This document shows positions 1 through 64,000 of a stretch of 64,000 nt of DNA, piece after piece (position 1 is the first letter of the stretch; every line of letters starts with the position of its first letter). The position numbers and the translations under genes were made by a program. Source of the stretch: Solirubrobacterales bacterium (GTDB lineage: Bacteria; Actinomycetota; Thermoleophilia; Solirubrobacterales; 70-9); assembly GCA_036278095.1 (NCBI GenBank), contig DASULS010000008.1, positions 7,974 through 71,973 of the forward strand. Direction: 5' to 3'. The notes under the pieces are model-generated. The model searched no databases, was not told where the DNA came from, and saw only the letters and a list, made by a program, of their open reading frames with translations.

Positions 1-744
1 GTGAGCGGGGCGGGCCTGCTCGCCGCGGTCGCCGTCCTGCTCGGCTTGGCGGGAGCGAGGGAGCTGCTCCGCGATCATCCGCTTCCCATTGCGAGGCTGC
101 CGTTGCGCCACGGGCAGCCGGCGCTGCTCGTCGCCAGGTTCGCCGGCGCCGGTGGAGGCCTCCTGGTGGGGCTGGGCGCGGCGCCGGCGGCTCCCGGGCG
201 CCTCTCGATCCTGGCCTTGGTCGCTCTGCCCGCCGCCGGCTTCTTCGTCCCCGACGCCGTGCTGGCGCGGCGGGCACGGCTGCGCCAACGGCGCCTGGTT
301 GCCGCCCTGCCCGACGCCCTCGATCTGCTCGCGATCAGCGCCGGCTCCGGCCGCGGGCCCGCGGCCGGGATCGAGCAGCTGGCCTGGGCGGCGGGGGAAG
401 GGCCGCTGGGGGAGGAGATGCGGCTGACCCTCGCCGAGCTCTCCTGCGGGGTGCCGATGAGCGCCGCCCTGGAGTCGTTGCGGCGCCGGGTGCCGGGCAG
501 CGAGCTGGCGACTCTGGTCGCCGCGATCGAGCGCTCGCGCCGCTTCGGCTCCCCGCTCGCCGACCAGCTCCGCCGCCAGTCGGCTTCGCTGCGCACCGCC
601 AGCCGCCGCGCCACCGAGGAGCACGCCGCCCGGGCGGCGCCGAAGATCCAACTCGTCGTCGCCCTGGTCCTCGTCCCCTCGGTCCTGCTGATGATCGCCG
701 CCGGCCTGATCGCCAACGCCGGCACCCTGCTCGCCGGTTTCTGA
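1..744 (+). CDS. Type II secretion system F-family inner-membrane protein (TadB/TadC-like); N-terminus possibly cut by window edge
   Basis: ORF 1-744. T2SSF-type core (LPDALDLLAISAGSG, SPLADQLRRQSASLR) and terminal TM helix IQLVVALVLVPSVLLMIAAGLI. Confidence 0.6.
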   Translation: MSGAGLLAAVAVLLGLAGARELLRDHPLPIARLPLRHGQPALLVARFAGAGGGLLVGLGAAPAAPGRLSILALVALPAAGFFVPDAVLARRARLRQRRLVAALPDALDLLAISAGSGRGPAAGIEQLAWAAGEGPLGEEMRLTLAELSCGVPMSAALESLRRRVPGSELATLVAAIERSRRFGSPLADQLRRQSASLRTASRRATEEHAARAAPKIQLVVALVLVPSVLLMIAAGLIANAGTLLAGF

Positions 745-1626
745 TCAAGTGGCGGGCTGGCTCGTTTCGCCCGCCTCGTCGCGGAGGCGTTTCGCCACCG
801 CGGCGGTGGCGGTGGCGATCTCGTCGAGGTCCTCGGCGTCTTCCTTGTGGCCGTTGACGTAGCAGCAGAGGGCGCCGTCGACGAGCTCGAAGGCGAACTT
901 CTTCGGCGCCCTTTCGGTCAGCCAGACGATGAAGGTGGGGGCGAAGAGGCGGCGCAGCCAGATCGCGTCCTGCTCCTTGGTGGCGAAGATCTCGTACTTC
1001 TCGTCGAGCGCCTCGCTCTCCAGCTTCACCCGCTCTTTGTCGCCGCGGAAGACGTCCTCGAACTTCTCCAGGGCGCGGAGGCCGAACTTGCGCTGGCAGT
1101 AGAGCTCGGGCAGGTGGGCGACGCACTCGGGCACTTCGACCAGGCCGAGGGTGTAGTGGTAGTAGTTGGTCTCGCGGTTGCCCTCGCTGTCGGTCGTCTC
1201 CTCCTCGTAGGTGTAGAGGGCGAGGGTGCCTTCGCAGTCGCTGGCGATGCGGCCGGTCAGGGTGCGGTCGGCGTAGCGGTCGTCGCCTTTGCGCAGCAGC
1301 GGCGTCGCCGGCGGCAGCGGCCCCTTGCCGCCGAGCGTCAGCCCGCGCTCCTGGGCGTAGGCGGCGAAGAAGGCGTCGGCGGCCTGCGAGTCGGCGATCG
1401 CGAAGACGATCACGACGGCGATGACGAAGACGCCGACCGCGGCTGCGCCCCCGATCGCCGGGCCGACCAGCGCCGCTCCGGCGACCCCGGCGGCGACCAC
1501 GAAGACCCCGATCAGGATCCAGGTCAGCGGCTTGCGCATCAGCCGCTTGAAGTGGAAGCCGCGCAGATCGTTGGCGTCGGCCGGGGCGGTTGCCGCCGCT
1601 TCGTGTGCCTCTTCGGTCCCAGCCAC
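745..1626 (-). CDS. Hypothetical membrane-anchored protein, no family recognised
   Basis: ORF 745-1767(-). Plausible starts are GTG 1626 or ATG 1539. A long hydrophobic segment (LTWILIGVFVVAAGVAGAALVGPAIGGAAAVGVFVIAVVIVFAI) is followed by a charged soluble domain. Its stop abuts the stop of the preceding gene. Confidence 0.5.
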   Translation of the reverse strand: MAGTEEAHEAAATAPADANDLRGFHFKRLMRKPLTWILIGVFVVAAGVAGAALVGPAIGGAAAVGVFVIAVVIVFAIADSQAADAFFAAYAQERGLTLGGKGPLPPATPLLRKGDDRYADRTLTGRIASDCEGTLALYTYEEETTDSEGNRETNYYHYTLGLVEVPECVAHLPELYCQRKFGLRALEKFEDVFRGDKERVKLESEALDEKYEIFATKEQDAIWLRRLFAPTFIVWLTERAPKKFAFELVDGALCCYVNGHKEDAEDLDEIATATAAVAKRLRDEAGETSQPAT

Positions 1627-1683
1627 GGAACCCAACCTACCGCGCCCGCCCGGATGCAAATGGGCTTGCAGAGGGAGGTCGTG

Positions 1684-1712
1684 TTGCAAAGTGGGGGAGA
1701 GTGGGTTATTGT
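1684..1712 (+). promoter_or_regulatory. Putative mraZ/dcw promoter TTGCAA-N17-TATTGT
   Basis: TTGCAA 1684-1689 and TATTGT 1707-1712 are separated by 17 nt, about 100 nt upstream of the mraZ start. Pattern match only. Confidence 0.4.
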
Positions 1713-1715
1713 GGC
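1691..1715 (+). promoter_or_regulatory. MraZ operator: three direct GTGG(G/C) boxes with 10-nt periodicity
   Basis: GTGGG at 1691, GTGGG at 1701 and GTGGC at 1711. This is the same repeat architecture as known MraZ sites, and it overlaps the predicted promoter. Confidence 0.6.
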
Positions 1716-1813
1716 GCTCGAGTTGAAGCCCAGGACCGGGGTGGTGAGGCTCCTCCCACCTCATCACTCCGGTCCATTTCTTTTCCGGCCTCCCCAGAAA
1801 GGACTTCCCGGCG

Positions 1814-2257
1814 GTGGCGTTCAGGGGTCTCTACGAGCACAGCCTCGATTCCAAGGATCGCCTTACGGTCCCCTCTCGCTTTCGCGCTTCGCTGGCCGAC
1901 GGAATCGTTCTCTCCAAGGGCTTCGACCCCTGCGTCTGGGTGCACACGACCAACGAGTTCGAGCAGCTCTCCGACCGCTTCCTCTCCCCGCACAGCCCCT
2001 TCGGCCGCGACGCCCGGGCGCTGCGCCGCCGCTTCCACGGCGGCTCCTTCGACGAGAAGCTCGACTCCGCCGGGCGCATCCGCATCCCCAAGCCGCTGCT
2101 CGAGCACGCCGGCCTCGACGGCAACTGCGTCGTCATCGGCGCCGGCGAGTACCTGGAGATCTGGGACGCCGAGGCCTGGGCCAAGCAGGAGGAAGAGCTC
2201 GACGCCGCCGCTCCCGAGATCGCCGAGGGCCTCGCGACCGCCGGACCCGCATCATGA
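1814..2257 (+). CDS. mraZ: Transcriptional regulator MraZ
   Basis: GTG start. Duplicated SpoVT/AbrB-like halves (SLDSKDRLTVPSRFR, KLDSAGRIRIPKPLLE). First gene of the dcw cluster. Confidence 0.95.
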   Translation: MAFRGLYEHSLDSKDRLTVPSRFRASLADGIVLSKGFDPCVWVHTTNEFEQLSDRFLSPHSPFGRDARALRRRFHGGSFDEKLDSAGRIRIPKPLLEHAGLDGNCVVIGAGEYLEIWDAEAWAKQEEELDAAAPEIAEGLATAGPAS

Positions 2258-2299
2258 GACTGAATGCCGCCGCCCTCCACACCCCCCTGTCCCTCCCGG

Positions 2300-2344
2300 C
2301 GACGGGACGAAAACGTCCCTATATGGACCGAAATCGTCCCGTCG
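2300..2344 (+). other. Alternative-pairing hairpin in the mraZ-rsmH spacer
   Basis: CGACGGGACGA 2300-2310 is the exact reverse complement of TCGTCCCGTCG 2334-2344. A competing stem pairs GGGACG 2304-2309 with CGTCCC 2314-2319. Confidence 0.4.
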
Positions 2345-2364
2345 GCACTCCTCTGGAGGTGGTC

Positions 2365-3315
2365 ATGAGCGAGCACGAGCCTGTTCTGGCGCCGGAGCTG
2401 GTCTCGCTGCTGGCGCCGGAGCCGGGGCAGACGGCGGTCGACTGCACCTTCGGCGCCGGCGGCCATGCCCGCCGCGTCGCCGAGCTGATCGGGCCGGAGG
2501 GGACGCTGATCGGGATCGACCGCGACCCCGCTGCGCAGGAGCGCTTCAACCGCTTCGCCGCCGAGGTGCCGTGCCGCACGCTCTTCATCAGCTCCGACTT
2601 CGCGGCAGGACTTCGCGCCTTGCAGGGCGAAGGAATCCGCCCAGACATGGTTTATGTAGATCTGGGGATGTCCTCGATGCAGGTCGATGCGCGTGAGCGG
2701 GGCTTCTCCTATTCCTACGACGCGCCGCTCGACATGCGGATGGACACGCGGCAGAAGTTCACCGCCGCCAACCTCGTCAACGAGTGGCCCGAGGCGCGGA
2801 TCGCCCAGGTCCTGCGCCGTTTCGGCGAGGAGCGACACGCCGGCGGGATCGCCCGCGAGATCGTCCGCCGCCGCCCGCTGGCGACCACCGGCGAGCTGGT
2901 CGCCGCGATCAAGGCAGGGATGCCGGCCTCGGCCCGCTTCGGCGCCGGCCACCCGGCCAAGCGCAGCTTCCAGGCGATCCGGATCGCCGTCAACGGCGAG
3001 CTCGAGGCGCTGGAGGAAGCGCTGCCGCTGGCCTGGCAGCAGCTGCGGGTCGGCGGCCGTTTCGCCGCGATCTCCTTCCACTCGCTCGAGGACCGGCCGG
3101 TGAAGCAGTTCCTCGCCGCCAAGGCCCGTGGCTGCATCTGCCCGCCCGAGCTTCCCGTCTGCGTCTGCGGCCACGAGCCCGAGGCCGAGTTGCTGACCCG
3201 CCGCGCGATCGCGCCGAGCCCGGAGGAGGCGGAGTCGAACCCGCGCTCGCGCTCGGCCCACCTGCGGGCGGCGCTGAAGATCGCCGAGGAGCAGCCAGTG
3301 GGGGAGGCGGGCTGA
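2365..3315 (+). CDS. rsmH: 16S rRNA (cytosine1402-N4)-methyltransferase RsmH
   Basis: ATG 2365 is preceded by GGAGG (2355-2359). SAM motif DCTFGAGGH. Only the last 317 codons of the long ORF 847-3315 are used. Confidence 0.95.
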   Translation: MSEHEPVLAPELVSLLAPEPGQTAVDCTFGAGGHARRVAELIGPEGTLIGIDRDPAAQERFNRFAAEVPCRTLFISSDFAAGLRALQGEGIRPDMVYVDLGMSSMQVDARERGFSYSYDAPLDMRMDTRQKFTAANLVNEWPEARIAQVLRRFGEERHAGGIAREIVRRRPLATTGELVAAIKAGMPASARFGAGHPAKRSFQAIRIAVNGELEALEEALPLAWQQLRVGGRFAAISFHSLEDRPVKQFLAAKARGCICPPELPVCVCGHEPEAELLTRRAIAPSPEEAESNPRSRSAHLRAALKIAEEQPVGEAG

Positions 3316-3869
3316 TGGCCGTCGCCGCTCCCGCCCGCCGCACCGCCCCGGCGCCGCGTCCCTCGCGGACGACGCCGCCGCCGAAACCGCGCAAACCGGC
3401 CCGCAAGACCGCGGCCGGGGGCGTCGCCGCTCCGGCAAAGACGCCCGCGCGCCGTCCGGCTCCCAAGCGTCAGCCCGTCACCACCCGGCCCAAGCTCGTC
3501 GTCGTCGCCGGCCGCACCGCTGGCGCCGTTCGCCAGCTGCCGGACTCGAGCCTGGTGGTGCGGATGACCCGCGGCCGCGCCTGGATCGCCGTCCTCGGGG
3601 TGCTCCTGGTCGGGATCGTCGCCCTCAACGTCGTCACCCTCAGCTTCGCCGCCTCCGCCAGCAAGATCGACGAGCAGATCACCACGCTCGAAAACGAGAA
3701 CTCGATGCTGGAAAGCCGCGTGGCCGAGCGCTACAGCACCGCCCGCGTCCGCGGCGAGGCGGCGCAGATGGGCCTGGCGATGCCGAACACCGAAGAGCCG
3801 CACGTGATCGAACTCCGTCCTGACGACGTCGCCACCGCCGCCGCGCGCCTCGCGGCCGCGGGCGGCTAG
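3315..3869 (+). CDS. FtsL-like cell division protein (Pro/Arg-rich N-terminus, one TM helix, coiled coil)
   Basis: ATG 3315 overlaps the rsmH stop. TM helix AWIAVLGVLLVGIVALNVVTL followed by SKIDEQITTLENENSMLESRV. Position between rsmH and ftsI. Confidence 0.6.
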   Translation: MAVAAPARRTAPAPRPSRTTPPPKPRKPARKTAAGGVAAPAKTPARRPAPKRQPVTTRPKLVVVAGRTAGAVRQLPDSSLVVRMTRGRAWIAVLGVLLVGIVALNVVTLSFAASASKIDEQITTLENENSMLESRVAERYSTARVRGEAAQMGLAMPNTEEPHVIELRPDDVATAAARLAAAGG

Positions 3870-3882
3870 GGGCCAGCCGCCG

Positions 3883-5535
3883 ATGCGCTTGATCGAGCGC
3901 CGGATCGGGCTCCTCTTCGGTGGCTTCCTCCTCTGCTTTCTGATCATCGTCGGTCGCGCCTTCTGGCTGCAGGGCGTGCAGGGGGCGAAGCTCGCCTCCG
4001 AGGCCACCTACCAGCAGACCGACGTCGTCACCGTGCCGGGGCTGCGCGGCGACCTGCTCGACCGCCGCGGCAACAAGCTCGCCGCCTCCGAAGACGCGGC
4101 GACGATCTACGCCACCCCCTACCAGGTGAAAGACCCGCCGCAGGCGGCGGCGCAACTGGCCCCGATCCTGAAGGAGACGAAAGCCGAAGTGCTGGAAGCG
4201 CTGACCGCCGAAGGCGGCTTCTCCTACGTCGCCCACAAAGTCGACCTCGGCACCGCCGCCAAGGTCGAAGCGCTGAAGCTGGAAGGGATCGGCGAGCTGC
4301 CCGACAGCCGCCGTACCTATCCGCAGGGGGAGATGGCGGGGCAGGTGATCGGCACCGTCGGCTCCGAAAACACGGGGCTGACCGGACTGGAGATGGGCGA
4401 GGAATCGGTCCTCGCCGGCAGCGACGGCGAAAGGCGGGTCATCCACGACGCGCTCGGCCAGCCGCTGCGGCTGGAAACCGTCCACGAAGCCGAGGACGGC
4501 GAAAACATCGAGCTCACCCTCGACCCGGTGATCCAGCGGGAAACCGAACGGGTCCTGGCCGGGGTGGGGGAAACGTATGCGCCGACCGGCGCCACCGCGA
4601 TCGTCGTCGACCCGCGCAGCTCGCAGGTCCTGGCGATGGCGAACTGGCCGCCGGTCAACCCCGAAGACCTCTCCGAAGTCAGCAACGAAGACCTGCTCAA
4701 CAAGGCGACCGGCTTCAACTACGAACCGGGCTCGACCTTCAAGGCCTTCACGGTCGCCGCGGCGCTGGAAGAAGAAGTGGTGACGCCGACGAGCGAATTC
4801 GTCCTGCCGCCGTCGATCCAGGTCGCCGACCGGACGATCAAAGACGCCGAGGAACGCGGCACCGAAACGATGAGCGTCGGCACGATCCTCGCCCGCTCCT
4901 CCAACGTCGGGGCGGTGACGATCGGACTAAAGGTCGGCGCCGAAAAGTTCAGCAAATGGATCGACCGCTTCGGCTTCGGCCGGCAGACCGGGATCCAGTT
5001 CCCCAACGAGGAACACGGCATCGTCCCCGCCCTCGACGAATACTCCGGCTCGACGATGGGCAACCTGCCGATGGGCCAGGGCCTGGCGGTCACCCCGATC
5101 CAGATGGTCGCCGGCTACACGGCGATCGCCAACGGTGGCATCCTCAGGCCGCCGCAGCTGATCAAGCAGGTCGGCGAAGAAACGATTCAGGAGCCGAAGG
5201 GGCACCGGGTGATCTCCGCCCAGGTGTCGGCCGAGATCCGCGAAATGCTCGAAGGGGTGCTGGCGCCCGGCGGCACCGCCTCCGAGGTCAGCGTCCCCGG
5301 CTACACGCTGGCGGGCAAGACCGGGACCGCGCAGGTGGCCGAAAACGGCGGCTACTCGAAAACGAAGTACATCGCCTCGTTCATCGGCTTCGCGCCGGCG
5401 CAAAATCCGCAGCTGCTGGCGGCGGTGATCGTCGATGAACCGCAGGGGGAAATCTACGGTGGGTCGGTGGCGGCGCCGGCGTTCGGTGAAATCGCGGAAT
5501 TTGCGTTGCCTTATCTCGGGGTTCCGCAGGAATGA
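3883..5535 (+). CDS. ftsI: Penicillin-binding protein, FtsI-type transpeptidase
   Basis: Motifs STFK, SSN and KTGTA are present, with an N-terminal TM anchor. dcw position. Confidence 0.9.
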   Translation: MRLIERRIGLLFGGFLLCFLIIVGRAFWLQGVQGAKLASEATYQQTDVVTVPGLRGDLLDRRGNKLAASEDAATIYATPYQVKDPPQAAAQLAPILKETKAEVLEALTAEGGFSYVAHKVDLGTAAKVEALKLEGIGELPDSRRTYPQGEMAGQVIGTVGSENTGLTGLEMGEESVLAGSDGERRVIHDALGQPLRLETVHEAEDGENIELTLDPVIQRETERVLAGVGETYAPTGATAIVVDPRSSQVLAMANWPPVNPEDLSEVSNEDLLNKATGFNYEPGSTFKAFTVAAALEEEVVTPTSEFVLPPSIQVADRTIKDAEERGTETMSVGTILARSSNVGAVTIGLKVGAEKFSKWIDRFGFGRQTGIQFPNEEHGIVPALDEYSGSTMGNLPMGQGLAVTPIQMVAGYTAIANGGILRPPQLIKQVGEETIQEPKGHRVISAQVSAEIREMLEGVLAPGGTASEVSVPGYTLAGKTGTAQVAENGGYSKTKYIASFIGFAPAQNPQLLAAVIVDEPQGEIYGGSVAAPAFGEIAEFALPYLGVPQE

Positions 5536-5544
5536 TGGGTGGGG

Positions 5545-5619
5545 GCGGTCCGGGTGACCCTCCCAAAACTCGCTCGCTTCGCTCGCTTTTGAGTGTTTTG
5601 GGAGGGTCACCCGGACCGC
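5545..5619. repeat. Palindromic element: 25-bp perfect inverted repeat, 25-nt loop
   Basis: 5545-5569 GCGGTCCGGGTGACCCTCCCAAAAC is the exact reverse complement of 5595-5619. The loop contains TCGCTCGC-TTCGCTCGC. Confidence 0.9.
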
Positions 5620-5638
5620 TACCTAGAATCGTGGCCCG

Positions 5639-7093
5639 ATGACGAGATTAGGCGACTTGGTCGCGGAGCTTCCGGGAGCACGTGTCGTCGGCGACACCTC
5701 TGTGGAGGTTGCTGATCTGGCTTATGACAGTCGCAAGGTGGAGCCTGGGACTTTGTTCTTCTGCGTGGTGGGGGAGAAGGTGGATGGGCATTCGTTTGGG
5801 GCGCGGGCGGTTGAGGAAGGGGCCGTGGCGCTGGTCGTCGAGCGGGAGCTGACGGAGCTGGGGGTGGCGCAGGTGGTGGTGTCCGATTCGCGGGCGGCGA
5901 TGGCGCCGATGGCGGCTCGGTTCTGGGGAGATCCGACGGCGAAGCTGCGGGTGGCGGGGGTGACCGGGACCAACGGGAAGACGACGACCGCGTATCTGAT
6001 CCGGGAGATCCTCGAGGCGGCGGACTTCAACTGCGGCCTGCTGGGGACGGTGAAGCAGGTCGTCGGCGGGGTCGAGAAGGAAGTGGTGCGGACGACGCCG
6101 GAGGCGATCGAGCTGCAGGCGACCTTCCGCCAGATGCTCGAGGGTGGCGACGAGGCCTGCGCGATGGAGGTCTCCTCGCACGCGATGACCCTGCACCGGG
6201 CCGACGCGATCCACTTCGAGGTCGCCCTCTTCACCAACCTCACCCAGGACCACCTCGACTTCCACGCCGACATGGAGGACTACTTCCGCGCCAAGCGCAA
6301 GCTGTTCGAGACCGGGCCGAAGACGGCGATCGTCAACGTCGACGACCCCTACGGCCGCCGCCTCGCCGAGGAGTTCGAGTGCGTCACCTTCTCCGCCGAG
6401 GGCGCCGAGGCCGACTACAGCGCCCGCGACGTCGAGTTCGACGCCGGCGGCGCCGGCTTCACCGTCGCCGACATGCGATTGCGCACCGGCCTGCCCGGCC
6501 ACTTCAACGTCGCCAACGCGCTCGGCGCCTTCGCCGCGGCGGAGGCGATGGGGGTGGGGGCGGAGATCGCCGCTGCCGGCCTCGCCAAGGCGGGGCGCGT
6601 GCCGGGCCGCTTCGAGCCGATCGACGAGGGCCAGGAGTTCACGGTCCTGGTCGACTACGCCCATACCCCCGACTCGCTGGAGAACGTGCTGCAGGCGGCG
6701 CGCCGCCTCACCAAGGGCCGGCTGATCTCCGTCTTCGGCGCCGGTGGCGACCGCGACCGCGACAAGCGGCCGAAGATGGGCCGGGCCGGCGCCGAGCTCT
6801 CCGACCTGGCCGTGATCACCTCCGACAACCCGCGCTCGGAGGACCCGGAGGCGATCGTCGCCGAAGTCGCCAGCGGGGCGGAGGGCGTCGAAGGCGTCGT
6901 GGAGCGGGAGATCGTCGTCGACCGCCGCGAGGCGATCGCCCTGGCGCTCGGTCGCGCCCGCCCCGGCGACACCGTGGTGATCGCCGGCAAGGGCCACGAG
7001 CAGGGGCAGGAGTTCGAGAACGGCCGCAAGGTCCCCTTCGACGACCGCGAGGTCGCCCGCGAGGAGCTCTGGAAGCTGGGCAGCCCGGCGTGA
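5639..7093 (+). CDS. murE: UDP-MurNAc-L-Ala-D-Glu:meso-diaminopimelate ligase
   Basis: P-loop GVTGTNGKTTT and the DNPR motif (ITSDNPRSEDP). Confidence 0.95.
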   Translation: MTRLGDLVAELPGARVVGDTSVEVADLAYDSRKVEPGTLFFCVVGEKVDGHSFGARAVEEGAVALVVERELTELGVAQVVVSDSRAAMAPMAARFWGDPTAKLRVAGVTGTNGKTTTAYLIREILEAADFNCGLLGTVKQVVGGVEKEVVRTTPEAIELQATFRQMLEGGDEACAMEVSSHAMTLHRADAIHFEVALFTNLTQDHLDFHADMEDYFRAKRKLFETGPKTAIVNVDDPYGRRLAEEFECVTFSAEGAEADYSARDVEFDAGGAGFTVADMRLRTGLPGHFNVANALGAFAAAEAMGVGAEIAAAGLAKAGRVPGRFEPIDEGQEFTVLVDYAHTPDSLENVLQAARRLTKGRLISVFGAGGDRDRDKRPKMGRAGAELSDLAVITSDNPRSEDPEAIVAEVASGAEGVEGVVEREIVVDRREAIALALGRARPGDTVVIAGKGHEQGQEFENGRKVPFDDREVAREELWKLGSPA

Positions 7094-8445
7094 GGCTCTC
7101 GCCCGCCGAGATCGCCGCGGCGATGGACGCCGAGGTCGTCGCCGAGGGCGCGCCGGAGCCGCCGCGGCGAGCGACCATCGCGTCCGGCGATGCGGAGCCG
7201 GGAGATCTCTTCTTCGGCCTCAGAGGCGCGAACCGGAATGGCGGCGATTTCGCCCCCGCCGCGATCGAGGCTGGCGCCTGGGGCGTGGTGGTGGACGAGG
7301 GAGCGCGGCAGTCCTTATCGCCGCATAGCGACGAAAAGCTCAGCCGCGGGGCCTGGGTCTTCGCCGTCCAGGACCCGCTGGCGGCGATGCAGGCGCTGGC
7401 GCGGGCCTCCAAGAGGGCGCTCGATGCCCGCGTCGTCGGCGTCACCGGCTCGGTCGGCAAGACCTCGGTCAAGGACATCGCCAAAGCGCTGCTGCCCGGT
7501 CGGGTCCACGCCAATCGCGAGAACCTCAACACCGAGATCGGGTTGCCGCTGACGATCCTCGAAGCCCCCGACGACACCGACGTGCTGGTGCTGGAGATGG
7601 CGATGCGGGGCCGCGGCCAGATCGCCGAGCTGGCGGCGATCGCCGAGCCCGAGGTGGCGGTGATCACCAACGTCGGCCCGGTCCACGTCGAGCTGCTCGG
7701 CTCGGTCGCGGCCATCGCGGCGGCGAAGGCGGAGATCCTCGACGATCTGCCGCCCGGCGGCACCGCCGTCGCCCCAGTCGAGGCCGGGGAGCTGGAGCCG
7801 CACCTGGAGCCGATCGCCGAGCAGCTGCGCTTCGGCCCCGGCGGCGACGTCGAGGCGGTCGAGGCGAGGGTCGACGACGGCGTCACCGAAGCCCTGGTCC
7901 GCACCCCGCTCGGCAGTCAGACCTTCCACTTCCCCTTCACCGAGGCCCACAACCTGACCAACGCCCTGGCTGCGATTGCCGCCGGGGTGGCGCTGGGGGC
8001 TGGCCTCGCCGATATGGCCGACCGCGCTGCGAGCATAGGATTCTCCCGCTTCCGTGGGGAGCGGTTGCAGCTTCCCGGCGGGATCGTCCTCGTGAACGAC
8101 TGCTACAACGCCAACCCGGTGTCGATGCGCGCGGCGCTCGACCATCTCGCCAGCCTCGGCGCATCCCGCACGGTCGCGGTCTTGGGCGAGATGGGCGAGC
8201 TTGGGCCCGGCTCGGCCGGCTACCACCGCGAGGTCGGCGAGCACGCTCGCTCCCACGGGATCGACCTCGTGATCGGTGTCGGCCTGCCGGCCCGCGACTA
8301 CGACCCCGACGAGCTCGTCGCCGACCCCGCCGAGGCCGCCGAGCTGCTGGCGGCGCGGCTGGAGGCCGGCGACGCGGTCCTCGTCAAGGGCTCGCGCTCG
8401 GCCGGGCTCGAGGCGGTCGCGGAGCAGCTGGTGGAGCTGGTCTGA
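7090..8445 (+). CDS. murF: UDP-MurNAc-tripeptide:D-Ala-D-Ala ligase
   Basis: GTG 7090 overlaps the murE stop (GTGA). P-loop GVTGSVGKTS. Confidence 0.9.
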   Translation: MRLSPAEIAAAMDAEVVAEGAPEPPRRATIASGDAEPGDLFFGLRGANRNGGDFAPAAIEAGAWGVVVDEGARQSLSPHSDEKLSRGAWVFAVQDPLAAMQALARASKRALDARVVGVTGSVGKTSVKDIAKALLPGRVHANRENLNTEIGLPLTILEAPDDTDVLVLEMAMRGRGQIAELAAIAEPEVAVITNVGPVHVELLGSVAAIAAAKAEILDDLPPGGTAVAPVEAGELEPHLEPIAEQLRFGPGGDVEAVEARVDDGVTEALVRTPLGSQTFHFPFTEAHNLTNALAAIAAGVALGAGLADMADRAASIGFSRFRGERLQLPGGIVLVNDCYNANPVSMRAALDHLASLGASRTVAVLGEMGELGPGSAGYHREVGEHARSHGIDLVIGVGLPARDYDPDELVADPAEAAELLAARLEAGDAVLVKGSRSAGLEAVAEQLVELV

Positions 8446-8457
8446 TGGAGAGCGCCG

Positions 8458-9432
8458 ATGGGTGAAGTCCTGATCGCGGGGATGGCGGCGATGCTGATCT
8501 GCATCTTCCTCGGCCCCAAATTCATCGAGTTCCTCCGCGTCCGCGAGTTCGGGCAGCACATCCGCGAGGACGGGCCGCAGGAGCACCACGCCAAGGCCGG
8601 GACGCCGACGATGGGCGGGCTGATCGTCTTCGCCTCGATCTGCGTTCCCTTCCTCGTCCTCTCCGAGCGCGACGCGCAGAGCCTCGCCGTCTTCGGGGTC
8701 GCGATGGGCTGCGCCGCCCTCGGCTTCGCCGACGACTACATCAAGATCGTCAAACGCCGCTCGCTCGGCCTCGCCGGGCGCTGGAAGCTGCTCGGGCAGC
8801 TGCTGCTCGCCTTCGGCCTCTGGTGGGTCGCCCGCCACGAGGTCGGCCTCGAACCGACGCTCTACTTCCGCATCGGCGACGGCAGCCTTGACCTCGGCCC
8901 GGTCCTCTACTTCGTCCTCGTCTTCCTCGTCATCGCCGGCACCTCCAACGGCGTCAACCTCACCGACGGCCTCGACGGCCTCGCCGCCGGCTCCTGCGCG
9001 ATCGTCCTCCTCGCCTACACCGCGATTGCCTTCGTCAGCGGCGAGCAGCAGGATCTGGCCTTGCTCTCGGCCTGCCTGGTCGGCGCCTGCATCGGCTTCC
9101 TCTGGTTCAACGCCTTTCCGGCCTCGATCTTCATGGGCGACACCGGCTCGCTCGGGCTCGGCGGCGCGATCGGGGCGCTGGCGGTGATGACCCAGACCGA
9201 GGTGCTGCTGATCATCATCGGTGGCATCTTCGTGATCGAGGCGCTCTCGGTCCTGCTCCAGGTCTTCGCTTTCAAGACCTTCCGCCGCCGCGTCCTGCTG
9301 ATGGCGCCGCTGCACCACCACTTCGAGATGATGGCCTGGTCGGAGACGAAGATCATGCTCCGCTTCTGGATCATCGCCGCCGTCTGCTCGGGCATCGGCT
9401 TCACGCTGTACCAGCAGTCGATCGGCCGTTAG
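8458..9432 (+). CDS. mraY: Phospho-N-acetylmuramoyl-pentapeptide transferase
   Basis: Polytopic membrane protein with NGVNLTDGLDGLA and PLHHHFE motifs. Confidence 0.95.
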   Translation: MGEVLIAGMAAMLICIFLGPKFIEFLRVREFGQHIREDGPQEHHAKAGTPTMGGLIVFASICVPFLVLSERDAQSLAVFGVAMGCAALGFADDYIKIVKRRSLGLAGRWKLLGQLLLAFGLWWVARHEVGLEPTLYFRIGDGSLDLGPVLYFVLVFLVIAGTSNGVNLTDGLDGLAAGSCAIVLLAYTAIAFVSGEQQDLALLSACLVGACIGFLWFNAFPASIFMGDTGSLGLGGAIGALAVMTQTEVLLIIIGGIFVIEALSVLLQVFAFKTFRRRVLLMAPLHHHFEMMAWSETKIMLRFWIIAAVCSGIGFTLYQQSIGR

Positions 9433-9446
9433 GGGATGATCCGGCC

Positions 9447-10277
9447 GTGCCGGAGATAGAGGTCACGGCCGGGCCGATCGATTACGGCGACAGCGGCGGC
9501 GAGGGGAGGCCGATCGTCTTCGTCGGCGGGCTGCCGCACGACGAGGCGCTCTGGGACGGGGTGGTGGCCGAGCTCCAGCCGCAGTTTCGCTGCCTGACCC
9601 CGGTGCTGCCGCTCGGGGCTCAGCGCAAAGCCCTGCGCCCGGACGCCGACCTCTCGCTGCCGGGGCTCTCGCTGATGGTCTCCGAGCTCCTCGAGCGGCT
9701 GGACCTGGAGGACGCGGTCGTCTGCTTCAACGACTGGGGCGGTGCTCAGACGATGGTCTCCCACGGGGGAGTCGAGCGGGTCGGCGCCCTGGTGCTCGTC
9801 TCCTGCGAGACGGCTGACAACTACCCGCCCGGCGTCGCCGGCCGCATCGCCGCGCTCTCGGGCTTCATGCCGGGCGGCTTCGGGCTGATGCGCTTCGCCC
9901 TCTCCTCGCCGACCCTGCGCCGCCTGCCGTTCACCTACGGCCGGATGAGCAAGCACGGCGTCTCCGACGAGCTGATGCACCGCTGGCTGCAGCCGCTGAA
10001 GCGGCCCGAGATCCGTCGCGACACCCGCAAGTACGTCCGCGACGTCCGCCACGGCCGGCGCGAGATGCGGGCGGCGACGCCGCTGCTGCGCTCGTTCGAG
10101 CGGCCGGTGCTGGTCGTCTGGGACGAGGAGGGGACGATGATGCCCAACAGCGAGGGCCGCCGCCTCGCGGAGTCGTTCCCGAACTCGAAGTACGTCGAGC
10201 TGCCGGACTGCTACACCCTGATCCCGATCGACCAGCCCAAGGCGCTGGCCCGGGAGATCAGGGAGTTCGCCGGCTGA
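9447..10277 (+). CDS. Alpha/beta hydrolase (Asp-nucleophile, dehalogenase/epoxide-hydrolase-like elbow)
   Basis: IVFVGGLPHD, then the FNDWGG nucleophile elbow. Inserted between mraY and murD. Confidence 0.7.
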   Translation: MPEIEVTAGPIDYGDSGGEGRPIVFVGGLPHDEALWDGVVAELQPQFRCLTPVLPLGAQRKALRPDADLSLPGLSLMVSELLERLDLEDAVVCFNDWGGAQTMVSHGGVERVGALVLVSCETADNYPPGVAGRIAALSGFMPGGFGLMRFALSSPTLRRLPFTYGRMSKHGVSDELMHRWLQPLKRPEIRRDTRKYVRDVRHGRREMRAATPLLRSFERPVLVVWDEEGTMMPNSEGRRLAESFPNSKYVELPDCYTLIPIDQPKALAREIREFAG

Positions 10278-10283
10278 GCGAAG

Positions 10284-10676
10284 CTAAGCCGAGGGCTTCC
10301 CGAAGTCGACGAGGTCCTCGACGATCTTCAGATCTTTGACGTCGGCCGTGATCAGCAGGGCGTTGTGAACCTTGGCCGTGGCGGCGATCGCAAGGTCGGC
10401 CATCCGCTTGCGGGGATTCCCGCCTCGCTCCGCTACGGCCGCCTGCAGCTCCCCCCAGACTCGCGCCACCCGATCGTCGAGCGCCAAGGGGTCTGGGAAC
10501 CGAGCCTCGATCACGCCAAGGCGATTCGCGCGTAGAGCGCGCGTTGCCGCGTCCGGGGCGATCAGCAGGCCAAAATGCAGCTCGGAGAGGGACACGGCGC
10601 TGATCGCCGGTTCAGCTCCGGGGATGGACGACCACCCGCCGCCGATCAGGACGGAGGTGTCAAGAAGGATCTTCAT
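10284..10676 (-). CDS. vapC: PIN-domain toxin VapC
   Basis: MKILLDTSVLI start. Acidic residues in DTSVL, LSELH, ADLAIAATA and TADVKD. 4-nt overlap with the upstream antitoxin. Confidence 0.85.
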   Translation of the reverse strand: MKILLDTSVLIGGGWSSIPGAEPAISAVSLSELHFGLLIAPDAATRALRANRLGVIEARFPDPLALDDRVARVWGELQAAVAERGGNPRKRMADLAIAATAKVHNALLITADVKDLKIVEDLVDFGKPSA

Positions 10677-10924
10677 TCGCGCTCGGCCCAGGGATCCCTC
10701 AGCTCCATGCCGAACTTCTCCAGGTCTTTCTGCCAGGTTGGATCGACCGGCAGGCTCCAGAGCTCATCAAGGACGCTGCTGTCGACCCAGGTCCGGTCCC
10801 GAATTGGTCCGAGCTCGGCTACGGGTTGACCGGAGACGGTGACGGTGAAGATCTCACCGGCCTTTGCCCGGCGAAGAATCTCACCGATCTCGTTGCGGAG
10901 CTGTTTCTGGGGAATCGTAGGCAT
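10673..10924 (-). CDS. vapB: Phd/YefM-type antitoxin (VapB)
   Basis: ATG 10924. The sequence MPTIPQKQLRNEIGEILRRAKAGEIFTVTVSGQPVAEL is typical of Phd/YefM. ATGA overlap with vapC. Confidence 0.8.
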   Translation of the reverse strand: MPTIPQKQLRNEIGEILRRAKAGEIFTVTVSGQPVAELGPIRDRTWVDSSVLDELWSLPVDPTWQKDLEKFGMELRDPWAERE

Positions 10925-10933
10925 GATCGGCAG

Positions 10934-10951
10934 GGTAGCAATAGTGCTACC
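10934..10951. promoter_or_regulatory. Candidate VapB operator palindrome GGTAGCA-ATAG-TGCTACC
   Basis: 7-bp perfect inverted repeat 10 nt upstream of the vapB ATG. No SD in between, so the transcript may be leaderless. Confidence 0.4.
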
Positions 10952-10996
10952 GGAAACCGGAGAGGGGTGTCTGGAGACTTCTAGAAGCTTTGGCAT

Positions 10997-12370
10997 ATGT
11001 CTATAAGGGCTGAGGCCAGGCAAACTCTCCCCCCCCTACCTGAAGGTCCATTTCTAGTCGTCGGTCTCGCCCGTTCCGGGCAGGCGGCGGCGCGATTGCT
11101 GGCGGCGCGGGGGGAGAGGGTGCGGGCGGTCGATTCCGGCCATCCCGAGGGGGCGGCAGGATTGGCCGAGGCCGGCGTCGAAGTAGTCCTGGATACGGAT
11201 GGACTGGCACAGCTCGAGGGGACGCGAACCGTCATCAAGAGCCCGGGTGTTCCCCGGGAGGCGCCGGTGATCGCAGCGGCTCTCGATCGCGGGATCGAGG
11301 TGGTGGGGGAGATGGAGCTGGCCTGGCGGGCGCTGCCGAATCGCTTCGTCGCCGTCACCGGCACCAACGGCAAGACGACCACGGTCGAGCTGATCGGCCA
11401 CCTCTACCGCAGCGGCGGCGAGCCGGTCGCGGTCGCCGGCAACGTCGGCACCGCGCTCTCGGAGCTGGTCGGCGAGGTGCCGCCCGAGACCACCGTCGTC
11501 TGCGAGTGCTCCAGCTTCCAGCTCGAGGACACGGTCGCCTTCGCCCCCGAGTGCGCCGTCTTCCTCAACCTCGCCCCCGACCACCTCGACCGCCACCACG
11601 ACCTCGAGTCCTACCTGGCGGCGAAGCTGCGGATCTTCGCCAACCAGGGCAACGATGACGTCGCCGTCTACAACGCCGACGACCCCTTCGCCGCCGGCAC
11701 CGACCTCGGCGGCTGCGGGCGCCGGGTCGCCTTCTGCCGCGGCGCCGCCCCCGACTGCGAGGTCTCCGTCGCCGAGGGGACGATCTTCTACGACGGCGAG
11801 CCGCTGCTGGCGGTCTCCGAGCTCGGCCTCTTCGGCGAGCACAACGTCGCCAACGCGATGGCCGCTGCGGCGGCGGCGCTCTCGATGGGGATCGACCGCG
11901 AGGCGGTGCGCGCCGGCCTGCGCAGCTTCGCCGGGGTACCGCACCGCTTGGAGCCGGTCGCCGAGATCGGCGGCGTCCGCTTCGTCAACGACTCGAAGGC
12001 GACCAACGTCGCCTCGGCAACGGTCGGGATCTCCGCCTTCGAGGGCGGCGTCCACGCGATCCTCGGCGGCAGCGAGAAGGACGAGCCCTTCGCGCCGCTG
12101 GTCGAGCCGCTGCGCGAGAGCGCCCGCGCCTGCTACCTGATCGGCGCCACCAGCGAGCGGATGGCGCGGGAGCTGGCGCCCGTGTTAGAGGCCGGGGTCG
12201 AGCTGCACCGCTGCGCCGACCTCGAGGACGCGGTGCGCCGCGCCGCTGCCGCCGCCCGCCCCGGCGAGGTGGTCCTGCTCTCGCCCGCCTGCGCCAGCTT
12301 CGACGCCTTCGTGGACTTCGAAGCGCGGGGCGATCGCTTCCGCGAGGTCGTCGGGGAGCTGGCGCGATGA
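10997..12370 (+). CDS. murD: UDP-MurNAc-L-Ala:D-Glu ligase
   Basis: VVGLARSGQAAARLL Rossmann N-terminus and P-loop AVTGTNGKTTT. Confidence 0.9.
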   Translation: MSIRAEARQTLPPLPEGPFLVVGLARSGQAAARLLAARGERVRAVDSGHPEGAAGLAEAGVEVVLDTDGLAQLEGTRTVIKSPGVPREAPVIAAALDRGIEVVGEMELAWRALPNRFVAVTGTNGKTTTVELIGHLYRSGGEPVAVAGNVGTALSELVGEVPPETTVVCECSSFQLEDTVAFAPECAVFLNLAPDHLDRHHDLESYLAAKLRIFANQGNDDVAVYNADDPFAAGTDLGGCGRRVAFCRGAAPDCEVSVAEGTIFYDGEPLLAVSELGLFGEHNVANAMAAAAAALSMGIDREAVRAGLRSFAGVPHRLEPVAEIGGVRFVNDSKATNVASATVGISAFEGGVHAILGGSEKDEPFAPLVEPLRESARACYLIGATSERMARELAPVLEAGVELHRCADLEDAVRRAAAAARPGEVVLLSPACASFDAFVDFEARGDRFREVVGELAR

Positions 12371-13725
12371 ACGCCGCCTCGCTGCCGCTCGGCCGTGGCC
12401 GCGCCGCGAAGAAGAGCAGGGCCAAGAGCCGGGCGAAGAAGCGCTCGCGCCCCGTCTCGGCCGAGTACAACATGCTGCTGACCGCGACCCTCTGCCTGCT
12501 GGCGCTGGGGGCGGTGATGGTCTTCTCCGCCAGCTCGACGACGAAAGTCCTGCAGGAAGGCGGGCTCTCCGAAAGCGCCTACTACCTGAAGCGCACGCTG
12601 ATCTTCGGCGCGATCGCGCTGGTGATCATGCACGTGACCGCGCGCATCGACCTGAAGCGGATCCGCGAGCTGACGCCGCTGCTGCTCGGCGGCGCGATCT
12701 TCCTCCTCGTCGCCGTCCTCGGCGCCGGCAGCGAAGTCAACGGCGCCACCCGCTGGATCGGCGGCGGCTCGCTGCAGATCCAGCCTTCCGAGCTGGCGAA
12801 GGTGGCGCTGATCCTCTACGGGGCCGACATGCTGGCGCGCAAGCCGAAGCGGGTGCGGACGCTGACGGGCCTGAAGCCCTACCTGCTGGTGGTCGGCGCC
12901 TGCTGCGGGCTGATCATGCTCGAGCCCGACATGGGGACGACGATGGTGATCGTCTTCGCGATCGCCGCCACTCTCGCCGCCGCCGGGATGCGGTGGTCCG
13001 ACCTGGGCAAGATCGCGCTCGTGATCGCCTGCCTGACCCTGGTCGCGGCGGTCGTCGAGCCCTACCGGATGGCGCGCCTGACCGGCTTCCTGCACCCGAC
13101 CGCCGACCCCGCCGGCGCCGGCTTCCAGGCCGCGCAGGCGAAGATCGCGCTCGGCTCTGGTGGCTTCTTCGGGGTCGGGATCGGCAACGGCGTCTCCAAG
13201 GCCTTCTACCTGCCCGAGGCCCACACCGACATGATCACCGCCGTGATCGGCGAAGAGCTGGGGATGGCCGGGATCGTCGCCATCGTTGGGATGTTCGGGA
13301 TGTTCGGCTACGCCGGGCTCAAAGTCGCCCAGAAAGCGAAGGACACCTACTCGAAGCTGCTGGTCGCCGGGCTGACTTCGCTGGTCCTGGTGCAGGCGAC
13401 GATCAACCTCTTCGCCGTGATGGGGTTGGCGCCGCTGACGGGGGTGCCGCTGCCCTTCGTCTCCTACGGCAACAGCAGCCTGATGGCGACGCTGTTCGCG
13501 GTCGGGTTGATCCTCAACGTCGCCCGCGGCGGCCGGGCCGGGGCGGCGCGCGCTTCGACGCCCACCGGCGCTGGCAAACTGCGCGTCGTCCAAGGCGGGC
13601 GCACGCCCGCGCGCGAAAGGAGCAGGTCGAGCGGTGCCAGGAGAGCCAAGAGTGGTGGTGGCGGCGGGGGGAACCGCGGGGCACGTCGTGCCCGCCATGG
13701 CGGTCGCCGACGAGCTTCGGGCTAG
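12367..13725 (+). CDS. ftsW: Peptidoglycan glycosyltransferase FtsW (SEDS family)
   Basis: ATGA overlap with murD. Polytopic FtsW/RodA pattern (PSELAK, LPEAHTDMI). The Arg/Gly-rich tail overlaps murG. Confidence 0.9.
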   Translation: MNAASLPLGRGRAAKKSRAKSRAKKRSRPVSAEYNMLLTATLCLLALGAVMVFSASSTTKVLQEGGLSESAYYLKRTLIFGAIALVIMHVTARIDLKRIRELTPLLLGGAIFLLVAVLGAGSEVNGATRWIGGGSLQIQPSELAKVALILYGADMLARKPKRVRTLTGLKPYLLVVGACCGLIMLEPDMGTTMVIVFAIAATLAAAGMRWSDLGKIALVIACLTLVAAVVEPYRMARLTGFLHPTADPAGAGFQAAQAKIALGSGGFFGVGIGNGVSKAFYLPEAHTDMITAVIGEELGMAGIVAIVGMFGMFGYAGLKVAQKAKDTYSKLLVAGLTSLVLVQATINLFAVMGLAPLTGVPLPFVSYGNSSLMATLFAVGLILNVARGGRAGAARASTPTGAGKLRVVQGGRTPARERSRSSGARRAKSGGGGGGNRGARRARHGGRRRASG

Positions 13726-14779
13726 CGGCGCCGAGGTCAGCTTCCTCGGCACGCGTGAGCGGATCGAGGCCGAGCTGGTGCCGGCCGCGGGCTACGAGAT
13801 CGACTTCGTCAAGGTGCGCGGGATCGACCGGCGCAACCCGCTGCGGGCGGCGCGGGCCGGTGTCGAGGCGCTGGCCGCGGTCGGAGAGGCGCGCAAGGTG
13901 CTGCGCCGGCGGCGGGCCGACGTGGTGATGGGCGGCGGCGGCTTCGTCGCCGGGCCGGCCGGGCTGGCGGCGGCGCTGACCCGGACGCCGCTGGTCCTGA
14001 CCGAGGCCGACAGCCACCTCGGCCTCGCCAACCGGCTGCTGGCGGGCCGGGCGCGGCGCGTGTGTCTCGCCTTCCCGATCGCGGGCCGGGCCGGTGTTCC
14101 GTACCTGGTGACCGGCCGCCCGGTGCCACGCGCAGTGCTGGAAGGCGACCGCGCTGCGGCGCGGGCGCGGTTTGGGATCGACGCGGAGGCCCGCTGCCTG
14201 CTCGTCGTCGGCGGCAGCCAGGGCGCCCGCTCGGTCAACCTCGCCGCGATCGAGGCCTTCGCCGAGCGCGGGGGGCGCGACTTCCACGTCCTCCACATCG
14301 CCGGCAACCGCGACTTCCCCGAGCTGGAGCGCCGGCTCGCGGCCGCACCGCACCGCGAGCGCTACACGCTGCTCGCCTACGAGCCGAACCTCGGCGACGC
14401 GCTCGCCGCCGCCGACCTCGTGCTCGGCCGCTCCGGCGGCTCGATCTTCGAGGTGGTCGCGGCCAGCCGGCCGGCGATCCTCGTGCCCTACCCCTTCGCC
14501 ACCGCCGATCACCAGAGCGCCAACGCCGAGTGGATGCGCGCCGGCGGCGCCGCGACGGTGGTCCCGGACGCCGAGCTCGACGCGGAGCGACTGGGTCGCG
14601 AGGTGGCGGCGGTGCTCGACGAGCCGGCGCGGCTGGAGCAAATGGCGACGGCTGCACAAGGCCTGGCCAAGCCCGACGCCGCCCGCCGCATCGCCGACGA
14701 GGTGCTGGCGGCTGCCGAGACCGCAAAAAGACACCCTCAAGGTGCTTTTTTGCGGTCTCGCGGAGGAGGTGCCTCGTGA
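13634..14779 (+). CDS. murG: UDP-GlcNAc:lipid I GlcNAc transferase MurG
   Basis: AAGGTAGHVVPAMAVA motif. AAGGAG lies 10 nt before GTG 13634. Alternative GTG starts at 13652-13658. Confidence 0.9.
   Translation: MPGEPRVVVAAGGTAGHVVPAMAVADELRASGAEVSFLGTRERIEAELVPAAGYEIDFVKVRGIDRRNPLRAARAGVEALAAVGEARKVLRRRRADVVMGGGGFVAGPAGLAAALTRTPLVLTEADSHLGLANRLLAGRARRVCLAFPIAGRAGVPYLVTGRPVPRAVLEGDRAAARARFGIDAEARCLLVVGGSQGARSVNLAAIEAFAERGGRDFHVLHIAGNRDFPELERRLAAAPHRERYTLLAYEPNLGDALAAADLVLGRSGGSIFEVVAASRPAILVPYPFATADHQSANAEWMRAGGAATVVPDAELDAERLGREVAAVLDEPARLEQMATAAQGLAKPDAARRIADEVLAAAETAKRHPQGAFLRSRGGGAS
14717..14759. repeat. A/T-rich hairpin inside the murG 3' end (17 of 19 bp, 5-nt loop)
   Basis: GAGACCGCAAAAAGACACC pairs with GGTGCTTTTTTGCGGTCTC. 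It lies immediately upstream of the murC SD GGAGGAGG. Confidence 0.7.
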
Positions 14780-16053
14780 CGGACTGGAGCGGACGGCGGT
14801 TGCACTTCATCGGCATCGGTGGGGCCGGGATGAGCGGGCTGGCGCTGGTCTGCGCCCGCCTTGGCGCCAGCGTCACCGGCAGTGACCGCAGCGATTCCTC
14901 TTATATGGAGCGGTTGCGCCAGGCCGGACTCGAACCGGCGATCGGCCACGACGCCGCCAACCTGCCCGAGGGGGCCGAGGTGGTGGTCTCGACCGCGATC
15001 GGCGAGGACAACCCGGAGCTGGCGCTGGCGCGCGAGCGCGGCATCGAGCCGATCCATCGCGGCGCGCTGCTCGCCGAGCTCTGCGCCGAGAAGCGGCTGA
15101 TCGCGATCGCCGGCACCCACGGCAAGACGACGACGACCGCGATGGCGGTCTGGGCGCTGCGCGCGCTCGGCGCCGACCCCGCCTTCTTCATCGGCGGCGA
15201 GGTTCCGGGCCTGGGGCCCGACGGCGCCACCGCCAACGCCGGCTGGGGCGAAGGGGAGTGGGTGGTCGCCGAGGCCGACGAGAGCGACGCCAGCTTCCTC
15301 GAGCTGCATCCCGAGGTGGCGGTGATCACCAACATCGAGATGGACCACCACAGTCGTTGGGGCTCGCTGGCTGAGCTGCACAAGGCCTTCGACCGCTTCG
15401 CCGCCGGCGCTCAGTTGGCCCGGTTCGACGAGAGCGCGCCCGGCCCGGCCGAGCTTGGCCTCGCCGTCCCCGGTCGCCACAACCTGATGAACGCCCGCGC
15501 GGCGCTGGCCGCGATCGAGCTGACGGGATTCGACGTCGACGCCGCCGCCGAGGCGCTGGCGGACTTTCCCGGCGTCCACCGCCGGCTCGAGCTGAAGGGC
15601 TCCCGCGGGCCGGTCCATATATATGACGACTACGGCCATCACCCGACCGAGGTGCGGGCTGCCCTCTCCGCCCTGCGGGAGCTGAGCCCGTCGCGTCTCG
15701 TCGCGGTCTTCCAGCCCCATCTCTACTCGCGGACCAAGGCCCTGACCGAGGAGTTCGGCGGTGCCCTCGCCCTCGCCGACGAGGCGGTCGTGCTGGACGT
15801 CTACCCGGCGCGGGAGGAACCGGTCGGCGAGCTCGCCGGCGTCAGCGGCCTCCAGGTCGCCCAGGCCGCCGCCGAGCGGATGGGGGGGAAGCCGGTCTGG
15901 TGGCTGCCGACGATCGAGCTGGCGCAGCGGGCGCTCGCCGAGCGCCTCGACCGCAACCCGGAGCTCTACGGCGAGGCCACGGTCCTGGTCACGATCGGCG
16001 CTGGCGACGTCGTCAAGCTCGGCGAGGCGCTGAGGACGGAGGGACCGCGATGA
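14776..16053 (+). CDS. murC: UDP-MurNAc:L-Ala ligase
   Basis: GTG 14776 overlaps the murG stop. HFIGIGGAGMSGLA and P-loop IAGTHGKTTTT. Confidence 0.95.
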   Translation: MTDWSGRRLHFIGIGGAGMSGLALVCARLGASVTGSDRSDSSYMERLRQAGLEPAIGHDAANLPEGAEVVVSTAIGEDNPELALARERGIEPIHRGALLAELCAEKRLIAIAGTHGKTTTTAMAVWALRALGADPAFFIGGEVPGLGPDGATANAGWGEGEWVVAEADESDASFLELHPEVAVITNIEMDHHSRWGSLAELHKAFDRFAAGAQLARFDESAPGPAELGLAVPGRHNLMNARAALAAIELTGFDVDAAAEALADFPGVHRRLELKGSRGPVHIYDDYGHHPTEVRAALSALRELSPSRLVAVFQPHLYSRTKALTEEFGGALALADEAVVLDVYPAREEPVGELAGVSGLQVAQAAAERMGGKPVWWLPTIELAQRALAERLDRNPELYGEATVLVTIGAGDVVKLGEALRTEGPR

Positions 16054-16964
16054 GCTCTCTCCCTCCGGGGGTGCAGACCGACTTTCCGCTGGCGCGCCTG
16101 ACCACGGTGCGCACCGGCGGCGCTGCCGACTTCTTCACCCGCCCCGGCGACGAGGAGAGCCTTGTCGCCGCCCTGCGCTGGGCGGAGGGAGAGGGCCTGT
16201 CGATCGGGGTGATCGGCTCGGGCTCGAACCTGCTGATCGCCGACGACGGGTTCCACGGCCTCGCGCTCAAGCTCGACGGCGACCTGGCCCAGATCGAACG
16301 CGACGGCGAGCGCGTCGTCTGCGGTGGCGGCTACCGCTTCCCCTCGGCCGCCGCGAAAACCGCCGGCTGGGGACTCTCGGGCCTGGAGTTCGGGGTGAAC
16401 ATCCCCGGCACCACCGGCGGCGCGGTGCGGATGAACGCCAACGCCTACGAAGGTCAGCTGGCGCGGGTGCTGGAGTGGGTCGACGTCTGCACCGCCGCCG
16501 GCAGCGACCGCCGCGCGCCCGACCAGCTCGGCTTCACCTACCGGCACTCGAACCTGCGCCCCGGCGAAGTCGTCGCCCGCGCCTCGTTCCGCCTCGAGCC
16601 CGCCGACCCGGAGCAGGTCCGCGCCACCCTGGCCGAGATGCGCGACCGCCGCCGCGAGGCGCAGCCGTCGGGGATCAAGACCTTCGGCTCGACCTTCAAG
16701 AACCCCGAGGACGAGCGCGCCGAAGGTCGCTCGGCCGGCCAGCTGCTGGAGGCGGCCGGTTGCCGTGGCCTGCGCCACGGCGGCGCCCGCTTCTCCGAGA
16801 AGCACGCCAACTTCGTCGAGAACGACCAGGGGGCGAGCACCGCCGACGTGCTCGAGCTGATGGCGGCCGGGCGGCGGCGGGTGCACGAGCGCTTCGGCGT
16901 CGAGCTGGAACCGGAGGTGCAGGTATTGGGCGAGGTCGACTGGCCGGACGGTTGGCAGCTGTGA
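16050..16964 (+). CDS. murB: UDP-N-acetylenolpyruvoylglucosamine reductase
   Basis: ATGA overlap with murC. LTTVRTGGAADFF FAD-binding N-terminus and C-terminal GSTFKNP. Confidence 0.9.
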   Translation: MSSLPPGVQTDFPLARLTTVRTGGAADFFTRPGDEESLVAALRWAEGEGLSIGVIGSGSNLLIADDGFHGLALKLDGDLAQIERDGERVVCGGGYRFPSAAAKTAGWGLSGLEFGVNIPGTTGGAVRMNANAYEGQLARVLEWVDVCTAAGSDRRAPDQLGFTYRHSNLRPGEVVARASFRLEPADPEQVRATLAEMRDRRREAQPSGIKTFGSTFKNPEDERAEGRSAGQLLEAAGCRGLRHGGARFSEKHANFVENDQGASTADVLELMAAGRRRVHERFGVELEPEVQVLGEVDWPDGWQL

Positions 16965-17494
16965 GGGTCCGGTTCGCGGCGGGCGCTCTCGCCGTGGTTC
17001 TGGTCGGGGTGGCGGTCTACTGGTTCGCCTTGCGTCAGGAAACCACCGAGCCGACGGTGATCGTCCCGCGGTTGGCAGCGCAGATCGGCGAAGGCGAAGA
17101 AGCCGTCGGGGTCAGCGCCGACGGCGCGATCGTCCCTTGGCTGCCGCTCCCGGAAGAACCGCCGCTGCCACAGCTGCCGCTGGAAGGACCGCCGAAGGGT
17201 GGCCGGGTGAAAGGGCCGGCGCTGGAACAGGTGCGCGTCCTCGCCGCGGTCCCCGACGAACTGCGTCCCTACGTCGAAAGCAGCTACTTCGGCGAAAGCG
17301 GCGGGGTGGACGTCAACCTCACCACGGGGGTCGAACTGCGCTTTGGCAACTCCTCGCAAGCCGCCCGCAAGTGGCGGGCGGCGGCTGGGGTGCTGGCCGA
17401 TCCATCGATAACCACGCTCGATTATGTAGACCTGCAAGCTCCCAGCCGACCCACTTACGAAGGCTCCGAACACGAACTCCCACCGGCGCCTTGA
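16961..17494 (+). CDS. ftsQ: Short FtsQ/DivIB-like cell division protein
   Basis: GTGA overlap with murB. One TM helix (ALAVVLVGVAVYWF). Position between murB and ftsZ. Sequence similarity was judged only by context. Confidence 0.6.
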   Translation: MRVRFAAGALAVVLVGVAVYWFALRQETTEPTVIVPRLAAQIGEGEEAVGVSADGAIVPWLPLPEEPPLPQLPLEGPPKGGRVKGPALEQVRVLAAVPDELRPYVESSYFGESGGVDVNLTTGVELRFGNSSQAARKWRAAAGVLADPSITTLDYVDLQAPSRPTYEGSEHELPPAP

Positions 17495-17620
17495 GAAGCG
17501 AGGTTGAGGCTGGAAACCGCTCTAGCAAGCGGCTCTGAAAAGTCTCAAGTAAAGGGTGAGGGTGGGCAAACCCTCAACCCAAGGTTGAGAAATGCTGCCT
17601 GCACAATGCTTGGCGGCCGT

Positions 17621-17649
17621 TTGACAGATGCCCCGCAATGCCCTACGTT
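17621..17649 (+). promoter_or_regulatory. Putative ftsZ promoter TTGACA-N17-TACGTT
   Basis: Consensus -35 at 17621-17626 and a TAnnnT -10 at 17644-17649, inside the 288-nt lower-GC ftsQ-ftsZ gap. Confidence 0.35.
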
Positions 17650-17782
17650 GAGCGCAATTTCCGTGCTTCCGGTGAGAGCTTGAACCCTTAAGCATCGCTG
17701 AAGGCTCGGACGGAACCAAGGCTCAACTCAACTAAAAGCTTGCATCGCCAGGGAAACCGGGCGATCTGGAGAAAATCGGGAG

Positions 17783-18862
17783 ATGGAATCCACTTACCTC
17801 GCGGTCATCAAGGTCGTCGGCGCAGGCGGCGGCGGTACCAACGCGGTCAGCCGCATGATCGACGCCGGCATTCGCGGCGTCGAGTTCGTCGCCGTCAACA
17901 CGGACGCGCAGGCGCTGCAGGCCTGCGACGCCGACATCAAGCTCTCGATCGGTCAGGAGCTGACCCGCGGCCTCGGCGCCGGCGGCAACCCTGAGGTCGG
18001 GGCGGGCGCGGCGGCGGAGAGCCGCGACGAGATCAAGGAGGCGCTGAAGGGCGCCGACATGGTCTTCGTCACCGCCGGCGAGGGCGGCGGCACCGGCACC
18101 GGCTCGGCCCCGGTGATCGCCGAGATCGCCAAGGAGGAGATCGGCGCCCTCACCGTCGGCGCGGTGACCAAACCGTTCGAGTTCGAGGGCAAACGACGGA
18201 TGCAGCAGGCGCTCGAAGGCATCGAGAAACTGCGCAACAAAGTCGACACCCTGATCATCGTCCCGAACGAGAAGCTGCTGCAGGCGGTCGAGCGCCGGAC
18301 CAGCGTGCTCGAGGCCTTCCGCCAGGCGGACGACATCCTCCGCCAGGGCGTCCAGGGCATCACCGACCTGATCACCATCCCCGGCCTGATCAACCTCGAC
18401 TTCGCCGACGTGCGGACGATCATGCGCGACGCCGGCTCGGCCCTGATGGGCGTCGGCTCGGCCTCCGGCGAGGCCCGCGCCCTCGACGCCGCCAAGGCGG
18501 CGATCACCTCGCCGCTGATCGAGGAGTCGATCAAAGGCGCGACCGGGATGCTGCTGAACATCACCGGCCCCGAGGACCTCGGCCTCTTCGAGGTCAACGA
18601 GGCGGCCCAGCTGGTCCAGGCCGAGGCCGACGACAACGCCAACATCATCTTCGGCTCGGTCGTCGACCAGTCGATGAAGGACGAGGTCCGGGTCACGGTG
18701 ATCGCGACCGGCTTCGAGGGGTTCGAGCTCTTGGCTCGCTCGCCGCAGCGGGTGCGGCGGCGCTACGAGAGTCGGCCGCGGGTCTCGGCTGAGGACACGG
18801 ACATTCGGAAACTTCGGGTCTCGGACGACGACATCGACGTTCCGGGGTTCCTCAAAGAGTAG
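17783..18862 (+). CDS. ftsZ: Cell division GTPase FtsZ
   Basis: GGGTNAV and [11 protein letters not shown] signatures. Confidence 0.97.
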
Positions 18863-18880
18863 GCGCGGGGGGCCGGCGGT

Positions 18881-18950
18881 AGGGCCCATCGTGGGTCCCT
18901 CCCGCCGCCGCTTCGCGGGAGTTCGTCGGGAGGGACCCACGATGGGCCCT
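18881..18950. repeat. Palindromic element: 24-bp perfect inverted repeat, 22-nt loop; likely dcw terminator
   Basis: 18881-18904 AGGGCCCATCGTGGGTCCCTCCCG is the exact reverse complement of 18927-18950. Confidence 0.9.
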
Positions 18951-18992
18951 TCGACACGGCTGCCCAGGGACGCGCTCGCATAGGCTCAGGGG

Positions 18993-20063
18993 GTGAGTCG
19001 GCGCACTCCTCTCTATGAGCTGCATCAGGAGCTTGGGGCGAAGATCGTTCCTTTTGCTGGGTGGGAGATGCCGGTTGCTTATGAGGGGATTCGGGAGGAG
19101 CATTCGGCGGTGCGGCGGCATGCGGGGATGTTCGATGTCTCCCACATGGGCGAGGTCGAGGTCGAGGGGCCCGGGGCGCTGGCCTTCCTGCAGCGGGTGC
19201 TCTCCAACGACGTAGGGGCGATCGCGATCGGCGGTGCCCAGTACTCCTGCCTCTGCGAGGACGACGGCGGCGTGCTCGACGACCTCTTCGCCTACCGGCT
19301 CGGCGGCGACCGCTACCTGATCGTCACCAACGCCGCCAACCACGAGAGCGACCTCGCCTGGCTCGGGCGCCAGAGCCGCGGCTTCGACGTGATCGTCCGC
19401 GACGTCGCCGACCGCTACGCGATGCTGGCGGTGCAGGGGCCGCATGCCCGCGCCGTGCTGGAGCGGACGCTCCAGGTCCCGCTGCCCCCGCGCTTCCATG
19501 TCTCCCACGTCCAGGTCGGCCGCCGGCCGGCGCTCGTCTGCGGCACCGGCTACACCGGCGAGGACGGGGTCGAGTTGCTCCTCGACCCCGAGGTCGCCGC
19601 GCCGATCTGGGCCGAGCTGCTCGACGCCGGGATCGTCCCCTGCGGCCTCGGCGCCCGCGACACCCTGCGGCTCGAGGTCTGTTACCCGCTGCACGGCAAC
19701 GAGCTGACGCCTGACCGAAACCCGATCGAAGCCGGGCTCGGCTGGTGCTGCAAGGAGGAGACGGGATTCATCGGCGCCGAGCCGATCGCCCGCGCCCGCG
19801 CCGATGGCACCGCCGAGAAGCTCGTCGCCTTCAAGATCGAGGGCCAGGGGATCCCGCGCGAAGGCAATCCTGTCCTCCATCAGGGCGAGGAGGTCGGCAT
19901 CGTCACCAGCGGCACCTTCGCGCCGTCGCTCGAAGTCGGCGCCGGGATGGCCTACGTGAACTCGGAGCTTGCGGAGGTCGGGACCGAAGTCGAGATCGAC
20001 GTGCGCGGCAAACGCCGTCCCGCCCGGATAGCTTCCAAGCCCCTCTACGCGAAAAGGAGCTGA
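18993..20063 (+). CDS. gcvT: Glycine cleavage system aminomethyltransferase (T protein)
   Basis: GTG start. FAGWEMPVAY, FDVSHMG and GYTGEDGVE motifs. Confidence 0.95.
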   Translation: MSRRTPLYELHQELGAKIVPFAGWEMPVAYEGIREEHSAVRRHAGMFDVSHMGEVEVEGPGALAFLQRVLSNDVGAIAIGGAQYSCLCEDDGGVLDDLFAYRLGGDRYLIVTNAANHESDLAWLGRQSRGFDVIVRDVADRYAMLAVQGPHARAVLERTLQVPLPPRFHVSHVQVGRRPALVCGTGYTGEDGVELLLDPEVAAPIWAELLDAGIVPCGLGARDTLRLEVCYPLHGNELTPDRNPIEAGLGWCCKEETGFIGAEPIARARADGTAEKLVAFKIEGQGIPREGNPVLHQGEEVGIVTSGTFAPSLEVGAGMAYVNSELAEVGTEVEIDVRGKRRPARIASKPLYAKRS

Positions 20064-20066
20064 GCC

Positions 20067-20456
20067 TTGGCCGACGCCACCTACCCCGACGACCTTCGCT
20101 ACCACGAGGAACACGACTGGGCCCGGATCGAGGGCGACCAGGCGACCTTCGGGATCACCTGGTACGCCCAGGACTCCCTCGGCGAGGTCGTCTTCTTCGA
20201 GCCGCCCGAGGTCGGCGCCGAGATCCAGAAAGACCTCTCCTACACGGAGGTCGAGTCGGTGAAGGCGGTCTCCGACGTGATCGCGCCGATGTCGGGGGAG
20301 ATCGTCGAGGTCAACGACGCCCTCGTCGACGCACCGGAGAAGATCAACGAGGACCCCTACGGCGAGGGCTGGCTGATCAAGGTGCGGCTGAGCGCGCCGG
20401 AGGAGGCCGAGACGCTCCTCGGCGTCGAGGAATACCGCAAGTTGCTGGACTCCTAG
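20067..20456 (+). CDS. gcvH: Glycine cleavage system H protein
   Basis: TTG start 8 nt after AAGGAG. Lipoyl-lysine context EVESVKAVSDV. Confidence 0.95.
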   Translation: MADATYPDDLRYHEEHDWARIEGDQATFGITWYAQDSLGEVVFFEPPEVGAEIQKDLSYTEVESVKAVSDVIAPMSGEIVEVNDALVDAPEKINEDPYGEGWLIKVRLSAPEEAETLLGVEEYRKLLDS

Positions 20457-20497
20457 GCGGTCGAGCCCGTTACCCGGCTCCCCTAGCCTTAGACGCG

Positions 20498-21907
20498 GTG
20501 ACCCGCTACACCTCCGCAACCCCCGACGACCGCCGGGAGATGCTCGACGCGATCGGCGTCGACTCCCTCGACGAGCTGTTCGAGCAGATCCCCGCGGCGC
20601 TGCGCCTGGGCCGGCCGCTGGCCCTGCCCGACGGGATGCCCGAGGCGGAGGTCTACGAGCGACTGGCAGCGCTGGCCGGGCGCAACGCCGACGCCGAGGA
20701 GCAGGTCTGCTTCGTCGGGGCCGGGATGTACGACCACTACGTGCCGGCGATCGTCGACGCGATCACCTCGCGCAGCGAGTTCCTGACGCCCTACACGCCC
20801 TACCAGCCGGAGATCTCCCAGGGCGGGCTGCAGGTGATGTTCGAGTTCCAGACGGCGATGTCGGAGCTGACCGGGCTTCCGGTCTCCAACGCCGGGCTCT
20901 ACGAGGGTCCCTCCTCGGTCGCCTCGGCCGGCTATCTGGCGATGGGAGCGACGAAACGGCGTCGCTTCGTCGTCTCCCGCGGTCTGCACCCGCACAGCCG
21001 CGAGACGCTTGCGACCTACGCGGTCGGCTACGGCGCCGAGGTGATCGAGGTGGGTCTCGACGGCGGCCTGACCGACGCCGCGGCGCTGGCCGCGGCCGTC
21101 GACGGCGAGACCGCCGCCGTCTTCCTGCAGAGCCCGAACTTCCTCGGCGCGGTCGAGGACGTCGAGGCTCTGGGCGCGGCGGCGAAGGAGCACGGGGCGC
21201 TGCTGATCGTCGCCTGCGACCCGATGACCCTGGGGATCCTCAAGCCGCCGGGGGAGTGCGGCGCCGACATCGCCCTCGGCGAGGGCCAGCCGCTCGGCAA
21301 CCGCCTCGACTTCGGAGGACCGTCCTTTGGCTTCTTCTGCGCGACCGAGGCGCAGATCCGCCGCATGCCGGGGCGGATCGCCGGCGAAACCACCGACGTC
21401 GACGGCCGCCGCGGCTTCGTCCTCGCGCTGCAGACGCGCGAGCAGCACATCCGCCGCGAGAAAGCGACCAACAACATCTGCACCGCGCAGGCGCTGAACG
21501 CGCTGGGGGCGATGGTGCACCTCGCCTGGCTCGGTCGCCAGGGCTTCCGCGAGCTCGGCGAGCTGCTGGTCCAGCGGACCGCTTACGCGCGCGAGCGGCT
21601 GGCGGCGGTCGAGGGGGTCGAGCTGCTGCACGAGGCCCCGGTGGCGCGCGAGTTCGCGGTTCGGCTCGACGCGCCCGTGGACAGGGTCCTCGATCGCGTC
21701 GCCGAGCGCGGCATCGCCGCCGGCTACCCGCTCGCCCGCGACTACCCCGAGTTCGAGGACGGCCTCCTCGTCGCGATCACCGAGCGCCGGACGAAGGCCC
21801 AGATCGACGACCTCGCCGAGGCCTTGGCGGCCGCGGTTATCCAGTTGCGTGGTTCCTTAGACACCCATGACGTGTCTAAGGAACCACGAGTTGAGGGGGT
21901 GGCCTGA
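20498..21907 (+). CDS. gcvPA: Glycine dehydrogenase (decarboxylating) subunit 1
   Basis: GTG 20498. RYTSATPDDRREML and SEFLTPYTPYQPEISQG motifs. The last ~20 codons are encoded by a palindromic element. Confidence 0.9.
   Translation: MTRYTSATPDDRREMLDAIGVDSLDELFEQIPAALRLGRPLALPDGMPEAEVYERLAALAGRNADAEEQVCFVGAGMYDHYVPAIVDAITSRSEFLTPYTPYQPEISQGGLQVMFEFQTAMSELTGLPVSNAGLYEGPSSVASAGYLAMGATKRRRFVVSRGLHPHSRETLATYAVGYGAEVIEVGLDGGLTDAAALAAAVDGETAAVFLQSPNFLGAVEDVEALGAAAKEHGALLIVACDPMTLGILKPPGECGADIALGEGQPLGNRLDFGGPSFGFFCATEAQIRRMPGRIAGETTDVDGRRGFVLALQTREQHIRREKATNNICTAQALNALGAMVHLAWLGRQGFRELGELLVQRTAYARERLAAVEGVELLHEAPVAREFAVRLDAPVDRVLDRVAERGIAAGYPLARDYPEFEDGLLVAITERRTKAQIDDLAEALAAAVIQLRGSLDTHDVSKEPRVEGVA
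21848..21888. repeat. Palindromic element: 17-bp perfect inverted repeat, loop CCATGAC
   Basis: CGTGGTTCCTTAGACAC pairs with GTGTCTAAGGAACCACG. It lies inside the gcvPA tail, and the loop ATG (21867) is in frame with gcvPB. Confidence 0.85.
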
Positions 21908-21908
21908 G

Positions 21909-23432
21909 ATGGCGCTGACCGAGACGCCGATGCAGGCGGAAAAGGCGCGGACGATCTACGAGAAGTCGAAGCCCGGCCGGCGCGCCGCGGCGCTGCCCGC
22001 CGCCGAAGTGCCGGAGCAGCCGCTGGCCGAGCTGATCCCGGAGAAGCTGCTGCGGGTCGAGCCGCCGCGGCTCCCCGAGATCGCCGAGCCGGAGATCGTC
22101 CGTCACTACAACCGCCTCTCGCGTCGCAACTTCGACCTCGACAGCGGCTTCTACCCGCTCGGCTCCTGCACGATGAAGCACAACCCGCGCCTCAACGAGC
22201 GGGTCGCGGCGCTGCCGGGCCATGCCCGCCTGCACCCGGCGCAGGACCCGCGCCGCGCCCAGGGGGCGCTGGAGCTGATGTGGCTGCTGCAGGAGAGCCT
22301 CAGCGAGATCTGCGGGCTGCCGCACGTCAGCCTGCAGCCGAGCGCCGGCTCCCACGGCGAGCTCGCCGGCCTGCTGCTGACCCGCGCCTACCACGCCGAC
22401 CGTGGCGAAGCACGGACCAAGGTGCTGGCTCCCGACACTTCCCACGGCACCAATCCCGCCTCGGTCACGATGGCCGGCTATGAGGTGGTCAAAGTCGCCA
22501 CCGACGAGCAAGGCGGGGTCGAGATGGACGACCTGCGAGCGAAGCTGGCCGAGAACGAGGGCGAGGTCGCCTGCCTGATGCTGACCAACCCCAACACGCT
22601 CGGCGTCTTCGACGAGAACATCGCCGAGATCGCTTCGCTGATCCACGAGGCCGGCGGCACCCTCTACTACGACGGCGCCAACCTCAACGCGGTGATGGGC
22701 CACTCGCGGCCCGGCGACATGGGCTTCGACATCGTCCACGTCAACCTCCACAAGTCCTTCAGCCAGCCTCACGGCGGGGGTGGTCCCGGGGCCGGCCCGA
22801 TCGCGGTCTCCGACCGGATCGAGCCCTTCCTGCCGCGGCCGCAGGTGGTCCGCCGCGAGGGTTCCAACGGCCACGGCCCGAGCTTCGACCTCGACTTCGA
22901 GCGGCCGAAGTCGATCGGCCGCCTGCGCGGCTTCCAGGGCAACTTCGGCGTCTTCGTCCGCTCCTACGCCTACATCCTCAGCCTCGGCGCCGACGGCCTG
23001 GCGGAGGCCTCGGAGACCGCCGTCCTCAACGCCAACTACCTGAAGGCGCGCCTCGCCGAGGGCCGCGCCGGGGAGCGGCTGCCGATCGCCTTCGACCGCC
23101 ACTGCATGCACGAGTTCGTCCTCTCCGGCAAGCCGATGAAACGCGAGCTCGGCCTCGCCACCCTCGACCTCGCCAAGCGCCTGCTCGACTTCGGCTTCCA
23201 CCCCCCGACCGTCTACTTCCCCCTCCTCGTCGACGAGGCCCTGATGGTCGAGCCGACCGAGACCGAGACCAAGGAGTCCCTCGACGCCTTCGCCGAGGCG
23301 ATCGAGCAGATCCTCACCGAGGCCGAGCAAAACCCCGACCTCGCCAAGAACGCCCCCTACACGACCCCCGTCCGCCGCCTCGACGAGGTCAAGGCGACGA
23401 GGCAGCCGGTCGTGCGTCAGTCGCTGGACTAG
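21909..23432 (+). CDS. gcvPB: Glycine dehydrogenase (decarboxylating) subunit 2
   Basis: ATG 21909 (alternative in-frame ATG 21867). PLP-lysine context NLHKSFSQPHGGGGPG. Confidence 0.9.
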   Translation: MALTETPMQAEKARTIYEKSKPGRRAAALPAAEVPEQPLAELIPEKLLRVEPPRLPEIAEPEIVRHYNRLSRRNFDLDSGFYPLGSCTMKHNPRLNERVAALPGHARLHPAQDPRRAQGALELMWLLQESLSEICGLPHVSLQPSAGSHGELAGLLLTRAYHADRGEARTKVLAPDTSHGTNPASVTMAGYEVVKVATDEQGGVEMDDLRAKLAENEGEVACLMLTNPNTLGVFDENIAEIASLIHEAGGTLYYDGANLNAVMGHSRPGDMGFDIVHVNLHKSFSQPHGGGGPGAGPIAVSDRIEPFLPRPQVVRREGSNGHGPSFDLDFERPKSIGRLRGFQGNFGVFVRSYAYILSLGADGLAEASETAVLNANYLKARLAEGRAGERLPIAFDRHCMHEFVLSGKPMKRELGLATLDLAKRLLDFGFHPPTVYFPLLVDEALMVEPTETETKESLDAFAEAIEQILTEAEQNPDLAKNAPYTTPVRRLDEVKATRQPVVRQSLD

Positions 23433-24343
23433 AGCTGCGGCAGCCCCTGCTCGAGCTCCAACACCGGGGCGAAGAGGTCGCCGTGCTTGTCGATCCGATC
23501 GAGGACGTCGGTGGTCTCGAAGACGAGGGAGCTGGCGTCGCCTGAGTCGGCGGTGGCTTCGACCTCCTCCCAGGTGACCGGGGTGGAGCAGGTGGGGCGT
23601 TCGCGGGCGCGGAGGGAGTAGACGGCGATCGTGGTTTTGCGTTCGTTGTTCTGGTACCAGTCGATCAGGACCTTGCCGCTGCGGTCGGTCTTCTTGCCCA
23701 TTTTCGCCAGCACGTTCTCCGGGTCTTGCTTGGCGACGATCTGGGCGATCGCCTGGGCGAAGGGGCGCGTCTGCTCGTAGGTGACCTTGGTGTTGAGGGG
23801 CACGTAGAGCTGCATCCCCTTCGAGCCGGAGGTCTTGGCGAAGCACTCGAGCTCGACCTGCGCCAGCAGCTCGCGCAGGCGCAGCGCCACCCGGCAGCAG
23901 TCGACGACGTCGGCCGGCGGCCCGGGATCGAGATCGAAGGCGAGCACGGTCGGGCGTTTCGGCGCCCGGCTCCGCGACAGCGAGGGGTGCAGCTCGATCG
24001 CCGCCAGCTGCGCCATCCAGATCAGCGTCGGCAGGCTGTCGCAGACACAGAACTCGATCGTCCCCGCTCGCGGCCCCGCCTCGACCTTCGCCGTCTTCAC
24101 CCATTTCGGTCGGTGCTTGGGGCAGCGCTTCTCGAAGAAGGCGGCGTCGAGGTCGTCGACCCCTTCCGGGAAGCGGCGCAGGGTCACCGCCCGCCCGCTG
24201 AGGTGGGGGATCATCGTCGGGCCGACCTTGGCGTAGTAGTCGACCATCTCGCCCTTGCTGAACCCCGCCTCCGGGTAGAGCACCTTCTCGAGGTTGGTGA
24301 GCCGCAGCTCCTTGCCCTCGACCTCGACCCGGGTCTCGCCCAC
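23429..24343 (-). CDS. Stand-alone LigD polymerase/primase domain protein (NHEJ)
   Basis: GTG start. LTNLEKVLYP, FDLDP and KTSGSKGMQLYVPL blocks typical of LigD PolDom. Adjacent to ku. Confidence 0.85.
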   Translation of the reverse strand: MGETRVEVEGKELRLTNLEKVLYPEAGFSKGEMVDYYAKVGPTMIPHLSGRAVTLRRFPEGVDDLDAAFFEKRCPKHRPKWVKTAKVEAGPRAGTIEFCVCDSLPTLIWMAQLAAIELHPSLSRSRAPKRPTVLAFDLDPGPPADVVDCCRVALRLRELLAQVELECFAKTSGSKGMQLYVPLNTKVTYEQTRPFAQAIAQIVAKQDPENVLAKMGKKTDRSGKVLIDWYQNNERKTTIAVYSLRARERPTCSTPVTWEEVEATADSGDASSLVFETTDVLDRIDKHGDLFAPVLELEQGLPQL

Positions 24344-24354
24344 GGCCTACGAAC

Positions 24355-25242
24355 CTATTTCGCGGCTTTGGCTTTTTTCGCCGAGCGTTTCGATTTCGAG
24401 GCCGATTCGCTCTTTTTCGCCGCTTTGGCTTTCGGTTTCGCCGCTTTCTTGCCGCCCTTGTCCTTGACGGCGGCGATGCTTTTCTCCAGCGCCGCCATCA
24501 GGTCGGGGGCTTTGGTCGCCTTCGGCGCCTCGGCTTCGGGGGCGATGATCTCTTTGCCTTCGGCCTTGCGTTCGATCAGCGCCAGCAGCTGTTCGCGGTA
24601 CTCGTCGCGGTAGGCGTCGGCCTTGAACTTGGTGGCGAGCGAGTCGATCAGCTGCTCGGCCATCTCCCGCTCGCGCTCGGCGACTTTCGGCTGCTCGTCC
24701 GGGAGGGCGTCATCCAGATCGGAGGGGGGCACCACCTCGTCGTGGAAGCGCAGCGTCGTCAGCGTCAGCACCCCGTCGCCGGCGCGCAGCGCCGCCAGGT
24801 GCTCCTTGTTGCGGAAGACGAAGCGGGCGATCGCGGCTTTCCCCGAGCTTTCCATCGCCGCGGCCAGCAGCGAGTAGGCCTTCTCGGCGCCTTCGGCGGG
24901 GCCGAGGTAGTAGGGGCTGTCGAAGTACATCGGGTCGATTTCCTCGATGTCGACGAAGTCCTGGACGTCGATCGCGCGCGTCTTCTCCGGCGCCAGCGCC
25001 GCCATCTCGTCTTTGCTCAGCGGCACGTACTGGCCGGGCGAGAGCTCATAGGCCTTGATGATGTTCTCGTAGGGGACCTCCTCGTCGGTCCCTTCGGCGA
25101 CGCGCCGGTGTTTGATCCGGGCGCTGTCGGAGTCGCGGATCTCGCGCAGGGCGATGCTGCGGCGGGCGACCGCGCTGTACATGCGCACGGGCACGTTCAG
25201 CAGCCCGAAGCTGATCGTTCCGCTCCAAATCGCGCGTGCCAT
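24355..25242 (-). CDS. ku: Ku DNA end-binding protein with Lys-rich C-terminal tail
   Basis: MARAIWSGTISFGLLNVPVRMYSA N-terminus and KKAAKPKAKAAKK tail. Confidence 0.95.
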   Translation of the reverse strand: MARAIWSGTISFGLLNVPVRMYSAVARRSIALREIRDSDSARIKHRRVAEGTDEEVPYENIIKAYELSPGQYVPLSKDEMAALAPEKTRAIDVQDFVDIEEIDPMYFDSPYYLGPAEGAEKAYSLLAAAMESSGKAAIARFVFRNKEHLAALRAGDGVLTLTTLRFHDEVVPPSDLDDALPDEQPKVAEREREMAEQLIDSLATKFKADAYRDEYREQLLALIERKAEGKEIIAPEAEAPKATKAPDLMAALEKSIAAVKDKGGKKAAKPKAKAAKKSESASKSKRSAKKAKAAK

Positions 25243-25347
25243 CTAGCCGATCACCTACCCGGATTCTTTCAGCCCAACTCGCGAGGGGCGATAGCGGCGG
25301 GCGCAACGGGAGCCATCTTGCGATTCGCCCGGTGGGATCATGCGCTG

Positions 25348-26004
25348 GTGCTCTTCGAGCTGCGAGAGGTGGGCCTGGACCGCGGCGGCAAGACCGTCCT
25401 CGACTCGCTCGGCGCCGGGATCCCTGAGGGGTCGACGGCGATCGTCGGGCCCTCCGGCGCCGGCAAGTCGACGCTGCTGCGGCTGCTGAACCGGCTCGCC
25501 GACCCCGACCGCGGCGAGATCGACTACCGCGGCCGGCCGCTCACCGCCTACGAGCCGCTGGCGCTGCGCCGAGAGGTCGCGCTGGTGCCGCAGCTGCCGG
25601 CGCTGCTGGCGGGGACGGTCGAGTCGAACCTCCGCTACGCCGCCGAGCTGGCGGGCGAGCCGCTGGAGCCCGAGCGCACGCTCGCTCTCGCCGGCCTCGA
25701 CCCGGGCTTCGCCGCGCGCGACGTCGCCAAGCTCTCGGTCGGCGAGCAGCAGCGGGCGATGCTGGCGCGGGCGCTCGCCCAGCGCCCCGCGGTCCTCCTG
25801 CTCGACGAGCCGACCTCGGCCCTCGACCACGCCGCCCGCGACACGATCGAGGCGGCGCTGGCCGAGCTGCGCCGCGAGCTGGAGATCTCGGTCGTCCTCG
25901 TCAGCCACGACCCCGAGCAGGCCCGCCGCCTCAGCGACTGGGTGCTGCGGTTGGAGGGCGGCCGCGTCGCCGGCTGCGGCCCGCTCGCCGAGGTGCTCGC
26001 ATGA
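25348..26004 (+). CDS. ABC transporter ATP-binding protein (FetA/YbbL-like)
   Basis: Walker A GPSGAGKST, signature LSVGEQQR, Walker B LLLDEPTSALD. The start is uncertain (GTG 25348 or TTG 25318). Confidence 0.8.
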   Translation: MLFELREVGLDRGGKTVLDSLGAGIPEGSTAIVGPSGAGKSTLLRLLNRLADPDRGEIDYRGRPLTAYEPLALRREVALVPQLPALLAGTVESNLRYAAELAGEPLEPERTLALAGLDPGFAARDVAKLSVGEQQRAMLARALAQRPAVLLLDEPTSALDHAARDTIEAALAELRRELEISVVLVSHDPEQARRLSDWVLRLEGGRVAGCGPLAEVLA

Positions 26005-26789
26005 TCGTCGCTGCGGCGAGCACCTCGATCCACATCGACCTCTGGCAGGTCCTCGCCTCGCTGGCGCTGGTCGCGCTGGCGGCGGCGATCTCCTTCTGGC
26101 GCGGCGCCGACCTCGAGCGCGACATCGGCGTCGCAACCGTCCGCTCCTTTATCCAGCTGACCCTCGTCGGCTACGCGATCAAGCTGATCTTCGAAGCCGA
26201 CACGATCTGGCTGGTCCTGGTGCTGCTGGCGGTGATGGTTCTCTTCGGCGCGCTCACCGCCCGCGGCCGCGCCAAGAAGGTCCCCGGCTCCTTCGGGCCG
26301 CTGCTGATCGCTCTCGCGCTGGCCGGCGCCAGCACCCTCGGCCTCGTCGTCGCCCTCGGCGTCTTCGAACCGACGCCGCGCTACCTGGTGCCGGTCGGCG
26401 GCATGGTGATCGGCAACGCGATGACCGCCTCCGCCGTGGCCCTCAACCGCCTCGGCGACGAGATGGGCGAGGGCCGGGCGCGGATCGAGGCGACCCTGGC
26501 GCTCGGCGCCACCGCCCGCGAAGCCGCCGCCCCGACCGTCCGCCGCGCCCTGCGCTCGGGGATGATCACCCTCGTCGACTCGACCAAGACCACCGGCCTG
26601 ATCTTCTTCCCGGGGACGATGGTCGGGATGCTCCTCGCCGGCGCCAGCCCCACCGACGCCGTCCGCCTGCAGCTGATCCTCCTCTACACCCTGCTCGGCA
26701 GCGTCTCGATCTCCGCCCTCGTCGCCACCACGCTCGCCTACCGCAACTTCTTCACCCCCGCCGCGCAGCTGCGCGAACCGGGCGCCTGA
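26001..26789 (+). CDS. ABC exporter permease, FetB/YbbM (UPF0014) family
   Basis: ATGA overlap with the ATPase gene. Blocks SFIQLTLVGYAIKLIF, GGMVIGNAM, ATLALGAT and DSTKTTGLIFFPGTMVGM match the FetB layout. Confidence 0.85.
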   Translation: MIVAAASTSIHIDLWQVLASLALVALAAAISFWRGADLERDIGVATVRSFIQLTLVGYAIKLIFEADTIWLVLVLLAVMVLFGALTARGRAKKVPGSFGPLLIALALAGASTLGLVVALGVFEPTPRYLVPVGGMVIGNAMTASAVALNRLGDEMGEGRARIEATLALGATAREAAAPTVRRALRSGMITLVDSTKTTGLIFFPGTMVGMLLAGASPTDAVRLQLILLYTLLGSVSISALVATTLAYRNFFTPAAQLREPGA

Positions 26790-26891
26790 CACTGCGCATC
26801 TCGGCGTCCTCGTTCGGTCATGTGCAGAGCACACTCCCTCTCTCGTCCTTGATCTGCTTGGTCAGGCGCCCGGTTTCCTAGACTCGCCAAG

Positions 26892-28511
26892 GTGTCTCGC
26901 GCCCAGCGACTGACCCTGATCGCGACGATCCTCGGCTCGACGGTCGTCTTCCTCGACAGCACCGTCGTCAACGTGGCGCTGCCGGCGATCAGCGAAGGGC
27001 TCGACGCCAACCTCGCCGGCCAGCAATGGGTGGTCGAGGCCTACATGCTGACCCTGGTCTCGCTGCTCCTGGTCGGTGGCTCGCTCGGCGACCAGTTCGG
27101 GCGCCGGCGGATGTTCGTGATGGGCCTGATCGGGTTCGGCGCCACCTCGGCGCTCTGCGCGCTCGCCCCCACGGTCGAGTTCCTGATCGCGGCGCGGGCG
27201 CTGCAGGGGATCGCCGGGGCGCTGCTGGTGCCGGGATCGCTGGCGATCGTCGCCGCAACCTTCGAGGGCGAGGCGCGTGGCAAGGCGGTCGGCACCTGGA
27301 CCGCCTGGACCGGGATCGCGACCGTGATCGGCCCGGCCGGCGGCGGCGCCCTGATCGGCCTCACCTCCTGGCGGGCGATCTTCTGGGTCAACCTGCCGCT
27401 GATCGCGGCGACGGTGATGCTGACCCTGCACTCGGTGCAGGAGAGCCGCGACCCCGACGCCTTCCGCGGCATCGACTGGGGCGGGATCGCGCTCTCGGCG
27501 GCGGGTCTCGGCGGCCCGGTCTATGCCCTGATCGAACAGCCGACGAGAGGCTGGAGCGACCCGATGGTCTGGATCCCGCTCCTCGGCGGCGTCGCCTGCT
27601 TCGCCCTCTTCGTCCTCCACGAGGCGCGTGCCCGTCACCCGATGATGGACCTCGGCCTCTTCCGCATCCGCAACTTCGCCGTCGCCAACCTGACCACGCT
27701 CTCCGCCTACGCCGGGCTGATCGGCGGCCTCTTCTTCGTCGGCCTCTTCCTCCAGCAGGTCGCCGGCTACTCGCCGCTGGAGGCGGGGCTGGCGACGACG
27801 CCGATCTCGGTCATCCTCTTCGTCCTCTCGCCGCGCTGGGGGAAACTGGCCTCCGGCACCGGCCCGCGCCTGCCGATGACGCTCGGCCCGATCGTCGGCG
27901 GCTTCGGCCTACTGCTCCTGCTGCGGGTGGGCTCCAGCGCCGACTACGTCACCGACGTGCTGCCGGCGATCCTCGTCTTCGGCCTCGGCCTCTCGGCGAC
28001 GGTGGCGCCGCTGACCGCGACCGTGCTCGACTCGGTCGAGGAACGCCACGTCGGCATCGCCTCGGGGATCAACAACGGCGTCTCCCGTGTCGCCGGCCTG
28101 ATGGCGATCGCCGTCCTCGGCGCCGTCATCTCCGCCCACTTCGGCACGGTCCTCGACTCCAACCTCGGCCAGCAGCCGCTCACCCCGAAGGCCCAGCACG
28201 TCGTCTCCGACGCCAAGGCGCAGCCGCTGGCGGTGCCGGAAACCGGCAAGCTGCCACCTGCCGAAGCGCAACGAGTGACGACCGCCTCCGCCGACGCCGC
28301 CACCTCCGGCTTCCACCTAGGCGTAATCATCGCCGGCCTCCTGATGATCTGCGGCGGCATCGCCTCCGGCTTCGGCATCGAAAACCCCAAGCGGCGAGCA
28401 GCAACCATCCCAGCCGGCGGCAACGCCGCAGCCGGCGAGTGTGGCCACAGCACCGACTGCGACTGCACCCCCCAGCAAGAAAAGGCCAAGGCGACCGCCG
28501 AAACCACCTGA
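26892..28511 (+). CDS. MFS transporter, DHA2 (EmrB/QacA-like, about 14 TM) family
   Basis: GTG start. LDSTVVNVALP and GSLGDQFGRRRMF motifs, with many TM segments. Confidence 0.85.
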   Translation: MSRAQRLTLIATILGSTVVFLDSTVVNVALPAISEGLDANLAGQQWVVEAYMLTLVSLLLVGGSLGDQFGRRRMFVMGLIGFGATSALCALAPTVEFLIAARALQGIAGALLVPGSLAIVAATFEGEARGKAVGTWTAWTGIATVIGPAGGGALIGLTSWRAIFWVNLPLIAATVMLTLHSVQESRDPDAFRGIDWGGIALSAAGLGGPVYALIEQPTRGWSDPMVWIPLLGGVACFALFVLHEARARHPMMDLGLFRIRNFAVANLTTLSAYAGLIGGLFFVGLFLQQVAGYSPLEAGLATTPISVILFVLSPRWGKLASGTGPRLPMTLGPIVGGFGLLLLLRVGSSADYVTDVLPAILVFGLGLSATVAPLTATVLDSVEERHVGIASGINNGVSRVAGLMAIAVLGAVISAHFGTVLDSNLGQQPLTPKAQHVVSDAKAQPLAVPETGKLPPAEAQRVTTASADAATSGFHLGVIIAGLLMICGGIASGFGIENPKRRAATIPAGGNAAAGECGHSTDCDCTPQQEKAKATAETT

Positions 28512-28544
28512 GCTTCACCTGCCCGTCGGCCACTACGTGTTGTA

Positions 28545-28639
28545 GGCCGGGGATTGGAGTCCCTCGAGCGGGCGGATACTCAAAGTGGTGCCCTAATTAG
28601 GGCACCACTTGTCCGAGCGAGGGACTCCAATCCCCGGCC
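28545..28639. repeat. Nested palindrome: 22-bp perfect outer stem enclosing a 28-nt perfect palindrome with a TAATTA core
   Basis: 28545-28566 is the reverse complement of 28618-28639. Inner palindrome AAGTGGTGCCCTAATTAGGGCACCACTT at 28583-28610. Confidence 0.9.
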
Positions 28640-28660
28640 CTCGCATAGTCTCCGACCGGC

Positions 28661-29662
28661 ATGCCCAAACCGATCATCTTCAGCGGCATCCAACCCACCG
28701 GCCGCAAGCACCTCGGCAACTACATAGGCGCCATCCGCCAGTACGTAGAGGGTCAGGACCGCGGCGACCCGGCGATCTTCTGCATCGTCGACCTGCATGC
28801 TCTCTCGGTCCCCTACGACCCGGCCGAACTGCGCGAGCGGATCTACGACACCGCCGCGATCCTGCTCGCCGCCGGCCTCGACCCCGAGCGCTGCATCCTC
28901 TTCCGCCAGTCCGACGTGCGCGAGCACACCGAGCTGACCTGGCTGCTCTCCGCCGTCACCGCCCACGGCGACCTCAACCGCATGCACCAGTTCAAGGAAA
29001 AGGTCGGCAAGGACCGCGAACTCGCCTCGGCGGCGCTCTTCTACTACCCGGTGCTGATGGCCGCCGACGTGCTCGCCTACCGGGCGACCGAGGTGCCGGT
29101 CGGCGACGACCAGCGCCAGCACGTCGAGCTGATGCGGGAGATCGCCCGCCGTTTCAACGCCCGCTTCGGCGAGACGCTGGTGGTGCCGGAGCTGCGCATC
29201 CCCGAGGTCGGGGCGCGGATCATGGACCTGCAGGAGCCGGAGCGGAAGATGTCGACCACCGGCGGCACCGAGCAGGGCACCGTCCTCGTCCTCGACGAGC
29301 CGGGCGCGATCCGCAAGAAGTTCGGCTCGGCCGTCACCGACTCCGGGCGGGAGATCGTCCGCGCTCCCGACAAGCCCGGGATCAGCAACCTGATCGACAT
29401 CCTCGCCGTCGCCCGCGGCAGCGACCAGGCGGCGATCGAAGCCGAGTTCGAGGGCTCCGGCTACGGCGACTTCAAGAAGGCGGTCGCCGAGGCGGTGGTC
29501 GAGTACCTGGCGCCGGTGCGCGAGCGCTACGCGGAGCTGCGCCCGGACGTGGGCGAGCTGGAGCGCGTCTTCGCCGTCGGCGCCGGGAAGGCGAGCGCGA
29601 TCGCCCATCCCATCGTCGGCGAGGTGCGCGAGCGCATGGGCTATCGCGCCGAGCGGGCCTAG
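28661..29662 (+). CDS. trpS: Tryptophan-tRNA ligase
   Basis: SGIQPTGRKHLGNYIGA (HIGH region) and KMSTT (KMSKS region). Confidence 0.95.
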   Translation: MPKPIIFSGIQPTGRKHLGNYIGAIRQYVEGQDRGDPAIFCIVDLHALSVPYDPAELRERIYDTAAILLAAGLDPERCILFRQSDVREHTELTWLLSAVTAHGDLNRMHQFKEKVGKDRELASAALFYYPVLMAADVLAYRATEVPVGDDQRQHVELMREIARRFNARFGETLVVPELRIPEVGARIMDLQEPERKMSTTGGTEQGTVLVLDEPGAIRKKFGSAVTDSGREIVRAPDKPGISNLIDILAVARGSDQAAIEAEFEGSGYGDFKKAVAEAVVEYLAPVRERYAELRPDVGELERVFAVGAGKASAIAHPIVGEVRERMGYRAERA

Positions 29663-29724
29663 AAGCCCCAAATAGCCGACAAAGCGCTCCCGGCCGTCTC
29701 GCCCCGCCTCTAGTCTCCCTGGCG

Positions 29725-30477
29725 ATGGCCGTCGCCGATCTTGACCTGGATCTCGACCTCGACGTCTTTGCGGGTCCCTTCGACCTGCTGATGGCGGTCG
29801 TCCTCCGCGAGGAGGTCAGCCTGCTCGACCTGCAGCTGGGCGAGGTCGTCGTCGCCTACGTCGAGCACCTCGAGCGCGAGGGCGAGCTGGAGCTGGAGGT
29901 GGCGACCGAGTTCCTCGTCCTGATCGCCGCCCTGCTGGAGCTGAAGTCGCGGCTGATGCTGCCCGGCCCCGAGGACGAGCTGGAGGAGATGGGGCCCGAG
30001 GAGGCGGTCGAGGAGCTGATCGCGCGGATGCTCGAGTACCGGCGCTACCGCGACGCCGCCGCCGAGCTGGCGCAGCGCTTCGAGGCCGAGCGCGGCTACC
30101 TCTACCGCTCGGCGCCGCTGCCGCCGCAGCTGCGGCGGGTGGCGGTCGAGGCGGCCACGGCGGTCTACGACCCCGAGCAGCTCGGCGCCGCGCTCGGCGA
30201 CCTGCTGACCGAGCCGCCCGAAGTCGACCTCAGCCACATTCGCCCGACCGTCTCGCTGGAGCGGCGGCTACGGGCGCTGCGCGACGCGCTCGGCCGCCGC
30301 GCCGACTTCGACTTCGACGACGAGTTCGGCGGTGAGGACCGGCTGACGCAGGCAGTCACCGTCTTCGCCCTGCTCGAGCTCTACCGCAAGGGCGAGGTGA
30401 CCTGGGAGCAGGACAAGTGCTTCGGGCCGATCCGGGTCAAGAAGGTCATGCCGACCGCAACGCACAAGAACGGATGA
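29725..30477 (+). CDS. scpA: Segregation and condensation protein A
   Basis: ATG 29725. FAGPFDLLMAVVLREEVSLLD and EFLVLIAALLELKSR blocks. Confidence 0.85.
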   Translation: MAVADLDLDLDLDVFAGPFDLLMAVVLREEVSLLDLQLGEVVVAYVEHLEREGELELEVATEFLVLIAALLELKSRLMLPGPEDELEEMGPEEAVEELIARMLEYRRYRDAAAELAQRFEAERGYLYRSAPLPPQLRRVAVEAATAVYDPEQLGAALGDLLTEPPEVDLSHIRPTVSLERRLRALRDALGRRADFDFDDEFGGEDRLTQAVTVFALLELYRKGEVTWEQDKCFGPIRVKKVMPTATHKNG

Positions 30478-31046
30478 GCGACCTCTCCCGCACCGTCGAG
30501 GCGCTGCTCTTCCTCTCGCCGCAGCCGGTATCCAGTGCCGACCTGGCGGAGGCGACCGAGGCGACCGAGGGCCAGGTCGAAGAGGCGATTGCGCTGCTGC
30601 GCGAGGACCTGGCGGAGGGCAGGCGCGGAGTCGTCCTGCGCGAGGTCGGCGGGGGGTTCACGCTCGCCAGCGACCCGGCCAGCGAGACCGCGGCGCGCCG
30701 CCTGCTGGCGAAGCCGCGGACGCCGCCGCTGACCCAGGCCCAGGCCGAGACGCTCGCGATCGTCGCCTATCTGCAGCCGGTCTCGCGGCCGGAGATCGCC
30801 CGTATCCGCGGCGTCAGCTCCGAGTCGGCGGTGACCAGCCTCGCCGAGCGGGGGCTGATCGAGGAAGCGGGCCGGTCGCGCTTCGGGGCGGCGATCTTCA
30901 AGACCTCGGAGCTGTTCGAGCGGCTCTTCGGGCTCACCGGGCTCGATCAGCTTCCGGATCCGGCGCAGTTCGATCCTTCGCCTGAGGATGAGCGGGAGCT
31001 GCGGGAGCGGTTGCTCAAGGCGGGCGAACAGCGCGCGGAGCCTTAG
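30474..31046 (+). CDS. scpB: Segregation and condensation protein B
   Basis: ATGA overlap with scpA. VEALLFLSPQPVS and LTQAQAETLAIVAYLQPVSRPEI blocks. Confidence 0.85.
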   Translation: MSDLSRTVEALLFLSPQPVSSADLAEATEATEGQVEEAIALLREDLAEGRRGVVLREVGGGFTLASDPASETAARRLLAKPRTPPLTQAQAETLAIVAYLQPVSRPEIARIRGVSSESAVTSLAERGLIEEAGRSRFGAAIFKTSELFERLFGLTGLDQLPDPAQFDPSPEDERELRERLLKAGEQRAEP

Positions 31047-31052
31047 GCGTGG

Positions 31053-31121
31053 GGAGGGTCGGGGGTGACCCCTCCGTCGCAAAAGTCGTGGAGGCTCCTC
31101 CGGGGTCACCCCCGACCCTCC
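31053..31121. repeat. Palindromic element: 20-bp perfect inverted repeat, 29-nt loop
   Basis: GGAGGGTCGGGGGTGACCCC 31053-31072 is the reverse complement of 31102-31121. It ends 4 nt before the rluB GTG. Confidence 0.9.
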
Positions 31122-31125
31122 GCTC

Positions 31126-31818
31126 GTGAGGCTGGCTAAGTTTCTGGCGCATGGGGGGGTGGCTTCTCGGCGGAGGGCTGAGAAGATCATCGGGAAGGGG
31201 TTGGTCACCGTGGGCGGCGAGGTCGTCACCGATCCGGCGCGGAACGTCGAGGAGGGGGACGACGTGCGGGTCAATGGGGAGTCGGTGGGGGCGGAGGTTC
31301 GGGAGGTTTGGGTGGTGAACAAGCCGGCGGGGGTGGTCTCGACGGCGCGGGAGCCTGGGGCGCGGCCGGCTGTGGTCGAGCTGGTGGAGACCGAGGCGCG
31401 GCTATATCCGGTCGGTCGCCTCGACGCCGACAGCACGGGCCTCTTGCTGCTGACCAACGACGGCGAGCTCGCCAACCGGCTCACCCACCCGCGCTACGAA
31501 GTGCCGAAGACCTACCGGGTGCGGCTGCGAGCCCCGCTGGCGGATCGCGACCTGCAACGGCTGCGCGACGGCGTCGAGCTGGACGACGGCCCGACCGCGC
31601 CCGCGCAGGTCAAGCGTCTCGGCGAGCACGAGGTCGAGATCACGATCCGCGAAGGCCGCAACCGCCAGGTCCGGCGGATGGCGGAGGCGGTGGGGAACCG
31701 GGTCTCAGCGCTGCAGCGGATTCGCTTTGGGCCGCTGGAGCTCGGTGGGCTGAAGGAGGGCGCCGCCCGCCGCCTTTCCGAGAACGAGATCGATCGGCTT
31801 CGCCGTGCTGCCGCCTGA
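31126..31818 (+). CDS. rluB: RsuA/RluB-family rRNA pseudouridine synthase
   Basis: S4 domain N-terminus (MRLAKFLAHGGVASRRRAEKII) and catalytic GRLDADSTGLLLLTNDG. Confidence 0.85.
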   Translation: MRLAKFLAHGGVASRRRAEKIIGKGLVTVGGEVVTDPARNVEEGDDVRVNGESVGAEVREVWVVNKPAGVVSTAREPGARPAVVELVETEARLYPVGRLDADSTGLLLLTNDGELANRLTHPRYEVPKTYRVRLRAPLADRDLQRLRDGVELDDGPTAPAQVKRLGEHEVEITIREGRNRQVRRMAEAVGNRVSALQRIRFGPLELGGLKEGAARRLSENEIDRLRRAAA

Positions 31819-31825
31819 GCGAGCC

Positions 31826-31886
31826 GAGCGAGAGCCGCGCTTCCCCTCCCCACCTGCAAGTAGGAGGGGAAACGCGGCTCTCGCTC
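31826..31886. repeat. Palindromic element: 24-nt arms with 23 matches, 13-nt loop, between convergent genes
   Basis: GAGCGAGAGCCGCGCTTCCCCTCC pairs with GGAGGGGAAACGCGGCTCTCGCTC. Confidence 0.85.
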
Positions 31887-31910
31887 TTGCCGCTCGGCGG
31901 AGTCGAGGCT

Positions 31911-32918
31911 TCAGCTGATTCGCGAGGCAATCGCGTCAGCGATGGCGGCCGCTTCTCGTTCCGCCTGCCGATGAGTGACCCGCAAGGTCGTGTAGCCAGC
32001 CCGCATCAGTTCCCGGTCGCGCCAGCGGTCGCGCTCGAAGGCGATGGGGGTGGCGTGGTAGTCGCGGCTGTCGGCCTCCAGGACGAAGCGGCGATCGGGC
32101 CAGAGGAAGTCGACCTCGATGCGGCCGTTGGCGATTTGGACCGGGGCGTTGAGGAGCGGGGTGGGGAGGCTGCGCTGGGTGAGCAGCGGCAGCACCTTCG
32201 CCTCCAGTGGGCTTTTGAGGCGGCCCTTCTTGGCCAGGGGCGCGGCGCGGCGCCATTCTTCGACCAGCGTCAGCAGGGAGCGGATGCCGCGCCGGCCCGG
32301 GTCGATCGACGCCTCGATCGCCGGGATGTCGAGCAGCCGCCGCTGCGCCGCCCGCTCGAAGGCGCTGCGCAGGGTCCAGTCGCCGACGACTCCCGCGAGG
32401 TCGACCAGCGTCCGCGCCGGGCTGGTGCAGGGGATGCCGTCGACGGTCCCGGTCTCCTCCAGGCGCGGCAGTCGCACGCGGTGGAAGCGGATGCCGTCGA
32501 TTCCCCGGCCGCGGTCGCCGGGGGCGATGACGTCGATTACGGCTGGCCCCTTGTCAAGGAGCCGCAGTAGAGCGCCGGCGCTGCGATGAGAGACGACCGC
32601 ACCTTCGCCACAGGCAAGAGTCGCGGCCCGCAACCGTCCCAGTTCCCTTACGTTCGGATGACCCAGGGAGTAAACGCCGCGGAAGATGCGATGCAGTCGC
32701 CCGTCCTCATTGGCGCGGTGGATGGCGCTCCTGCTCATTCCGAGGCCAAGTAGTTGGGAGCGCGAGACAACGCCATGCTGGCCGGCCGCCAAGGCCGCCA
32801 GTTCCCGTCCAAGATCAATGTGACTTTTGCTCGCTATGCGGATATAAGTCCCACCGCTGTGAAGTTCGCCCCCCCTTTGTCTGGGAAGATGGAGGGGCGT
32901 GACCCAAAACGGGAGCAA
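31911..32918 (-). CDS. AbiEi-like wHTH + DUF559 (Vsr-like endonuclease fold) protein, paralogue 1
   Basis: QHGVVSRSQLLGLG, GRLHRIFRGVY and EVDFLWPDRRFVLEADSRDYH blocks. The only canonical start is TTG 32918. An ATA (32837-32835) sits where the paralogues have ATG. Confidence 0.7.
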   Translation of the reverse strand: MLPFWVTPLHLPRQRGGELHSGGTYIRIASKSHIDLGRELAALAAGQHGVVSRSQLLGLGMSRSAIHRANEDGRLHRIFRGVYSLGHPNVRELGRLRAATLACGEGAVVSHRSAGALLRLLDKGPAVIDVIAPGDRGRGIDGIRFHRVRLPRLEETGTVDGIPCTSPARTLVDLAGVVGDWTLRSAFERAAQRRLLDIPAIEASIDPGRRGIRSLLTLVEEWRRAAPLAKKGRLKSPLEAKVLPLLTQRSLPTPLLNAPVQIANGRIEVDFLWPDRRFVLEADSRDYHATPIAFERDRWRDRELMRAGYTTLRVTHRQAEREAAAIADAIASRIS

Positions 32919-33321
32919 CGGAAACCTGGAGCGCGGCTCCTATCAGCCACCCACGCAGCGCCTCTTCGCGGTGCGCGGTGCTGTGCAGGCGGAGACGAAC
33001 ACGGCGGAGGCGATCCTGGCGGCGACCGGGGAGCTGATGCGGGAGCTGATCGGGCGCAACGGGCTGGAGCCGGAGGCGATGGTCAGCTGCCTGTTCACGA
33101 CGACCGACGACCTCGACGCCGAGTTCCCGGCGGTGGCCGCCCGGGACCTGGGGCTGACAGCGGTGCCGCTGATGTGCTGTCGGGAGATCCCCGTCCCCGG
33201 CTCGATGCCGCGGGTGATCCGGGTGATGCTGCACTTCTACGCGTCCGAGGCGCACGAGCCCGAGCACGTCTACGTCGGCGAGGCGCAGAAGCTGCGGACC
33301 GACCTGCACGCCGCCCAGTAG
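32899..33321 (+). CDS. aroH: AroH-type chorismate mutase
   Basis: LFAVRGAVQAETNTAEAI and CCREIPVPGSMPRVIRVMLH blocks. GTG 32899, with a 20-nt divergent overlap with the TTG-started DUF559 ORF. Confidence 0.8.
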   Translation: MTQNGSNGNLERGSYQPPTQRLFAVRGAVQAETNTAEAILAATGELMRELIGRNGLEPEAMVSCLFTTTDDLDAEFPAVAARDLGLTAVPLMCCREIPVPGSMPRVIRVMLHFYASEAHEPEHVYVGEAQKLRTDLHAAQ

Positions 33322-33354
33322 CGGCGCCGGGCATCCGTCCGTCACAATCGCGCC

Positions 33355-34449
33355 ATGACGATCACCTTCGCGGAGAAGCTCGCCCGCATGCCCGGCTACC
33401 AGGCCGGGGTGCCGACCGGCCAGGCGCCGGAGGCGATCGCCTCGGGCAACATCGCCCAGCTCGCCTCCAACGAGTCGCCGTTCCCGCCCCACTCGCAGGT
33501 GGTCGAGGCGATCGCCAAGGCGGCCGGGGCGATGCACCGCTACCCCGACCCCGACGCGACGCTGCTGCGCCGGCGCCTCGCCGAGCGCTACGAGACCGAG
33601 CCCGGCCGGGTCGCCGTCGGCAACGGCTCCTGCGAGCTGCTGCTCGCCGCCGCCGATGCGCTCTGCGAGCCCGGCGCCGAGATCGTCTACGCCTGGCCGG
33701 CCTTCTCGATGTACCCGTACCTGCCGGCGCTGACCGGCGCCCGCGAGGTCCGCGTGCCGCTGGCCGAGGGCGAAGTCCACGACCTCGACGCGATGGCGGC
33801 CGAGGTGACGGCGGCAACCCAGCTGCTGATCGTCTGCAACCCCAACAACCCGACCGCGACCCACATCCCCGCCGCCGAGATCGGCGCCTTCTGCGAGCGC
33901 ATTCCCTCGCACGTCACCGTCATCCTCGACGAGGCCTACGTCGAGTTCCAGACCCACGACGACCCCGACGCCACGCTCGACCTGCTCGACGACTTCCCCA
34001 ACCTGGTCGTCCTGCGCACCTTCAGCAAGTGCTACGGCCTCGCCGGCCTGCGGGTCGGCTACGGGATCGGCTCCGCCAACTTCCGCGCCGCCGTCGACGC
34101 CGTCCGCCAGCCCTTCAGCGTCAACGCCCTCGCCCAGGCGGCCGGGGCGGAGGCGATCCTGCACCAGGACGACGTCCTGCGCCGGGTCGAGAGCACGATC
34201 GCGGCCCGGCTCACCGTCGAGGAGGGGCTGCGCGCGCTCGGGCTGGAGACCACCGACACCCACGCCAACTTCTCCTGGATCGATCTCGGCGACGCCGACG
34301 AAGCCGAGGTCCTCGCCGGCCTCGCCGCGCAGGAGATCGCCGTCCGTCCCGGCAAGGCCCTCGGCGGTCCCGGCCGCATCCGCGTCAGCTACGGCACCGC
34401 CGAGGAGAACGAGCGCTTCCTGCGCGTATTGTCGGAATTACTTGACTAA
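33355..34449 (+). CDS. hisC: Histidinol-phosphate/aromatic aminotransferase (class II)
   Basis: LASNESPFPP, CNPNNPT and PLP-lysine context RTFSKCYGLAGLRVGY. Confidence 0.85.
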   Translation: MTITFAEKLARMPGYQAGVPTGQAPEAIASGNIAQLASNESPFPPHSQVVEAIAKAAGAMHRYPDPDATLLRRRLAERYETEPGRVAVGNGSCELLLAAADALCEPGAEIVYAWPAFSMYPYLPALTGAREVRVPLAEGEVHDLDAMAAEVTAATQLLIVCNPNNPTATHIPAAEIGAFCERIPSHVTVILDEAYVEFQTHDDPDATLDLLDDFPNLVVLRTFSKCYGLAGLRVGYGIGSANFRAAVDAVRQPFSVNALAQAAGAEAILHQDDVLRRVESTIAARLTVEEGLRALGLETTDTHANFSWIDLGDADEAEVLAGLAAQEIAVRPGKALGGPGRIRVSYGTAEENERFLRVLSELLD

Positions 34450-34466
34450 TCGCCGCGCCGTGGTAG

Positions 34467-34487
34467 AACCTCACACACAGTGAGGTT
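34467..34487 (+). terminator. Small hairpin after hisC (8-bp stem, 5-nt loop)
   Basis: AACCTCAC-ACACA-GTGAGGTT, with no clear U-tract. Confidence 0.35.
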
Positions 34488-34724
34488 GGACAAAGCCACA
34501 TCCGCGAACGGCCATAGAGCGCTCGGCGCCGCCGTCGTGCCTGGCTTCCTCACCTATTGGCGATTTAGCTAGGCGTCTGGCCCGGCGGCTGCGCGCCGCC
34601 GAAGACCGAGATCTTCCGGCCGGGCGCCATTTCGCATTCGTGTCGCGCTCGTGCGCCGCACCGAACCTGGCAACGAGCAACCAGAAAGTACGATTTCAGC
34701 GGTTTGGAGAAAGGCAAAGGCAAA

Positions 34725-35807
34725 ATGTTCATCGGGATGGAGGGGGCGAAACGAGACGGCGTCCGCGACCAGCGGATCGCCAAAGTGGTCGAGCTGGTGC
34801 CGCCGGCGCGGCTGCTGGACGAGCTGCCGCTCGGCGAGGCGCGGGCGAAAGCGGTGATCGAGGGCCGCGAAGAAGTCCGCGAAGTGCTGCAGGGCAAGGA
34901 CCAGCGGCTGATGGTCGTGGTCGGCCCCTGCAGCGTGCACGACCCAAAAGCGGCGATGGAGTACGCGACCAGGCTGGGCGCGCTGGCAAACGAGCTGCGC
35001 GAGGACCTGCTGGTGGTGATGCGGGTCTACTTCGAGAAGCCGCGGACGACGACCGGCTGGAAGGGCCTGATCAACGACCCGCACCTGGACGAAAGCGGTG
35101 ACGTCAACGCCGGCCTGCGGATCGCCCGCAAGCTGCTGACCGAAGTGCTCGACGCCGGCCTGCCGATCGGCTGCGAGTTCCTCGACCCGATCACGCCGCA
35201 GTACATCGCCGACTGCGTCGCCTGGGGGGCGATCGGGGCGCGCACCTCGGAGAGCCAGACGCACCGCCAGCTCGCCTCCGGCCTCTCGATGCCGATCGGG
35301 TTCAAGAACCGGACCGACGGCAACATCCAGATCGCGGTCGACGCGGTGCGGGCGGCGGCGGCCTCGCACGCCTTCGCCGGCATCGACGACGCCGGCATGC
35401 CGGCGATCCTGCACACGACCGGCAACCCCGACTGCCACATCATTCTCCGCGGCGGCCACGGGGTCCCCAACTACCACCCGCCCGAGGTCGAGGACGCGCT
35501 GGTCACGCTCGGCGTCGCCGGGCTGCCGGAGCGGCTGGTGATCGACGCCTCCCACGACAACAGCGGCAAGGACCCCGAAAAGCAGTTCTTCGCCGCCGGC
35601 GACATCGCCGACCAGATCGCCGACGGCAGCAAGGCGATCGTCGGGGTGATGCTGGAGTCGTTCCTGGTCGAGGGGCGCCAGAACCTGGCGCCGGGCGAGC
35701 CGCTCGTCTACGGCCAGTCGATCACCGACGCCTGCATCAGCTGGGAGGACACCGTCACCGCGCTGGAACGCTTCGCCGCCGCGGTGGAGGCGCGACGCGG
35801 GATATAG
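34725..35807 (+). CDS. aroG: Class I (AroF/G/H-type) DAHP synthase
   Basis: VVVGPCSVHDP and RVYFEKPRTTTGWKGLINDP motifs. The start is uncertain (TTG 34704, ATG 34725 or ATG 34737). Confidence 0.9.
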   Translation: MFIGMEGAKRDGVRDQRIAKVVELVPPARLLDELPLGEARAKAVIEGREEVREVLQGKDQRLMVVVGPCSVHDPKAAMEYATRLGALANELREDLLVVMRVYFEKPRTTTGWKGLINDPHLDESGDVNAGLRIARKLLTEVLDAGLPIGCEFLDPITPQYIADCVAWGAIGARTSESQTHRQLASGLSMPIGFKNRTDGNIQIAVDAVRAAAASHAFAGIDDAGMPAILHTTGNPDCHIILRGGHGVPNYHPPEVEDALVTLGVAGLPERLVIDASHDNSGKDPEKQFFAAGDIADQIADGSKAIVGVMLESFLVEGRQNLAPGEPLVYGQSITDACISWEDTVTALERFAAAVEARRGI

Positions 35808-35838
35808 CGGCGTACGCCGCCCGTATGCTGGCGGCGTC

Positions 35839-36936
35839 ATGACGAAGCCGCCTCGGATCACCGTCCTCGGGGTGGGCCTGATCGGGGGATCGATCGGGCT
35901 CGCCGCGCGGCGGCGCCTCGACGCCGAGGTGGTCGGCTACGGCCGCACCGCGGCGAACCTGGAGCGGGCGGTCGCGCTGGGGGCGCTCGACCGCGCCGCC
36001 GGCTCGCTCGCCGAGGCCTGCGAGGGCGCCGAGGTCGTCTTCTGCGCCGGCCCGGTGGCGGCGCTGCCGCAGCAGGCGCGCGAGGCGCTCGCGGCCTGCG
36101 GGCCCGAGGCGGTCGTCACCGACGTCGGCTCGACCAAGGGCGAGCTGGTGGCGGCGGTCGGCGACGACGAGCGCTTCATCGGCGGCCACCCGCTGGCGGG
36201 GGCGGAGACTGCCGGGGTCGAGAACGCCCGCGAGGACCTCTTCGAGGGCGCCCGCTGGTACCTGACCCCGACCGAGCGCTCCAGCGGCCTCCTCTACGAC
36301 CGCCTGCAGCGGCTGCTCTCTGCCCTGGGCGCGCGCCCCCAGGCGATCGACCCGGCCGGCCACGACCGCCTGATGGCGACGGTCAGCCACCTTCCCCACG
36401 TGCTCGCCAACGCGCTCGCCGCGGAGGCGGCGGAGTCGCTTACCCAGGGCTCCGAGCGGCTGCCCGACGTCGGCCCGAGCTTCCGCGACGCGACCCGCGT
36501 CGCCGGCTCCAACCCGGCGATCTGGGCCGACATCTTCGCCAGCAACCGCGAGGCGGTCGCCGCCTCGGTCGACTCGGTCGGGGCGCGGCTGCGCGAGGCG
36601 GCGGAGCTGATCCGCGCCGGTGACCTAGAGGCGCTCGCCGCCTGGCACGGGGCCGCCGGCGAGGCGCGCCGCCGCCTGCTCGAAGCCGAGTCGGAGGCGG
36701 GGCCGCTGCGCGAGCTGCGGATCGTCGTCGCCAACCAGCCGGGGACGATCGCCGAGCTGGCGCTGGCGCTGGGCGAGGCCGGCGTCAACATCGAGGACAT
36801 GGCGCTGCACCCGGCGCCCGACATGACCTCCGGCGCCGTCAGCCTCTGGGTCGCCGGCGACGAGGGCGCCGCCAGGGCGGCCGAGCTGGTGCGCGGTCTC
36901 GGCCACACCGTCACGCTGCTGGGCAGCGACGAATAG
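35839..36936 (+). CDS. tyrA: Prephenate dehydrogenase with C-terminal ACT domain
   Basis: ITVLGVGLIGGSIG NAD fold, GGHPLAG, and C-terminal LRIVVANQPGTIAELALALG (ACT-like). Confidence 0.85.
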   Translation: MTKPPRITVLGVGLIGGSIGLAARRRLDAEVVGYGRTAANLERAVALGALDRAAGSLAEACEGAEVVFCAGPVAALPQQAREALAACGPEAVVTDVGSTKGELVAAVGDDERFIGGHPLAGAETAGVENAREDLFEGARWYLTPTERSSGLLYDRLQRLLSALGARPQAIDPAGHDRLMATVSHLPHVLANALAAEAAESLTQGSERLPDVGPSFRDATRVAGSNPAIWADIFASNREAVAASVDSVGARLREAAELIRAGDLEALAAWHGAAGEARRRLLEAESEAGPLRELRIVVANQPGTIAELALALGEAGVNIEDMALHPAPDMTSGAVSLWVAGDEGAARAAELVRGLGHTVTLLGSDE

Positions 36937-36947
36937 GCTCGCGGGGA

Positions 36948-38240
36948 ATGACCCGCTTCGACCCCTCGAGACCCCTGCGCGGCGCGCTGCGGCCGCCGTC
37001 GGACAAGTCGATCTCCCACCGCGCGGCGCTGATCGCGGCGATGGGCGAAGGGGGGACGATGATCGAGGGCTACCTCGACGCCGCCGACACCCGCTCGACG
37101 CTGGCCGCGGTCGAGGCGCTCGGCGCCCGGGTGGAAGCCGGCGTGGACGGCTCGGTCTCCTCGCAGCTGCGGGTCCACGGCGTCGGCCTGCGCGGTGCCG
37201 AATCGGCCGACGTCGACGTCGGCAACGCCGGCACCCTGCTGCGGCTGCTGCCCGGCTGGCTGGCGGGGCAGGAGGGGGAGGACTGGGTCCTCGACGGCGA
37301 CGAGTCGATCCGCCGCCGCCCCGTCGACCGCATCGCCGTACCGCTGCGGCAGATGGGGGCGCGGTTGCGCTGCCGGGAGGATCGCCTGCCGCCGCTGGAG
37401 ATCGAAGGCGAGCCGCTGCGCGGGATCGCCTACGAGCTGCCGATCGCGAGCGCCCAGGTGAAGTCGTGCCTGCTCTTCGCCGGTTTGCTGGCCCACGGGG
37501 AGACGCGGGTGGTCGAGCCGCTGCCGAGCCGCGACCATACGGAGCGGATGCTCGCCGCCGCCGGCGCCTCGATCGCGCGCGAGGGCGACGCCGTCGTCGT
37601 CCAGCCCGCCGAGCGCCTGGAACCCGGCCCGATCACCGTCCCCGCCGACATCTCCTCGGCCGCCTTCTTCGTCGTCGCCACGCTTCTGGTCGGCGGCAGC
37701 GAGGTGGTGCTGGAGGAGGTCGGGGTCAACCCGACGCGGACGGGGTTGCTGGCGATCCTCGGGCGGATGGGCGCGGCGATCGAGGTCGAGGACGAGCGCG
37801 AGAGCAGCGGCGAGCCGGTCGCCTCGCTCCGCGTCCGCTCGGCGCCGCTGCGCGCCACCGAGGTCGGCGGCGCCGAGATCCCGCTGGCGATCGACGAGCT
37901 GCCGCTCGTCGCCCTCGCCGCCTGCTTCGCCGAGGGGACGACCGTGATCCGCGACGCCGAGGAGCTGAGGCGCAAGGAGTCCGACCGGATCGAGACCGTG
38001 ACCGCGGCGCTGTGCGCGCTCGGCGGCGCCGTCGAGTCGACCGCGGACGGGATGGTGGTCGAGGGGACCGGGGGTCTGCGCGGGGGCACGGTCGAGTCCC
38101 ACGGCGACCACCGGATCGCGATGCTCGGCGCCGTCGCCGGCCTTGCCTCGCGCGAGGGGGTCGAGGTGGTCGGGATGGACGCCGCGGCGGTCAGCTATCC
38201 CGGCTTCGAGGCCGACCTCGGCTCGCTGCTTAGGGCGTGA
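36948..38240 (+). CDS. aroA: 3-phosphoshikimate 1-carboxyvinyltransferase (EPSP synthase)
   Basis: PSDKSISHRA, VGNAGTLLRLL and LRRKESDRI motifs. Confidence 0.95.
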   Translation: MTRFDPSRPLRGALRPPSDKSISHRAALIAAMGEGGTMIEGYLDAADTRSTLAAVEALGARVEAGVDGSVSSQLRVHGVGLRGAESADVDVGNAGTLLRLLPGWLAGQEGEDWVLDGDESIRRRPVDRIAVPLRQMGARLRCREDRLPPLEIEGEPLRGIAYELPIASAQVKSCLLFAGLLAHGETRVVEPLPSRDHTERMLAAAGASIAREGDAVVVQPAERLEPGPITVPADISSAAFFVVATLLVGGSEVVLEEVGVNPTRTGLLAILGRMGAAIEVEDERESSGEPVASLRVRSAPLRATEVGGAEIPLAIDELPLVALAACFAEGTTVIRDAEELRRKESDRIETVTAALCALGGAVESTADGMVVEGTGGLRGGTVESHGDHRIAMLGAVAGLASREGVEVVGMDAAAVSYPGFEADLGSLLRA

Positions 38241-38241
38241 G

Positions 38242-39057
38242 GTGCGCGGCGCCGACCTCGAGGTGGAGCGCCTGGGGGAGGGGCCGCCGGTCCTCTTCGT
38301 CCCCGGCAGCGTCGTCGGAGCGGAGCTGACCTGGCGCCGCCAGCGCGCGCTCGCCGGGCGCTGGACGCTGATCTTCCCCAACCGGCCCGGCTTCGGCGCC
38401 AGTCCGCCGCTGCCGCGCAACGACTTCGAGGCCGAAGCGCCGCTGTTCGCCGAGCTGCTCGGCGACGGCGCCCACCTCGTCGGCCACTCCTACGGCGCGG
38501 TGATCGCCCTCTACGCGGCGGCGCTGCGCCCCGAGGCGGTGCTCTCGCTGACCGTCTCGGAGCCGGGCACCCTGCAGCTGGCGGGGACGCCCGAGGCGGC
38601 GGAGATGATCGCCAACGGCGAGCGTCTCTACGCGGCGGCCGACTCGATCGCGCCGCTCGACTTCGTCCGCATGTTCCGCTTCGGCGCCAACTCCGCCCGT
38701 GAGACGCCGAGCGAGCTGCCCGAGCCGCTGCGCCGCGGGGCCGAGCTGGCGATGCGCGAGCGCCCGCCCTGGGAGGGCGAGGTCCCGCTCGAGCGCCTCG
38801 CCGCGGCGGGCATCCCGGCGCTGGTCGTCTCCGGCGGCCACTCGCCGGTCTTCGAGGCCGTCTGCGACCGCCTCGCCGAGGCGCTGGGAGCGGAGCGGGA
38901 GACGATCGAAGGCAAGGGCCATAGCGTCCCCGAGACCGGCGACCCCTACAACCAACTCCTGAAGCGGTTCCTAGCCTCGCACGATCACGGCGCCGCCAGC
39001 GGAGCATCGTTTCCACCTTTGTCCTCGTTATGGCGAGGAAAAGGGTGGAAACGATGA
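38242..39057 (+). CDS. Alpha/beta hydrolase (Ser nucleophile GHSYG)
   Basis: GTG 38242, just after the aroA stop. The GHSYG elbow is present. The last 17 codons are encoded by the 55-nt hairpin module. Confidence 0.7.
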
Positions 39058-39058
39058 G
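39004..39058 (+). repeat. 55-nt hairpin module, copy 1 (ATG in loop)
   Basis: 51 of 55 nt identical to 42373-42427. Stem 39005-39027 pairs with 39034-39056. Loop TTATGG carries the ATG at 39030. Confidence 0.85.
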
Positions 39059-39713
39059 CAAATACGCTGCCGCCATGGTGATCGCGATCGACGGCCCGGC
39101 CGGGGCCGGCAAGTCCTCGGTGGCGCGCGCCGTCGCCGCCGAGCTCGGCTTCACCTATCTCGACTCGGGGGCGATGTACCGCTGCGTCGCCCTGGTGGCG
39201 CTGGAGCGGGGGATCGACCTCGACGACGGCAAGGCGCTGGGCGAGCTGGCCGAGGGGCTGGAGATCGGCTTCGACGGCCGCCGCGTCTTCATCGGCGAGC
39301 GCGAGGTAGGCGACGAGATCCGCACCCCCGCGGTCAGCGCCGCCGCGTCGCGGGTCTCGGTCCACCAGCGCGTGCGCGCGGCGATGGTCGCCCGCCAGCG
39401 GCAGCTGATCGCCGCCGGTCGCTACGTCGCCGAGGGCCGCGACATCGGCACCGCGGTCAGCCCCGAGGCGCCGCTGAAGGTCTTCCTCACCGCCTCCGAC
39501 GAGGAGCGGGCGCGCCGCCGCGCGGCGGAGACGGGCGAGCCGGTGGCGGAGGTGCTCGCCGCCCAGCAGCGCCGCGACGCCAGCGACACCGAGCGCGAGC
39601 ACGGCGCCCTGCGCGCCGCCGACGACGCGGTCGAGCTGGACACGACCGGGCTCTCGCTCTTGGAGGTCGTCGCTCGGGTGGTTTCCCTGGCCCGCGAACG
39701 GGGGCCCGCGTGA
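39054..39713 (+). CDS. cmk: Cytidylate kinase
   Basis: [14 protein letters not shown]-loop. ATG 39054 overlaps the hydrolase stop (ATGA). An in-frame alternative ATG at 39030 lies in the hairpin loop. Confidence 0.9.
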
Positions 39714-41026
39714 GCCTGCCCACCGTCGCCGTCGTCGGCTTCCCCAACGTCGGTAAGAGCACCCTCGTCAACCGGCTGGTCGGCGGCACCGAGGCGGTCA
39801 CCTCGCCCGAGCCCGGCGTCACCCGCGACCGCAAGCGGCTCGCCACCGAATGGAACGGAGTCGCCTTCGAGCTGGTCGACACCGGCGGCATCGACCTCGG
39901 CGACGAGGCCGAGCTGGCCCGCGACGTGCAGGCGCAGGCGCGGGTGGCGATCGCCGAAGCCGACGCGATCCTGCTGGTCGTCGACGGCCGCGCCGGGCTG
40001 CGTGGCGGCGACGCCGAGCTGGCGAAGACGCTGCGCGGCGGCGCGGTGCCGGTGATCGTCGTCGTCAACAAGGCCGACCGGCCGAACGACTACGGCATCG
40101 CCGCCGAGTTCCACGCGCTGGGGCTGGGCGAGCCGCTGGCGGTCTCCGCCACCCATGGGCTCGGCACCGGCGACCTGCTCGACGCGACCGTCGCCGCGCT
40201 CGGCGAGCGCGAGCCGCAGGCGGAGGCCGACGAGGCGGTCCGGGTCGCGGTGATCGGCCGCCCCAACGTCGGCAAGTCCTCGCTCGTCAACGCCTTCCTC
40301 GGCTCCGAGCGGGTGATCGTCTCCGACATCGCCGGCACCACTCGCGACGCGATCGACACCAGGCTCGAGGTCGACGGCCGCCCGGTCGTCCTCGTCGACA
40401 CGGCCGGCCTGCGCCGCCGCTCGAAGGTGGCCGGCACGGTCGACTACTACGCGCAGCTGCGCAGCGAACGGGCGGTCGAGCGAGCCGACGTGGCGATCGT
40501 CGTCTGCGACGCCTCCGAGGGGGTGACCTCCGAGGACCTGCGGGTGGCGGAGATGGCGATGAAGGCCGGTTGCGCCAGCCTGCTGGCGATGAACAAGTGG
40601 GACGTCACCGAGACCGACATCGACGATGCCCGCGCCCGGGTCGAGCGCAAACTGCGGCTGCGCCCGGCGGTGATCACGATCTCGGCGACCCGCGGGCGCA
40701 ACGTCAACACCCTGCTGCCGCGGGCGCTGGAACTTGCCGACCGGGCCGGGGAGCGGATCCCGACGCCGGAGCTGAACCGCTTCGTCAGCGACGTCGTCGC
40801 GAAGAACCCGCCGCCGGCCCGGCGCGGCCGCCGCCTCCGCCTCTTCTACGCGGCGCAGGTGGGAGAGCGGCCGCCGCGGATCGCGATCCAGGTCAACGAC
40901 CGCAAGCTGATCACCCGCGACTGGGCCTACCACCTGGAGAACCGGATGCGCGAGACCTATGGCCTGGAGGGGGTGCCGCTGGTGATCGACTTCGTCCCGC
41001 GCTCGGGCTACCGAGGGCGCGAGTGA
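39710..41026 (+). CDS. der: Ribosome-associated GTPase Der (EngA)
   Basis: Two GTPase domains: [13 protein letters not shown] and [17 protein letters not shown]. Confidence 0.95.
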
Positions 41027-41067
41027 CACCGGGCGTCTTCGGTCGATCTTCCTTTACTCTTCCGCCC

Positions 41068-42318
41068 ATGCCAACTTCCAAGCCGCTCGCCGAGGGCGAG
41101 TACCTCTTCACGTCGGAGTCAGTCACCGAGGGACACCCGGACAAGGTCGCCGACGCGATCTCCGACGGGGTGCTCGACGCGATCATGGCCGAAGACCCGG
41201 GCGGCCGGGTCGCCTGCGAGACCCTGGTCAACACTGGCATGGCGGTCGTCTCCGGTGAGATCTCCACCGACGTCCACCTCAACATCCCCGAGATCGTGCG
41301 CGAGACGGTGCGCGGGATCGGCTACGACCACGGCGACTACGGCTACCACTGCGACCACATCTCGGTCCTCACCTCGATCGACAAGCAGTCGCCCGACATC
41401 GCCCAGGGCGTCGACCGCGCTTACGAGACGCGGGTCGACCCCGCCGACGACGACGAGCTCGACGTCGCCGGCGCCGGCGACCAGGGGATGATGTTCGGCT
41501 ACGCCAGCGACGAGACCGAGGCGCTGATGCCGATGCCGATCCACCTCGCCCACCGGCTCGCAGAACGGCTGGCAGCGGTGCGCAAGGACGGCAGCCTTGA
41601 CTACCTCGGCCCTGACGGCAAGACCCAGGTCACCGTCCGCTACGCGTATGGTCGCCCCGTCTCGGTCGAGAAGCTGCTGATCTCGACCCAGCACGAAGAG
41701 GGAATCGACTCCCAGAGCCAGATCAAGCCGGAGCTATGGGAGGGCGTCGTGTTGCCGGTCCTGGAGGCCGAGGTCCCCGATCGCTTCGACGCAAACGCGC
41801 TTCAAGAGCAGTTCCTCGTCAACCCGACCGGCAAGTTCGTGATCGGCGGCCCGGTCGGCGACGCGGGTCTCACCGGCCGCAAGATCATCGTCGACACCTA
41901 CGGCGGCATGGCCCGCCACGGCGGCGGCGCCTTCTCCGGCAAGGACCCGTCCAAGGTCGACCGCTCAGCCGCATACGCCGCCCGCCACGTGGCGAAGAAC
42001 GTCGTCGCCGCCGGGCTGGCGCAGCGCTGCGAGGTCCAGGTCGCCTACGCGATCGGCGTCGCCCACCCGGTCTCGCTGATGGTCGAGACCTTCGGCACCG
42101 GCAAGCTGCCCGACTCGAAGATCTCGCAGCTGGTCGAAGCCGAGTTCGACATGCGCCCCGGCGCCTTCCGCGAGTACCTCGACCTCCATCGCCCGATCTT
42201 CCAGAAGACCGCCGCCTACGGCCACTTCGGCCGCGAGGACGACGACTTCACCTGGGAGCGCACCGACCGCGCCGACGCCCTCCGCACCGCCGCCGGCGCC
42301 GAAGCCGCCGCCGCGTAG
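41068..42318 (+). CDS. metK: S-adenosylmethionine synthetase
   Basis: [24 protein letters not shown] and [19 protein letters not shown] motifs. Confidence 0.97.
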
Positions 42319-42372
42319 TCCCGCAAAACGCGGCAGTAACTCAACCCCCTCCAAAGCGCAGGGGGAAGAGCT

Positions 42373-42427
42373 GCATCGTTTCCACCCTTGTCCTCGTTAT
42401 GGCGAGGAGAAAGGTGGAAACGAGGAG
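42373..42427 (+). repeat. 55-nt hairpin module, copy 2 (ATG in loop is the start of DUF559 paralogue 2)
   Basis: 51 of 55 nt identical to 39004-39058. Loop ATG at 42399. Confidence 0.85.
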
Positions 42428-43349
42428 TCGGTTGGCGTGGGAGCTGGCGGGAAGGCAGCATGGAGTGGTGGGGCGGGCGCAGCTGTTGGGGCTGGGATTT
42501 ACGAAGAGCGGGATCGAGCATCGGCTGAAGAAGGGACGGCTCCACCGGGTCTCCGACGGCGTCTACCTGGTGGGGTGGGCGCGGCTCACTCGCGAGCGCC
42601 GTTGGATGGCGGCGGTGCTTGCCTGCGGAGACGGGGCGATGCTCAGCCATCGCAGCGCCGCAGCGCTCTGGGGATTCGGCAAGGAGCGGAAGGGAGTGAT
42701 CGACGTCAGCGTTCGCCGTCATTGCAAGGTGCGGCGGGTGGGAATCCACGTGCGCGATCGTCCCGGTCTCCGGAACCGCGATGTCGGCACGCGCCTCGAC
42801 ATCCCCGTTACCCAGCCCGTCCGCACCTTCCTCGACATCGCGACGGAACTGCCCGACAACGAGGTCGAGCGGGCGGTCAACGCGGCGGACAAGTGCGACG
42901 TGATCGATCCGGACCGGCTACGCCGGGCGCTTGGGGATCATCCTGGTGAGCCTGGTATCCGCCGCCTCCGCCGCGTGCTCGACGAGCACACCTTCCGCCT
43001 CTCCGACGACGAACTGGAACTCCTCTTCCGGCCGATCGCTGCTGCCGCCGGCCTACCGACCCCGCTCACGAAACAGCGCGTCAACAAGTTCGAGGTCGAC
43101 TTCTTCTGGCCCGACCTCGCCCTCGTCGTCGAGACCGATGGCTGGCGCTACCACCGCACGCCCTCGGCCCAGACCCGCGACGCGCTCCGCTTCCAGCGCC
43201 ATACCGCCGCCGGACTGACGCCCCTGCGCTTCTCCCACTACCAGGTCAAGTACGAACCCCGCCACGTCCGCCAGATCCTCGAACAGACCGCGGCGAACTT
43301 ATTGAGCCGGCGGTTGAGCTTCGCCGAGCCCGTGTTCGCCGGCGGCTGA
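42399..43349 (+). CDS. AbiEi-like wHTH + DUF559 protein, paralogue 2
   Basis: QHGVVGRAQLLGLG, GRLHRVSDGVY, RWMAAVLACGDGAMLSHRSAAALWG and EVDFFWPDLALVVETDGWRYH blocks. Its 3' end overlaps the convergent PH-domain gene by 51 nt. Confidence 0.8.
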   Translation: MARRKVETRSRLAWELAGRQHGVVGRAQLLGLGFTKSGIEHRLKKGRLHRVSDGVYLVGWARLTRERRWMAAVLACGDGAMLSHRSAAALWGFGKERKGVIDVSVRRHCKVRRVGIHVRDRPGLRNRDVGTRLDIPVTQPVRTFLDIATELPDNEVERAVNAADKCDVIDPDRLRRALGDHPGEPGIRRLRRVLDEHTFRLSDDELELLFRPIAAAAGLPTPLTKQRVNKFEVDFFWPDLALVVETDGWRYHRTPSAQTRDALRFQRHTAAGLTPLRFSHYQVKYEPRHVRQILEQTAANLLSRRLSFAEPVFAGG

Positions 43350-43814
43350 GACGCCCGTCGCCCGGTCCACGGACTGGACGACGTCGCCCGGGTCGGCTAC
43401 CCCGGCGAAGACGAAGTTGTAGTCGTCGGTCGCGGCCGTGTCGAAGTCGACGTCGCCGATCTGCATCAGGCGCTGGTAGACGCTCTGGCGGTAGTTGACG
43501 TTCTGGACCCGCTCCAGGCGCGTCTCCTGGATCTCCCGCGAGATGATCCCGCGCTTGATGTTGAGGCGGTGGTTGGTGATCGTGTAGGTCGTCGCCACCC
43601 GTTTGACGAAGCCGACGAGGATCGTGATCGCGAGGACGACGAGGATCACCACGAAGGCGCTGCCGTTGCCGTCGACCAGCTTCGCGATCACGCCGAGGAT
43701 CACCGCGATCAGCAGCCCTTTGAGGTAGAAGCCGAGGATCGCGCGCCAGGAGGGGTGGCCCTGGAAGATCACCTGCTCTCCTGGCCTGAGGTTGAAGCTC
43801 ACGGGCGCCAGCAT
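43299..43814 (-). CDS. Membrane protein with bacterial PH (YdbS/YdbT-like) domain
   Basis: ATG 43814 is preceded by a GGGGGACGAGGG SD-like run. Two TM helices, then ATTYTITNHRLNIKRGIISRE. Confidence 0.7.
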   Translation of the reverse strand: MLAPVSFNLRPGEQVIFQGHPSWRAILGFYLKGLLIAVILGVIAKLVDGNGSAFVVILVVLAITILVGFVKRVATTYTITNHRLNIKRGIISREIQETRLERVQNVNYRQSVYQRLMQIGDVDFDTAATDDYNFVFAGVADPGDVVQSVDRATGVSAAGEHGLGEAQPPAQ

Positions 43815-43849
43815 AAGCCCTCGTCCCCCGGCACGCATAACCTCAGCCG

Positions 43850-46045
43850 GTGGCGATCCTCCGCGTCGAGCCGCTGACCACCGCCCGCGCTCTGCGTGGC
43901 CCCTTCGACTACCGCCGGCCGGAGGCGATGGCGGATCTCGGCGTCGGCAGCGTTGTCCGCGTCCCCTTCGGGCCGCGCCGCATCCTCGGCGTCGTCGTCG
44001 AGGTCGCCGAGGCCTCCGAGCTGCCGCCGGAGCGGCTCGCCGAGCCGCTTGAGGCGCTGGAGGCAGGGGCGACGCCGGAGCTGGTCCGGCTCGGCCTCTG
44101 GGTCGCCCGCGAGTATTGCTCGACCCCCTCGCGCGGCCTGCAGCTGGTGCTGCCGCCGGGGACCGGGACCGGCAGCAAAGGCCGCACGGTGCGGGCGAAG
44201 ACCGAGCTGCGCGCCACGATCCTCCCGGCCGGGGAGGCTGCCCTGGCCGGCGGCGAGCGGCTGGGGACGAAACAGCGGGCGGCGCTCGACGCGCTCCGCT
44301 CGGGCGAGATGTCGGCCGGCGAGCTGGCGACCGCGGTCGGCGCCGACCACCAGACCCTGCGCCGGCTCGAGGGGCGCGGCCTCATCGCCACCCGCACCGC
44401 GACCGTCCGCCGCATCCCCGGCGAGCCGGGCCTCTCGGGAGCGGCGGAGCGCCCCCAGTTCCTGCCCGAGCAGGAGGAGGCGGTCGCGGCGCTTGTCGCC
44501 GCCCTCGACGGCGAGGCCGGCTCCCCGCGTCAGCTGCTCCTCCACGGCGTCACCGGCTCCGGCAAGACCGAGGTCTACCTGGCTGCCGTCGAGGCGGCGC
44601 TGGAGCGGGGGAAGGGGGCGATCGTCCTCGTCCCCGAGATCGGCCTCGCCCCGCAGGCGGTCGCCCGCTTCCGCGCCCGCCTCGGCGACCGCTTCGCCGT
44701 GCTGCACTCGGCCCTCTCCGCCGGCGAGCGCTACGACGAGTGGCGGCGCCTGCGCGACGGCGAGGCGAGCGTCTGCGTCGGCCCCCGCTCCGCCGTCTTC
44801 GCCCCCGTCCGCGACCTCGGCCTGATCGTGATCGACGAGGAGCACGACCCCTCCTACAAGCAGGAGGGCGACCCCACCTACGACGCCCGCGCCGTCGCCC
44901 GCAAGCGCGCCGCCGAGAGCGGCGCCGTCCTCGTCGCCGGGACCGCGACGCCGCGCCCGGAGAGCTGGCTGGAGCTGCCGCGCCTGGAGCTGCCGCGCCG
45001 GGTCGACGGCCGCCGGATGCCGCCGGTCCACCTGGTCGACATGCGCGAGGCCGACCCGCGCAGCGGGCCGGTCCACGCCGAGACCTGGGAGGCGCTGGAG
45101 GAGGTCCGCGCCGCCGGCGCCAAGGCGATCGTGATGATCAACCGCCGCGGCTTCGCCCCCTGGCTCACCTGCCGCTCCTGCGGCCACCACTGGAGCTGCC
45201 CCAACTGCGACGTCTCGCTGATCGTCCACCGCCACAGCGGCCGCCTCGTCTGCCACCACTGCGCCCACGCCGAGCCGCAGCCGCGCGCCTGCCCCGAGTG
45301 TGGCTCGACCACGCTCGCCCAGGCCGGTGCCGGGACCGAGCGGATCGAGCGGCTGCTGGCCGAGCGCCTCGACCCGATGCCGGTCCTGCGCCTCGACTCC
45401 GACACCGCCGCCGAGCGCGGCGCCCACGCCCGCATCCTCGCCCGCTTCGACGAGACCCCGAGCGCCGTCCTCGTCGGCACCCAGATGGTCGCCAAGGGCC
45501 ACGACTTCCCCGAGGTGACGCTGAGCGCGATCCTCGACGCCGACGCGACCCTGCGCTTCCCCGACTTCCGCGCCGAGGAGCGGACCTTCGCGATGGTCGC
45601 CCAGCTCGCCGGCCGCTCGGGACGCGGCGAGGCAGGGGGAGAGGTGATCGTCCAGACCCTGGCCCCGAACGCCTCCAGCATCGAGCACGCCGCCCGCCAC
45701 GACTCCGCCGGCTTCCTCGAGGTCGAGCTGGGGCGCCGCGAGGCGCTGCGCTACCCGCCCTTCTCGCACCTGACCCGGATCAACTTCGCCGCCGAGCAGG
45801 AGGCGAGGCTCGAAGACGCCGCCGCGGGCGTGGCCGGCGAGCTGCGGCGGGCGCTGCCGCCGGAGTCGGAGCTGCTGGGGCCGGCGCCGATGTTCCGGGT
45901 GCGGAACCGGTATCGGCGGCGGGTCATGATCAAGGCGCAGGATCGTGAGGGGGCGATTTTGGCCGTTCGCGAGGTGGTGGAACGTCGGGTTGCGGATCGG
46001 TCGCTCAAGGACGTGGCGATCGGGGTGGACGTGGATCCGCAGTAG
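43850..46045 (+). CDS. priA: Primosomal protein N' (PriA helicase)
   Basis: GTG start. Walker A GVTGSGKTEVY, DEEHD, and the Cys-rich zinc region CRSCGHHWSCPNC...CHHC...CPECGS. Confidence 0.95.
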   Translation: MAILRVEPLTTARALRGPFDYRRPEAMADLGVGSVVRVPFGPRRILGVVVEVAEASELPPERLAEPLEALEAGATPELVRLGLWVAREYCSTPSRGLQLVLPPGTGTGSKGRTVRAKTELRATILPAGEAALAGGERLGTKQRAALDALRSGEMSAGELATAVGADHQTLRRLEGRGLIATRTATVRRIPGEPGLSGAAERPQFLPEQEEAVAALVAALDGEAGSPRQLLLHGVTGSGKTEVYLAAVEAALERGKGAIVLVPEIGLAPQAVARFRARLGDRFAVLHSALSAGERYDEWRRLRDGEASVCVGPRSAVFAPVRDLGLIVIDEEHDPSYKQEGDPTYDARAVARKRAAESGAVLVAGTATPRPESWLELPRLELPRRVDGRRMPPVHLVDMREADPRSGPVHAETWEALEEVRAAGAKAIVMINRRGFAPWLTCRSCGHHWSCPNCDVSLIVHRHSGRLVCHHCAHAEPQPRACPECGSTTLAQAGAGTERIERLLAERLDPMPVLRLDSDTAAERGAHARILARFDETPSAVLVGTQMVAKGHDFPEVTLSAILDADATLRFPDFRAEERTFAMVAQLAGRSGRGEAGGEVIVQTLAPNASSIEHAARHDSAGFLEVELGRREALRYPPFSHLTRINFAAEQEARLEDAAAGVAGELRRALPPESELLGPAPMFRVRNRYRRRVMIKAQDREGAILAVREVVERRVADRSLKDVAIGVDVDPQ

Positions 46046-46055
46046 CGCAGGGTGG

Positions 46056-46127
46056 GGAGGGGTCGGGTACCCCTCTCAACACGCGCTTCGCGCTGGGAGT
46101 GTTTTGAGAGAGGTACCCGACCCCTCC
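46056..46127. repeat. Palindromic element: 24-nt arms with 23 matches, 24-nt loop
   Basis: GGAGGGGTCGGGTACCCCTCTCAA pairs with TTGAGAGAGGTACCCGACCCCTCC. Its right half resembles the right half of the 5545-5619 element. Confidence 0.9.
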
Positions 46128-46129
46128 TA

Positions 46130-46309
46130 CCGGAGCCGCTTTGCGAGCGCGTCGGCCAGGGCAGCGGTGGCTGGGGGGTGGCTGGTGAGGTAGAGGTTGG
46201 ACTCGGAAGTCGCCCTCCGCTGGGCCTTGCATAGAAGCCCAAGGCGAGCGGCAAGCGTCGCGGCGTCGTTCCAGTGGCGATGGCGATTCTGGGTCGTGGC
46301 ACGGTTACT
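46130..46309 (-). pseudogene. Start-less 60-codon open frame, possible remnant of a DUF559-type gene tail (weak)
   Basis: Hand translation gives SNRATTQNRHRHWNDAATLAARLG...LYLTSHPPATAALADALAKRLR*. The tail resembles ...AAAIADAIASRIS* of paralogue 1. There is no ATG/GTG/TTG in frame, and the stop overlaps the palindrome arm. Confidence 0.2.
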
Positions 46310-46357
46310 TCACGCAGGAAGTATCAGAACGGAGGAGACACTTAGACTCAGCTTTCG

Positions 46358-46996
46358 ATGAGCGACGAGGTCAAAACCGAGGAGCGCGGCGAGGAGGAGC
46401 GAGCGCTCGAAGTCGAGCTGATCGAGCGCCGGGAAGCGGCGCTTGCCCACGTGGTCAAGTTCGGCGACCCGGTGCTGAAGAGCAAGGCCTCGCCCGTCTC
46501 CAACTTCGGCCCCGAGCTGCGGGCGGAGGTCGAGCGGATGATCGAGATCATGCGCGACGGCCTCGGCGTCGGCCTGGCGGCGACCCAGCTCGGCGTCCTG
46601 CGGCGCCTGCTCGTCTTCCAGGCCGGCCCCGACGCCGAGCCGACCGCGCTGGTCAACCCCGAGGTCGAGTGGTTCTCGGAGGAGACCGCGGTCGCCGAGG
46701 AGGGCTGCCTCAGCCTGCCGCGGGTCTCGATGGACGTCGAGCGGCCGCTGTACGCACGCTTCAGCGGCCGCGACGCCGAGGGCGAGCCGATCGTGATCGA
46801 GGCCGCCGGACTGGAGGCGCGGGTCCTCCAGCACGAGCTCGACCACCTCGACGGCGTCCTGATCCTCGACCGGACCACGCGCGAGCAGCGCAAGGGGGCG
46901 CTGCGGGCGCTGCGCGAAGGGGGCAGCTACAGCCCCTCCTCGGAGGAGGAGATCGCCGAGGAGGGCGAGCTCCGCGAGCCGCGCACCGACGCGTGA
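46358..46996 (+). CDS. def: Peptide deformylase (with acidic N- and C-terminal extensions)
   Basis: GVGLAATQ, EGCLS and HELDH motifs. Confidence 0.9.
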   Translation: MSDEVKTEERGEEERALEVELIERREAALAHVVKFGDPVLKSKASPVSNFGPELRAEVERMIEIMRDGLGVGLAATQLGVLRRLLVFQAGPDAEPTALVNPEVEWFSEETAVAEEGCLSLPRVSMDVERPLYARFSGRDAEGEPIVIEAAGLEARVLQHELDHLDGVLILDRTTREQRKGALRALREGGSYSPSSEEEIAEEGELREPRTDA

Positions 46997-47898
46997 GGAC
47001 CGTCTACCTCGGCACCTCCGAGTTCGCCGCCACCGTCCTGCGCCGGCTGGCCGGCTCACCGCACCGTCCCGCCCTCGTCGTCACCCCGCCCGACCGGCGC
47101 CAGGGGCGCGGCCGCAAGGTCTCGCCGCCGCCCGCAGCGCTTGCGGCGAAGGAGCTGGGGCTCGACCTGCTGCAGGCGGAGAACGTCAACGACGAGGTGG
47201 CGCTGGAGCGGATCCGCGCCGCCGAGCCGGAGGCGGTCCTCGTCTGCGCCTTCGGCCAGCTGATCCGCGAGCCGCTGCTCTCCGAGTTCCCGATGCTGAA
47301 CGTCCATCCCTCGCTGCTGCCGCGCTGGCGCGGGGCGGCGCCGATCGAGCGGGCGATCATGGCCCGTGACGAGACCACCGGCGTCTGCGTGATGAAGCTG
47401 ACCGAGGGCCTCGACTCCGGCCCGGTCGCCCTGCGCGAGGAGCTGTCGCTCGGCCCAGATGAGGATTTCGCCTCGCTCTCCTCGCGCCTGGCCGAGGTTG
47501 GCGGCGAGCTGCTCGTCCGCGCCCTCGATCTGCTCGCCACGGGAGCGCTCGAGCTCGCCGAGCAGAGCGAGGAGGGCGTCACCTACGCGGAGAAGATCGA
47601 GCCGGGCGAGCGCCGCCTCGACCCCTCCCGGCCGGCGGCCGAGCTGGCAGCCAAGGTCCGCGCCCTCAATCCGCACGTCGGCACCTACCTGGAGCTCGGC
47701 GAGGACGAGCGCCTCGGCGTGCGCCGGGCGAAAGCCGTCGAGGCGGAGGTCGAGCCCGGCCGCCTCGTCGCCCAGGACGGCGCGCTCCTACTCGGCTGCG
47801 GCGAGGGAGCGCTGCGGCTGGAGGCGGTGCAGCCGCCCGGGGGCAAGCCGATGCCCGCCGACGCCTACCTGCGCGGCCACCCGCTGCCGGAGCGATGA
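46993..47898 (+). CDS. fmt: Methionyl-tRNA formyltransferase
   Basis: GTGA overlap with def. NVHPSLLPRWRGAAPIERAI motif. Confidence 0.9.
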   Translation: MRTVYLGTSEFAATVLRRLAGSPHRPALVVTPPDRRQGRGRKVSPPPAALAAKELGLDLLQAENVNDEVALERIRAAEPEAVLVCAFGQLIREPLLSEFPMLNVHPSLLPRWRGAAPIERAIMARDETTGVCVMKLTEGLDSGPVALREELSLGPDEDFASLSSRLAEVGGELLVRALDLLATGALELAEQSEEGVTYAEKIEPGERRLDPSRPAAELAAKVRALNPHVGTYLELGEDERLGVRRAKAVEAEVEPGRLVAQDGALLLGCGEGALRLEAVQPPGGKPMPADAYLRGHPLPER

Positions 47899-49277
47899 GC
47901 GACCGCCGCGTCTCCTCGGCGCGCGCCCTCGCCTTCGCCGTCGTCCGCGCCACCTTCGAGCAGGACGCCTTCACCGAGCGCGCCTTCCGCGCCGCGGCGG
48001 ACCAGCGCGGGGTCGAGGGGCGCGAGCGGGCCCAGGCGCAGCGCCTCGCCTACGGCGCCGTCCAGCGCCACGGCACCAGCGACGCCGCGATCGAAAGGCT
48101 GGCCGGCCGCTCGACCCGCCTGCTCGACCCGCCGGTCCTGGCGGCGCTCCGCCTCGGCCTCTACGAGCTGCTCTTCGCCGACGCCACCCCCGACCACGCG
48201 GCAGTCGACCAGGCGGTGGAGCTGGTCAAGGCGGCGGGGGCCGGCCACGCTTCCGGCTTCGTCAACGCGATCCTGCGCCGGGCGGGACGCGAGCGCGCCC
48301 AGCTGACCGCGGACCTGCTCGGCGACGACTCGACCCCGGCCGCCGCCGCGGTGGCGCACTCGGCGCCCCAGTGGCTGGCGGAGATGTGGTGGCGGGAGCT
48401 GGGGGAGGAGGCGGCGCGGGGCCTGCTCGCCGCCTGCAACGAGCCGGCCGCGGTGGCGATGCGGGTCAACCGGCGGCGCACCGATCGCGAGGCGATGCTG
48501 GCGCGACTGGTCGAGGCCGGGGTGCAGGCGCGTCTTCCCGAGGGCGACTGGCCGCTCGCGGCGCCGGAGATGCTGGCGATCGAGGGGCGCATCGGCGAGG
48601 CGGTGCCGGCGGCGATCCTCGCCGGCGAGCTGACCCCGCAGAGCCTCGGCTCGGCGGCGGTGGTCGAGGCGCTCGACCCGCAGGAGGGCGAGCACGTCCT
48701 CGACCTCTGCTCCGGCCCCGGGATCAAGACCGGGCAGATCGCGGCGCGGATGGGGGACCGCGGCGAGGTGATCTCGATCGAGCTCGACCCCGCCCGCGCC
48801 GAGGAAGTCGCCGCCCAGGCAAGCCGTCTCGGCCTGCGCTGCGTGACCGTGATCGAGGCCGACGCGACCCAGGCGGAGCTGGCACCCGGCTTCGACCGCA
48901 TCCTCCTCGACGCTCCCTGCTCGGACCTCGGCACGCTCGCCTCCCGCCCCGACGCCCGCTGGCGCAAGTCGCCGCAGACGATCGAGCGGCTGGTCGAGGT
49001 CCAGGACCAGATGCTGCGACGCGCCGCCGCCATGCTGCGGCCCGGTGGCGTCCTCGTCTATTCGACCTGCACGATCTCCCGCCGCGAGAACGAGGAGCGG
49101 ATCGCGGCGCTGCTGGCGGCCTCCGCTGCCGGCGAGGTGCCGCCGCTCGAGCTCGACGACCTCGGTGCCCGCGCGCCGCACCTCGCCGCCCCCGGCGAGC
49201 CGCGCTGCCTGCAGCTGCGCCCGGACCGGGACGGGACGACGGGGTTCTTCATTGCGCGAATTGGTAGGCCCACTTGA
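47895..49277 (+). CDS. rsmB: 16S rRNA m5C967 methyltransferase RsmB (Sun/Fmu)
   Basis: ATGA overlap with fmt. NusB-like N-terminus, then DLCSGPGIKT, LDAPCS and YSTCT motifs. Confidence 0.9.
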   Translation: MSDRRVSSARALAFAVVRATFEQDAFTERAFRAAADQRGVEGRERAQAQRLAYGAVQRHGTSDAAIERLAGRSTRLLDPPVLAALRLGLYELLFADATPDHAAVDQAVELVKAAGAGHASGFVNAILRRAGRERAQLTADLLGDDSTPAAAAVAHSAPQWLAEMWWRELGEEAARGLLAACNEPAAVAMRVNRRRTDREAMLARLVEAGVQARLPEGDWPLAAPEMLAIEGRIGEAVPAAILAGELTPQSLGSAAVVEALDPQEGEHVLDLCSGPGIKTGQIAARMGDRGEVISIELDPARAEEVAAQASRLGLRCVTVIEADATQAELAPGFDRILLDAPCSDLGTLASRPDARWRKSPQTIERLVEVQDQMLRRAAAMLRPGGVLVYSTCTISRRENEERIAALLAASAAGEVPPLELDDLGARAPHLAAPGEPRCLQLRPDRDGTTGFFIARIGRPT

Positions 49278-49323
49278 CGAGGAGGAGCCGGGTAAAACTG
49301 GCTGACCAGGCATTATTGGTCCG

Positions 49324-49575
49324 GTGAGCCACCCCAACCAGTCACCGACGGGGGACTCGAATCCCCTTGGCCGCGCGCCTTGCCCGAACTGCGGCGAGCC
49401 GTGGCTGCGCCCGACCCAGCTGCCGGGCCGGCTGCGCTGCGTCAACTGCCTCACCCGCTTCGAACTCGTCTCCCAGTGCCCCAACTGCGGCACCCACCAG
49501 ACGATCGCGCGGATGAGCCATACCGCCGACATGGAATGCCAGTCCTGCGGGTCATCGATGCTTCGCGTGGCCTGA
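49324..49575 (+). CDS. Small double zinc-ribbon protein (four CxxC pairs), function unknown
   Basis: GTG start. CPNC...CVNC...CPNC...CQSC. 83 aa. No SD seen. Confidence 0.5.
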   Translation: MSHPNQSPTGDSNPLGRAPCPNCGEPWLRPTQLPGRLRCVNCLTRFELVSQCPNCGTHQTIARMSHTADMECQSCGSSMLRVA

Positions 49576-49608
49576 GGGCATCCGCACGCGCTCAGTACTC
49601 TCACGCCG

Positions 49609-50295
49609 ATGAGTGAGCGCATGCGTGAGCTGATCGCCTCTCCGCGAGTGGCGCCGTCGATCCTCTCTGCCGACTTCGCCCGCCTCGGGGCGCAGATCGA
49701 CGAGGTGATGAGCGCCGGGGCGCGGGTGATCCACTTCGACGTGATGGACGGCCACTTCGTGCCGCCGATCACGATCGGCCCGCTGATCCTCAGCGCGATC
49801 GCCGACCAGGTCCACGACGCCGGCGGCGCCGTCGACGTCCACCTGATGATCGAGGCCCCCGAGCGTCAGATCGCCGAGTTCGCCAAGGCCGGCGCCGACT
49901 CGATCACCTTCCACGAGGAGGCGACCCCCCACGCCCACCGTACCCTCACCGCGATCAGAGACCTAGGGTGCCTATCGGGCATCGCCATCAACCCCGGAAC
50001 CCCCGTAGAGGCAGTCCAGGAACTGCGAGGCCTGGCCGACATAGTCCTCTGCATGTCCGTCAACCCCGGCTGGGGCGGCCAGTCCTTCATCGAGACCTCC
50101 CCCGAAAAGGTCGAGCGCCTCGCCCCCCTCGCCGGCAAAGCGAGGATCGAGGTTGACGGGGGCGTCGATGCCACCACTGCCGGTCCGCTGGCCGCTGCCG
50201 GCGCCAGCCTCTTCGTCGCTGGCTCCGCCATCTTCGGCGCCGACGACCCCGCAGCCGCCTACACAGCCATAGCCAACGCAGCAGGCGCCTCCTGA
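49609..50295 (+). CDS. rpe: Ribulose-phosphate 3-epimerase
   Basis: PSILSADF, HFDVMDGHFVP and MSVNPGWGGQSF motifs. Confidence 0.95.
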   Translation: MSERMRELIASPRVAPSILSADFARLGAQIDEVMSAGARVIHFDVMDGHFVPPITIGPLILSAIADQVHDAGGAVDVHLMIEAPERQIAEFAKAGADSITFHEEATPHAHRTLTAIRDLGCLSGIAINPGTPVEAVQELRGLADIVLCMSVNPGWGGQSFIETSPEKVERLAPLAGKARIEVDGGVDATTAGPLAAAGASLFVAGSAIFGADDPAAAYTAIANAAGAS

Positions 50296-50316
50296 GCTAC
50301 TGAGGGGGCGGTGGCA

Positions 50317-50395
50317 GAGGGGTCGGGAGTGTCTCGCCAGACACTCAACCCCGAGCCATAGCGAGGGGTGTCTGGCGAGGCACTCCCGACCCCTC
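50317..50395. repeat. Palindromic element: 28-nt arms (27 Watson-Crick pairs plus one G-T), 23-nt loop, between convergent rpe and antiporter genes
   Basis: GAGGGGTCGGGAGTGTCTCGCCAGACAC pairs with GTGTCTGGCGAGGCACTCCCGACCCCTC. Confidence 0.9.
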
Positions 50396-50397
50396 CC

Positions 50398-52104
50398 TCA
50401 ACCACGCGCAATCAGCGCCCCCGTGACCTCCTGCCACCAAGCCCGCTCAGCCGCATCCACATCAGGCCGCTGCACCCGCCCCTCGCACCAGTCGGCCAAG
50501 CTCCGCCGCCCCCCGATCGCGATCACGCCAGCGCCGGTGACGGCAAAGCGACCGTCGGCGAGGGCAACGAGGTAAGCGCCCCTCTCGGTGCGGCTGCGCA
50601 TCACGCGGACGATCGGGATCCCGTCGATCTCCTCGCCCAGCTCGCCGTCGTCGCGAACGGGCCGCACCGTGAAGACCTGCGAGGCGGCACGCCGCGGCAG
50701 CGGCGGCGGCGCGGCTTTGCCGATCGGGCCGCTCGCCCAGCGCTTGGTCAGCGCCTCGACTTCGTCGCGCAGCTCGCTGCGGACGAGGATGTGGAGCTCG
50801 TCGCCCTCGCGCAGCTCGGTCGAGCCGCGCGGCGGCAGCGCGGCGCCGTCGCGGACGATCACGTTGACCAGCGCCTCCCGCGGCAGCTCCAGCTCGCGCA
50901 CCGGGTGCCCGGCGGCGGCCGCCCCTGGCGGCAGCCGGTAGGCGATCACGTCGCCGCCCATGCGGCGGATCCGCCCCGACTCGAGCAGCCGCCGCGGCAG
51001 CGCCGGCTCGTCGGTGGTGAGGCCGAGCCTTCCCGCCAGCGGCTCGAAGCTCGCCCCCTGGACCAGGGTCGAGGTGACGACGACGAAGAAGACGATCGCG
51101 AAGAGCACGCTGCTCTCTTTGATCCCGGCGACGACCGGGAAGGTGGCGAGCCAGATCGGCGTCGCCCCGCGCAGCCCGGCCCAGCCGAGCATCATCCGCT
51201 CCCGCACGTTCAGCTGGGCCAGCGCCGTGGCGACGAAGGTCGCGACCGGCCGGGCGAGGAGGATCAGCACCGCCGAGAGGGCGAGGGCGTCGAGCGCGAC
51301 GTCGTTGAGGCTGGCGGGCGAGACCAGCAGCCCGAGCAGGATGAAGAGCGAGATCTGGGCGACCCAGCCAAGCCCCTGGTGGAAGGCGACGACGGTGCGC
51401 TGGGCGTGGATCCGGGCCGAGCCGAGCGCGAGCGAGGTCAGGTAGACGGCGAGGAAGCCGGAGCCGTGGGCGACCTCCGCCAGCCCGTAGGCGAGGCCGG
51501 CGATCGCCAGGGTGGCGACCGGGTAGATGCCGTCGTTCGGCAGCTGCGTGCGCTCGAGGGCGACCACGGCCAGCCGCCCCAGGGCGACCCCGATCGCCAC
51601 CCCCAGGCCCAGTTTCAGCGCCAGCAGGCCGGCCATGTCGGCGAAGCCGTAACCGGGTTGCTGGATCCATTCGATGAAGCCGATCACCAGCAGCAGCGCG
51701 ACCGGGTCGTTCATCCCCGACTCGCCCTCGAGCGAGCGGGCCAGCCGCTTCTCCAGGGTCGAGCGGCGCAGAACGGCGAAGATCGCGGCCGAGTCGGTGG
51801 CGGCGATCGCGGCGCCGACCAGCATCCCTTCCAGGGTGCTGAGGCCGAAGAGGAACTTCGCCGCGAAGCCGGCGATCACCGCCGTGATCGCGGTCCCGAT
51901 CGTCGCCAGCGAGGCGGCGGTGCCGAGCACCGGCCGGATCTCCGACCAGCCGGCGGTGAGCCCGCCCTCGAAGAGGATCAGGACCAGGGCGATCGTCCCC
52001 AGCGTCCGCGCCAGCTCGGTGTCGTTGAAGTCGATGCCGCCGACGCCTTCCGAGCCGGCGAGCATCCCCAGCGCGAGGAAGATCAGCAGCCCGGGCACCC
52101 GCAT
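50398..52104 (-). CDS. CPA1/NhaP-type cation:proton antiporter with C-terminal RCK_C (TrkA-C) domain
   Basis: Polytopic Na_H-exchanger-like region, then ELELPREALVNVIVRDGAALPPRGSTELREGDELHILV. The first canonical start is ATG 52104, but TM1-like sequence continues upstream. Confidence 0.85.
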   Translation of the reverse strand: MRVPGLLIFLALGMLAGSEGVGGIDFNDTELARTLGTIALVLILFEGGLTAGWSEIRPVLGTAASLATIGTAITAVIAGFAAKFLFGLSTLEGMLVGAAIAATDSAAIFAVLRRSTLEKRLARSLEGESGMNDPVALLLVIGFIEWIQQPGYGFADMAGLLALKLGLGVAIGVALGRLAVVALERTQLPNDGIYPVATLAIAGLAYGLAEVAHGSGFLAVYLTSLALGSARIHAQRTVVAFHQGLGWVAQISLFILLGLLVSPASLNDVALDALALSAVLILLARPVATFVATALAQLNVRERMMLGWAGLRGATPIWLATFPVVAGIKESSVLFAIVFFVVVTSTLVQGASFEPLAGRLGLTTDEPALPRRLLESGRIRRMGGDVIAYRLPPGAAAAGHPVRELELPREALVNVIVRDGAALPPRGSTELREGDELHILVRSELRDEVEALTKRWASGPIGKAAPPPLPRRAASQVFTVRPVRDDGELGEEIDGIPIVRVMRSRTERGAYLVALADGRFAVTGAGVIAIGGRRSLADWCEGRVQRPDVDAAERAWWQEVTGALIARG

Positions 52105-52221
52105 CCGGTCGGCGATCAGCGCTCCGGCGATCCCCGCGGCGAGGAGGACCCCGGCGATCAGGATCAGATGGGCGTCATGGGCACCGATCGGGCGACCCTA
52201 GACAAGAAGGTCGTCAGAGGG

Positions 52222-52324
52222 GGAGGGGTGGGTGCCCCTCTGCCGGAGACCGTACGTCTTAGAAGGGACCATCGGTGTCATCGGCTTGACCCAAAGCCTC
52301 CGTCAGAGGGGCACCCACCCCTCC
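52222..52324. repeat. Pair of inverted mini-hairpins (21-bp perfect inverted repeat, 61-nt spacer)
   Basis: GGAGGGGTGGGTGCCCCTCTG 52222-52242 is the reverse complement of 52304-52324. Each arm is itself GAGGGG-N6-CCCCTC. Confidence 0.85.
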
Positions 52325-53716
52325 TCAGACGTTCTCGTCCAGCATCCCGACCCGCACCTCGAGCTCCTCAGCTGAGCCCGGCTCTGGAACGTCTTCGGCG
52401 CGCTCGCGTGGGTGGCGGTAGACGAGGTAGAGGAGCGAGAAGAGCACTCCGGCGGCGACCAGGAAGCCGAACTCGACGCGGCGGAACTCGTTGTCGATCA
52501 GCGGCACGAAGTTCCAGGCGATGAAGAGGCCGGCGCAGGCGATCCAGCGTGCCGCCGCCCGTCGCACCTGGCCCTGGGCGATGCAGGCCTGGTTGACGGT
52601 CACCGAGGAGAGGTAGAGCCCCATCCCGACCGAGACCAGCAGCAGTCCCTCGCGGTCGTAGGTGAACTTCTTGGAGAAGGCGATCTGCATCAGCTTCGGC
52701 CCGCCGATCAGGACCACGACGACGACCAGGGCGGTGAAGGCGGCGATCCCGAGCAGGACCATCCGCACCGTGTGGTGGAACTCGCGCTCGGCGTCGGGGG
52801 CGTCGCTGTGGCGGAGCGTGGTGAGGTGGGGGAGGATGCTGGTCGAGACCGACTGGAAGAGCTGCAGCGGCGCCCGCGCCAGCATCAGCACGTTGAAGAT
52901 GAAGCCCGCCGCGGCGGCGCCCTGGAGGCCGCGGACGATCAGCGGCCCGGCGTTGAGGAAGGCCTGTTCGCTGAACATGATCACCAGCACGGCTGCCGCG
53001 AAGCCACCGCCATGGGCCAGCGAGAAGTCGTCAACGGCCGCCTCCTCCGCTTCGCGTCCGGGGGCGGCCGGCGTCGCCTCGGCGGTTTCCGCGACCTGTT
53101 TCTCTTTTTGCGCCCGGCGCGCAAACGCGAAGGGCACCACCAGGAGGCTCAGCGCCGGCGCGGCGGTGATCCCGATCGCGACCGCCGACTGGCCGCTGAG
53201 GACGCCGATCGCGACCATCACCGCGAAGATCGTGCGGAAGCACGATTCGGAGAGGATCATCACGACGAAGAGCCCGAACCGCTGCTCGCCGGCGAGGAAG
53301 CCGCGGGCGAAGTAGCTGGCGGCGTAGAAGAGGACCGAGGTGAAGAAGACCCAGTAGAGCGCTTCGTTGCCCTCCAGCAGGCTGTCCTGGATCGGGCCGC
53401 GCAGCGCCAGGGCGACGACGGCGAAGAAGAGCGAGAGCCCGAACTGGATCGTCGAGGCGACCCGCATCGGCTGGCCGATCGGCTCGCCTTTGACCAGCCG
53501 CTCGGAGATGTGGCGCGAGAGCAGCTGTTCGATCGGCCGGTAGAGGGTGGAGATGGTGATGAAGACCGCCGACCAGAGCACCGTGATCTGCCCGTAGTCG
53601 GGCTTGGAGAGGACGTGCGAGGCGATCAGGAAGTAGGCGTAGGTGATGACGCCGGTCAGCCCGACCCCGACCGCGAGGAAGCTCGCGGTTTTGCCGTAGT
53701 CGGCGGAGCTTTTCAT
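52325..53716 (-). CDS. MOP/Wzx-like polysaccharide or lipid-linked glycan flippase
   Basis: 463 aa with about 12-14 hydrophobic segments and the N-terminal pattern of polysaccharide biosynthesis (flippase) proteins. 4-nt overlap with the upstream GT2 gene. Confidence 0.75.
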   Translation of the reverse strand: MKSSADYGKTASFLAVGVGLTGVITYAYFLIASHVLSKPDYGQITVLWSAVFITISTLYRPIEQLLSRHISERLVKGEPIGQPMRVASTIQFGLSLFFAVVALALRGPIQDSLLEGNEALYWVFFTSVLFYAASYFARGFLAGEQRFGLFVVMILSESCFRTIFAVMVAIGVLSGQSAVAIGITAAPALSLLVVPFAFARRAQKEKQVAETAEATPAAPGREAEEAAVDDFSLAHGGGFAAAVLVIMFSEQAFLNAGPLIVRGLQGAAAAGFIFNVLMLARAPLQLFQSVSTSILPHLTTLRHSDAPDAEREFHHTVRMVLLGIAAFTALVVVVVLIGGPKLMQIAFSKKFTYDREGLLLVSVGMGLYLSSVTVNQACIAQGQVRRAAARWIACAGLFIAWNFVPLIDNEFRRVEFGFLVAAGVLFSLLYLVYRHPRERAEDVPEPGSAEELEVRVGMLDENV

Positions 53717-54702
53717 TCCCTCTTCTCGCTACCCGGCTCGTAGTGGGAGGGCTCGACCCCGAGCGCCAGCTCGACCCGCCGCACCCGCTCGAAGACGCGC
53801 TGGGTCATCACCCGCTGGCCGGCGAGCAGGTCGCCGATCACGCCGAGGGCGAAGAGCTGGACGGCGGCGATGAAGAGGACGGCGCCGAGGATCAGCGACT
53901 GGATGTGGCCGGTGCTGTCGCCGTTGAAGATCCAGTCGATCAGGAACGGCAGCCAGGCGGCGAAGGCGAGCGCGAGGACGACGAGGCTGGCGGTGACGAA
54001 GGCGCGCAGCGGCTCGTAGCGCGCGTAGATGCGGAGGATCGCCGGCCCGTTGCGGCGCACGTAGGCGCCGGTCGAGTCGAACAGGCGCGACTCGCGCGTC
54101 TTCGGGTTGGTCCCAACCTCGACCTCGTCGACGGCGACCAGCATCTTGCCGGCCTGGATCAGGCTCTCCAGCGTGTAGGTGAAGTTGTCGACGACCAGCA
54201 GCTGCAGCGCGGCCTCGCGGTTGTAGGCGCGGAAGCCGGAGGTGGCGTCGGTGATCTCGGTCCCGGAGACGCGGCGCACGACCCAGCTGCCGAGCCGCTG
54301 CAGCCGTTTTTTGCTGGCGGAGAAGTGGTCGATGTCGGAGACGCGCCGGTCGCCGACGACCATGTCGGCCTCGCCGGCGACGATCGGCGCCACCAGCTTC
54401 GCCACGTCAGCGCCCTGGTACTGGTTGTCGGCGTCGGTGTTGACGACGACGTCGGCACCGAGCTTCAGGCAGGCGTCGAGCCCGGCCTGGAAGCCCGCCG
54501 CCAGGCCCTTGTTGTTGGTCAGGCGGACGATGTGCTCGACCCCGCATTCCCGGGCAACCTCGACCGTGCGGTCGCTCGAGCCGTCGTCGACCACCAGCAG
54601 CTCGACCTCGTCGATGCCGGGGACCTGCCGCGGCAGGTCGGCGATGGTCTGAGGCAGCGTCTGCTCCTCGTTGAGGCAGGGGATCTGGATGATCAGCTTC
54701 AT
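53713..54702 (-). CDS. Family 2 glycosyltransferase, polyprenol-phosphate sugar transferase-like (two C-terminal TM helices)
   Basis: IPCLNEE, VVDDGSSD and NTDADNQ (DxD) motifs, with C-terminal helices as in GtrB/DPM1-like enzymes. Confidence 0.85.
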   Translation of the reverse strand: MKLIIQIPCLNEEQTLPQTIADLPRQVPGIDEVELLVVDDGSSDRTVEVARECGVEHIVRLTNNKGLAAGFQAGLDACLKLGADVVVNTDADNQYQGADVAKLVAPIVAGEADMVVGDRRVSDIDHFSASKKRLQRLGSWVVRRVSGTEITDATSGFRAYNREAALQLLVVDNFTYTLESLIQAGKMLVAVDEVEVGTNPKTRESRLFDSTGAYVRRNGPAILRIYARYEPLRAFVTASLVVLALAFAAWLPFLIDWIFNGDSTGHIQSLILGAVLFIAAVQLFALGVIGDLLAGQRVMTQRVFERVRRVELALGVEPSHYEPGSEKRE

Positions 54703-54769
54703 GGGTGGTCAAGCAGACTATTCGCGCTGGCGGCGCGAGGGGCGTAGACTGATTGACGAGTCAGTCAAC

Positions 54770-55915
54770 ATGGATTCTCAGCTTACTTCCACGGATTGTG
54801 AGCACCTACGGCGGGCGTTGGAGCTGGCGGAGTGCGGGCGTGGGCGAGTTAGCCCGAATCCCCTCGTGGGTTCAATCGTGGTCCGCGACGGCGCCGTGAT
54901 CGGTGAGGGGTTTCATGCTGAGCTCGGTGGGCTGCACGCCGAGCGAGCTGCGCTGGAGGATTGCAGGCGTCGCGGGGAGGACCCGGCCGGGGCGACGATG
55001 TACGTGACGCTGGAGCCCTGCGCGCACCAGGGGAGACAGCCGCCGTGCGTGGAGGCGATCCTCGAGGCTGGGATCGGTCGCGTCGTGATCGCCTCCGAGG
55101 ACCCGAGCGAGAAGGCGGCCGGCCGCGGCCCCGGCATCCTCCGCGACGGCGGCGTCGAAGTGTCGTTCGCCGCCGGCGCCGAGGCGACCGCCGCCCGTCG
55201 CCTCAACCAGCCCTTCCGCAAGCACGCCCGCACCGGCCTGCCGCTGGTCGTCCTGAAGATGGCGATGTCCCTCGACGGCCAGACCCAAACGGCCCCTGGC
55301 GATTCGCCTTGGATCTCCGGCCCCGAGAGCCGCGAGCTCGTCCACCAATGGCGCGCCGAATCCGACGCGATCGCCGTCGGCATCGGCACCGTCCTCGCCG
55401 ACGACCCCCTCCTCACCGCCCGCATCGAAGGCGCCCGCCAACCCACGCGCGTCGTATTCGACCGCCACGCCCGCCTCCCACTGGAGTCCCAGCTCCTCCA
55501 GACCCTCGACCAGTCCCCGGTCCTGGTCGTCACCGCGCCCAATGCTCCAAGCGACCGCGTAAGCGCTCTTCGAGATGCGGGCGCAGAGATCCTCGTGGCG
55601 ACTGGCATTGATGCGGCGCTCGCGGAGCTGGGCCGCCGCGAAGTCACCAGCCTCTTCCTCGAGGGCGGCCGAACCCTCGCATCGGCCTTCCTCGCAGCCG
55701 ACCAGATCGACGAATCCCGTACCTTCATCGCCCCGATGCTTCTAGGTCGTCAACCAAATCCGGCCCCCCGCGCGGGTGGCGACGATCGGGAGGACTCTCC
55801 CGGTAGGGAGAGCCCCCGATCGGAGACAGGACCCGCGCGCCTGACCGCCCTGGAGTCGTCAACCGAGCAGGTAGGGGAGGACACTTTGATCACGGCCCGG
55901 TTCAAGGAGTGGTGA
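54770..55915 (+). CDS. ribD: Bifunctional riboflavin deaminase/reductase RibD
   Basis: HAERAAL and TLEPCAHQGRQPPC zinc-deaminase motifs, with a C-terminal reductase domain. Confidence 0.9.
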   Translation: MDSQLTSTDCEHLRRALELAECGRGRVSPNPLVGSIVVRDGAVIGEGFHAELGGLHAERAALEDCRRRGEDPAGATMYVTLEPCAHQGRQPPCVEAILEAGIGRVVIASEDPSEKAAGRGPGILRDGGVEVSFAAGAEATAARRLNQPFRKHARTGLPLVVLKMAMSLDGQTQTAPGDSPWISGPESRELVHQWRAESDAIAVGIGTVLADDPLLTARIEGARQPTRVVFDRHARLPLESQLLQTLDQSPVLVVTAPNAPSDRVSALRDAGAEILVATGIDAALAELGRREVTSLFLEGGRTLASAFLAADQIDESRTFIAPMLLGRQPNPAPRAGGDDREDSPGRESPRSETGPARLTALESSTEQVGEDTLITARFKEW

Positions 55916-55916
55916 G

Positions 55917-56516
55917 GTGTTCACGGGCCTGATCGAAGACGTGGGAACTGTCGAGGCGATCGACCGCACCGGCGACGGTGCGCGCTTGCGCATCTCCACC
56001 CCGCTGACCCGCGACCTGGCGCTTGGCGACAGCATCGCCGTCAACGGCTGCTGCCTCACCGCGACCGCAGTGGATGCCGGCCAATTCGAGACCGAGGCGA
56101 TGAACCAGACCTTGACCGTCACCGCCCTCGACGGAGTTGAGCAAGGCAGCCGCGTGAACCTGGAGCTGGCGATGAAGGCCTCCGACCGCCTCGGCGGCCA
56201 CATCGTCCAAGGGCACGTCGACGGCGTCGGTACCGTGGTCTCCGCCGAGGACGACGGCTTCGCTCGCCGCCTCCGCGTCGAGCTCCCGCAAGAGATTCTC
56301 CGCTACGTGATCGACAAGGGCGCGATCACGCTCAGCGGCGTCAGCCTCACGGTCGCGAATTTGGGGGATTCTTGGGCTGAGGTTTCCCTCATCCCTGAGA
56401 CCCTGGAGCGGACCAACCTCGGCGAAGCCGGGCCGGGAAGCAAGCTGAATGTCGAGTGCGACATCGTGGCGAAGTACGTGGAGCGTTTGGTGGCACCATT
56501 CGCCGGAAAGGAGTAG
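55917..56516 (+). CDS. ribE: Riboflavin synthase alpha chain
   Basis: GTG start. [12 protein letters not shown] and duplicated lumazine-binding halves ([22 protein letters not shown]). Confidence 0.9.
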
Positions 56517-56518
56517 GC

Positions 56519-57841
56519 GTGAGCCAGATGGCCGAAGTCCAGAAACAAGAGCGCAGCACGAGCACGGGCGGGAGCCCGTTCGCCTCGATCGAGGAGGCGA
56601 TCGAGGAGATCCGCGCCGGCCGCATGGTCGTCGTCTGCGACGGCGAGGACCGCGAGAACGAGGGCGACCTGGTGATGGCGGCGCAGTTCGCGACGCCGGA
56701 GGCGGTCAACTTCATGGCCAAGGAGGCGCGCGGGCTGGTCTGCCTGGCGCTGACCGCGAGGCGCTGCGAACGCCTGGGGCTGAACCTGATGGCGGCGAAG
56801 AACGAGGCGCCGCTGGAAACCGCCTTCACGGTCTCGATCGAGGCCGCCGGCGGTGTCAGCACCGGCATCTCCGCCCACGACCGCGCCCACACGATCCAGG
56901 TCGCGATCGACCCCGACTCGGGCCCGCGCGACATCGTCGTCCCCGGCCACATGTTCCCGCTGCGCGCCAAAGACGGCGGCGTCCTGGAGCGCACCGGCCA
57001 CACCGAGGCCAGCGTCGACCTCGCCCGCCTCGCCGGCCTCACCCCGGCCGGCGTCATCTGCGAGGTGATGAACGACGACGGCACGATGGCCCGGGTCCCG
57101 GACCTGATCCCCTACTGCGAGAAGCACGGGCTGAAGATGATCACCGTCGCCGACCTGATCGCCTACCGCCGCCGCACCGAGAAGCTGGTCGAGCGCGTCG
57201 TCGCCACCGGCCTGCCGACCGCCTTCGGCGACTTCACCGCCGTCGGCTACCGCTCCCTGGTCGACGACAAACACCATGTGGCGATGGTCAAGGGCGAGGT
57301 CGACGGCGAGGAGGACATCCTCGTCCGCGTCCACTCCGAGTGCCTCACCGGCGACGTCTTCCACAGCATGCGCTGCGACTGCGGCGAGCAGCTGGAAGCG
57401 GCGCTCTCGATGATCGAGCGCGAGGGGCGCGGCGTCCTGCTCTACCTCTCTCAGGAGGGGCGCGGGATCGGCCTGCTGAACAAGCTGCGCGCCTACAAGC
57501 TGCAGGAGGAAGGCGCCGACACCGTCGAGGCCAACCTCAAGCTGGGCCTGCCCGCCGACCTGCGCGACTACGGCATCGGGGCGCAGATCCTCGGCGACCT
57601 CGGCCTGACCAGCATCCGCATTCTCACCAACAACCCGAAAAAGATCGTCGGCCTCGAGGGCTACGGCCTCTCGGTCACCGAGCAGGTGCCGATCGAGTCG
57701 GCCCCCAACACCCACAATGAGGCCTACCTGCGCGCCAAGCGCGACAAGATGGGGCACTCGCTGCACCATCAGGGCCTTGCCCTCGATGAGGAGATGATCC
57801 GCGACGAGGAGGAACGCGACGCCAAGGACGCCGATGGCTGA
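56519..57841 (+). CDS. ribBA: Bifunctional DHBP synthase / GTP cyclohydrolase II
   Basis: GTG 56519 lies 5 nt after GGAG (alternative ATG 56528). DRENEGDLV and [20 protein letters not shown] motifs. Confidence 0.95.
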
Positions 57842-58340
57842 GGCCGGGGCGTTCCTGGAGGAGTTCCGGGACGAAGAAAAAGGGGCGCTGAAGGATCTGA
57901 AGTTTGCGGTTGTGGTCGGGCGCTTTTATGAGGACCTGGCGCAGCGGCTGGTGAGAGGCGCTCAGCAGGGCTTTGAGATCGCTGGCGTCCCCGCCTTCAA
58001 CGTTCACGAGTACTCCGTCCCAGGTGCTTACGAGCTCCCGTTTGCCGCCAAGGCATTCATCGAAGGAGCGGAAAGCAGGGGAGAGGAGCCCGGAGGCGTC
58101 GCCTGCCTCGGCGTCGTCATCCGGGGCGAGACCGACCACTACGACTTCGTCTGCGCCGAGTCCGCGCGCGGCATCCAGCAGGTACAGCTGGAGACGGGAG
58201 TTCCTTGCGCCTTCGGCGTCATCACCTGCGACAACATGGACCAGGCGCTGGCCCGCTCCGGAGGCGACAAGCGCGACCAGGGCCGCAACGCCGCCCTCAC
58301 CGTCGCCCGCATGGCCCTGCTCAAGCGCCAGATCGGCTGA
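57834..58340 (+). CDS. ribH: 6,7-dimethyl-8-ribityllumazine synthase
   Basis: Overlaps the ribBA end by 8 nt. VPGAYELP and [12 protein letters not shown] motifs. Confidence 0.9.
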
Positions 58341-58363
58341 CTCAGCTACCATCCAGCGTCCTC

Positions 58364-58555
58364 ATGGCCAAGGTATGCCACAGCTGCGGCAAGGGACCGG
58401 CGTTCGGCCAGTCCCGCAGCCACTCGATGGTCGCGACCAAGCGCCGCTTCGAGCCGAACCTGCAAAAGGTCCGGATCCAAGAGAACGGCCGCCCCCTCCG
58501 CGCCTACGTCTGCACGCGCTGCCTCAAGGCCAACAAGGTCCAAAAGGCCGCGTAG
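58364..58555 (+). CDS. rpmB: 50S ribosomal protein L28
   Basis: MAKVCHSCGKGPAFGQSRSHS...RAYVCTRCLK, 63 aa. Confidence 0.9.
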   Translation: MAKVCHSCGKGPAFGQSRSHSMVATKRRFEPNLQKVRIQENGRPLRAYVCTRCLKANKVQKAA

Positions 58556-58615
58556 TCCTCGAAAAAGCGGCGGGGTAGGGGGGAGAGGCCGAGGGGCTGT
58601 CGACTTAGTGGACAT

Positions 58616-59497
58616 ATGGGCCACAAAAGCGACACGGTCGATTCGCGTGTGGCGAGAATCGCGGCGCAGCAGCATGGAGTCGTGACGTTGCGGCAGCTCG
58701 AAGAGGTGGGATTGACGCGCGAGGCGACTTACAAGCGAGCGCGGAGAGGACGTTTGCACCGCCTCCACCGCGGTGTCTACGCGGTGGGGCACCGTGCCCC
58801 CACGCACCACAGCCGCTGGATGGCCGCGGTGCTCGCTTGCGGTGAGGGAGCGGTGTTGAGCCACGGGTCCGCGGCGGCGCTTTGGGGACTCCTGCGGCCG
58901 ATCAACGGACCCATTCATGTCTCCGTGCCATCCACCACGGGCCGCAAGCGACGCTCCGGAATCCACCTCCACCGAGTGCCCTCCCTCTCGCCCTCCTCCT
59001 CAGCAATTAGAGGAGGGCGAGAGGGAGGGCGCGTGTGCACCCGCCGCCACAACATCCCCGTGACCACGATCCAACGCACGATCGACGACCTCGAGGGCTC
59101 CATTGCCCCGTACCTCCTGCGTCGCGCTCGCCGCCAAGCCGAGCTGATGGGCGTGCGCCTCGAGGGCGCCGAGGGGCGCCGCCTCCGCTCCGATCTCGAG
59201 GAAGGCTTCCTCGCGCTCTGCCACCGCCACCCCTTGCCACCGCCCGAGACGAACGTCAAGCTCGGCCGCTGGGAGGTCGACTTCCTCTGGCGCGAGCAGA
59301 AGCTCGTCGTCGAAATCGACTCGTTCCTCTACCACCGAGGGTCGATCTCATTCCACGAAGACCACGCTCGCGACCTCGACCTGCGTCGACGTGGCTACAC
59401 GGTGCTGCGCTTCACGGAAAAGCAGCTCGAAGAGGAACCCGAGCACCTCGCCGCCGACGTGGCGCGGGCCCTCGGCGAGAAAGCGCTAGCCGTCTGA
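58616..59497 (+). CDS. AbiEi-like wHTH + DUF559 protein, paralogue 3 (carries an internal palindrome)
   Basis: QHGVVTLRQLEEVG, GRLHRLHRGVY, RWMAAVLACGEGAVLSHGSAAALWG and EVDFLWREQKLVVEIDSFLYH blocks. Its 3' end overlaps the convergent MMPL gene by 12 nt. Confidence 0.8.
   Translation: MGHKSDTVDSRVARIAAQQHGVVTLRQLEEVGLTREATYKRARRGRLHRLHRGVYAVGHRAPTHHSRWMAAVLACGEGAVLSHGSAAALWGLLRPINGPIHVSVPSTTGRKRRSGIHLHRVPSLSPSSSAIRGGREGGRVCTRRHNIPVTTIQRTIDDLEGSIAPYLLRRARRQAELMGVRLEGAEGRRLRSDLEEGFLALCHRHPLPPPETNVKLGRWEVDFLWREQKLVVEIDSFLYHRGSISFHEDHARDLDLRRRGYTVLRFTEKQLEEEPEHLAADVARALGEKALAV
58978..59030. repeat. Palindromic element inside a coding sequence: 20-bp perfect inverted repeat, 13-nt loop
   Basis: GCCCTCCCTCTCGCCCTCCT 58978-58997 is the reverse complement of 59011-59030. 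It is translated in frame as PSLSPSSSAIRGGREGG. Confidence 0.9.
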
Positions 59498-61687
59498 CTC
59501 GCTGCCGACCGCGGCAACGACCGGGTGCTCGCCGGTGGGGGCGGGGTCGCCCTCGGCGGGCTCGACGTGGAGCTTGGGGCAGGCGCGGTCGAGCCAGCCG
59601 GGGAAGTACCAGGCGCGCTTGCCGAGCAGCTGCATGATCGCCGGCACCAGGACCGAGCGGATGATCACGGCGTCGATGAGGACCGCCGAGGCGAGGCCGA
59701 GGCCGAAGAGTTTGATAATCCGGTCTTCGCCGAGCATGAAGGAGGCGAAGACGGTGACCATGATCGCCGCCGCCGCCGTGATCACCCGGCCGGTCAGGGC
59801 GAGGCCGCGATGGACCGCCTCGCTCGCGTCCCCGCTGCGCTCCCACTCCTCGTGGATCCGCGACATCAGAAACACCTCGTAGTCCATCGAGAGCCCGAAG
59901 ACGATCGAGAAGAGGAAGATCGGGAAGAAGGAGATGATCGGTCCGGTGGCGTCGACGCCGATCAGGCTTGCGCCCCAGCCCCACTGGAAGACGGCGACGA
60001 TCAGCCCGAAGGCGGCGCCGATCGAGAGCAGGTTCATCACCACCGCCTTCACCGGCACCAGCAGCGAGCGGAAGACGATCATCAGCAGCAGCGCCGAGAG
60101 CAGGACGACGACGCCGATGAAGAGCGGCAGCTTGCCGGCGATCGCGTTGCCGAAGTCCTCGAAGATCGCGTTGATGCCGCCGACGTGGATCTGCGCCCCC
60201 GTCTTTTCCTCCACCGGCGGGATCACCTCGTTGCGAATGTGGTCGAGCAGGTCGGTGGTGTCCGCGCTCTGCGGCGAGGTGGTCGGGTAGAGCTGGAAGA
60301 CGCCGACCGTCTTGTTCGGGTTGAGGGTGACGTCGGTGACTTCTTCGACCCCTTCTTCGCCCTTCAGCTGCGCGCGCAGTTCTTCCAGCGCTTCGTCGTT
60401 GCCCTTTTCGGGCAGTTCGGCGGCGAGGACGAACGGGCCGTTGAAGCCGGGCCCGAAGCCTTCGGCGAGCAGGTCGTAGGCTTCGCGCGTAGTCGTCCCG
60501 GCCGGGTCGGTGCCGGCGTCGTTGGTGCCGAGCCGCAGCGAGAGCGTCGGGATGCAGAGGGCGATCAGGATCCCGCCGGAGATCAGCGCCGCGACCCACG
60601 GCCGCCGCTGGATCCGGCCGCTCCAGCGGAACCACCAGCTGCTTTCGTCGATGCTGCGGGCGCCGCTGCCGAGGAACGGGATGCGCAGCCGGTTCACCCA
60701 GTTGCCGGCGATCGCCAGCATCGCCGGCAGCAGGGTCAGCGCCGCGATCATCGTGAACAGCACCGCCAGCGCCGCCGCCATCGCCACCCCGTAGAGGAAG
60801 GGGAGGCCGAGCAGCATCATCCCCATCAGCGAGATGATCACCGTGATCCCGGCGAAGAGCACCGCCCGCCCGGCGGTGTCGACGGCGGCGACCGCAGCCT
60901 CGCGCTTGTCGAGCCCCTCGTCGAGCCCGTTGCGGAAGCGGGTGAGGATGAAGAGGGCGTAGTCGACCCCGACGCCGAGCCCGATCATGAACGCCAGCTG
61001 GGGCGCGAATTCGGCGGTGTTGAAGACGTGGGTGAAGAGCGTGATCGCGCTGATCCCGACCCCGAGCGCGAACAGCGCGGTCAGGATCGGCAGTCCCATC
61101 GCGACGATCGAGCCGAAGCTGATCAGCAGGACCACGATCGCGGCGAGGACGCCGATCCCCTCCGAGGAGCTTTCTTCTTCTTCGCCCCGGACTTCCTCGA
61201 CCGGCGAGCCCCCGAGCTCCACCTGGAGGCCATCGCCGCCCGCTGCCTGGGCGGTGGTCATGATCTTCTTGACTTCGCCGTCGTTCAGCTTGTCGGTGGT
61301 GACGTTGAACTGGGCGGTCGCGTAGGCGATCTTGCCGTTGTCGCTGACCGCGCCGGCGCCGCCATTTTCGTAAGGGCTGGAGACTTCGCTGACGTGGGGC
61401 AGCGCCTCGACCTGCTTGAAGACGCCTTCCATCTTGCTCTTGACGGCCGGCGCCTCGACCCCGGATTCGGCCTTGTAGACGATCTGCACCGTGTCGCCCG
61501 CCTGGGCGGGGAAGCGGTTTTCCAGCAGGTCGAGGGCGTCCTTGGAGTCGGAGCTGGGCAGGCTGAATTCTTCGCTGAAGTCCGAGCCGGCCGAGGCCGC
61601 GACCATCCCGATCAAGATCAGGCCGACGACCCAGCCGACGATGACGATTGCGCGGTGACTGGTGATCCAACTGGCGAAGCGACGCAT
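59486..61687 (-). CDS. MMPL/RND-superfamily membrane transporter
   Basis: ATG 61687 (MRRFASWITSHRAIVIV). Two 6-TM bundles separated by soluble loops, and a typical MMPL block (DYALFILTRF, DYEVFLMSRI). Confidence 0.85.
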   Translation of the reverse strand: MRRFASWITSHRAIVIVGWVVGLILIGMVAASAGSDFSEEFSLPSSDSKDALDLLENRFPAQAGDTVQIVYKAESGVEAPAVKSKMEGVFKQVEALPHVSEVSSPYENGGAGAVSDNGKIAYATAQFNVTTDKLNDGEVKKIMTTAQAAGGDGLQVELGGSPVEEVRGEEEESSSEGIGVLAAIVVLLISFGSIVAMGLPILTALFALGVGISAITLFTHVFNTAEFAPQLAFMIGLGVGVDYALFILTRFRNGLDEGLDKREAAVAAVDTAGRAVLFAGITVIISLMGMMLLGLPFLYGVAMAAALAVLFTMIAALTLLPAMLAIAGNWVNRLRIPFLGSGARSIDESSWWFRWSGRIQRRPWVAALISGGILIALCIPTLSLRLGTNDAGTDPAGTTTREAYDLLAEGFGPGFNGPFVLAAELPEKGNDEALEELRAQLKGEEGVEEVTDVTLNPNKTVGVFQLYPTTSPQSADTTDLLDHIRNEVIPPVEEKTGAQIHVGGINAIFEDFGNAIAGKLPLFIGVVVLLSALLLMIVFRSLLVPVKAVVMNLLSIGAAFGLIVAVFQWGWGASLIGVDATGPIISFFPIFLFSIVFGLSMDYEVFLMSRIHEEWERSGDASEAVHRGLALTGRVITAAAAIMVTVFASFMLGEDRIIKLFGLGLASAVLIDAVIIRSVLVPAIMQLLGKRAWYFPGWLDRACPKLHVEPAEGDPAPTGEHPVVAAVGSESDG

Positions 61688-61777
61688 TCGAGCGCACGCT
61701 ACCAACCGACCCAGCGGCTCCGATGTGAGGGGGCTCACGCGGCTTGTTGTCGCTGGCGGGGACTAGATTCCCGATTG

Positions 61778-63409
61778 ATGCCCGATCCCTCGATCGCCCG
61801 TTTCCGCCGGGTAATCACCTCTGCCTATGCCTCCCTGGAGGGGCGCCGCCAGGAGGTCAACGACCTCAACGTCTTCCCTGTCGCCGACGGCGACACCGGC
61901 GACAACATGGCGATGACCCTGCGCGCGGTGATGGAAGAGCTCGACCGCCTCGACGGTCAGTCGGTCGACGAGATCGGCCGCACCGAGCTGGTCCAGGCGC
62001 TGGCGCGGGCGGCGCTGATGGGCGCGCGCGGCAACTCCGGCGTCATCCTCAGCCAGATCGTCCGCGGCGCCGCCGAGGAGCTCGCCAGCCGCCCCGGCGA
62101 GCTGGTCGACCCGACCCTCGTCGCCGCCGCCTTCGCCAAGGCCGCCGACGCCGCTTACGACTCGGTGCGCGAGCCGGCCGAGGGGACGATGCTGACCGTC
62201 TTCCGCGAGATGGCCCACTCGCTCGCCCGCCAGCTCGCCCACCTCGAAGCCGACCAGCAGCGGCTCGGCCGCGACGTCAGCGAGACCGAGCAGGACGCGG
62301 TCCTGGCCCGGGTGCTGGAGCAGGCGATCGCCGACGGCGAGAAGGCGGTCGCCCGCACCCCCGAGCAGCTGGCGGTCCTGCGCGACTCCGGCGTCGTCGA
62401 CGCCGGCGGCCACGGCCTCGTCCTCATCCTCGCCGGGGTCGTCGCCGGCCTGCGCGGCGACGGCGCCGAGCTGCCCAAGGTAGCCCACCACGAGCCGCCG
62501 CGCCGCAGCCTGCCCCACCACGAGGACAGCCGCTACCGCTACTGCACCAACTTCATCGTCTCCGGCAGCGGCCTCGGCAACCGCGAGTACCTGCCGCGGC
62601 TGGAGAAGCTCGGCGACTCGGTCCTCGTCGTCGGCGACGACGTCACCCTCAAGGTCCACGTCCACACCGACGAGCCCGAGGCGGCGGTCGCCGTCTTCGA
62701 CGGGGTGGGGGAGGTGGCCAACCTCGACGTCGCCGACATGCGCGAGCAGATGGCCGAACGCGACGCCCGCCTCGCCGCCGGCCGCACCGGGGTCGTCGCC
62801 GTCGCCGCCGGCGAGGGGCTGCAGCGCCTCTTCGGCGAGCTCGGCGCCCACGTGGTCCCGGGCGGCGAGACCCTCAACCCCTCCACCTACGAGCTGCTCG
62901 CCGGCATCCACAGCGTCCCCGCCGAGGAAGTCCTCGTCCTGCCCAGCTCCTCGAACGTGATCATGGCCGCCGAGCGCGCCTGCGAGCTCTCCGAGAAGCC
63001 GGCGCGGGTGGTGCCCGCGACCTCGCAGCAGGCGAGCCTGCTGGCGCTGGTCGAGCTCGACCCCGACCACTCGCTGGAGGAGAACGCGGCGCAGCTGCAG
63101 GAGGCGGTCGACGGGCTCGCCACCGGCGGCGTCGCCCCCGCCGCCCGCGACGACGCCCAGGGCCGGTTCAAGAAGGGCGACGCGGTCGGCTTCGCCGACG
63201 GCGAGATCGTCGCCCACGGCGGCGCCGGCTCGACCTTGACCGAAACGCTGGCGCACCTCGCCGCGGAGGCCGAGATCGTCACCGTGATCGCCGGCGAGGG
63301 CGCCCCGATCCCGCTGGCGGAGATCGACACCCACCTGCCCGACGGCGTCGAGGTCGAGACCCACGAGGGGGGGCAGCCGAGCTGGTGGTGGCTGCTGGCC
63401 GCCCAGTAA
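61778..63409 (+). CDS. DAK2-domain protein (YloV-like)
   Basis: ATG 61778. VFPVADGDTGDNM Dak phosphatase motif. Only the 3' part of the artefactual ORF 59525-63409 is used. Lies upstream of recG, as in many Gram-positives. Confidence 0.85.
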   Translation: MPDPSIARFRRVITSAYASLEGRRQEVNDLNVFPVADGDTGDNMAMTLRAVMEELDRLDGQSVDEIGRTELVQALARAALMGARGNSGVILSQIVRGAAEELASRPGELVDPTLVAAAFAKAADAAYDSVREPAEGTMLTVFREMAHSLARQLAHLEADQQRLGRDVSETEQDAVLARVLEQAIADGEKAVARTPEQLAVLRDSGVVDAGGHGLVLILAGVVAGLRGDGAELPKVAHHEPPRRSLPHHEDSRYRYCTNFIVSGSGLGNREYLPRLEKLGDSVLVVGDDVTLKVHVHTDEPEAAVAVFDGVGEVANLDVADMREQMAERDARLAAGRTGVVAVAAGEGLQRLFGELGAHVVPGGETLNPSTYELLAGIHSVPAEEVLVLPSSSNVIMAAERACELSEKPARVVPATSQQASLLALVELDPDHSLEENAAQLQEAVDGLATGGVAPAARDDAQGRFKKGDAVGFADGEIVAHGGAGSTLTETLAHLAAEAEIVTVIAGEGAPIPLAEIDTHLPDGVEVETHEGGQPSWWWLLAAQ

Positions 63410-64000
63410 CGCGCTCCTTCGCCGGCGCCCGCGACCTCGGCCGCGCCGACCTGCTCTCGGCGCCGGTTCGCTGGCCGCGGCCGAGCGTCCTCGCGGCCGG
63501 CCTCGGCTCGCTGAAGGGCGTCGGCCCGAAAACCGCCGAAGCAGCCGCCGCGGCCGGCATCCGCACCATCGGCGACCTTCTTCGCCACATCCCAAGGCGC
63601 CACCGCGACCTGAGGATTCGCCAGCTGGGAGACCTCGAACCCGGAGAGACCGCGACGATCTTCGTCGAGGTCCAGGGCTCCCAGCCCCGCCCCTTCCGCA
63701 AAGGCCGCCTCCGCATGGTCAGCGTCAAAGTCGGCGACGAAAGCGGGCACGTACGAGCAACCTGGTTCAACCAACCCTGGGTGGCTTCGAAGCTGATTCC
63801 CGGCGCCGAGCTGCTTCTCAGCGGCAAATACTCCGGCCGTGGCTTCGCTGTCCGTGAATGGGAGCTCGCCTCTTCTGCGGGTGGCGAGGGCGCTGGGGAT
63901 GCCGATCATCCTGCGCAGGCATCCCCGAACAGCCCTCGACGGGACCCGCAGTCGGAAACCATGGTCCCTGTCCACGGAGCGACGGAAGCCCTCCGTCCCT
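63385..64000 (+). CDS. recG: ATP-dependent DNA helicase RecG, N-terminal part (runs off the window)
   Basis: Hand translation of frame 1 gives LKGVGPKTAEAAAAAGIRTIGDLLRHIPRRH...ATIFVEV...ATWFNQPW (wedge domain). Start guessed at GTG 63385/63388. There is no stop before 64000. Not in the supplied ORF track. Confidence 0.8.
   Translation, partial: MVAAGRPVTRSFAGARDLGRADLLSAPVRWPRPSVLAAGLGSLKGVGPKTAEAAAAAGIRTIGDLLRHIPRRHRDLRIRQLGDLEPGETATIFVEVQGSQPRPFRKGRLRMVSVKVGDESGHVRATWFNQPWVASKLIPGAELLLSGKYSGRGFAVREWELASSAGGEGAGDADHPAQASPNSPRRDPQSETMVPVHGATEALRP

Follow-up and report, generated by a model that had tools for sequence, protein, structure and literature searches.

Long palindromes with conserved cores and variable, strictly paired arms at gene 3' ends in a lineage of soil Solirubrobacterales

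What are the long, GC-rich palindromes that recur along a 64,000-nucleotide stretch of DNA from an uncultured Solirubrobacterales bacterium (GCA_036278095.1; the whole stretch is called here the window)? A preliminary description took them for a single dispersed family of REP/BIME-like build and of recent origin. All eight intergenic palindromes that it reported are present, as is the one starting at 58978, with arms of 20-29 bp that are 93-100% complementary. The window contains nine stems of at least 20 bp with at most one mismatch, compared to none in 30 dinucleotide-preserving shuffles, in which stems of at least 18 bp number 0.27 on average; by a rough count, relatives have ~5 stems of 20 bp or more per 64 kb, compared to 9 per 64 kb here. 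GAGGG or CCCTC is found in the 5' arm of all nine elements (16% expected from shuffled arms, with a maximum of 56% in 500 shuffles) and in 49% of the arms from relatives (12% expected). CCCTC lies mostly 1-4 nt from the inner end of the 5' arm, and the longer head GAGGG(G)TCGGG is indeed shared by the elements at 31054, 46057 and 50317. Two other parts of the original description apply to a subset only. The arms are mini-hairpins at 31053, 46056 and 52222, where self-complementarity exceeds that of shuffled arms (z -2.5 to -3.0), but are no better than shuffled arms in the remaining six elements (z -1.2 to +0.5). Likewise, hairpins do exist in or touching coding sequences at 14717, 21848, 39004, 42373 and 58978, but only the last carries the motif; the other four lack GGAGGG/CCCTCC and belong to other repeat families.

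Comparison of ~400 related loci shows that the palindromes are not one family, as had been claimed, but several related ones (A, A2/I, B, C, D and E). Each family possesses a conserved asymmetric core, mostly bounded by CCCTC and GAGGG, whereas the flanking arms of 20-30 bp vary by locus and by genome and are strictly Watson-Crick paired, with almost no G·U. The spacer, formerly seen as a variable linker, is in the aligned copies the conserved and family-defining part, and it is the arms that vary, the information content of the outer arms being low. In a single genome (L267), two copies separated by 1 kb differ in the arms but are nearly identical in the core, and the same pattern is seen in 111 metagenome copies of family I. 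Among 26 orthologues of family C, double compensatory changes are found in 22 of 24 pairs, with ~1 G·U, and among 50 copies of family B in 19 of 29 pairs, one pair column including all four Watson-Crick types (CG 12, GC 12, AU 12, UA 11). The arms of family B, with a median length of 29 bp, have ~1.4% mismatches in their variable part, and G·T is not favoured over A·C. Such strict pairing, with G·U pairs nearly absent, argues that selection at the RNA level alone does not shape the stems. Composite nested palindromes of 800 nt also occur.

The element at 5545..5619 (plus strand), with the arms GCGGTCCGGGTGACCCTCCCAAAAC and GTTTTGGGAGGGTCACCCGGACCGC, is family I-like: its core, CTCGCTCGCTTCGCTCGC-TTTTGA-GTGT, resembles the layout [..ACAC][CTCGC..GCTCG][TTGA][GTGT..] of that family. 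It extends from 10 nt past the stop of a PBP/ftsI-like gene (5535) to within 4 nt of a TAGAAT hexamer, itself upstream of the murE ATG at 5639. A family A element (18879..18952, plus strand), with the core CCGCTTCGCGGGAGTT and a GCC/GTC C·T mismatch, lies 19 nt past the ftsZ stop (18862), upstream of gcvT (TAGGCT; GTG 18993). Family D is represented at 28545..28639 (plus strand) by an outer stem closed by CCCTCG/CGAGGG, with the conserved AGCGGGCGGATACTCAAA and TTGTCCGAGC and a variable inner hairpin; the element, which has orthologues in ~32 relatives, is located 34 nt past the stop of an MFS gene (28511), and 6 nt separate its 3' end from the downstream trpS hexamer, TAGTCT (ATG 28661). From the scpB stop (31046) to the rluB GTG (31126), the intergenic space is wholly taken up by a family C element (31048..31126, plus strand) with the apical loop ..AAAAGTCGTGGAGGCTCC.. 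(consensus AACAGCGGGGAGG). Between the convergent rluB (stop 31818) and a DUF559 gene (stop 31911) lies a family E element (31826..31886, unoriented), with the loop CCACCTGCAAGTA between CCCCTCC and GGAGGGG.

An I-related element of family A2 (46056..46127, plus strand; core ACAC-GCGCTTCGCGC-TGGGA-GTGT), both arms of which are mini-hairpins (GAGGGG-N7-CCCCTC), starts 11 nt past the priA stop (46045). The family I element at 50317..50395 (minus strand), whose reverse-complemented core CCCTCGCTATGGCTCGGGGTTGA is identical to that at L097:4799, is 2 nt past the stop (50398) of a minus-strand Na+/H+ exchanger gene and 22 nt past the rpe stop (50295). The element at 52220..52326 (plus strand) is a diverged member of family B: aligned with 49 family B copies, it matches in the arms and core ends (..CCCCTCTGCCGGAGACCGT ... 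AGCCTCCGTCAGAGGGG..) but departs from the consensus in the core centre, and its arm is identical to that of L213. It adjoins the stop of a minus-strand gene (52325-53716) and thus is among the minority of anti-oriented copies. Finally, a family E-like hairpin (58976..59032, unoriented; loop CTCAGCAATTA between CCCTCCTC and GAGGAGGG) is in frame, as amino acids 121-139, within a full-length DUF559 ORF (58616-59497), which can be aligned from end to end with the two DUF559 paralogues and exceeds them by ~12 aa at the hairpin.

The window elements lie 0-35 nt 3' of a stop codon, ahead of the promoter-like hexamer of the next gene, and six of the seven orientable ones are co-oriented with the upstream gene; in the families at large, co-oriented copies outnumber the others by 86 to 12 in family B, which lies at a median of ~4 nt from the stop codon, and by 67 to 18 in family I. 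So could these be ordinary, immobile, lineage-specific terminators or 3'-end hairpins that evolve in place, with motifs that reflect only GC composition? The position right past stops and before promoter-like hexamers suits this explanation, as does the preservation of the structure while the arm sequence changes. Simple hairpins with the identical arm GGGTGCCCCTC..GAGGGGCACCC and loops of 3-9 nt are widespread in Streptomyces and other actinobacterial genera, so the scaffold as such is generic, and structured 3' ends that lack a U-tract are known in Streptomyces, accounting for 353 of the 535 detected by Term-seq in S. clavuligerus (PMC8269248). Canonical intrinsic terminators, with stems of 5-14 bp, loops of 3-8 nt and a U-tract, are nevertheless a poor match: the window elements have stems of 20-30 bp and loops of 11-61 nt, a T-tract is absent 3' of every one of them, and a terminator consensus scan of positions 28000-47000 flagged no element, with 1 site in 19 kb compared to 4.6 expected. 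Moreover, a terminator could do with stems far shorter than 25-30 bp, GAGGG/CCCTC occurs four to six times as often as composition predicts, long asymmetric cores are common to more than 100 non-orthologous loci, and one element (58976..59032) resides in frame inside a gene.

Dispersal is evident for three of the families. Family B is found in more than 118 stretches among the matches listed, all of them from MAGs of the Solirubrobacterales/Thermoleophilia type, with several copies per genome, and among these matches is confined to the Solirubrobacterales-type clade; family I is present in at least 120 stretches of soil metagenomes, and family C copies are found, in either orientation, at numerous junctions. 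All three are multi-copy and scattered among loci; families A and D occur at one junction each in the sample and could be locus-specific functional RNAs, not mobile elements. Copies at many loci in relatives thus bear out the view of dispersed, multi-copy, extragenic palindromes, and the elements are restricted to one Solirubrobacterales lineage of soil actinobacteria.

When filled and empty sites are compared with relatives, junction occupancy proves to vary. The family A core at the ftsZ-gcvT junction recurs with different arms in L110, L126, L156 and L149 (two copies), and other relatives have family B, family I or nothing there. Relatives mostly lack a hairpin between priA and def, although L001 carries a family B element there and L004 one arm on its own; the family E hairpin together with the DUF559 gene (~1.1 kb) is missing from many relatives. 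In empty scpB-rluB sites, the scpB stop and the rluB start overlap (GTGA), and TGAGG is repeated at some of the sites of this junction, not generally; a filled/empty pair at the strain level was looked for and none was found. Cores are exchangeable within an unchanged scaffold: at the MFS-trpS junction of L122/L129, an inverted C-like core takes the place of the family D core between unchanged arms; arms and flanks are identical, with a symmetric 1-bp indel in common, and trpS is 90-94% identical. A junction that holds A, B, I or nothing in different genomes, a core swapped within identical arms and insertion between overlapping, translationally coupled genes all tell against terminators evolving in place, an explanation that we consider distinctly unlikely.

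Neither are the elements young, as had been supposed. Orthologues at scpB-rluB, MFS-trpS and ftsZ-gcvT are kept across ~30 species-level relatives with arms that are wholly re-written and still perfect, so the perfection of the arms is maintained over time. Of the pattern that the preliminary description had named as contrary to its proposal, orthologous conservation with no copy-number variation and no family-wide motif, one half is found: positions and cores of C, D and A are orthologously conserved, but copy number and occupancy vary and a family-wide motif exists.

Conservation of this kind raises the question whether the cores might be functional RNAs, either cis-regulatory 3'/5'-UTR elements or 3'-UTR-derived small RNAs, with the stem as a scaffold. 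Family I has an invariant loop CTCGCTATGGCTCG, a GTTGA bulge and a covarying N1N2 pair; the invariant loop of family C is also flanked by covarying pairs; and family D, always located upstream of trpS, has conserved internal loops with purine-purine mismatches. The strong co-orientation with the upstream gene is compatible with this possibility as well, under which the SD-like GGGGAGG loop of family C, or the CCUCC complement, would act on ribosomes or SD regions. It is, however, decidedly improbable given the replacement of family D by an unrelated inverted core at the same site (L122/L129), the stems almost devoid of G·U pairs, the lack of any match to Rfam 15 covariance models at gathering thresholds (below threshold, only generic miRNA-precursor hairpins appear) and the occurrence of family C and E cores in both orientations, as at the rluB-DUF559 junction of L082/L085/L086/L093, where the family E loop is reversed (TACTTGCAGGTGG). 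Such loop inversions at fixed sites are in keeping with elements that act as DNA, in the form of cruciforms or single-strand hairpins that would be protein-binding, topological or recombination sites, for example, landing sites for mobile DNA. The strict Watson-Crick arms with their symmetric indel, the composite nested palindromes and the insertions of 1.3-3.4 kb exactly within the family D inner hairpin in three genomes would all be accommodated. Still, we regard this proposal as very unlikely because a symmetric structure leaves unexplained the 79-88% co-orientation of the asymmetric core and the tight spacing from the stop, and neither a binding protein nor a recombinase has been identified.

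Five observations are established: shared cores, variable Watson-Crick arms, post-stop position, variable filling and core exchange. That these are REPIN/MITE-like modular hairpin elements of one lineage that are also U-tract-less 3'-end hairpins of transcripts seems to us slightly more probable than the contrary. Each element is built of a long G-rich/C-rich stem, a scaffold of 20-30 bp that is mostly closed by CCCTC in the 5' arm and GAGGG in the 3' arm, and of an asymmetric core of 13-70 nt inside the stem that defines the family. From its position we infer the role in the transcript, where the hairpin would terminate transcription (as an I-shaped terminator) or block 3'-5' exonucleases, and binding or processing may take place at the conserved loop or bulge. 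At the DNA level, spread and remodelling might occur by a templated process, the candidates being insertion or ectopic conversion at the CCCTC/GAGGG boundary of a hairpin already present, together with arm-to-arm copying, for example, by replication template switching; under a templated arm-to-arm process, the arms would stay perfectly complementary. The base of a perfect stem is, furthermore, where the stop codon and the following start codon come to lie side by side, which may explain the tolerance of insertion between overlapping genes such as scpB-rluB. Against this interpretation stand the strict pairing discussed above, the failure to identify a mobilising enzyme and the presence of hairpins at only ~8% of genes (from the ~5 elements per 64 kb in relatives), because of which they cannot be a general terminator.

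A bolder but unlikely possibility is that the hairpins are cassettes of undescribed mobile or self-maintaining DNA, the core being inserted or exchanged at the CCCTC/GAGGG boundary in the hairpin apex. Each arm would then serve again and again as the template for the other, with strict pairing, symmetric indels and loop flips as the outcome, and the process might be driven by a dedicated structure-specific enzyme that recognises a conserved feature of the hairpin, the C·T mismatch or the bulge. One candidate for this enzyme is the group of Vsr-like DUF559 endonucleases; the window contains three DUF559 genes, each touching a hairpin.

How, then, do these elements compare with known systems? 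Among those of the terminator type, the mycobacterial TRIT hairpin motif is a related comparison. With the I-shaped, U-tract-less 3' ends of S. clavuligerus (PMC8269248) they share GC-rich perfect hairpins directly past stops, but the stems are 2-3 times longer, the loops of 13-70 nt have family-specific sequence in place of the usual 3-8 nt, and the cores are dispersed, multi-copy and exchanged, with varying occupancy. With the REP/BIME/REPIN elements of Proteobacteria (PMC2817692, PMC3116915, PMC3337134, PMC3733652), they have in common that they are extragenic, multi-copy and lineage-restricted, occur at gene 3' ends and in operons, form composite arrays and have occasional in-frame intragenic copies, which are known for REPs (PMC3733652), although the host group here is Actinomycetota (Thermoleophilia). 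The REP/BIME-like architecture proposed originally holds in so far as two inverted arms and a spacer make a hairpin of ~70-110 nt (~100 nt for REPINs). It breaks down in what is conserved: the REP unit of 20-40 nt is highly conserved among copies, whereas here the arms are low in information and hypervariable even within one genome, the spacer is conserved, and several families of swappable cores share one scaffold.

Could these nevertheless be true REPINs, mobilised by a single-copy RAYT, an IS200/IS605-like Y1 (HUH) transposase, encoded elsewhere in the genome? RAYT genes typically have copies of the repeat on either side. Apart from the general likeness and the mini-hairpin arms, mobilisation by a RAYT would fit the excess of GTAG within 22 nt upstream of family B (42 of 126 copies, 33%, ~2.5-fold the baseline of 13.5% of stop contexts), and the C·T mismatch (GCC/GTC) that recurs in the stem could serve for recognition, much as irregular bases might in IS200/IS605 hairpins. 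Yet GTAG is confined to that third of the family B copies and is absent at five of the eight window elements, neither GTAG nor CGTC forms a fixed end tag, and the GTC with the mismatch recurs within the 3' arm and is not an end tag either. No gene of RAYT size was found between inverted pairs and no RAYT beside composite arrays, and in 3.76 Mb around ~240 elements tblastn with approximate IS200/IS608 probes, a weak test, gave no Y1-transposase match. We give this option very little probability: the elements are REP-like in build but not bona fide REP/BIME because the arms are not conserved, a fixed GTAG tag is missing and no RAYT is seen in the DNA sampled.

MITEs have conserved terminal repeats that match a parent IS, as well as target-site duplications, and Neisseria Correia elements, enterobacterial ERIC/IRU and Rickettsia RPE are MITE-like palindromic repeats transcribed with neighbouring genes. 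The present elements are like the Correia, ERIC and RPE repeats in size (70-150 nt), long terminal inverted repeats, insertion beside or in genes, co-transcription and the potential to terminate transcription or be processed (PMC3733652 deals with RPE and with repeats inside genes). Unlike in MITEs, the terminal arms are the least conserved part and the centre alone is conserved; no parent IS was seen, and duplication of TGAGG is limited to some scpB-rluB sites. Quasipalindrome correction via replication template switching and arm-to-arm gene conversion in large palindromes are mutational mechanisms that would fit the strict complementarity, compensated transversions, symmetric indels and loop inversions, but template switching is known as such a mechanism and not as maintenance of a repeat family; the likeness is one of analogy. 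If the hairpins are indeed cassettes with an exchangeable core, they would be neither REP/RAYT nor MITE.

The window has a G+C content of 70% and represents core chromosome: gene calling by GC3 frame analysis yields the dcw cluster (PBP/ftsI-like, murE, ftsZ), gcvT, trpS, scpB, rluB, cmk, metK, priA, def, rpe and rpmB, along with three DUF559 genes, and the nearest relatives are uncultured Solirubrobacterales MAGs (amino-acid identity of at most 89% for PriA and 91% for TrpS). All intergenic palindromes of the preliminary description were recovered at the positions given there, both by a repeat finder and by a separate palindrome scan, with arms of 20-29 bp and 0-2 mismatches. Nine stems of at least 20 bp are present in the window versus none in 30 dinucleotide shuffles, and the GAGGG/CCCTC motif attributed to the arms is found in all nine elements, compared to 16% of shuffled arms. 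Most cores lie between a 5' CCCTC and a 3' GAGGG, which is the source of the end motif originally noticed. The hairpins reported in or next to coding sequences, at 14716, 21848, 39004 and 42373, do exist but are without the motif and fall into other, small families. In particular, the hairpin at 21849-21887 (GTGGTTCCTT..AAGGAACCAC), which overlaps the end of gene 20498-21907 directly before the Shine-Dalgarno sequence and start of the next gene, belongs to a separate dispersed family with 17 copies at several junctions among the sampled loci, where the arms are conserved and the centre is variable, a REP-like pattern. The hairpins at 39004-39057 and 42373-42425 form a near-identical pair (CATCGTTTCCACC..GGTGGAAACGATG), and orthologues of the former lie upstream of cmk in three related loci (L091, L093, L130). 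A small hairpin, GAGGGTGGGCAAACCCTC, is located upstream of ftsZ (17558-17575), and similar short GAGGG..CCCTC hairpins are found in L126, L145 and L159. The 97-nt tRNA-Arg(gcg) called by ARAGORN on the minus strand at 42265-42361, overlapping the end of metK, is doubtful because, whichever threshold was used, Rfam has no tRNA at this position, and the call is probably false.

Comparison of orthologous junctions in 160 related loci shows that the palindromes do not constitute a single family, as had been proposed, but rather several, in which it is the centre of the element that genomes share, not the arms. The core of family C is the apical loop AACAGCGGGGAGG (31053; scpB-rluB junction in about 60% of the relatives); that of family D consists of CGGGCGGATACTCAAA, a variable inner hairpin and TTGTCCGRGC (28545; MFS-trpS in about 32 relatives); family A is defined by CCGCTTCGCGGGAGTT (18881; ftsZ-gcvT in some relatives) and family E by TACTTGCAGGTGG (31826, with 58978 being similar; the rluB/DUF559 junction, at which the loop occurs in both orientations). 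Families A and D are each confined to one junction among the sampled loci. Families B and I are multi-copy and dispersed. The core of family B comprises RCCGTYGCGCAGCTG, about 35 nt and GAGCCT, and the window member at 52222 is diverged, its arms and core ends aligning with the family while the centre differs. Family I, characterized by the CTCGCTATGGCTCG loop with a GTTGA bulge, is represented by 50317 on the minus strand, where the core is identical to that at position 4799 of L097, and by variants at 5545 and 46056. An additional family, H, is absent from the window; it has arms ..CCCGGTAGGGGT and a 72-74-nt core TCCGCTTAACTTTTTCG..CGAAAAAGTACAAGACGCTCC, and occurs in both orientations at several junctions, including scpB-rluB (L102:5587, L103:2434, L105:5757, L114:6259, L131:6415, L135:9857, L138:12311, L141:1233, L157:12354).

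Occupancy varies among the relatives at priA-def, scpB-rluB, downstream of rluB and at ftsZ-gcvT. Most relatives have a hairpin-free spacer of 20-90 nt between priA and def, where a family B element is present in L001 and a single arm in L004; in the window, this spacer (46128-46357) also holds about 230 nt left over from a minus-strand gene, and L002, L003, L005 and L009 have that gene intact (about 0.9 kb) at the corresponding position. At empty scpB-rluB sites, the two genes overlap (GTGA); the family C hairpin of this junction is about 75 nt long, and its stem is rewritten in every genome. The family E hairpin and the DUF559 gene downstream of rluB (about 1.1 kb) are missing from many relatives, and ftsZ-gcvT contains family A in some relatives, whereas in others it has a member of family B or I, an element of another type, or no element. 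An exact 24-mer from the start of rluB had no match in metagenomes, and no strain-level filled and empty alleles were found. The clearest case of core exchange is MFS-trpS in five genomes with 90-94% nucleotide identity in trpS, which have in common the flanks and the arms GCCGGGACGGGG(G)TGCCCCTC: L119, L121 and L114 contain the 50-nt family D core, whereas L122 and L129 contain an unrelated, inverted C-like core of 27 nt, and in these two an additional G in the 5' arm has its counterpart in an additional C in the 3' arm. Exchange of cores within a persistent scaffold is a feature of these elements, which at the DNA level would behave as non-autonomous mobile or convertible cassettes. Three orthologues of the family D element (28545-28639 in the window) are split at the inner hairpin (L082:~9900, L108:8739, L118:8853) by inserts 3.4 kb and 1.3 kb in size, the one in L118 beginning with a tRNA-fMet-like 3' half; the hairpin apex appears to be a hot spot for insertions.

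Across 26 orthologues of family C, RNAalifold detects double compensatory changes in 22 of the 24 pairs. The possibility that the elements are autonomous functional RNAs explains part of the data but fails on specific results; searches against Rfam, at gathering thresholds and at E-values up to 5, yielded no family match, only generic miRNA-hairpin noise. In family B, the arms have a median length of 29 bp, with about 1.4% mismatched positions in the variable part, and G·T is not more common than A·C; family I displays the same pattern. The excess of G·U pairs expected from RNA-level selection, which was apparent in counts over minimum-free-energy folds, turned out to be an artefact of fold extension, given that in unbiased counts G·T does not exceed A·C. 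In alignment-based counts, the class with one side changed, that is, the wobble intermediates, is almost empty, and transversion swaps are common; families A, B and C recurrently have a GCC/GTC mismatch (C·T) a few base pairs from the core. This pattern, along with the symmetric indel and the flipped loops, is not what would be expected of RNA-level compensatory evolution alone and points to a putative arm-to-arm templating in DNA, a process that the strictness of pairing likewise implies.

What would these hairpins do? The intergenic elements begin 7-34 nt past the stops at 5535, 18862, 28511, 31046, 31818, 46045 and 50295, and the minus-strand stops at 50398 and 52325 adjoin 50317 and 52222, respectively. 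In family B, the core and the gene immediately upstream share a strand, with the stop a few nucleotides away, in 86 of the 98 resolvable copies; an independent data set for family I gives 67 of 85, and in the window 6 of the 7 orientable elements conform, all but 52222. Where two elements form an inverted pair at a distance of 200-700 nt, they either belong to two convergent genes or flank ordinary genes. Binding or landing sites acting at the DNA level explain some of the observations but fail on others, and the same holds for plain in-situ terminators. None of the window elements is followed by a T-tract, a consensus terminator scan flags none of them, and no element qualifies as a canonical terminator or a sigma-70 promoter. 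Several elements end a few nucleotides short of a TAGNCT/TAGAAT hexamer, itself positioned 6-10 nt ahead of the next start codon, an arrangement that we take to be that of leaderless-type actinobacterial promoters. Such hexamers (TAGAAT, TAGGCT, TAGTCT or TAGACT; 5624-5629, ~18980, 28646-28651, ~46344) precede the starts of murE, gcvT, trpS and def and are conserved in relatives, suggesting promoters of the leaderless type; a scan of 19 kb gave no sigma-70 consensus promoter. On the transcript of the upstream gene, the elements would most likely act as 3'-end hairpins lacking a U-tract, in agreement with Term-seq results for S. clavuligerus, where a U-tract is lacking at 353 of the 535 highly structured transcript 3' ends (PMC8269248). 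We lean, if only slightly, toward the joint reading, with U-tract-less 3'-end hairpins in RNA that are at the same time mobile or convertible cassettes in DNA.

Among the matches listed for the GTDB genome set, the family B pattern occurs in more than 118 stretches, all from Solirubrobacterales, Thermoleophilia or unclassified actinobacterial MAGs, with several copies per genome on both strands; no phage carriage was found in IMG/VR. The family I core is present in at least 120 stretches of soil metagenomes. As a control, a given arm sequence (GGGTGCCCCTC, 3-33 nt, GAGGGGCACCC) was scanned for, which commonly retrieves simple hairpins with 3-9-nt loops in Streptomyces and other genera, so the scaffold as such is generic and the arm motif is not unique to this lineage; in Solirubrobacterales, the same scan retrieves family C cores of 26-29 nt, in both orientations, at many loci; the orientation analysis of this family covers few independent loci. 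Stems of at least 20 bp occur at 5.1 per 64 kb in the trpS regions of the relatives and at 2.5 in the most distant quartile. A composite nested palindrome of 800 nt (L204:4000-4800), in which two family B elements in inverted orientation are combined with GTGGTTCC hairpins and further units, recurs in L161, L194, L204, L265 and L274, and three or more copies are in MAG CAWEOH01; such arrays are flanked by housekeeping genes. We conclude that the elements form a superfamily of modular hairpins specific to this lineage.

Each of the three genes for Vsr-like DUF559 endonucleases (31911-32918 on the minus strand, 42399-43349 and 58616-59497 on the plus strand) touches a hairpin: one holds it in frame, one is followed by it, and one apparently starts at an ATG in the hairpin loop. 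The latter ATG (42399, within 42373-42425) is in frame with the gene 42465-43349 and restores paralogue-like N-terminal residues. The open reading frame 58616-59497 is full-length (293 aa; 37% identical to two paralogues over the whole length), is about 12 residues longer at the in-frame hairpin 58978-59030, and contains this hairpin as an intragenic palindrome insertion of the RPE or in-gene REP type. The DUF559 copy after rluB, together with the family E hairpin, constitutes an insertion of ~1.1 kb (L081-L134, around 13100). A palindrome of at least 18 bp right after the stop is found in 22 of 40 DUF559 regions in the sampled DNA, most of which represent one orthologous locus, so that a general association is anecdotal. 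A role of DUF559 in the elements is only a lead.

For annotation, the elements mark gene 3' ends in genomes with hardly any canonical terminators, may be confused with miRNA-like or other RNA matches, explain gaps separating otherwise overlapping genes, and account for the in-frame insertion in one DUF559 gene. Furthermore, they offer a concrete, testable system for how bacteria create and maintain long perfect palindromes. REP/REPIN-type repeats are well studied in Proteobacteria and, to our knowledge, essentially undescribed in Thermoleophilia, an abundant, uncultured group of soil actinobacteria. True REP elements mobilized by a RAYT explain part of the data, and of the REP/BIME build suggested in the preliminary description the overall REPIN-like architecture indeed stands, but the defining features were not found here. 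The build from two mini-hairpins is significant in 3 of the 9 window elements and in about 40% of family B arms and thus is not universal, and an upstream GTAG, considered as a REP end tag, was rejected, because its enrichment is no more than 2.5-fold and only a third of the copies have it. The proposed RAYT did not turn up: approximate Y1 probes, a weak test, had no match in 3.76 Mb, and no RAYT-sized open reading frame lies beside the composite arrays or between inverted pairs, where the genes are ordinary (hisF-like, ferritin-like, nadC-like). REP/BIME elements have conserved arms, whereas here the arms are not conserved, and the usual REP/REPIN logic is inverted, with a conserved centre and arms that are free yet perfectly matched. 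The elements resemble REPINs and MITEs in behaviour while standing outside both in membership.

Follow-up and report, generated by a model that had tools for sequence, protein, structure and literature searches.

The antitoxins of the type IV toxin–antitoxin/abortive-infection system AbiE, S. agalactiae AbiEi and M. tuberculosis Rv2827c, act on operators made of 23-bp inverted repeats, which lie 3 or 13 bp apart, overlap promoter and start, and are used for negative autoregulation (PMC7319586). A second group of relevance are the DUF559/Vsr-like nucleases (PF04480), including NGO0050 (structure 3HRL) and E. coli Vsr; stand-alone DUF559 proteins comprise about 100–120 amino acids. DUF559 is not known to have an established function, and the papers surveyed mention it only in passing. 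In the EDxHD homing endonuclease I-Bth0305I, encoded in a phage group I intron, the nuclease is tethered to a separate DNA-binding region. Fused toxin–antitoxin defence proteins such as CapRel(SJ46) carry an antitoxin-type module and an effector in a single polypeptide, and are encoded by a solitary, variable accessory gene. Finally, in REP/REPIN–RAYT systems, short palindromes are tied to a specific gene, with gene-less copies in intergenic gaps.

The window analysed here, a stretch of 64,000 nt from a Solirubrobacterales bacterium (contig DASULS010000008.1), contains three genes, numbered #1, #2 and #3. Each encodes a single polypeptide in which a complete AbiEi module, consisting of a winged helix and the AbiEi C-domain, is joined to a Vsr/DUF559-type PD-(D/E)xK nuclease. 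Such fusion genes are very common in bacteria, and unstudied. The copies vary among close relatives in the manner of defence or selfish genes, and a palindrome at the start codon appears to be recognised by the protein's own DNA-reading helix. Held with slightly more confidence than doubt, the best explanation of the whole is an autoregulated, sequence-directed nuclease cassette of toxin–antitoxin or defence-like character.

The three paralogues of the original prediction are present at 31911–32837 or 32918 (minus strand), 42399–43349 (plus) and 58616–59497 (plus), and all the sequence blocks quoted for them are common to the three. They are true paralogues, with pairwise identities of 38–42%. 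The predicted combination of an AbiEi winged helix with a DUF559 nuclease fold is upheld by Pfam: DUF559 exceeds the gathering score in all three copies, and AbiEi_4 does so in #1 and #3, falling slightly short in #2 (21.5 vs 25). PADLOC AbiEi models span residues ~10–180, with E-values from 5e-33 to 3e-28. In #2 (316 aa), the winged helix occupies residues ~1–62, the AbiEi C-domain ~63–200 and DUF559 ~203–300. The AF2 model of this protein (pLDDT 90.6) has S. agalactiae AbiEi as its top Foldseek match (6y8q; E 2e-6, 202 columns), and its C-terminus matches I-Bth0305I (TM 0.79, rmsd 2.8 Å), 3hrl and Vsr (1cw0, 1vsr). The family profile matches 3HRL at E 5e-7 and I-Bth0305I marginally (E 0.12). 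Across 123 aligned sequences, residues E232, D234, E245, D247, Y251, H252, D261 and R264 are invariant or near-invariant; the catalytic residues are intact.

Compared with AbiE, both AbiEi domains are retained, but no AbiEii/DUF1814 nucleotidyltransferase gene adjoins any copy, the neighbours being housekeeping genes; a DUF559 nuclease is found at the C-terminus instead. As in other DUF559/Vsr-like nucleases, fold and conserved acidic and histidine residues are kept, although here DUF559 makes up the last third of a DNA-binding protein of 300 aa. Structurally, the catalytic domain matches I-Bth0305I best, and the two share the tethered arrangement, but the DNA-binding region of I-Bth0305I is unrelated, and the genes of the present family are chromosomal and intergenic. 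With CapRel(SJ46) only the concept is shared; the domains are unrelated, and the comparison is an analogy.

An imperfect palindrome with arms of 14–23 nt, separated by a 3–12 bp spacer that holds the start codon, is present in #1, #2, #3 and about 45 relatives, including more distant members. In nearly all members, a G-run (G-box) lies 8–12 nt further upstream. The palindrome of #2 (42376–42423, plus strand; folding z −7.1) has 21-nt arms and a loop, TTATGG, with the ATG at 42399; its G-box, CAGGGGGAAGAG, lies at 42359–42370 (plus). Orthologues of #2 occupy the same site in L001–L003, L005, L007 and L013, and their palindrome arms vary yet remain complementary. The #3 gene (293 aa) has a putative operator at 58598–58634 (plus; TGTCGACTTAGTGG acatatggg CCACAAAAGCGACA; z −3.6), preceded by a G-box at 58576–58587 (plus; TAGGGGGGAGAG).

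The palindrome of #1 (32818–32855, minus; GGTGGGACTTATATCCGC ATA GCGAGCAAAAGTCACAT) is degenerate in the window genome (z −1.1), and well-paired versions accompany its orthologues in L003, L004, L006, L007 and L014. In orthologues at the same site, ATG, GTG or ATA stands at the equivalent position in the palindrome centre. The start of #1 is thus most likely the ATA at 32837–32835, giving a predicted protein of 308 aa (31911–32837), and the original placement of the gene is sound apart from its TTG start at 32918, which would read through both palindrome and G-box (AAAGGGGGGGCGAAC; 32863–32877, minus), the latter a possible promoter or ribosome-binding element. ATA replaces ATG in #1 and several relatives; together with the degenerate palindrome, this may mean that not every copy is regulated or even expressed. 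The 5′ flank said to be shared by #1 and #3 is real, and corresponds to what appears in #2 as the start-codon palindrome.

In 28 #3-type loci, 84.6% of cells are paired, as against 67.9 ± 1.3% in shuffles (0/500) and 36–46% in slid controls, with compensatory changes at 9 of the 16 pairs. The classes into which the operators fall coincide with classes of helices 2 and 3 of the winged helix and cut across flank phylogeny. Excess identity within a class is confined to residues 2–4, which are encoded by the right arm of the palindrome itself, and to residues 25, 26, 29, 34–36, 38 and 40. In a permutation test on 19 related sequences in about eight classes, the excess for residues 25–40 is +0.348 (0/5000), and approximately zero for residues 9–24, 41–120 and 140–290. 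As the variable bases of the palindrome co-vary only with helices 2 and 3, the palindrome most likely serves the protein as its binding site, a putative AbiEi-type operator. Its geometry equals that of the AbiEi and Rv2827c operators, where an inverted-repeat pair of ~20 bp, a few bp apart, precedes and overlaps the gene (PMC7319586); unlike in AbiE, it is centred on the start codon, and genomes harbour many paralogues in discrete operator/helix specificity classes.

The long contiguous arms with their compensatory changes, the start codon always in the loop, the strong folding of #2 (z as above) and the G-rich, Shine–Dalgarno-like character of the upstream box would also suit an mRNA hairpin by which the start codon is exposed or masked, in other words translational control in place of a protein-binding operator. 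This is improbable: sense-strand arm mismatches are not enriched in G:U (9 G:T, 24 A:C, 41 others), a C/A mismatch at one arm position is conserved in 23 of the 28 loci, and covariation with the recognition helix alone is not what a hairpin predicts. Moreover, the symmetry is kept in solo palindromes that have no gene.

Solo palindromes of the start-codon class, with ATG or ATA in the loop, occur in the window at 21848–21888 and 39005–39056, and in relatives in the recG–rsmD and DivIVA-like–YceD gaps. The copy at 39005–39056 (plus) is a twin of the #2 palindrome (92% identical) that overlaps the end of an alpha/beta-hydrolase-like ORF and lies upstream of the true cmk start (~39076). Its position is kept in four genomes (the window genome and L001–L003). 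Within a genome, the cmk-upstream palindrome and the #2 operator are 92% (window) or 90% (L001) identical; between these two genomes, either position is only 62–64% identical. The two elements thus evolve in concert, and the twin is likely a second, putative binding site of the #2 protein. It speaks against the operator reading that the recG–rsmD solos also have long, fully complementary arms with perfectly compensated changes; these could equally well reflect protein binding, templated quasi-palindrome correction, or a role as hairpin or cruciform.

Such solos, in the window and in relatives, are what might be expected of a nuclease that processes or mobilises cognate palindromes, as in RAYT/REPIN systems, or that uses them as attachment sites for insertion and excision of the cassette. 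In the same direction point L140, where two 97%-identical palindrome copies stand on either side of one gene and empty loci at the site retain one copy, and L004, where three overlapping palindromes stand at the site of the missing gene. This explanation is nevertheless very unlikely. A second copy of a member's own palindrome is found within ±10 kb in only 4 of 43 members; the solos are few and hold orthologous positions (cmk in four genomes, recG–rsmD in six), and hence are old and not dispersing; and, having no G-box, the solos of empty sites are not mere scars left by recombination of the L140 arrangement. Unlike in REPIN–RAYT systems, each gene has one palindrome, placed around the start codon and not on the gene's flanks, and Pfam, PADLOC and structure comparison find no HUH, integrase or transposase domain in the family proteins. 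The original link between genes and palindromes holds as an association, and most probably not in the mobilising or processing role suggested for the nuclease; the family-wide palindrome is best read as an AbiEi-type operator.

The four inverted repeats first described all exist at the coordinates given, and z scores of −7 to −9 set their folding well apart from that of shuffled sequences. The statement that each locus contacts a palindrome is correct as to the link, but the four are of three unrelated kinds, namely the start-codon palindrome, a GC-rich hairpin class and a MITE-like hairpin. The GC-rich class consists of an outer stem, CCCTCC, an 11–13-nt loop and GGAGGG. One member lies between the convergent rluB-like gene and #1 (31817–31895; z −9.1). 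Another, with perfect 21-nt arms, lies inside #3 (58978–59030, plus; z −8.9), where its sequence is inserted in frame (SPSSSAIRGGREGG) and falls within a loop on the surface of the AbiEi C-domain. Most #3 orthologues carry this hairpin; their outer stems covary, and the loop occurs in both orientations. L098/L099 and P0126 lack it. Across 1.72 Mb of loci, every member of the class lies either within a #3-type gene or immediately 3′ of a #1-type gene. It is thus specifically tied to these genes, a point in favour of a palindrome-associated nuclease and outside the reach of the operator model.

As predicted, the genes split conserved neighbours: rluB and aroH (#1), metK and priA together with a bPH_2 gene (#2), and rpmB and yloV–recG together with an MMPL gene (#3). 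The last 51 nt of #2 overlap the convergent bPH_2 gene (43299–43838, minus), and about 30 orthologues of #3 lie between rpmB and MMPL. In close relatives that lack a paralogue, the flanking genes abut directly; in L110 and L132, the same gap is held by other family members in the opposite orientation; and in L004, the gene is lost with G-box and palindrome kept as a deletion relic. L098 and L101 differ by ~1% in flank proteins and by 23% in #3. For the N-terminal part, dS is 0.7–1.3, compared with 0.10–0.28 in yloV, or 4–8 times that of the flanks, and omega is 0.17–0.44 across all gene parts. The #3-type alleles are far older than their flanks and under purifying selection, and the copies at these synteny breaks are accessory genes.

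Could the copies be paralogous by chance, as ordinary vertical genes for transcription factors or Vsr-like repair enzymes, with mere terminators as hairpins? Orthologues share position and orientation in many related genomes, omega is about 0.2–0.4, and the convergent orientation of the genes around the hairpin after #1 leads one to expect a terminator there; relatives are indeed annotated as 'very-short-patch-repair endonuclease'. Against this, empty sites occur in equally close relatives, allele classes are discordant with flank phylogeny, and GC3 is 0.81–0.84 vs 0.90–0.96 in neighbours. There is no match to the Vsr family model, no NCBIfam model for the copies and, unlike for E. coli Vsr with its Dcm partner, no cytosine methyltransferase gene adjoining #1, #2 or #3. 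Together with the excess dS, this makes ordinary vertical descent an improbable account.

Solitary genes between conserved genes, empty sites in close relatives, one gap held by different members, alleles that predate their flanks and a catalytic domain close to I-Bth0305I would all be compatible with free-standing homing-type endonuclease genes, akin to seg/mob of T4-like phages, in which an empty site is cut and repair copies the gene in. Homing, too, is unlikely. The DNA-binding module co-varies with the gene's own 5′ site, which is intact in occupied loci, and with no empty-site sequence; empty sites consist of varied DNA without a shared conserved candidate target. Beyond the gene borders, identity to relatives is regained within 30–60 nt, leaving no visible tracts of co-conversion. 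On this timescale, sites #1 and #2 look like one old gain in a sub-clade followed by losses, and the phage and plasmid collections searched contain no family member. Of the selfish (homing-type) or defence-type module first proposed, the selfish or defence part fits the accessory genes, old alleles and intact nuclease, while homing finds no specific support.

In the favoured reading of an autoregulated nuclease cassette, two protein molecules would bind the two palindrome arms through their winged helices, in the manner of AbiEi and Rv2827c on their 23-bp repeats, and would thereby repress the gene's own expression. A potentially harmful nuclease may in this way be held at a low, self-limited level. 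Recognition helix and inner arm bases would diversify jointly into discrete specificity classes, which could keep the numerous paralogues and alleles insulated from each other; the twin site before cmk is probably a further binding target of the #2 protein. The cassettes lie at intergenic hot spots flanked by core genes, undergo repeated loss, and give way to divergent alleles of old age when the conserved flanks recombine. The least certain step, suggested by analogy, is that the fused nuclease stands in for a separate AbiEii toxin, as the effector of a toxin–antitoxin-like, abortive-infection or otherwise selfish AbiE-derived module. The copies are not clustered with any other defence genes.

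A start-less family fragment had also been placed in the gap between priA and def. It has no similarity to the family. In relatives, the gap contains an ATP-grasp (DcsG_N) gene; in the window this gene has an internal deletion, and the supposed fragment is what is left of its two ends. The hairpin at 46056–46127 is unrelated to the family; it is the MITE-like hairpin, and lies beside the deleted ATP-grasp gene.

The family has three members in the window according to an HMM census. All three open reading frames of the original prediction exist, with pairwise protein identities of 38-42% and all of the sequence blocks quoted for them, and the neighbours are as claimed for each copy. Paralogue 1 (31911-32837, minus strand) lies between scpB and a rluB-like gene on one side and aroH and hisC on the other; paralogue 2 (42399-43349, plus strand) is flanked by metK and by a bPH_2 gene (minus strand) and priA; and paralogue 3 (58616-59497, plus strand) is preceded by ribH and rpmB (58364-58555) and followed by an MMPL gene (minus strand), yloV and recG. 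The window has a G+C content of ~70% and belongs to Solirubrobacterales (Thermoleophilia), judging by the names of its closest homologues and loci. GC3 is 0.81-0.84 in the three genes versus 0.90-0.96 in neighbouring housekeeping genes. The 3' end of paralogue 2 overlaps the convergent bPH_2 gene by 51 nt (43299-43349). Its tail, ...LLSRRLSFAEPVFAGG, is common to the closest homologous protein (P0001) and the other orthologues stop earlier, so that the stop codon has been lost or shifted recently.

Each protein combines an AbiEi module with a DUF559 nuclease. Pfam AbiEi_4 matches paralogues 1, 2 and 3 with E values of 2.5e-11, 2.5e-4 (just below the gathering score) and 2.2e-10, respectively. 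REase_MTES_1575 and AbiEi_1 match below threshold, and no NCBIfam model matches any of the three. The AbiEi models of PADLOC align with residues ~10-180 of all three proteins (E 5e-33 to 3e-28) and cover positions ~26-196 of 216; as this spans most of the profile, both AbiEi domains are present. An AlphaFold (AF2) model of paralogue 2, built from 123 sequences (pLDDT 90.6), shows the topology of a winged helix-turn-helix (wHTH) in the N-terminal part, as in AbiEi. Its best PDB match in Foldseek is full-length Streptococcus agalactiae AbiEi (6y8q; E 2e-6, 202 columns, TMt 0.63), which, together with the PADLOC coverage, also accounts for the C-terminal (antitoxicity) domain. In the type IV toxin-antitoxin and abortive-infection system AbiE, AbiEi is encoded in a bicistronic operon with the toxin AbiEii. 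In contrast, no AbiEii (DUF1814) nucleotidyltransferase gene adjoins paralogues 1-3, and the same applies in ~45 related loci; the three genes are instead flanked by rluB-like/aroH, metK/bPH_2/priA and rpmB/MMPL. The proteins thus carry AbiEi parts but are not partners in a type IV AbiE pair.

The C-terminal part scores 22.6, 24.5 and 39.1 bits with DUF559 (PF04480; cut-off 20.6). The coinciding match to the related model REase_MTES_1575 (PF18741) reaches 28.1, 19.7 and 26.9 bits and stays below its cut-off of 38.2. In the model of paralogue 2, the last ~100 residues superimpose on the catalytic domain of I-Bth0305I (TM 0.79), on the DUF559 structure 3hrl (TM 0.72) and on Vsr; the structures retrieved by Foldseek for this part are 3r3p, 3hrl, 1cw0 and 1vsr, and a profile of the family matches 3hrl with E 5e-7. 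The motif EVDF...VVExD...YH...D..R does not vary among the three paralogues and varies little or not at all across 123 homologues, so the nuclease site appears intact. Structure prediction and inspection of catalytic residues agree on a restriction-endonuclease-like fold with conserved acidic and histidine residues in a predicted intact active site. Vsr is the partner of a Dcm-type cytosine methyltransferase, whereas paralogues 1-3 match neither the Vsr model (PF03852) nor NCBIfam Vsr, and no methyltransferase gene is found among the immediate neighbours of any copy. 'Vsr' names on relatives in source databases are automatic annotation, as are all names of family members in the sources. Profile searches return 8,686 clusters (50% identity) at E<=1e-30 and 26,310 at E<=1e-10, and the literature on DUF559, MTES_1575 and Solirubrobacter palindromes yielded no functional study of the AbiEi-DUF559 architecture. 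We know of no characterised member of this very large group.

The resemblance of the catalytic fold to I-Bth0305I, of the EDxHD family, would suit homing-type endonuclease genes, which lie in an intron or intein or stand free in a mobile genome and whose products cut the allele lacking the gene. This reading is less well supported, since the genes are chromosomal and contain neither intron nor intein, tblastn with paralogue 3 found no match in plasmid and phage collections, and the putative cognate DNA site is the gene's own 5' end.

The four palindromes that had been described as touching family genes are real, but they are three different kinds of object. The first is an inverted repeat centred on the start codon. 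For paralogue 2 it occupies 42376-42423 and is found in every orthologue, with arms that vary in sequence yet remain complementary. The 5' flank reported as shared between paralogues 1 and 3 proved to be this same structure (32855-32818, minus strand, and 58598-58634, respectively), and more distant family members have it too. The start codon (ATG, GTG or ATA) is located in the 3-12-nt spacer, and a G-run, 'tAGGGGGGnGAG' (G-box), lies 8-12 nt upstream of the palindrome. Across 28 loci of the paralogue 3 type, 84.6% of cells pair, compared with 67.9+-1.3% in shuffles (0/500) and 36-46% with slid partners; 9 of the 16 palindrome pairs have changed on both sides. Sense-strand mismatches comprise 9 G:T, 24 A:C and 41 others. 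As G:U is not enriched among them, this spectrum counts against an mRNA hairpin. A scan for sigma-70 promoters around paralogue 3 found nothing.

The geometry matches that of proven operators of the AbiEi family: AbiEi recognises a pair of 23-bp inverted repeats in its own promoter, with 3 bp between them, and the 23-bp repeats bound by Rv2827c are separated by 13 bp and overlap the transcription start (PMC7319586). In paralogue 1 (32837-32835, minus strand) and in the related loci L004, L006, L135, L136 and L143, ATA replaces ATG or GTG in the palindrome centre. These variants belong to several independent clades, have intact reading frames and possess a better-symmetrical centre (e.g. CCTATAGG, GCTATAGC). 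They suggest either a conflict of palindrome symmetry with the start codon or the use of a very weak start, and may recur because a TATA centre perfects the palindrome.

The key comparison for the role of the palindrome is that with the protein sequence. The inner 6-7 arm bases of the palindrome fall into discrete classes (CTCTCG, GTGGAC, GTTACC, GTTCGG, GTCTCC, CGTCC and others). These classes do not follow the flanking-gene phylogeny, and the proteins of each class have a distinctive form of wHTH helices 2 and 3. Comparing same-class with different-class proteins, excess identity is confined to residues 2-4 (which are themselves encoded by the right arm of the palindrome), 25, 26, 29, 34-36, 38 and 40, with none in residues 9-24 or beyond residue 41. 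When class labels are permuted, residues 25-40 stand out with +0.348 (0/5000), and no other segment does. Because the intervening residues 9-24 carry no excess, block linkage is unable to give this pattern, which is the signature, at the level of sequence, of a joint specificity change in protein and DNA site. Helix-specific covariation leads us to read the start-codon palindrome as the protein's own putative binding site; binding itself we infer. By analogy with AbiEi, the palindrome would be an autorepression operator.

The distribution of the genes among related loci from other genomes bears on whether they are accessory. Relatives have empty sites in which the flanking genes abut. Site 1 is occupied in L003, L004, L006, L007 and L014, and cleanly empty, with rluB adjoining aroH, in L005, L008, L009, L012, L015 and L016. 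A family gene fills site 2 in L001-L003, L005, L007 and L013, whereas the site is empty in L004, L006, L008, L010, L011, L014 and L030; in L004 this is a loss, because G-box and palindrome remain and the gene body is gone. Site 3 is occupied in ~30 metagenomic relatives; in others it is empty, contains MITE-like palindromes or unrelated ORFs, or harbours a paralogue 1-like member in reverse orientation (L110, L132). In the more distant genomes L017, L020 and L024, different gaps of this conserved gene cluster contain family members. Plain vertical housekeeping genes are a less well supported explanation.

The alleles differ from their surroundings in divergence as well. L098 and L101 differ by 1.3% in yloV and 0.8% in the MMPL gene, but by 23% in paralogue 3; nucleotide identity falls right after the rpmB stop and returns at the 3' border of paralogue 3. 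Values of dS are 0.7-1.3 for the N-terminal part and 0.3-0.75 for the nuclease part, as opposed to 0.10-0.28 for yloV, and omega is 0.17-0.44 throughout. By these measures, the family genes are evidently functional and their alleles far older than the surrounding chromosome. Old alleles amid younger flanks are typical of immunity, defence or selfish loci, and fit either allelic replacement via conserved flanks or long-lived polymorphism.

The interval between rpmB and yloV has further peculiarities. The MMPL gene (59486-61738, minus strand), which separates paralogue 3 from yloV, likewise represents an insertion when compared with the most distant relatives; it is absent from L152, L154, L155 and L159, in which rpmB abuts yloV. 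Between close relatives, MMPL protein distances range unevenly from 0.8% to 25% at yloV distances of 1-4%, which suggests recombination. Many relatives (L084, L138, L143, L152, L154, L159) have a conserved structured element of ~110 nt after rpmB, GGCCGTAGGAC ... GCACTGCCGC ... GTCCTACGACCTCAGGGG, which may represent a small RNA or a structure in the 3' UTR; in some loci its 3' end provides the G-run that precedes genes of the paralogue 3 type.

Palindromes of the start-codon type also occur without a family gene (solo palindromes). One such element (39005-39056) lies in front of the true cmk start, 3.3 kb upstream of the start-codon palindrome of paralogue 2, to which it is 92% identical; the similarity does not extend beyond the palindrome, and a G-box is lacking. 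Conservation of this site extends to L001-L003. In L001, the identity to that genome's own paralogue 2 operator is 90%, and the same position compared between the window and L001 shows only 62-64% identity; solo and operator thus evolve in concert in both genomes. The element is probably either a second putative site of the paralogue 2 protein or a product of gene conversion between copies, and suggests that this protein may have a second target in front of cmk-der. An alpha/beta-hydrolase-like ORF (38242-39057, ...HSYG..., identified by eye) is inserted between aroA and cmk; this spacing is ~60 nt in the closest relatives, L001-L003, and L004, L011 and L030 have a ~0.9-kb insert, making aroA|cmk another variable gap of the same gene cluster. 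Another solo, at the gcvPA|gcvPB junction (21848-21888), has perfect 17-nt arms and a 7-nt loop with ATG (CGTGGTTCCTTAGACAC ccatgac GTGTCTAAGGAACCACG; z -8.5), in the style of family operators; there is no family gene at this position and no matching paralogue within the window.

Relatives have further solos between recG and rsmD and in the DivIVA-like|YceD gap. L140 carries a family gene in the latter gap, which lies downstream of recG, with a palindrome copy on either side (15426-15462 and 16275-16311; 97% identical to each other), and gene-less loci keep one solo abutting the YceD stop codon (L108, 15483-15519; L111, 8446-8482; L131, 7412-7448). Simple recombination between flanking palindromes was considered as the source of all solos and rejected, as the solos at empty sites have no G-box. 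The solos and L140 leave a cassette or attachment-site reading weakly alive. Mobilisation of the palindromes by the protein is less well supported: in RAYT systems, inverted REPs border a HUH/Y1 transposase and REP copies are numerous and dispersed, whereas Pfam and Foldseek detect no HUH domain in paralogues 1-3, the palindrome is single and at the 5' end, and a second copy lies nearby in only 4 of 43 family members.

Best supported is a model in which an AbiEi-type DNA-binding protein regulates its own gene and bears a Vsr/DUF559 nuclease with a predicted intact site. Its putative operator and recognition helix would diversify together, and the cassette would be lost and replaced repeatedly at intergenic hot spots. 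For the nuclease, a role in a fused toxin-antitoxin or abortive-infection system is preferred but unproven. The original observation is largely correct except for the fragment in the priA|def gap; the earlier view of an accessory, selfish or defence-like module holds in spirit, but not the mechanism suggested with it. This favoured model is testable, as it specifies a start-codon self-operator, a small set of residues that determine specificity, another site in front of cmk and an autorepressed, predicted-intact nuclease. Lodged between core genes of soil Solirubrobacterales, the family resembles a hypervariable immunity or selfish locus in its behaviour. Should the nuclease be a fused substitute for the AbiEii toxin, single-chain systems would become part of type IV toxin-antitoxin and abortive-infection biology; should the recognition code prove valid, nature would provide many specificity variants on one DNA-binding scaffold. 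A bolder reading, which we consider improbable, is that of modular, sequence-programmable nucleases: a few residues of helices 2 and 3 would set a ~7-bp inner-arm code, the palindrome would be both operator and nick or cut site, and cleavage would set off recombination by which cassettes are exchanged or inserted at fixed chromosomal gaps. This reading would account for the solos, the two palindromes around the L140 gene and the occurrence of ancient alleles in near-identical flanks and, if true, would define a novel type of gene cassette that mobilises itself or replaces alleles.

The second kind of palindrome is a GC-rich hairpin, found 24 nt past paralogue 1 (31817-31895) and inside paralogue 3 (58978-59030). 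Both belong to one class with a variable outer stem, a CCCTCC/GGAGGG inner stem and a partly conserved 11-13-nt loop, in either orientation. The class occurs 29 times in 1.72 Mb of related loci, always within a gene of the paralogue 3 type or just 3' of one of the paralogue 1 type; besides the two hairpins of the window, 27 further cases lie in L004-L133. Within paralogue 3 it forms an in-frame insert in a surface loop, which most orthologues have and a few lack. Rfam detects no RNA family anywhere in the window at the gathering threshold; hence, the hairpins are not known RNAs. Two further ideas were rejected: a dispersed repeat, as the sequence of the internal hairpin is found in paralogue 3 orthologues only, and a sharp recombination boundary in paralogue 3, as identity climbs gradually towards the 3' end of the gene, without a step at the hairpin.

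The third kind lies in the priA|def gap (46046-46357), where a start-less fragment with a similar tail had been noted. A family relic is rejected, as the fragment has no similarity to the family by blastp, blastx or HMM; the DNA corresponds to the two ends, 5' and 3', of an ATP-grasp (DcsG_N) gene. L001, L002 and L007 have this gene intact, so the window carries an internal deletion of it. The 72-nt hairpin there (46056-46127) belongs, as a short version, to a MITE-like family whose ends are GGAGGGGT...ACCCCTC; other members are 200-250-nt palindromes in the rpmB|MMPL gap of L116, L117, L128, L135 and L146.

Follow-up and report, generated by a model that had tools for sequence, protein, structure and literature searches.

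One end of a REP bears a conserved tetranucleotide tag, GTAG (or CGTC). In the REP/REPIN–RAYT systems, short palindromes are dispersed, and the single-copy RAYT gene is inherited vertically in conserved synteny, with inverted copies of the repeat on either side (PMC3733652). The hairpin elements described here resemble these systems in three respects. The palindromes are numerous and mostly extragenic with some intragenic copies, lack target duplications and evolve in concert; the families are lineage-specific, with several family/gene pairs possible per genome; and the associated gene is single-copy, vertically inherited and syntenic, with flanking inverted copies of its own repeat fully present in two families (B and C). 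There are also differences. The flanked gene encodes an AbiEi wHTH and a PD-(D/E)xK nuclease of the Vsr/EDxHD type, unlike RAYT, an HUH/Y1 transposase. Each element consists of one near-perfect palindrome (46–54 bp), with neither the GTAG tag nor the REP doublet, and tens of copies per genome, not hundreds, have been found so far. Moreover, the left hairpin contains the beginning of the ORF in its loop, and in families B and C the ORF ends inside the right hairpin.

Small genes with terminal hairpins are also known from IS200/IS605, and in IS200 a stem-loop sequesters the ribosome-binding site. These elements share with the present one the hairpins at both ends of a small gene, the 5' hairpin over the translation start and the absence of target duplication, but the gene described here is accompanied by no TnpA and occupies fixed syntenic positions instead of being multi-copy. 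Palindromes inserted in frame and translated, here as a 17-residue hydrolase tail and as internal insertions, recall the Rickettsia palindromic elements (RPEs) and intragenic REPs, although the sequence is unrelated to the RPEs and the host clade is different. We know of no partner gene of the RPEs.

AbiEi proteins, exemplified by S. agalactiae AbiEi and M. tuberculosis Rv2827c, belong to type IV toxin–antitoxin (AbiE abortive infection) systems. AbiEi binds two 23-bp inverted repeats that lie 3 bp apart in its own promoter and overlap the promoter and transcription start (PMC7319586). In geometry, this operator is comparable to the present element, whose 20–23-bp inverted arms are separated by 4–6 bp and overlap the start codon of the gene. 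Unlike AbiE, the locus has a fused nuclease in place of an AbiEii (DUF1814) partner, and its candidate operator is present in tens of additional genomic copies.

Two hairpins in the window and the adjoining genes

The window, the whole 64,000-nt stretch of Solirubrobacterales DNA that was analysed, contains copy 1 (39004–39058, no strand assigned; palindrome core 39005–39056) and copy 2 (42373–42427, + strand). The initial annotation had described them as near-identical 55-nt hairpins with an ATG in each loop, and both repeat matching and folding bear this out. The copies are identical at 51 of 55 positions and share the loop TTATGG, and their similarity ends abruptly at both borders of the 55 nt. 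They are the only matches of the 55-mer in the window, where none is expected by chance, and an unfiltered search of the whole window with a covariance model of 97 family members recovered these two and no further copy. The arms of copy 1 are CGTTTCCACC and GGTGGAAACG. The + strand RNA folds with energies of −39.4 kcal/mol for copy 1 and −36.7 kcal/mol for copy 2 (z −9.9 and −6.1), forming stems of 23 and about 20 bp, respectively, followed on the 3' side by GAGCAAAT and GAGTCGGT. The RNA apical loop is a 4-nt UAUG closed by a G-U pair, and therefore ATG 39030 and ATG 42399 sit in the apical loop. Owing to the near-perfect palindromy of the element, the − strands fold almost equally well (−31.9 and −32.7 kcal/mol). 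No Rfam 15 family matches at or above its gathering score anywhere in the window.

Copy 1 is a discrete solo insertion between an upstream stop codon and a −10-like box of the cytidylate kinase gene cmk (39075–39713, + strand). At least eight genomes have an element at the orthologous aroA/cmk junction, which is a clean empty site in two relatives (L379 and L058). The empty site reads TGA-ATACGCT, and the filled site reads TGA-gcat-element-acgacga-ATACGCT. ATG 39030 is indeed in frame with cmk (ORF 39030–39713), but the earlier proposals that copy 1 donates this codon as the cmk start and that the conventional start is ATG 39054 find no backing in the orthologues, as each of these ATGs is missing or out of frame in most of the eight orthologous copies. 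ATG 39075 is the sole start kept in the eight orthologues and is very probably the true one; translation from it places the Pfam Cytidylate_kin domain at residues 3–207 and covers profile positions 1–210 of 211. The TANNNT-type box TACGCT (39063–39068, + strand) lies 6 nt upstream of ATG 39075 and is conserved in all cmk orthologues, including those of the element-free L379 and L058. Actinobacterial leaderless promoters have a characteristic layout of −10 box and start codon, and from this layout the cmk mRNA is probably leaderless. The loop ATG of copy 1 is incidental.

In the window, copy 1 is also read as part of another gene. The alpha/beta-hydrolase ORF (38242–39057, + strand) meets its first stop at TGA 39055–39057, and therefore its final 17 codons and stop (39007–39057) are element sequence, as had been noted initially. 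The Pfam hydrolase domain is complete by residue 232 of 271. The hydrolase gene lies between aroA and the element in this window only; element-encoded C-terminal tails are found at other loci as well, and some copies lie in frame within genes.

Copy 2 is the gene-linked hairpin and overlaps the 5' end of a gene for an AbiEi-like protein with a DUF559 (Vsr/EDxHD homing-endonuclease-like) domain (42399–43349, + strand). The loop ATG 42399 lies in the frame of the DUF559 ORF ending at 43349, as originally stated, and from the sequence it is likely to be the start codon; GTG 42414 in the 3' arm and TTG 42432 are the other in-frame starts. The hairpin and gene lie downstream of metK (41068–42318, + strand), and the convergent bPH_2 gene (43299–43838, − strand) overlaps the DUF559 3' end. 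The order metK–hairpin/DUF559–bPH_2–priA is kept in 35 genomes. An AbiEii (DUF1814) toxin gene is absent immediately downstream, where the convergent bPH_2 gene is found instead, and the gene is not in an intron or intein context. Such hairpins are absent from the window's two further DUF559 paralogues.

Immediately before copy 2, the motif GGGGGAAGAG (42361–42370, + strand) spans positions −38 to −29 relative to the loop ATG. All three hairpin families, A, B and C, have a GGGGGAGAG-like motif ahead of the gene-linked hairpin in varied genomic contexts, and solo copies lack it; it may represent a −35-like element or a ribosome-binding site. By direct reading of the sequence, there is no sigma-A-type −10 box 7 nt upstream of ATG 42399, and a leaderless reading for the DUF559 gene is thus without a recognised promoter.

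The N-terminal ∼185–200 residues of the protein match AbiEi by profile and fold. Pfam places AbiEi_4 at residues 15–58 and DUF559 at residues 227–294, and the PADLOC AbiEi match covers residues 9–183 (E 2.6e-28). In Foldseek comparisons, the AF2 model matches AbiEi 6y8q (E 3.4e-6, TM 0.64) and, in its C-terminal fold, the I-Bth0305I catalytic domain 3r3p (TM 0.80) as well as 3hrl and 1cw0. As in I-Bth0305I and the Vsr-like DUF559 domains, acidic and histidine residues are invariant: E232, D234, E245, D247, H252 and D261 are unchanged in 20 sequences, including distant paralogues. In contrast to I-Bth0305I, the N-terminal DNA-binding part is different, and the putative nuclease is recognised from sequence and predicted fold. 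The window gene has no 3' hairpin of its own, and because this usual hairpin is missing, its C-terminal tail (about residues 305–316) is not conserved.

A dispersed palindrome family and its gene-linked members

The initial annotation had regarded a genome-wide total of only two copies as evidence against its proposal, but related genomes carry many, and copies 1 and 2 are almost certainly members of a dispersed repeat family, here designated family A. Two genome scans identified at least 100 family A elements, each measuring exactly 46 nt from arm end to arm end, across about 30 MAGs of Solirubrobacterales or 'uncultured Actinomycetes', with at least 12 loci in the richest single MAG. The members are single near-perfect palindromes of about 50 bp (46–54 bp) with the consensus RT-CGTTTCCACC-CTTTTCCTCG-CTATAG-CGAGGAAAAG-GGTGGAAACG-AY. 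The usual loop, CTATAG, contains no ATG, and a loop ATG in either orientation occurs in just 15 of 80 non-special copies. The palindrome reaches its symmetric RT...AY ends, beyond which the flanks are unique from copy to copy. The flank profile contains no flanking direct repeat and no GTAG tag, CGTCG being present in only about 40% of copies and at both ends, and no target duplication appears between empty and filled sites. With respect to MITEs, neither a target-site duplication nor a parent IS was found. The inner stem covaries: 49 copies have CG at pair 21–34 and 42 have GC, and two-sided changes occupy 155 cells, compared with 109 ± 8 after shuffling.

Linkage to the gene was assessed in 80 listed orthologues (60–85% identity) of the downstream AbiEi and DUF559 gene. 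A hairpin is located at the same position in these 80 orthologues, but the arm sequence is lineage-specific and defines families A, B and C. Despite wholly different arms, an in-frame ATG (43) or GTG (26–27) is found in the loop in 69–70 of the 80 listed orthologues with a long hairpin, in agreement with the earlier assignment of the copy 2 loop ATG as the DUF559 start; the loop start codon is missing in four to six orthologues (L139, L141, L142, L198, L205 and L209). Families B and C are likewise dispersed: family B yielded 94 solo copies, 23 copies at the gene 5' end (loop ATG in 23/23) and 14 at the 3' end, and family C yielded 94, 25 and 22 copies, respectively. The solo members of the families, by comparison, have CTATAG in most cases. 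In both families, a second hairpin at the gene 3' end holds the stop codon. The 3' copy of family C is the inverted 5' copy: the 5' loop TCAGGTG supplies GTG, and the 3' loop CACCTGA supplies the stop codon. Relatives in the metK synteny group also have a 3' hairpin between the DUF559 and bPH_2 genes that holds the DUF559 stop codon. This hairpin, 'T' (CTGCACCC...GGGTGCAG), has no relation to the one at the 5' end and is not dispersed, so that flanking of the gene by its own repeat is complete only in families B and C.

The gene and hairpin occur in at least nine distinct genomic contexts, each conserved within its group, including synteny groups of 35, 28 and 8 genomes. The gene is single-copy and vertically inherited and diverges together with its repeat family. 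Between family A and family B orthologues of one synteny group, the value for the wHTH goes from 0.663 to 0.615 and that for the C-terminal domain from 0.716 to 0.62, whereas the nuclease domain shows no difference (0.817 vs 0.81). Gene and repeat family do not correspond neatly in all genomes: among the 80 listed loci, an A-type gene-linked copy was confirmed in only about 17 of the 30 assemblies with A solos, a count limited by the incompleteness of the MAGs.

Concerted evolution is seen between the gene-linked and solo copies of the same genome, the gene-linked copies sharing the genome-specific subtype of the solos. The inner 26 nt are more similar within genomes than between genomes (identity 0.735 vs 0.637), and the same is true of gene-linked relative to solo copies (same genome, 0.742; different genomes, 0.634; permutation p < 0.0005). 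For the cmk-site copy, the match to the DUF559-site copy of its own genome is 0.82, but orthologous cmk-site copies of different genomes match at 0.66.

These data bear directly on the foremost alternative, that the palindrome is an ordinary REP- or MITE-like selfish repeat moved by an unrelated transposase (RAYT, IS200/IS605 or other), with the DUF559 gene a favoured or tolerated landing site whose loop ATG was co-opted later. The element is indeed REP-like in most respects, being short, mostly extragenic, often located after stops, occasionally intragenic in frame and free of target duplications, and some genomes pair A solos with a B-type hairpin on the metK-linked gene (DATFQO, DATIOC, JAWVFA and DATHFL). 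However, three unrelated arm families occupy the identical position of one gene family and have moved with it into the nine or more contexts, the gene-linked copies match the subtype of the solos in their genome, no Y1 transposase is found among the flanked genes, and the GTAG tag is absent. We consider this explanation unlikely.

Alternative readings: initiation module, host elements or scar

A second alternative places the function in RNA: the hairpin would be a portable 5' module whose loop AUG promotes unconventional initiation of any downstream gene, cmk included. The loop start codon is conserved at the DUF559 gene with no Shine–Dalgarno sequence before it, and G-U pairs exceed A-C mismatches in the 81 gene-linked hairpins (83 vs 22), a count uncorrected for relatedness among the sequences. 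On the other hand, about 90% of copies are solos away from gene 5' ends, lying past stop codons, between convergent genes or in frame within genes, and most of them have no loop ATG. At copy 1, neither candidate ATG is conserved, and the cmk start is very probably ATG 39075. No strand bias is evident among solo copies (sense vs antisense stability 14 vs 16 for tandem solos), which fits a palindrome acting at the DNA level. Translation reportedly depends on the stability of the initiator hairpin (de Smit and van Duin), and suppression of initiation is expected when a stem of −37 to −55 kcal/mol surrounds the AUG. The portable-module proposal of the initial annotation thus survives as regards a dispersed repeat and a loop start at the DUF559 gene but not as regards a general role in initiation, and an RNA-level explanation of the whole family is improbable.

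The palindromes could also be host elements, namely bidirectional terminators, stabilisers of mRNA 3' ends or operators of an AbiEi–DUF559 regulon, that are kept by selection and not by nuclease mobility. Between convergent genes, many copies lie 1–3 nt away from each of the two stop codons, copies are retained at orthologous sites in at least eight genomes, and divergent intergenic regions, with 22 of the 137 classified solo copies, are under-represented. Against a terminator, no U-tract follows the hairpin, and a scan of positions 38000–44000 for rho-independent terminators gave no terminator-like site. Copies also occur in frame within genes and in divergent regions, and turnover or gene conversion is needed to account for inner stems that change in a concerted, genome-specific manner at orthologous sites. 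Selection for a host function is about as improbable an account as initiation from the RNA loop.

Finally, the suggestion that a lost DUF559 copy left copy 1 behind as a solo 5' scar fused to cmk, prompted by the 51/55 identity and common TTATGG loop of copy 1 with the DUF559-linked copy, is rejected as extremely improbable, given that empty sites indicate a clean element-sized insertion, that eight genomes hold the element at the junction without any DUF559 remnant, and that the similarity of the two copies fits the homogenisation seen within every genome.

A palindrome family with a putative AbiEi–nuclease partner

The preferred explanation is a REP/RAYT-like system. Judged from sequence, its partner is probably a DNA-binding protein of the AbiEi type that carries a fused homing-endonuclease-like domain. 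The association between gene and repeat makes binding of the palindrome by the partner protein reasonably likely and suggests, far more tentatively, that the protein mobilises or homogenises the copies. The AbiEi part would bind the palindrome as double-stranded DNA, and at its own gene this binding would lead to autoregulation. The full hairpin, if transcribed (about −37 kcal/mol), should strongly block initiation. In this proposal, transcription would probably start at or near the dyad centre and yield an mRNA lacking the 5' arm, so that no blocking hairpin would form and no Shine–Dalgarno sequence would be needed. Recognition of the solo copies would fall to the same protein, whose nuclease domain would be responsible for their spread, turnover and homogenisation within the genome, like the supposed role of RAYT for REP/REPIN.

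Solirubrobacterales might thus harbour a previously undescribed system of repeat and partner gene, although we put this forward with some reserve, in which a vertically inherited AbiEi-wHTH/DUF559 fusion, not an HUH transposase, recognises, homogenises and spreads palindromes. The reading frame of this fusion protein itself would extend from one flanking palindrome, beginning in its loop, to within the second. If so, a function would be assigned to a very large family of unknown function, with more than 7000 AbiEi_4+DUF559 homologues. The system would also represent a second, independent route to REP-like repeats and would bear on the question of what mobilises the REP classes that have no RAYT.

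A dispersed family of palindromic elements

The window contains exactly two copies of the 55-nt sequence, 39004-39058 (copy 1, upstream of cmk) and 42373-42427 (copy 2, at the start of a DUF559 gene), with zero occurrences expected by chance. The two copies are identical at 51 of 55 positions, and the likeness breaks off sharply at either edge. As + strand RNA, copy 1 folds into a 23-bp stem (-39.4 kcal/mol, z -9.9) and copy 2 into a stem of ~20 bp (-36.7 kcal/mol, z -6.1), and ATG 39030 and ATG 42399, respectively, are displayed in a 4-nt UAUG loop. The - strand fold is almost as stable because the element is a near-perfect palindrome. ATG 39030 shares the cmk frame, ATG 42399 opens the DUF559 ORF, and an α/β-hydrolase ORF (38242-39057) extends across copy 1 and terminates with the TGA of 39055-57. 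The recomputed hairpins and reading frames agree with those described in the initial annotation. A covariance model built from 97 copies detected no member in the window beyond these two, and Rfam gave zero matches over the whole window at gathering thresholds.

Copies 1 and 2 belong to a family of dispersed palindromes (family A) with unique flanks and both orientations. A 5' arm scan using one genome per species identified 18 true copies in 11 Solirubrobacterales MAGs, and a scan with both outer arms identified at least 118 loci. At least 100 elements among the loci retrieved have an arm-to-arm length of exactly 46 nt. Almost all come from ~30 MAGs labelled Solirubrobacterales or 'uncultured Actinomycetes', and a single MAG contributes as many as 12 of the loci listed. 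Arm matches in other phyla exhibit different spacings and were discarded as chance. The consensus, RT-CGTTTCCACC-CTTTTCCTCG-CTATAG-CGAGGAAAAG-GGTGGAAACG-AY, is perfectly palindromic, and its CTATAG loop is replaced by one containing an ATG, in either orientation, in 15 of the 80 listed copies outside the cmk and DUF559 sites. No direct repeat is present at the family A ends, and neither the flank profile nor the comparison of empty and filled sites revealed a target-site duplication. The inner stem adopts two compensating versions, TCCTCG/CGAGGA and GGCCC/GGGCC (or GGTTC/GAACC), and at stem pair 21-34, 49 copies have CG and 42 have GC. Both sides are changed in 155 cells versus 109 ± 8 in shuffles, and this covariation signal is gone if the partners are slid by 1-3 columns. 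Run on 676 kb of related DNA, the covariance model added almost no diverged copies, and a viral collection (2.9 M viral contigs) yielded two arm-pattern matches, neither of which is a family member.

Gene context was assigned with a simple position-specific log-odds (GC) caller, whose start coordinates are approximate. By this classification, 37 family A copies are tandem, 19 convergent and 12 divergent intergenic, and 21 lie within called ORFs. At convergent copies, both stop codons are often only 1-3 nt away (e.g. TGAT-CG...CG-ATCA). The consensus can be translated without a stop in two of its three frames, and 12 of the copies inside ORFs are true in-frame insertions, translated as (R)RFHPxPxYxxxKGGND, with a strong coding signal on either side. 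One insertion (...AEL[RRFHPxPxYxxxKGGND]GPPPVSADTFS...) occupies the same site of an orthologous gene in 8 genomes, and another (...WALTRL[...]LPTVSLI) does so in 4. The in-frame loci in these two conserved genes include L019:6007, L046:6163, L068:1215, L071:2409, L085:4672, L087:3689 and L095:429, and L007:1099, L062:6984, L093:1837 and L107:4196 (locus and position in related genomes). Further copies supply a C-terminal tail and stop codon, as for the hydrolase of the window. Solo copies, those away from the DUF559 gene, are mostly tandem, convergent or inside ORFs. The notion of a module specific to 5' ends was abandoned.

Copy 1 and the start of cmk

The element is observed upstream of cmk in 8 genomes. 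In the seven genomes other than the window, the upstream gene is aroA, whose TGA abuts the element; a hydrolase between aroA and the element is found only in the window. The window hydrolase lacks an own stop codon and ends within the repeat, which encodes its final 17 residues. A stop-codon loss in the hydrolase, with the GGA ahead of the element derived from a TGA, was considered and dropped, since the upstream gene in the orthologues is aroA. An empty site is present in L379 (...ccgcTGA|ATACGCTGCGGGC-ATGGTG) and a similar one in L058, and occupied sites have the sequence TGA-gcat-[element]-acgacga-ATACGCT.... The element is thus a discrete insertion that duplicated no target sequence. This clean insertion, with its empty sites, replaces the earlier reading of copy 1 as the scar of a lost DUF559 copy. 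A candidate empty site in the bPH_2/priA intergenic region (window versus L010 and L092) has no clean edges and was dropped as insertion evidence.

The initial annotation also had copy 1 serving cmk through its loop ATG, 8 codons before the ATG at 39054; neither codon is conserved. The loops of the eight cmk-site copies are TTATGG, TTGGGG, CTATAG (three copies) and CTATGG (three copies), and ATG 39054 is missing or stop-followed in most of the eight. The sole start conserved in the eight orthologues is ATG-GTG-ATC, at 39075 in the window. The Pfam Cytidylate_kin match begins at residue 3 of the protein started there and covers profile positions 1-210 of 211. On these comparisons, the cmk start is very probably to be corrected to 39075. 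Six nucleotides before this ATG lies TACGCT (39063-39068), which is kept with or without the element. In the standard layout of actinobacterial leaderless genes, TANNNT occupies positions -12 to -7 relative to an A/G start. The priA gene presents the same pattern, TAACCT-cagccg-GTG, with the GTG at 43850 (window 43835-43852). Both cmk (TACGCT-gccgcc-ATG, 39063-39077) and priA lack a Shine-Dalgarno sequence, and the pattern is kept in their orthologues. We infer that cmk is leaderless and that the copy 1 ATG is incidental; this organism may make wide use of leaderless mRNAs. A sigma-70 promoter scan of 38000-44000 found none.

The AbiEi-DUF559 gene and its flanking hairpins

The DUF559 protein that begins at copy 2 contains Pfam domains AbiEi_4 (residues 15-58) and DUF559 (residues 227-294), and PADLOC assigns residues 9-183 to AbiEi (E 2.6e-28). 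In its AlphaFold model (pLDDT 87.6), the first ~200 residues resemble S. agalactiae AbiEi (6y8q, E 3.4e-6), and the C-terminal domain resembles the catalytic domain of the I-Bth0305I homing endonuclease (3r3p, TM 0.80), NGO0050 (3hrl) and Vsr (1cw0). A PDB sequence search with the protein gave zero matches. Residues E232, D234, E245, D247, H252 and D261 do not vary, and distant paralogues share all of them.

A search for relatives identified at least 80 orthologues (60-85% identity), and nearly all of those listed have a 20-28-bp hairpin at a fixed distance to a conserved QHG motif. The hairpin arms vary by lineage and define family A (CGTTTCCACC..GGTGGAAACG, with covarying variants CCAGA/TCTGG), family B (CTCTCCGAACTT..AAATCTCGGAGAG), family C (GCGCATCCGACATTGACC..GGTCAATGTCGGATGCGC), family D (CGTATCCAGA..TTGGATACG) and several more. 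An in-frame start lies within 2 nt of the apical loop in 69-70 of the 80 listed orthologues (ATG in 43, GTG in 26-27). Several of the misses are errors in locating the hairpin centre; the true exceptions are L139, L141, L142 and L198 (loop CTATAG), as well as L205 and L209. The initial proposal of a DUF559 start codon supplied by the hairpin is probably right, and the in-frame loop ATG/GTG is deeply conserved. In family A orthologues, the loop is xTATGG in 11/11 copies at the gene, versus 4/8 at the cmk site of the same genomes (Fisher p = 0.018) and 15/80 elsewhere (p = 1.6e-7, shared ancestry uncorrected). Protein residues 2-5 vary with the stem (ARRK, GATK, GVQK, ...), so the palindrome rather than protein function shapes them. 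An in-frame stop just 5' of the loop ATG in L092 and L070 precludes a start further 5'. The only other start in all family A orthologues is GTG 42414, in the invariant 3' arm, and TTG 42432, behind AGGAG, is not conserved. Annotation pipelines disagree on the start codon of these genes; the conservation pattern makes ATG 42399 the probable start in the window. In every family and context, the gene-linked hairpin has a GGGGGAGAG-like motif in front of it (-38 to -29 relative to the loop ATG in the window), and solos lack this motif.

Families B and C have another copy 930-1030 nt downstream, at the gene 3' end. The 3' copy of family C is the 5' copy inverted: the 5' loop TCAGGTG provides an in-frame GTG, and its complement CACCTGA provides the TGA stop at the 3' end (of an ORF ending ...RASDIDHT). 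In a second frame, the stop is located in the arm (ATTGACC). A family C arm scan of genomes found at least 120 loci, with at least 94 solo, at least 25 gene-5' and at least 22 gene-3' copies. The family C solos are distributed similarly to those of family A, number several per complete chromosome (at least 5 each in OY970245.1 and OY969812.1) and have loops unlike the gene-linked ones. For family B, a scan of metagenomes found 94 solo, 23 gene-5' and 14 gene-3' copies; the loop contains ATG in 23/23 gene-5' copies, and the solo consensus is again CTATAG. In the metK synteny group, the 3' hairpin, termed T, is GCGCGGCCnCCCTGCACCCT-loop-AGGGTGCAGGGnGGCCGCGC, with a stop codon at the loop edge. 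The gene-specific T hairpins of relatives read CCTGCACCC...GGGTGCAGG, with stems of ~22 bp (L132-L170, ~3410-3450; window region 43290-43349). T is not a dispersed family, as all 32 matches in 2.37 Mb are gene-linked. About 75 nt including T is lost in the window, L137, L143, L160 and L178, so the window DUF559 ORF continues into bPH_2 antisense.

The hairpin-flanked gene occupies at least nine genomic contexts, and the orthologues listed include three large syntenic groups, of 35 genomes (metK-gene-bPH_2-priA), 28 (family C) and 8. Some genomes contain two such genes with different hairpin families, and A and B occur together on some contigs. At L144:3473, L145:3501 and L092:5838, a family A 5' hairpin is accompanied by a family B hairpin just past the 3' hairpin. 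Such a family B hairpin downstream of an A-type gene may be a relic of a family switch.

Other hairpins and DUF559 paralogues were also observed in the window. Paralogue 1 (58616..59497) has no hairpin at its ends and no family member. A perfect 21-bp inverted repeat (GCCCTCCCTCTCGCCCTCCTC ... GAGGAGGGCGAGAGGGAGGGC, 58978-59030) in the linker region of its ORF looks like another in-frame palindromic insertion. Just 3' of paralogue 3 (AbiEi_4/DUF559, 31911..32918, - strand), between convergent genes, is a hairpin with 33-nt arms (31817-31895, 85% complementary); it scores a weak 19.6 bits with the family model and is terminator-like, not a family member. An unrelated 43-nt hairpin (GCGTGGTTCCTTAGACAC-CCATGAC-GTGTCTAAGGAACCACGA, 21847-21889, 53% GC) lies inside the 3' end of ORF 20498..21907, presumably a gcvPA-like glycine dehydrogenase subunit, and has no further copies in ~3 Mb of related DNA. 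Its loop ATG 21867 opens the longest form of the following ORF, which more likely starts at ATG 21909, behind GAGGGGG.

Homogenisation and a proposed palindrome-binding partner

The inner-stem type of family A is genome-specific: DASSVR contains one type in 12/12 copies, and DASTGL (7/7), CAWAUA (6/6) and DASUQZ (9/10) are likewise near-uniform, the first two of these for the other type. Identity over the inner 26 nt is 0.735 within genomes versus 0.637 between genomes, and gene-linked copies match solos at 0.742 in their own genome and 0.634 in others (permutation p < 0.0005). The cmk-site copy shares 0.82 identity with the DUF559-site copy of the same genome versus 0.66 with cmk-site orthologues elsewhere. 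By these identities, the 51/55 match of copies 1 and 2 is one case of within-genome homogenisation. Chimeric elements at L054:4844 and L085:4672 combine half-stems of different subtypes (e.g. GGCCC with GGAGG) and have a broken inner stem, which hints at recombination or partial conversion between copies. In the metK group, the nuclease domain hardly distinguishes A from B orthologues (0.817 for pairs of one family, 0.81 for pairs across the two); identities in the AbiEi part are 0.663 within versus 0.615 between for the wHTH and 0.716 versus 0.62 for the C-terminal domain. These values lend modest support to co-divergence of the DNA-binding module with the arms.

AbiEi represses its own operon by binding two 23-bp inverted repeats, 3 bp apart, over its promoter and transcription start; Rv2827c likewise uses 23-bp repeats, with a 13-bp spacing, and the two proteins do not bind each other's operators (PMC7319586). 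The palindrome resembles the AbiEi operator, with two 20-23-bp arms 4-6 bp apart over the start of an AbiEi-type gene. Given this geometry and position, we propose that the palindrome is the recognition site of the protein. The AbiEi-DUF559 protein would recognise it as duplex DNA, with the start codon in the spacer, the sole part of the site that would be free to vary. Transcription from at or near the dyad centre would produce an mRNA without the 5' arm, which would explain the absent Shine-Dalgarno sequence and a start inside a -37 to -55 kcal/mol stem. No recognised -10 box was found for such transcription of the DUF559 gene. By analogy with AbiEi, binding of the palindrome by the protein is more likely than not; that it also mobilises or homogenises the copies, cleavage included, is a more tentative suggestion.

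The arrangement parallels REP/REPIN-RAYT systems in its fused nuclease, flanking inverted copies, tens of solos, clean insertion polymorphism and within-genome homogenisation, but differs in having no GTAG tag and a repeat-flanked gene that is not a Y1 transposase (PMC3733652). According to Di Nocera et al. (PMC3733652), no member of the CGTC-tagged REP class has a dedicated transposase. Against a protein-repeat pairing, some genomes with family A solos have a family B hairpin on the metK-linked gene, and an A-type gene-linked copy was confirmed in only ~17/30 assemblies; against flanking by an own repeat, the T hairpin is not dispersed. We propose a REP/RAYT-like arrangement apparently built on a different protein class. 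An AbiE toxin-antitoxin system matches in part, in AbiEi fold and operator geometry, but the AbiEii partner is absent. An intrinsic terminator is disfavoured, as no U-tract follows the hairpin and a terminator scan of 38000-44000 found none. Among tandem solos, hairpin stability does not favour either the sense or the antisense strand (14 versus 16). Gene-linked hairpins show a G-U excess, a figure that ignores kinship among the sequences. A MITE is disfavoured by the lack of target duplication. Our literature search found no report linking DUF559 to REP-like or palindromic repeats and no description of palindromic repeats in Solirubrobacterales, and it is conceivable, if somewhat doubtful, that this is a genuinely new repeat/partner-gene system.

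Current annotations call AbiEi_4+DUF559 proteins 'antitoxin domain-containing' or 'very short patch repair endonuclease'. Few non-coding features of bacterial genomes are as common as REP-like repeats, and to our knowledge RAYTs are the only class of partner enzymes known for them. A putative sequence-specific AbiEi DNA binder joined to a homing-endonuclease-type nuclease appears to show the hallmarks from which the REP-RAYT hypothesis arose: own-repeat flanks, vertical inheritance and co-divergence. If true, the proposal would give the abundant actinobacterial AbiEi_4+DUF559 proteins a testable function and would account for a class of long palindromes that disturb gene calling in high-GC genomes and add tails or internal inserts to proteins. 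It would also provide a natural start codon at the dyad centre of an operator-like palindrome, a model for leaderless or structure-gated initiation.
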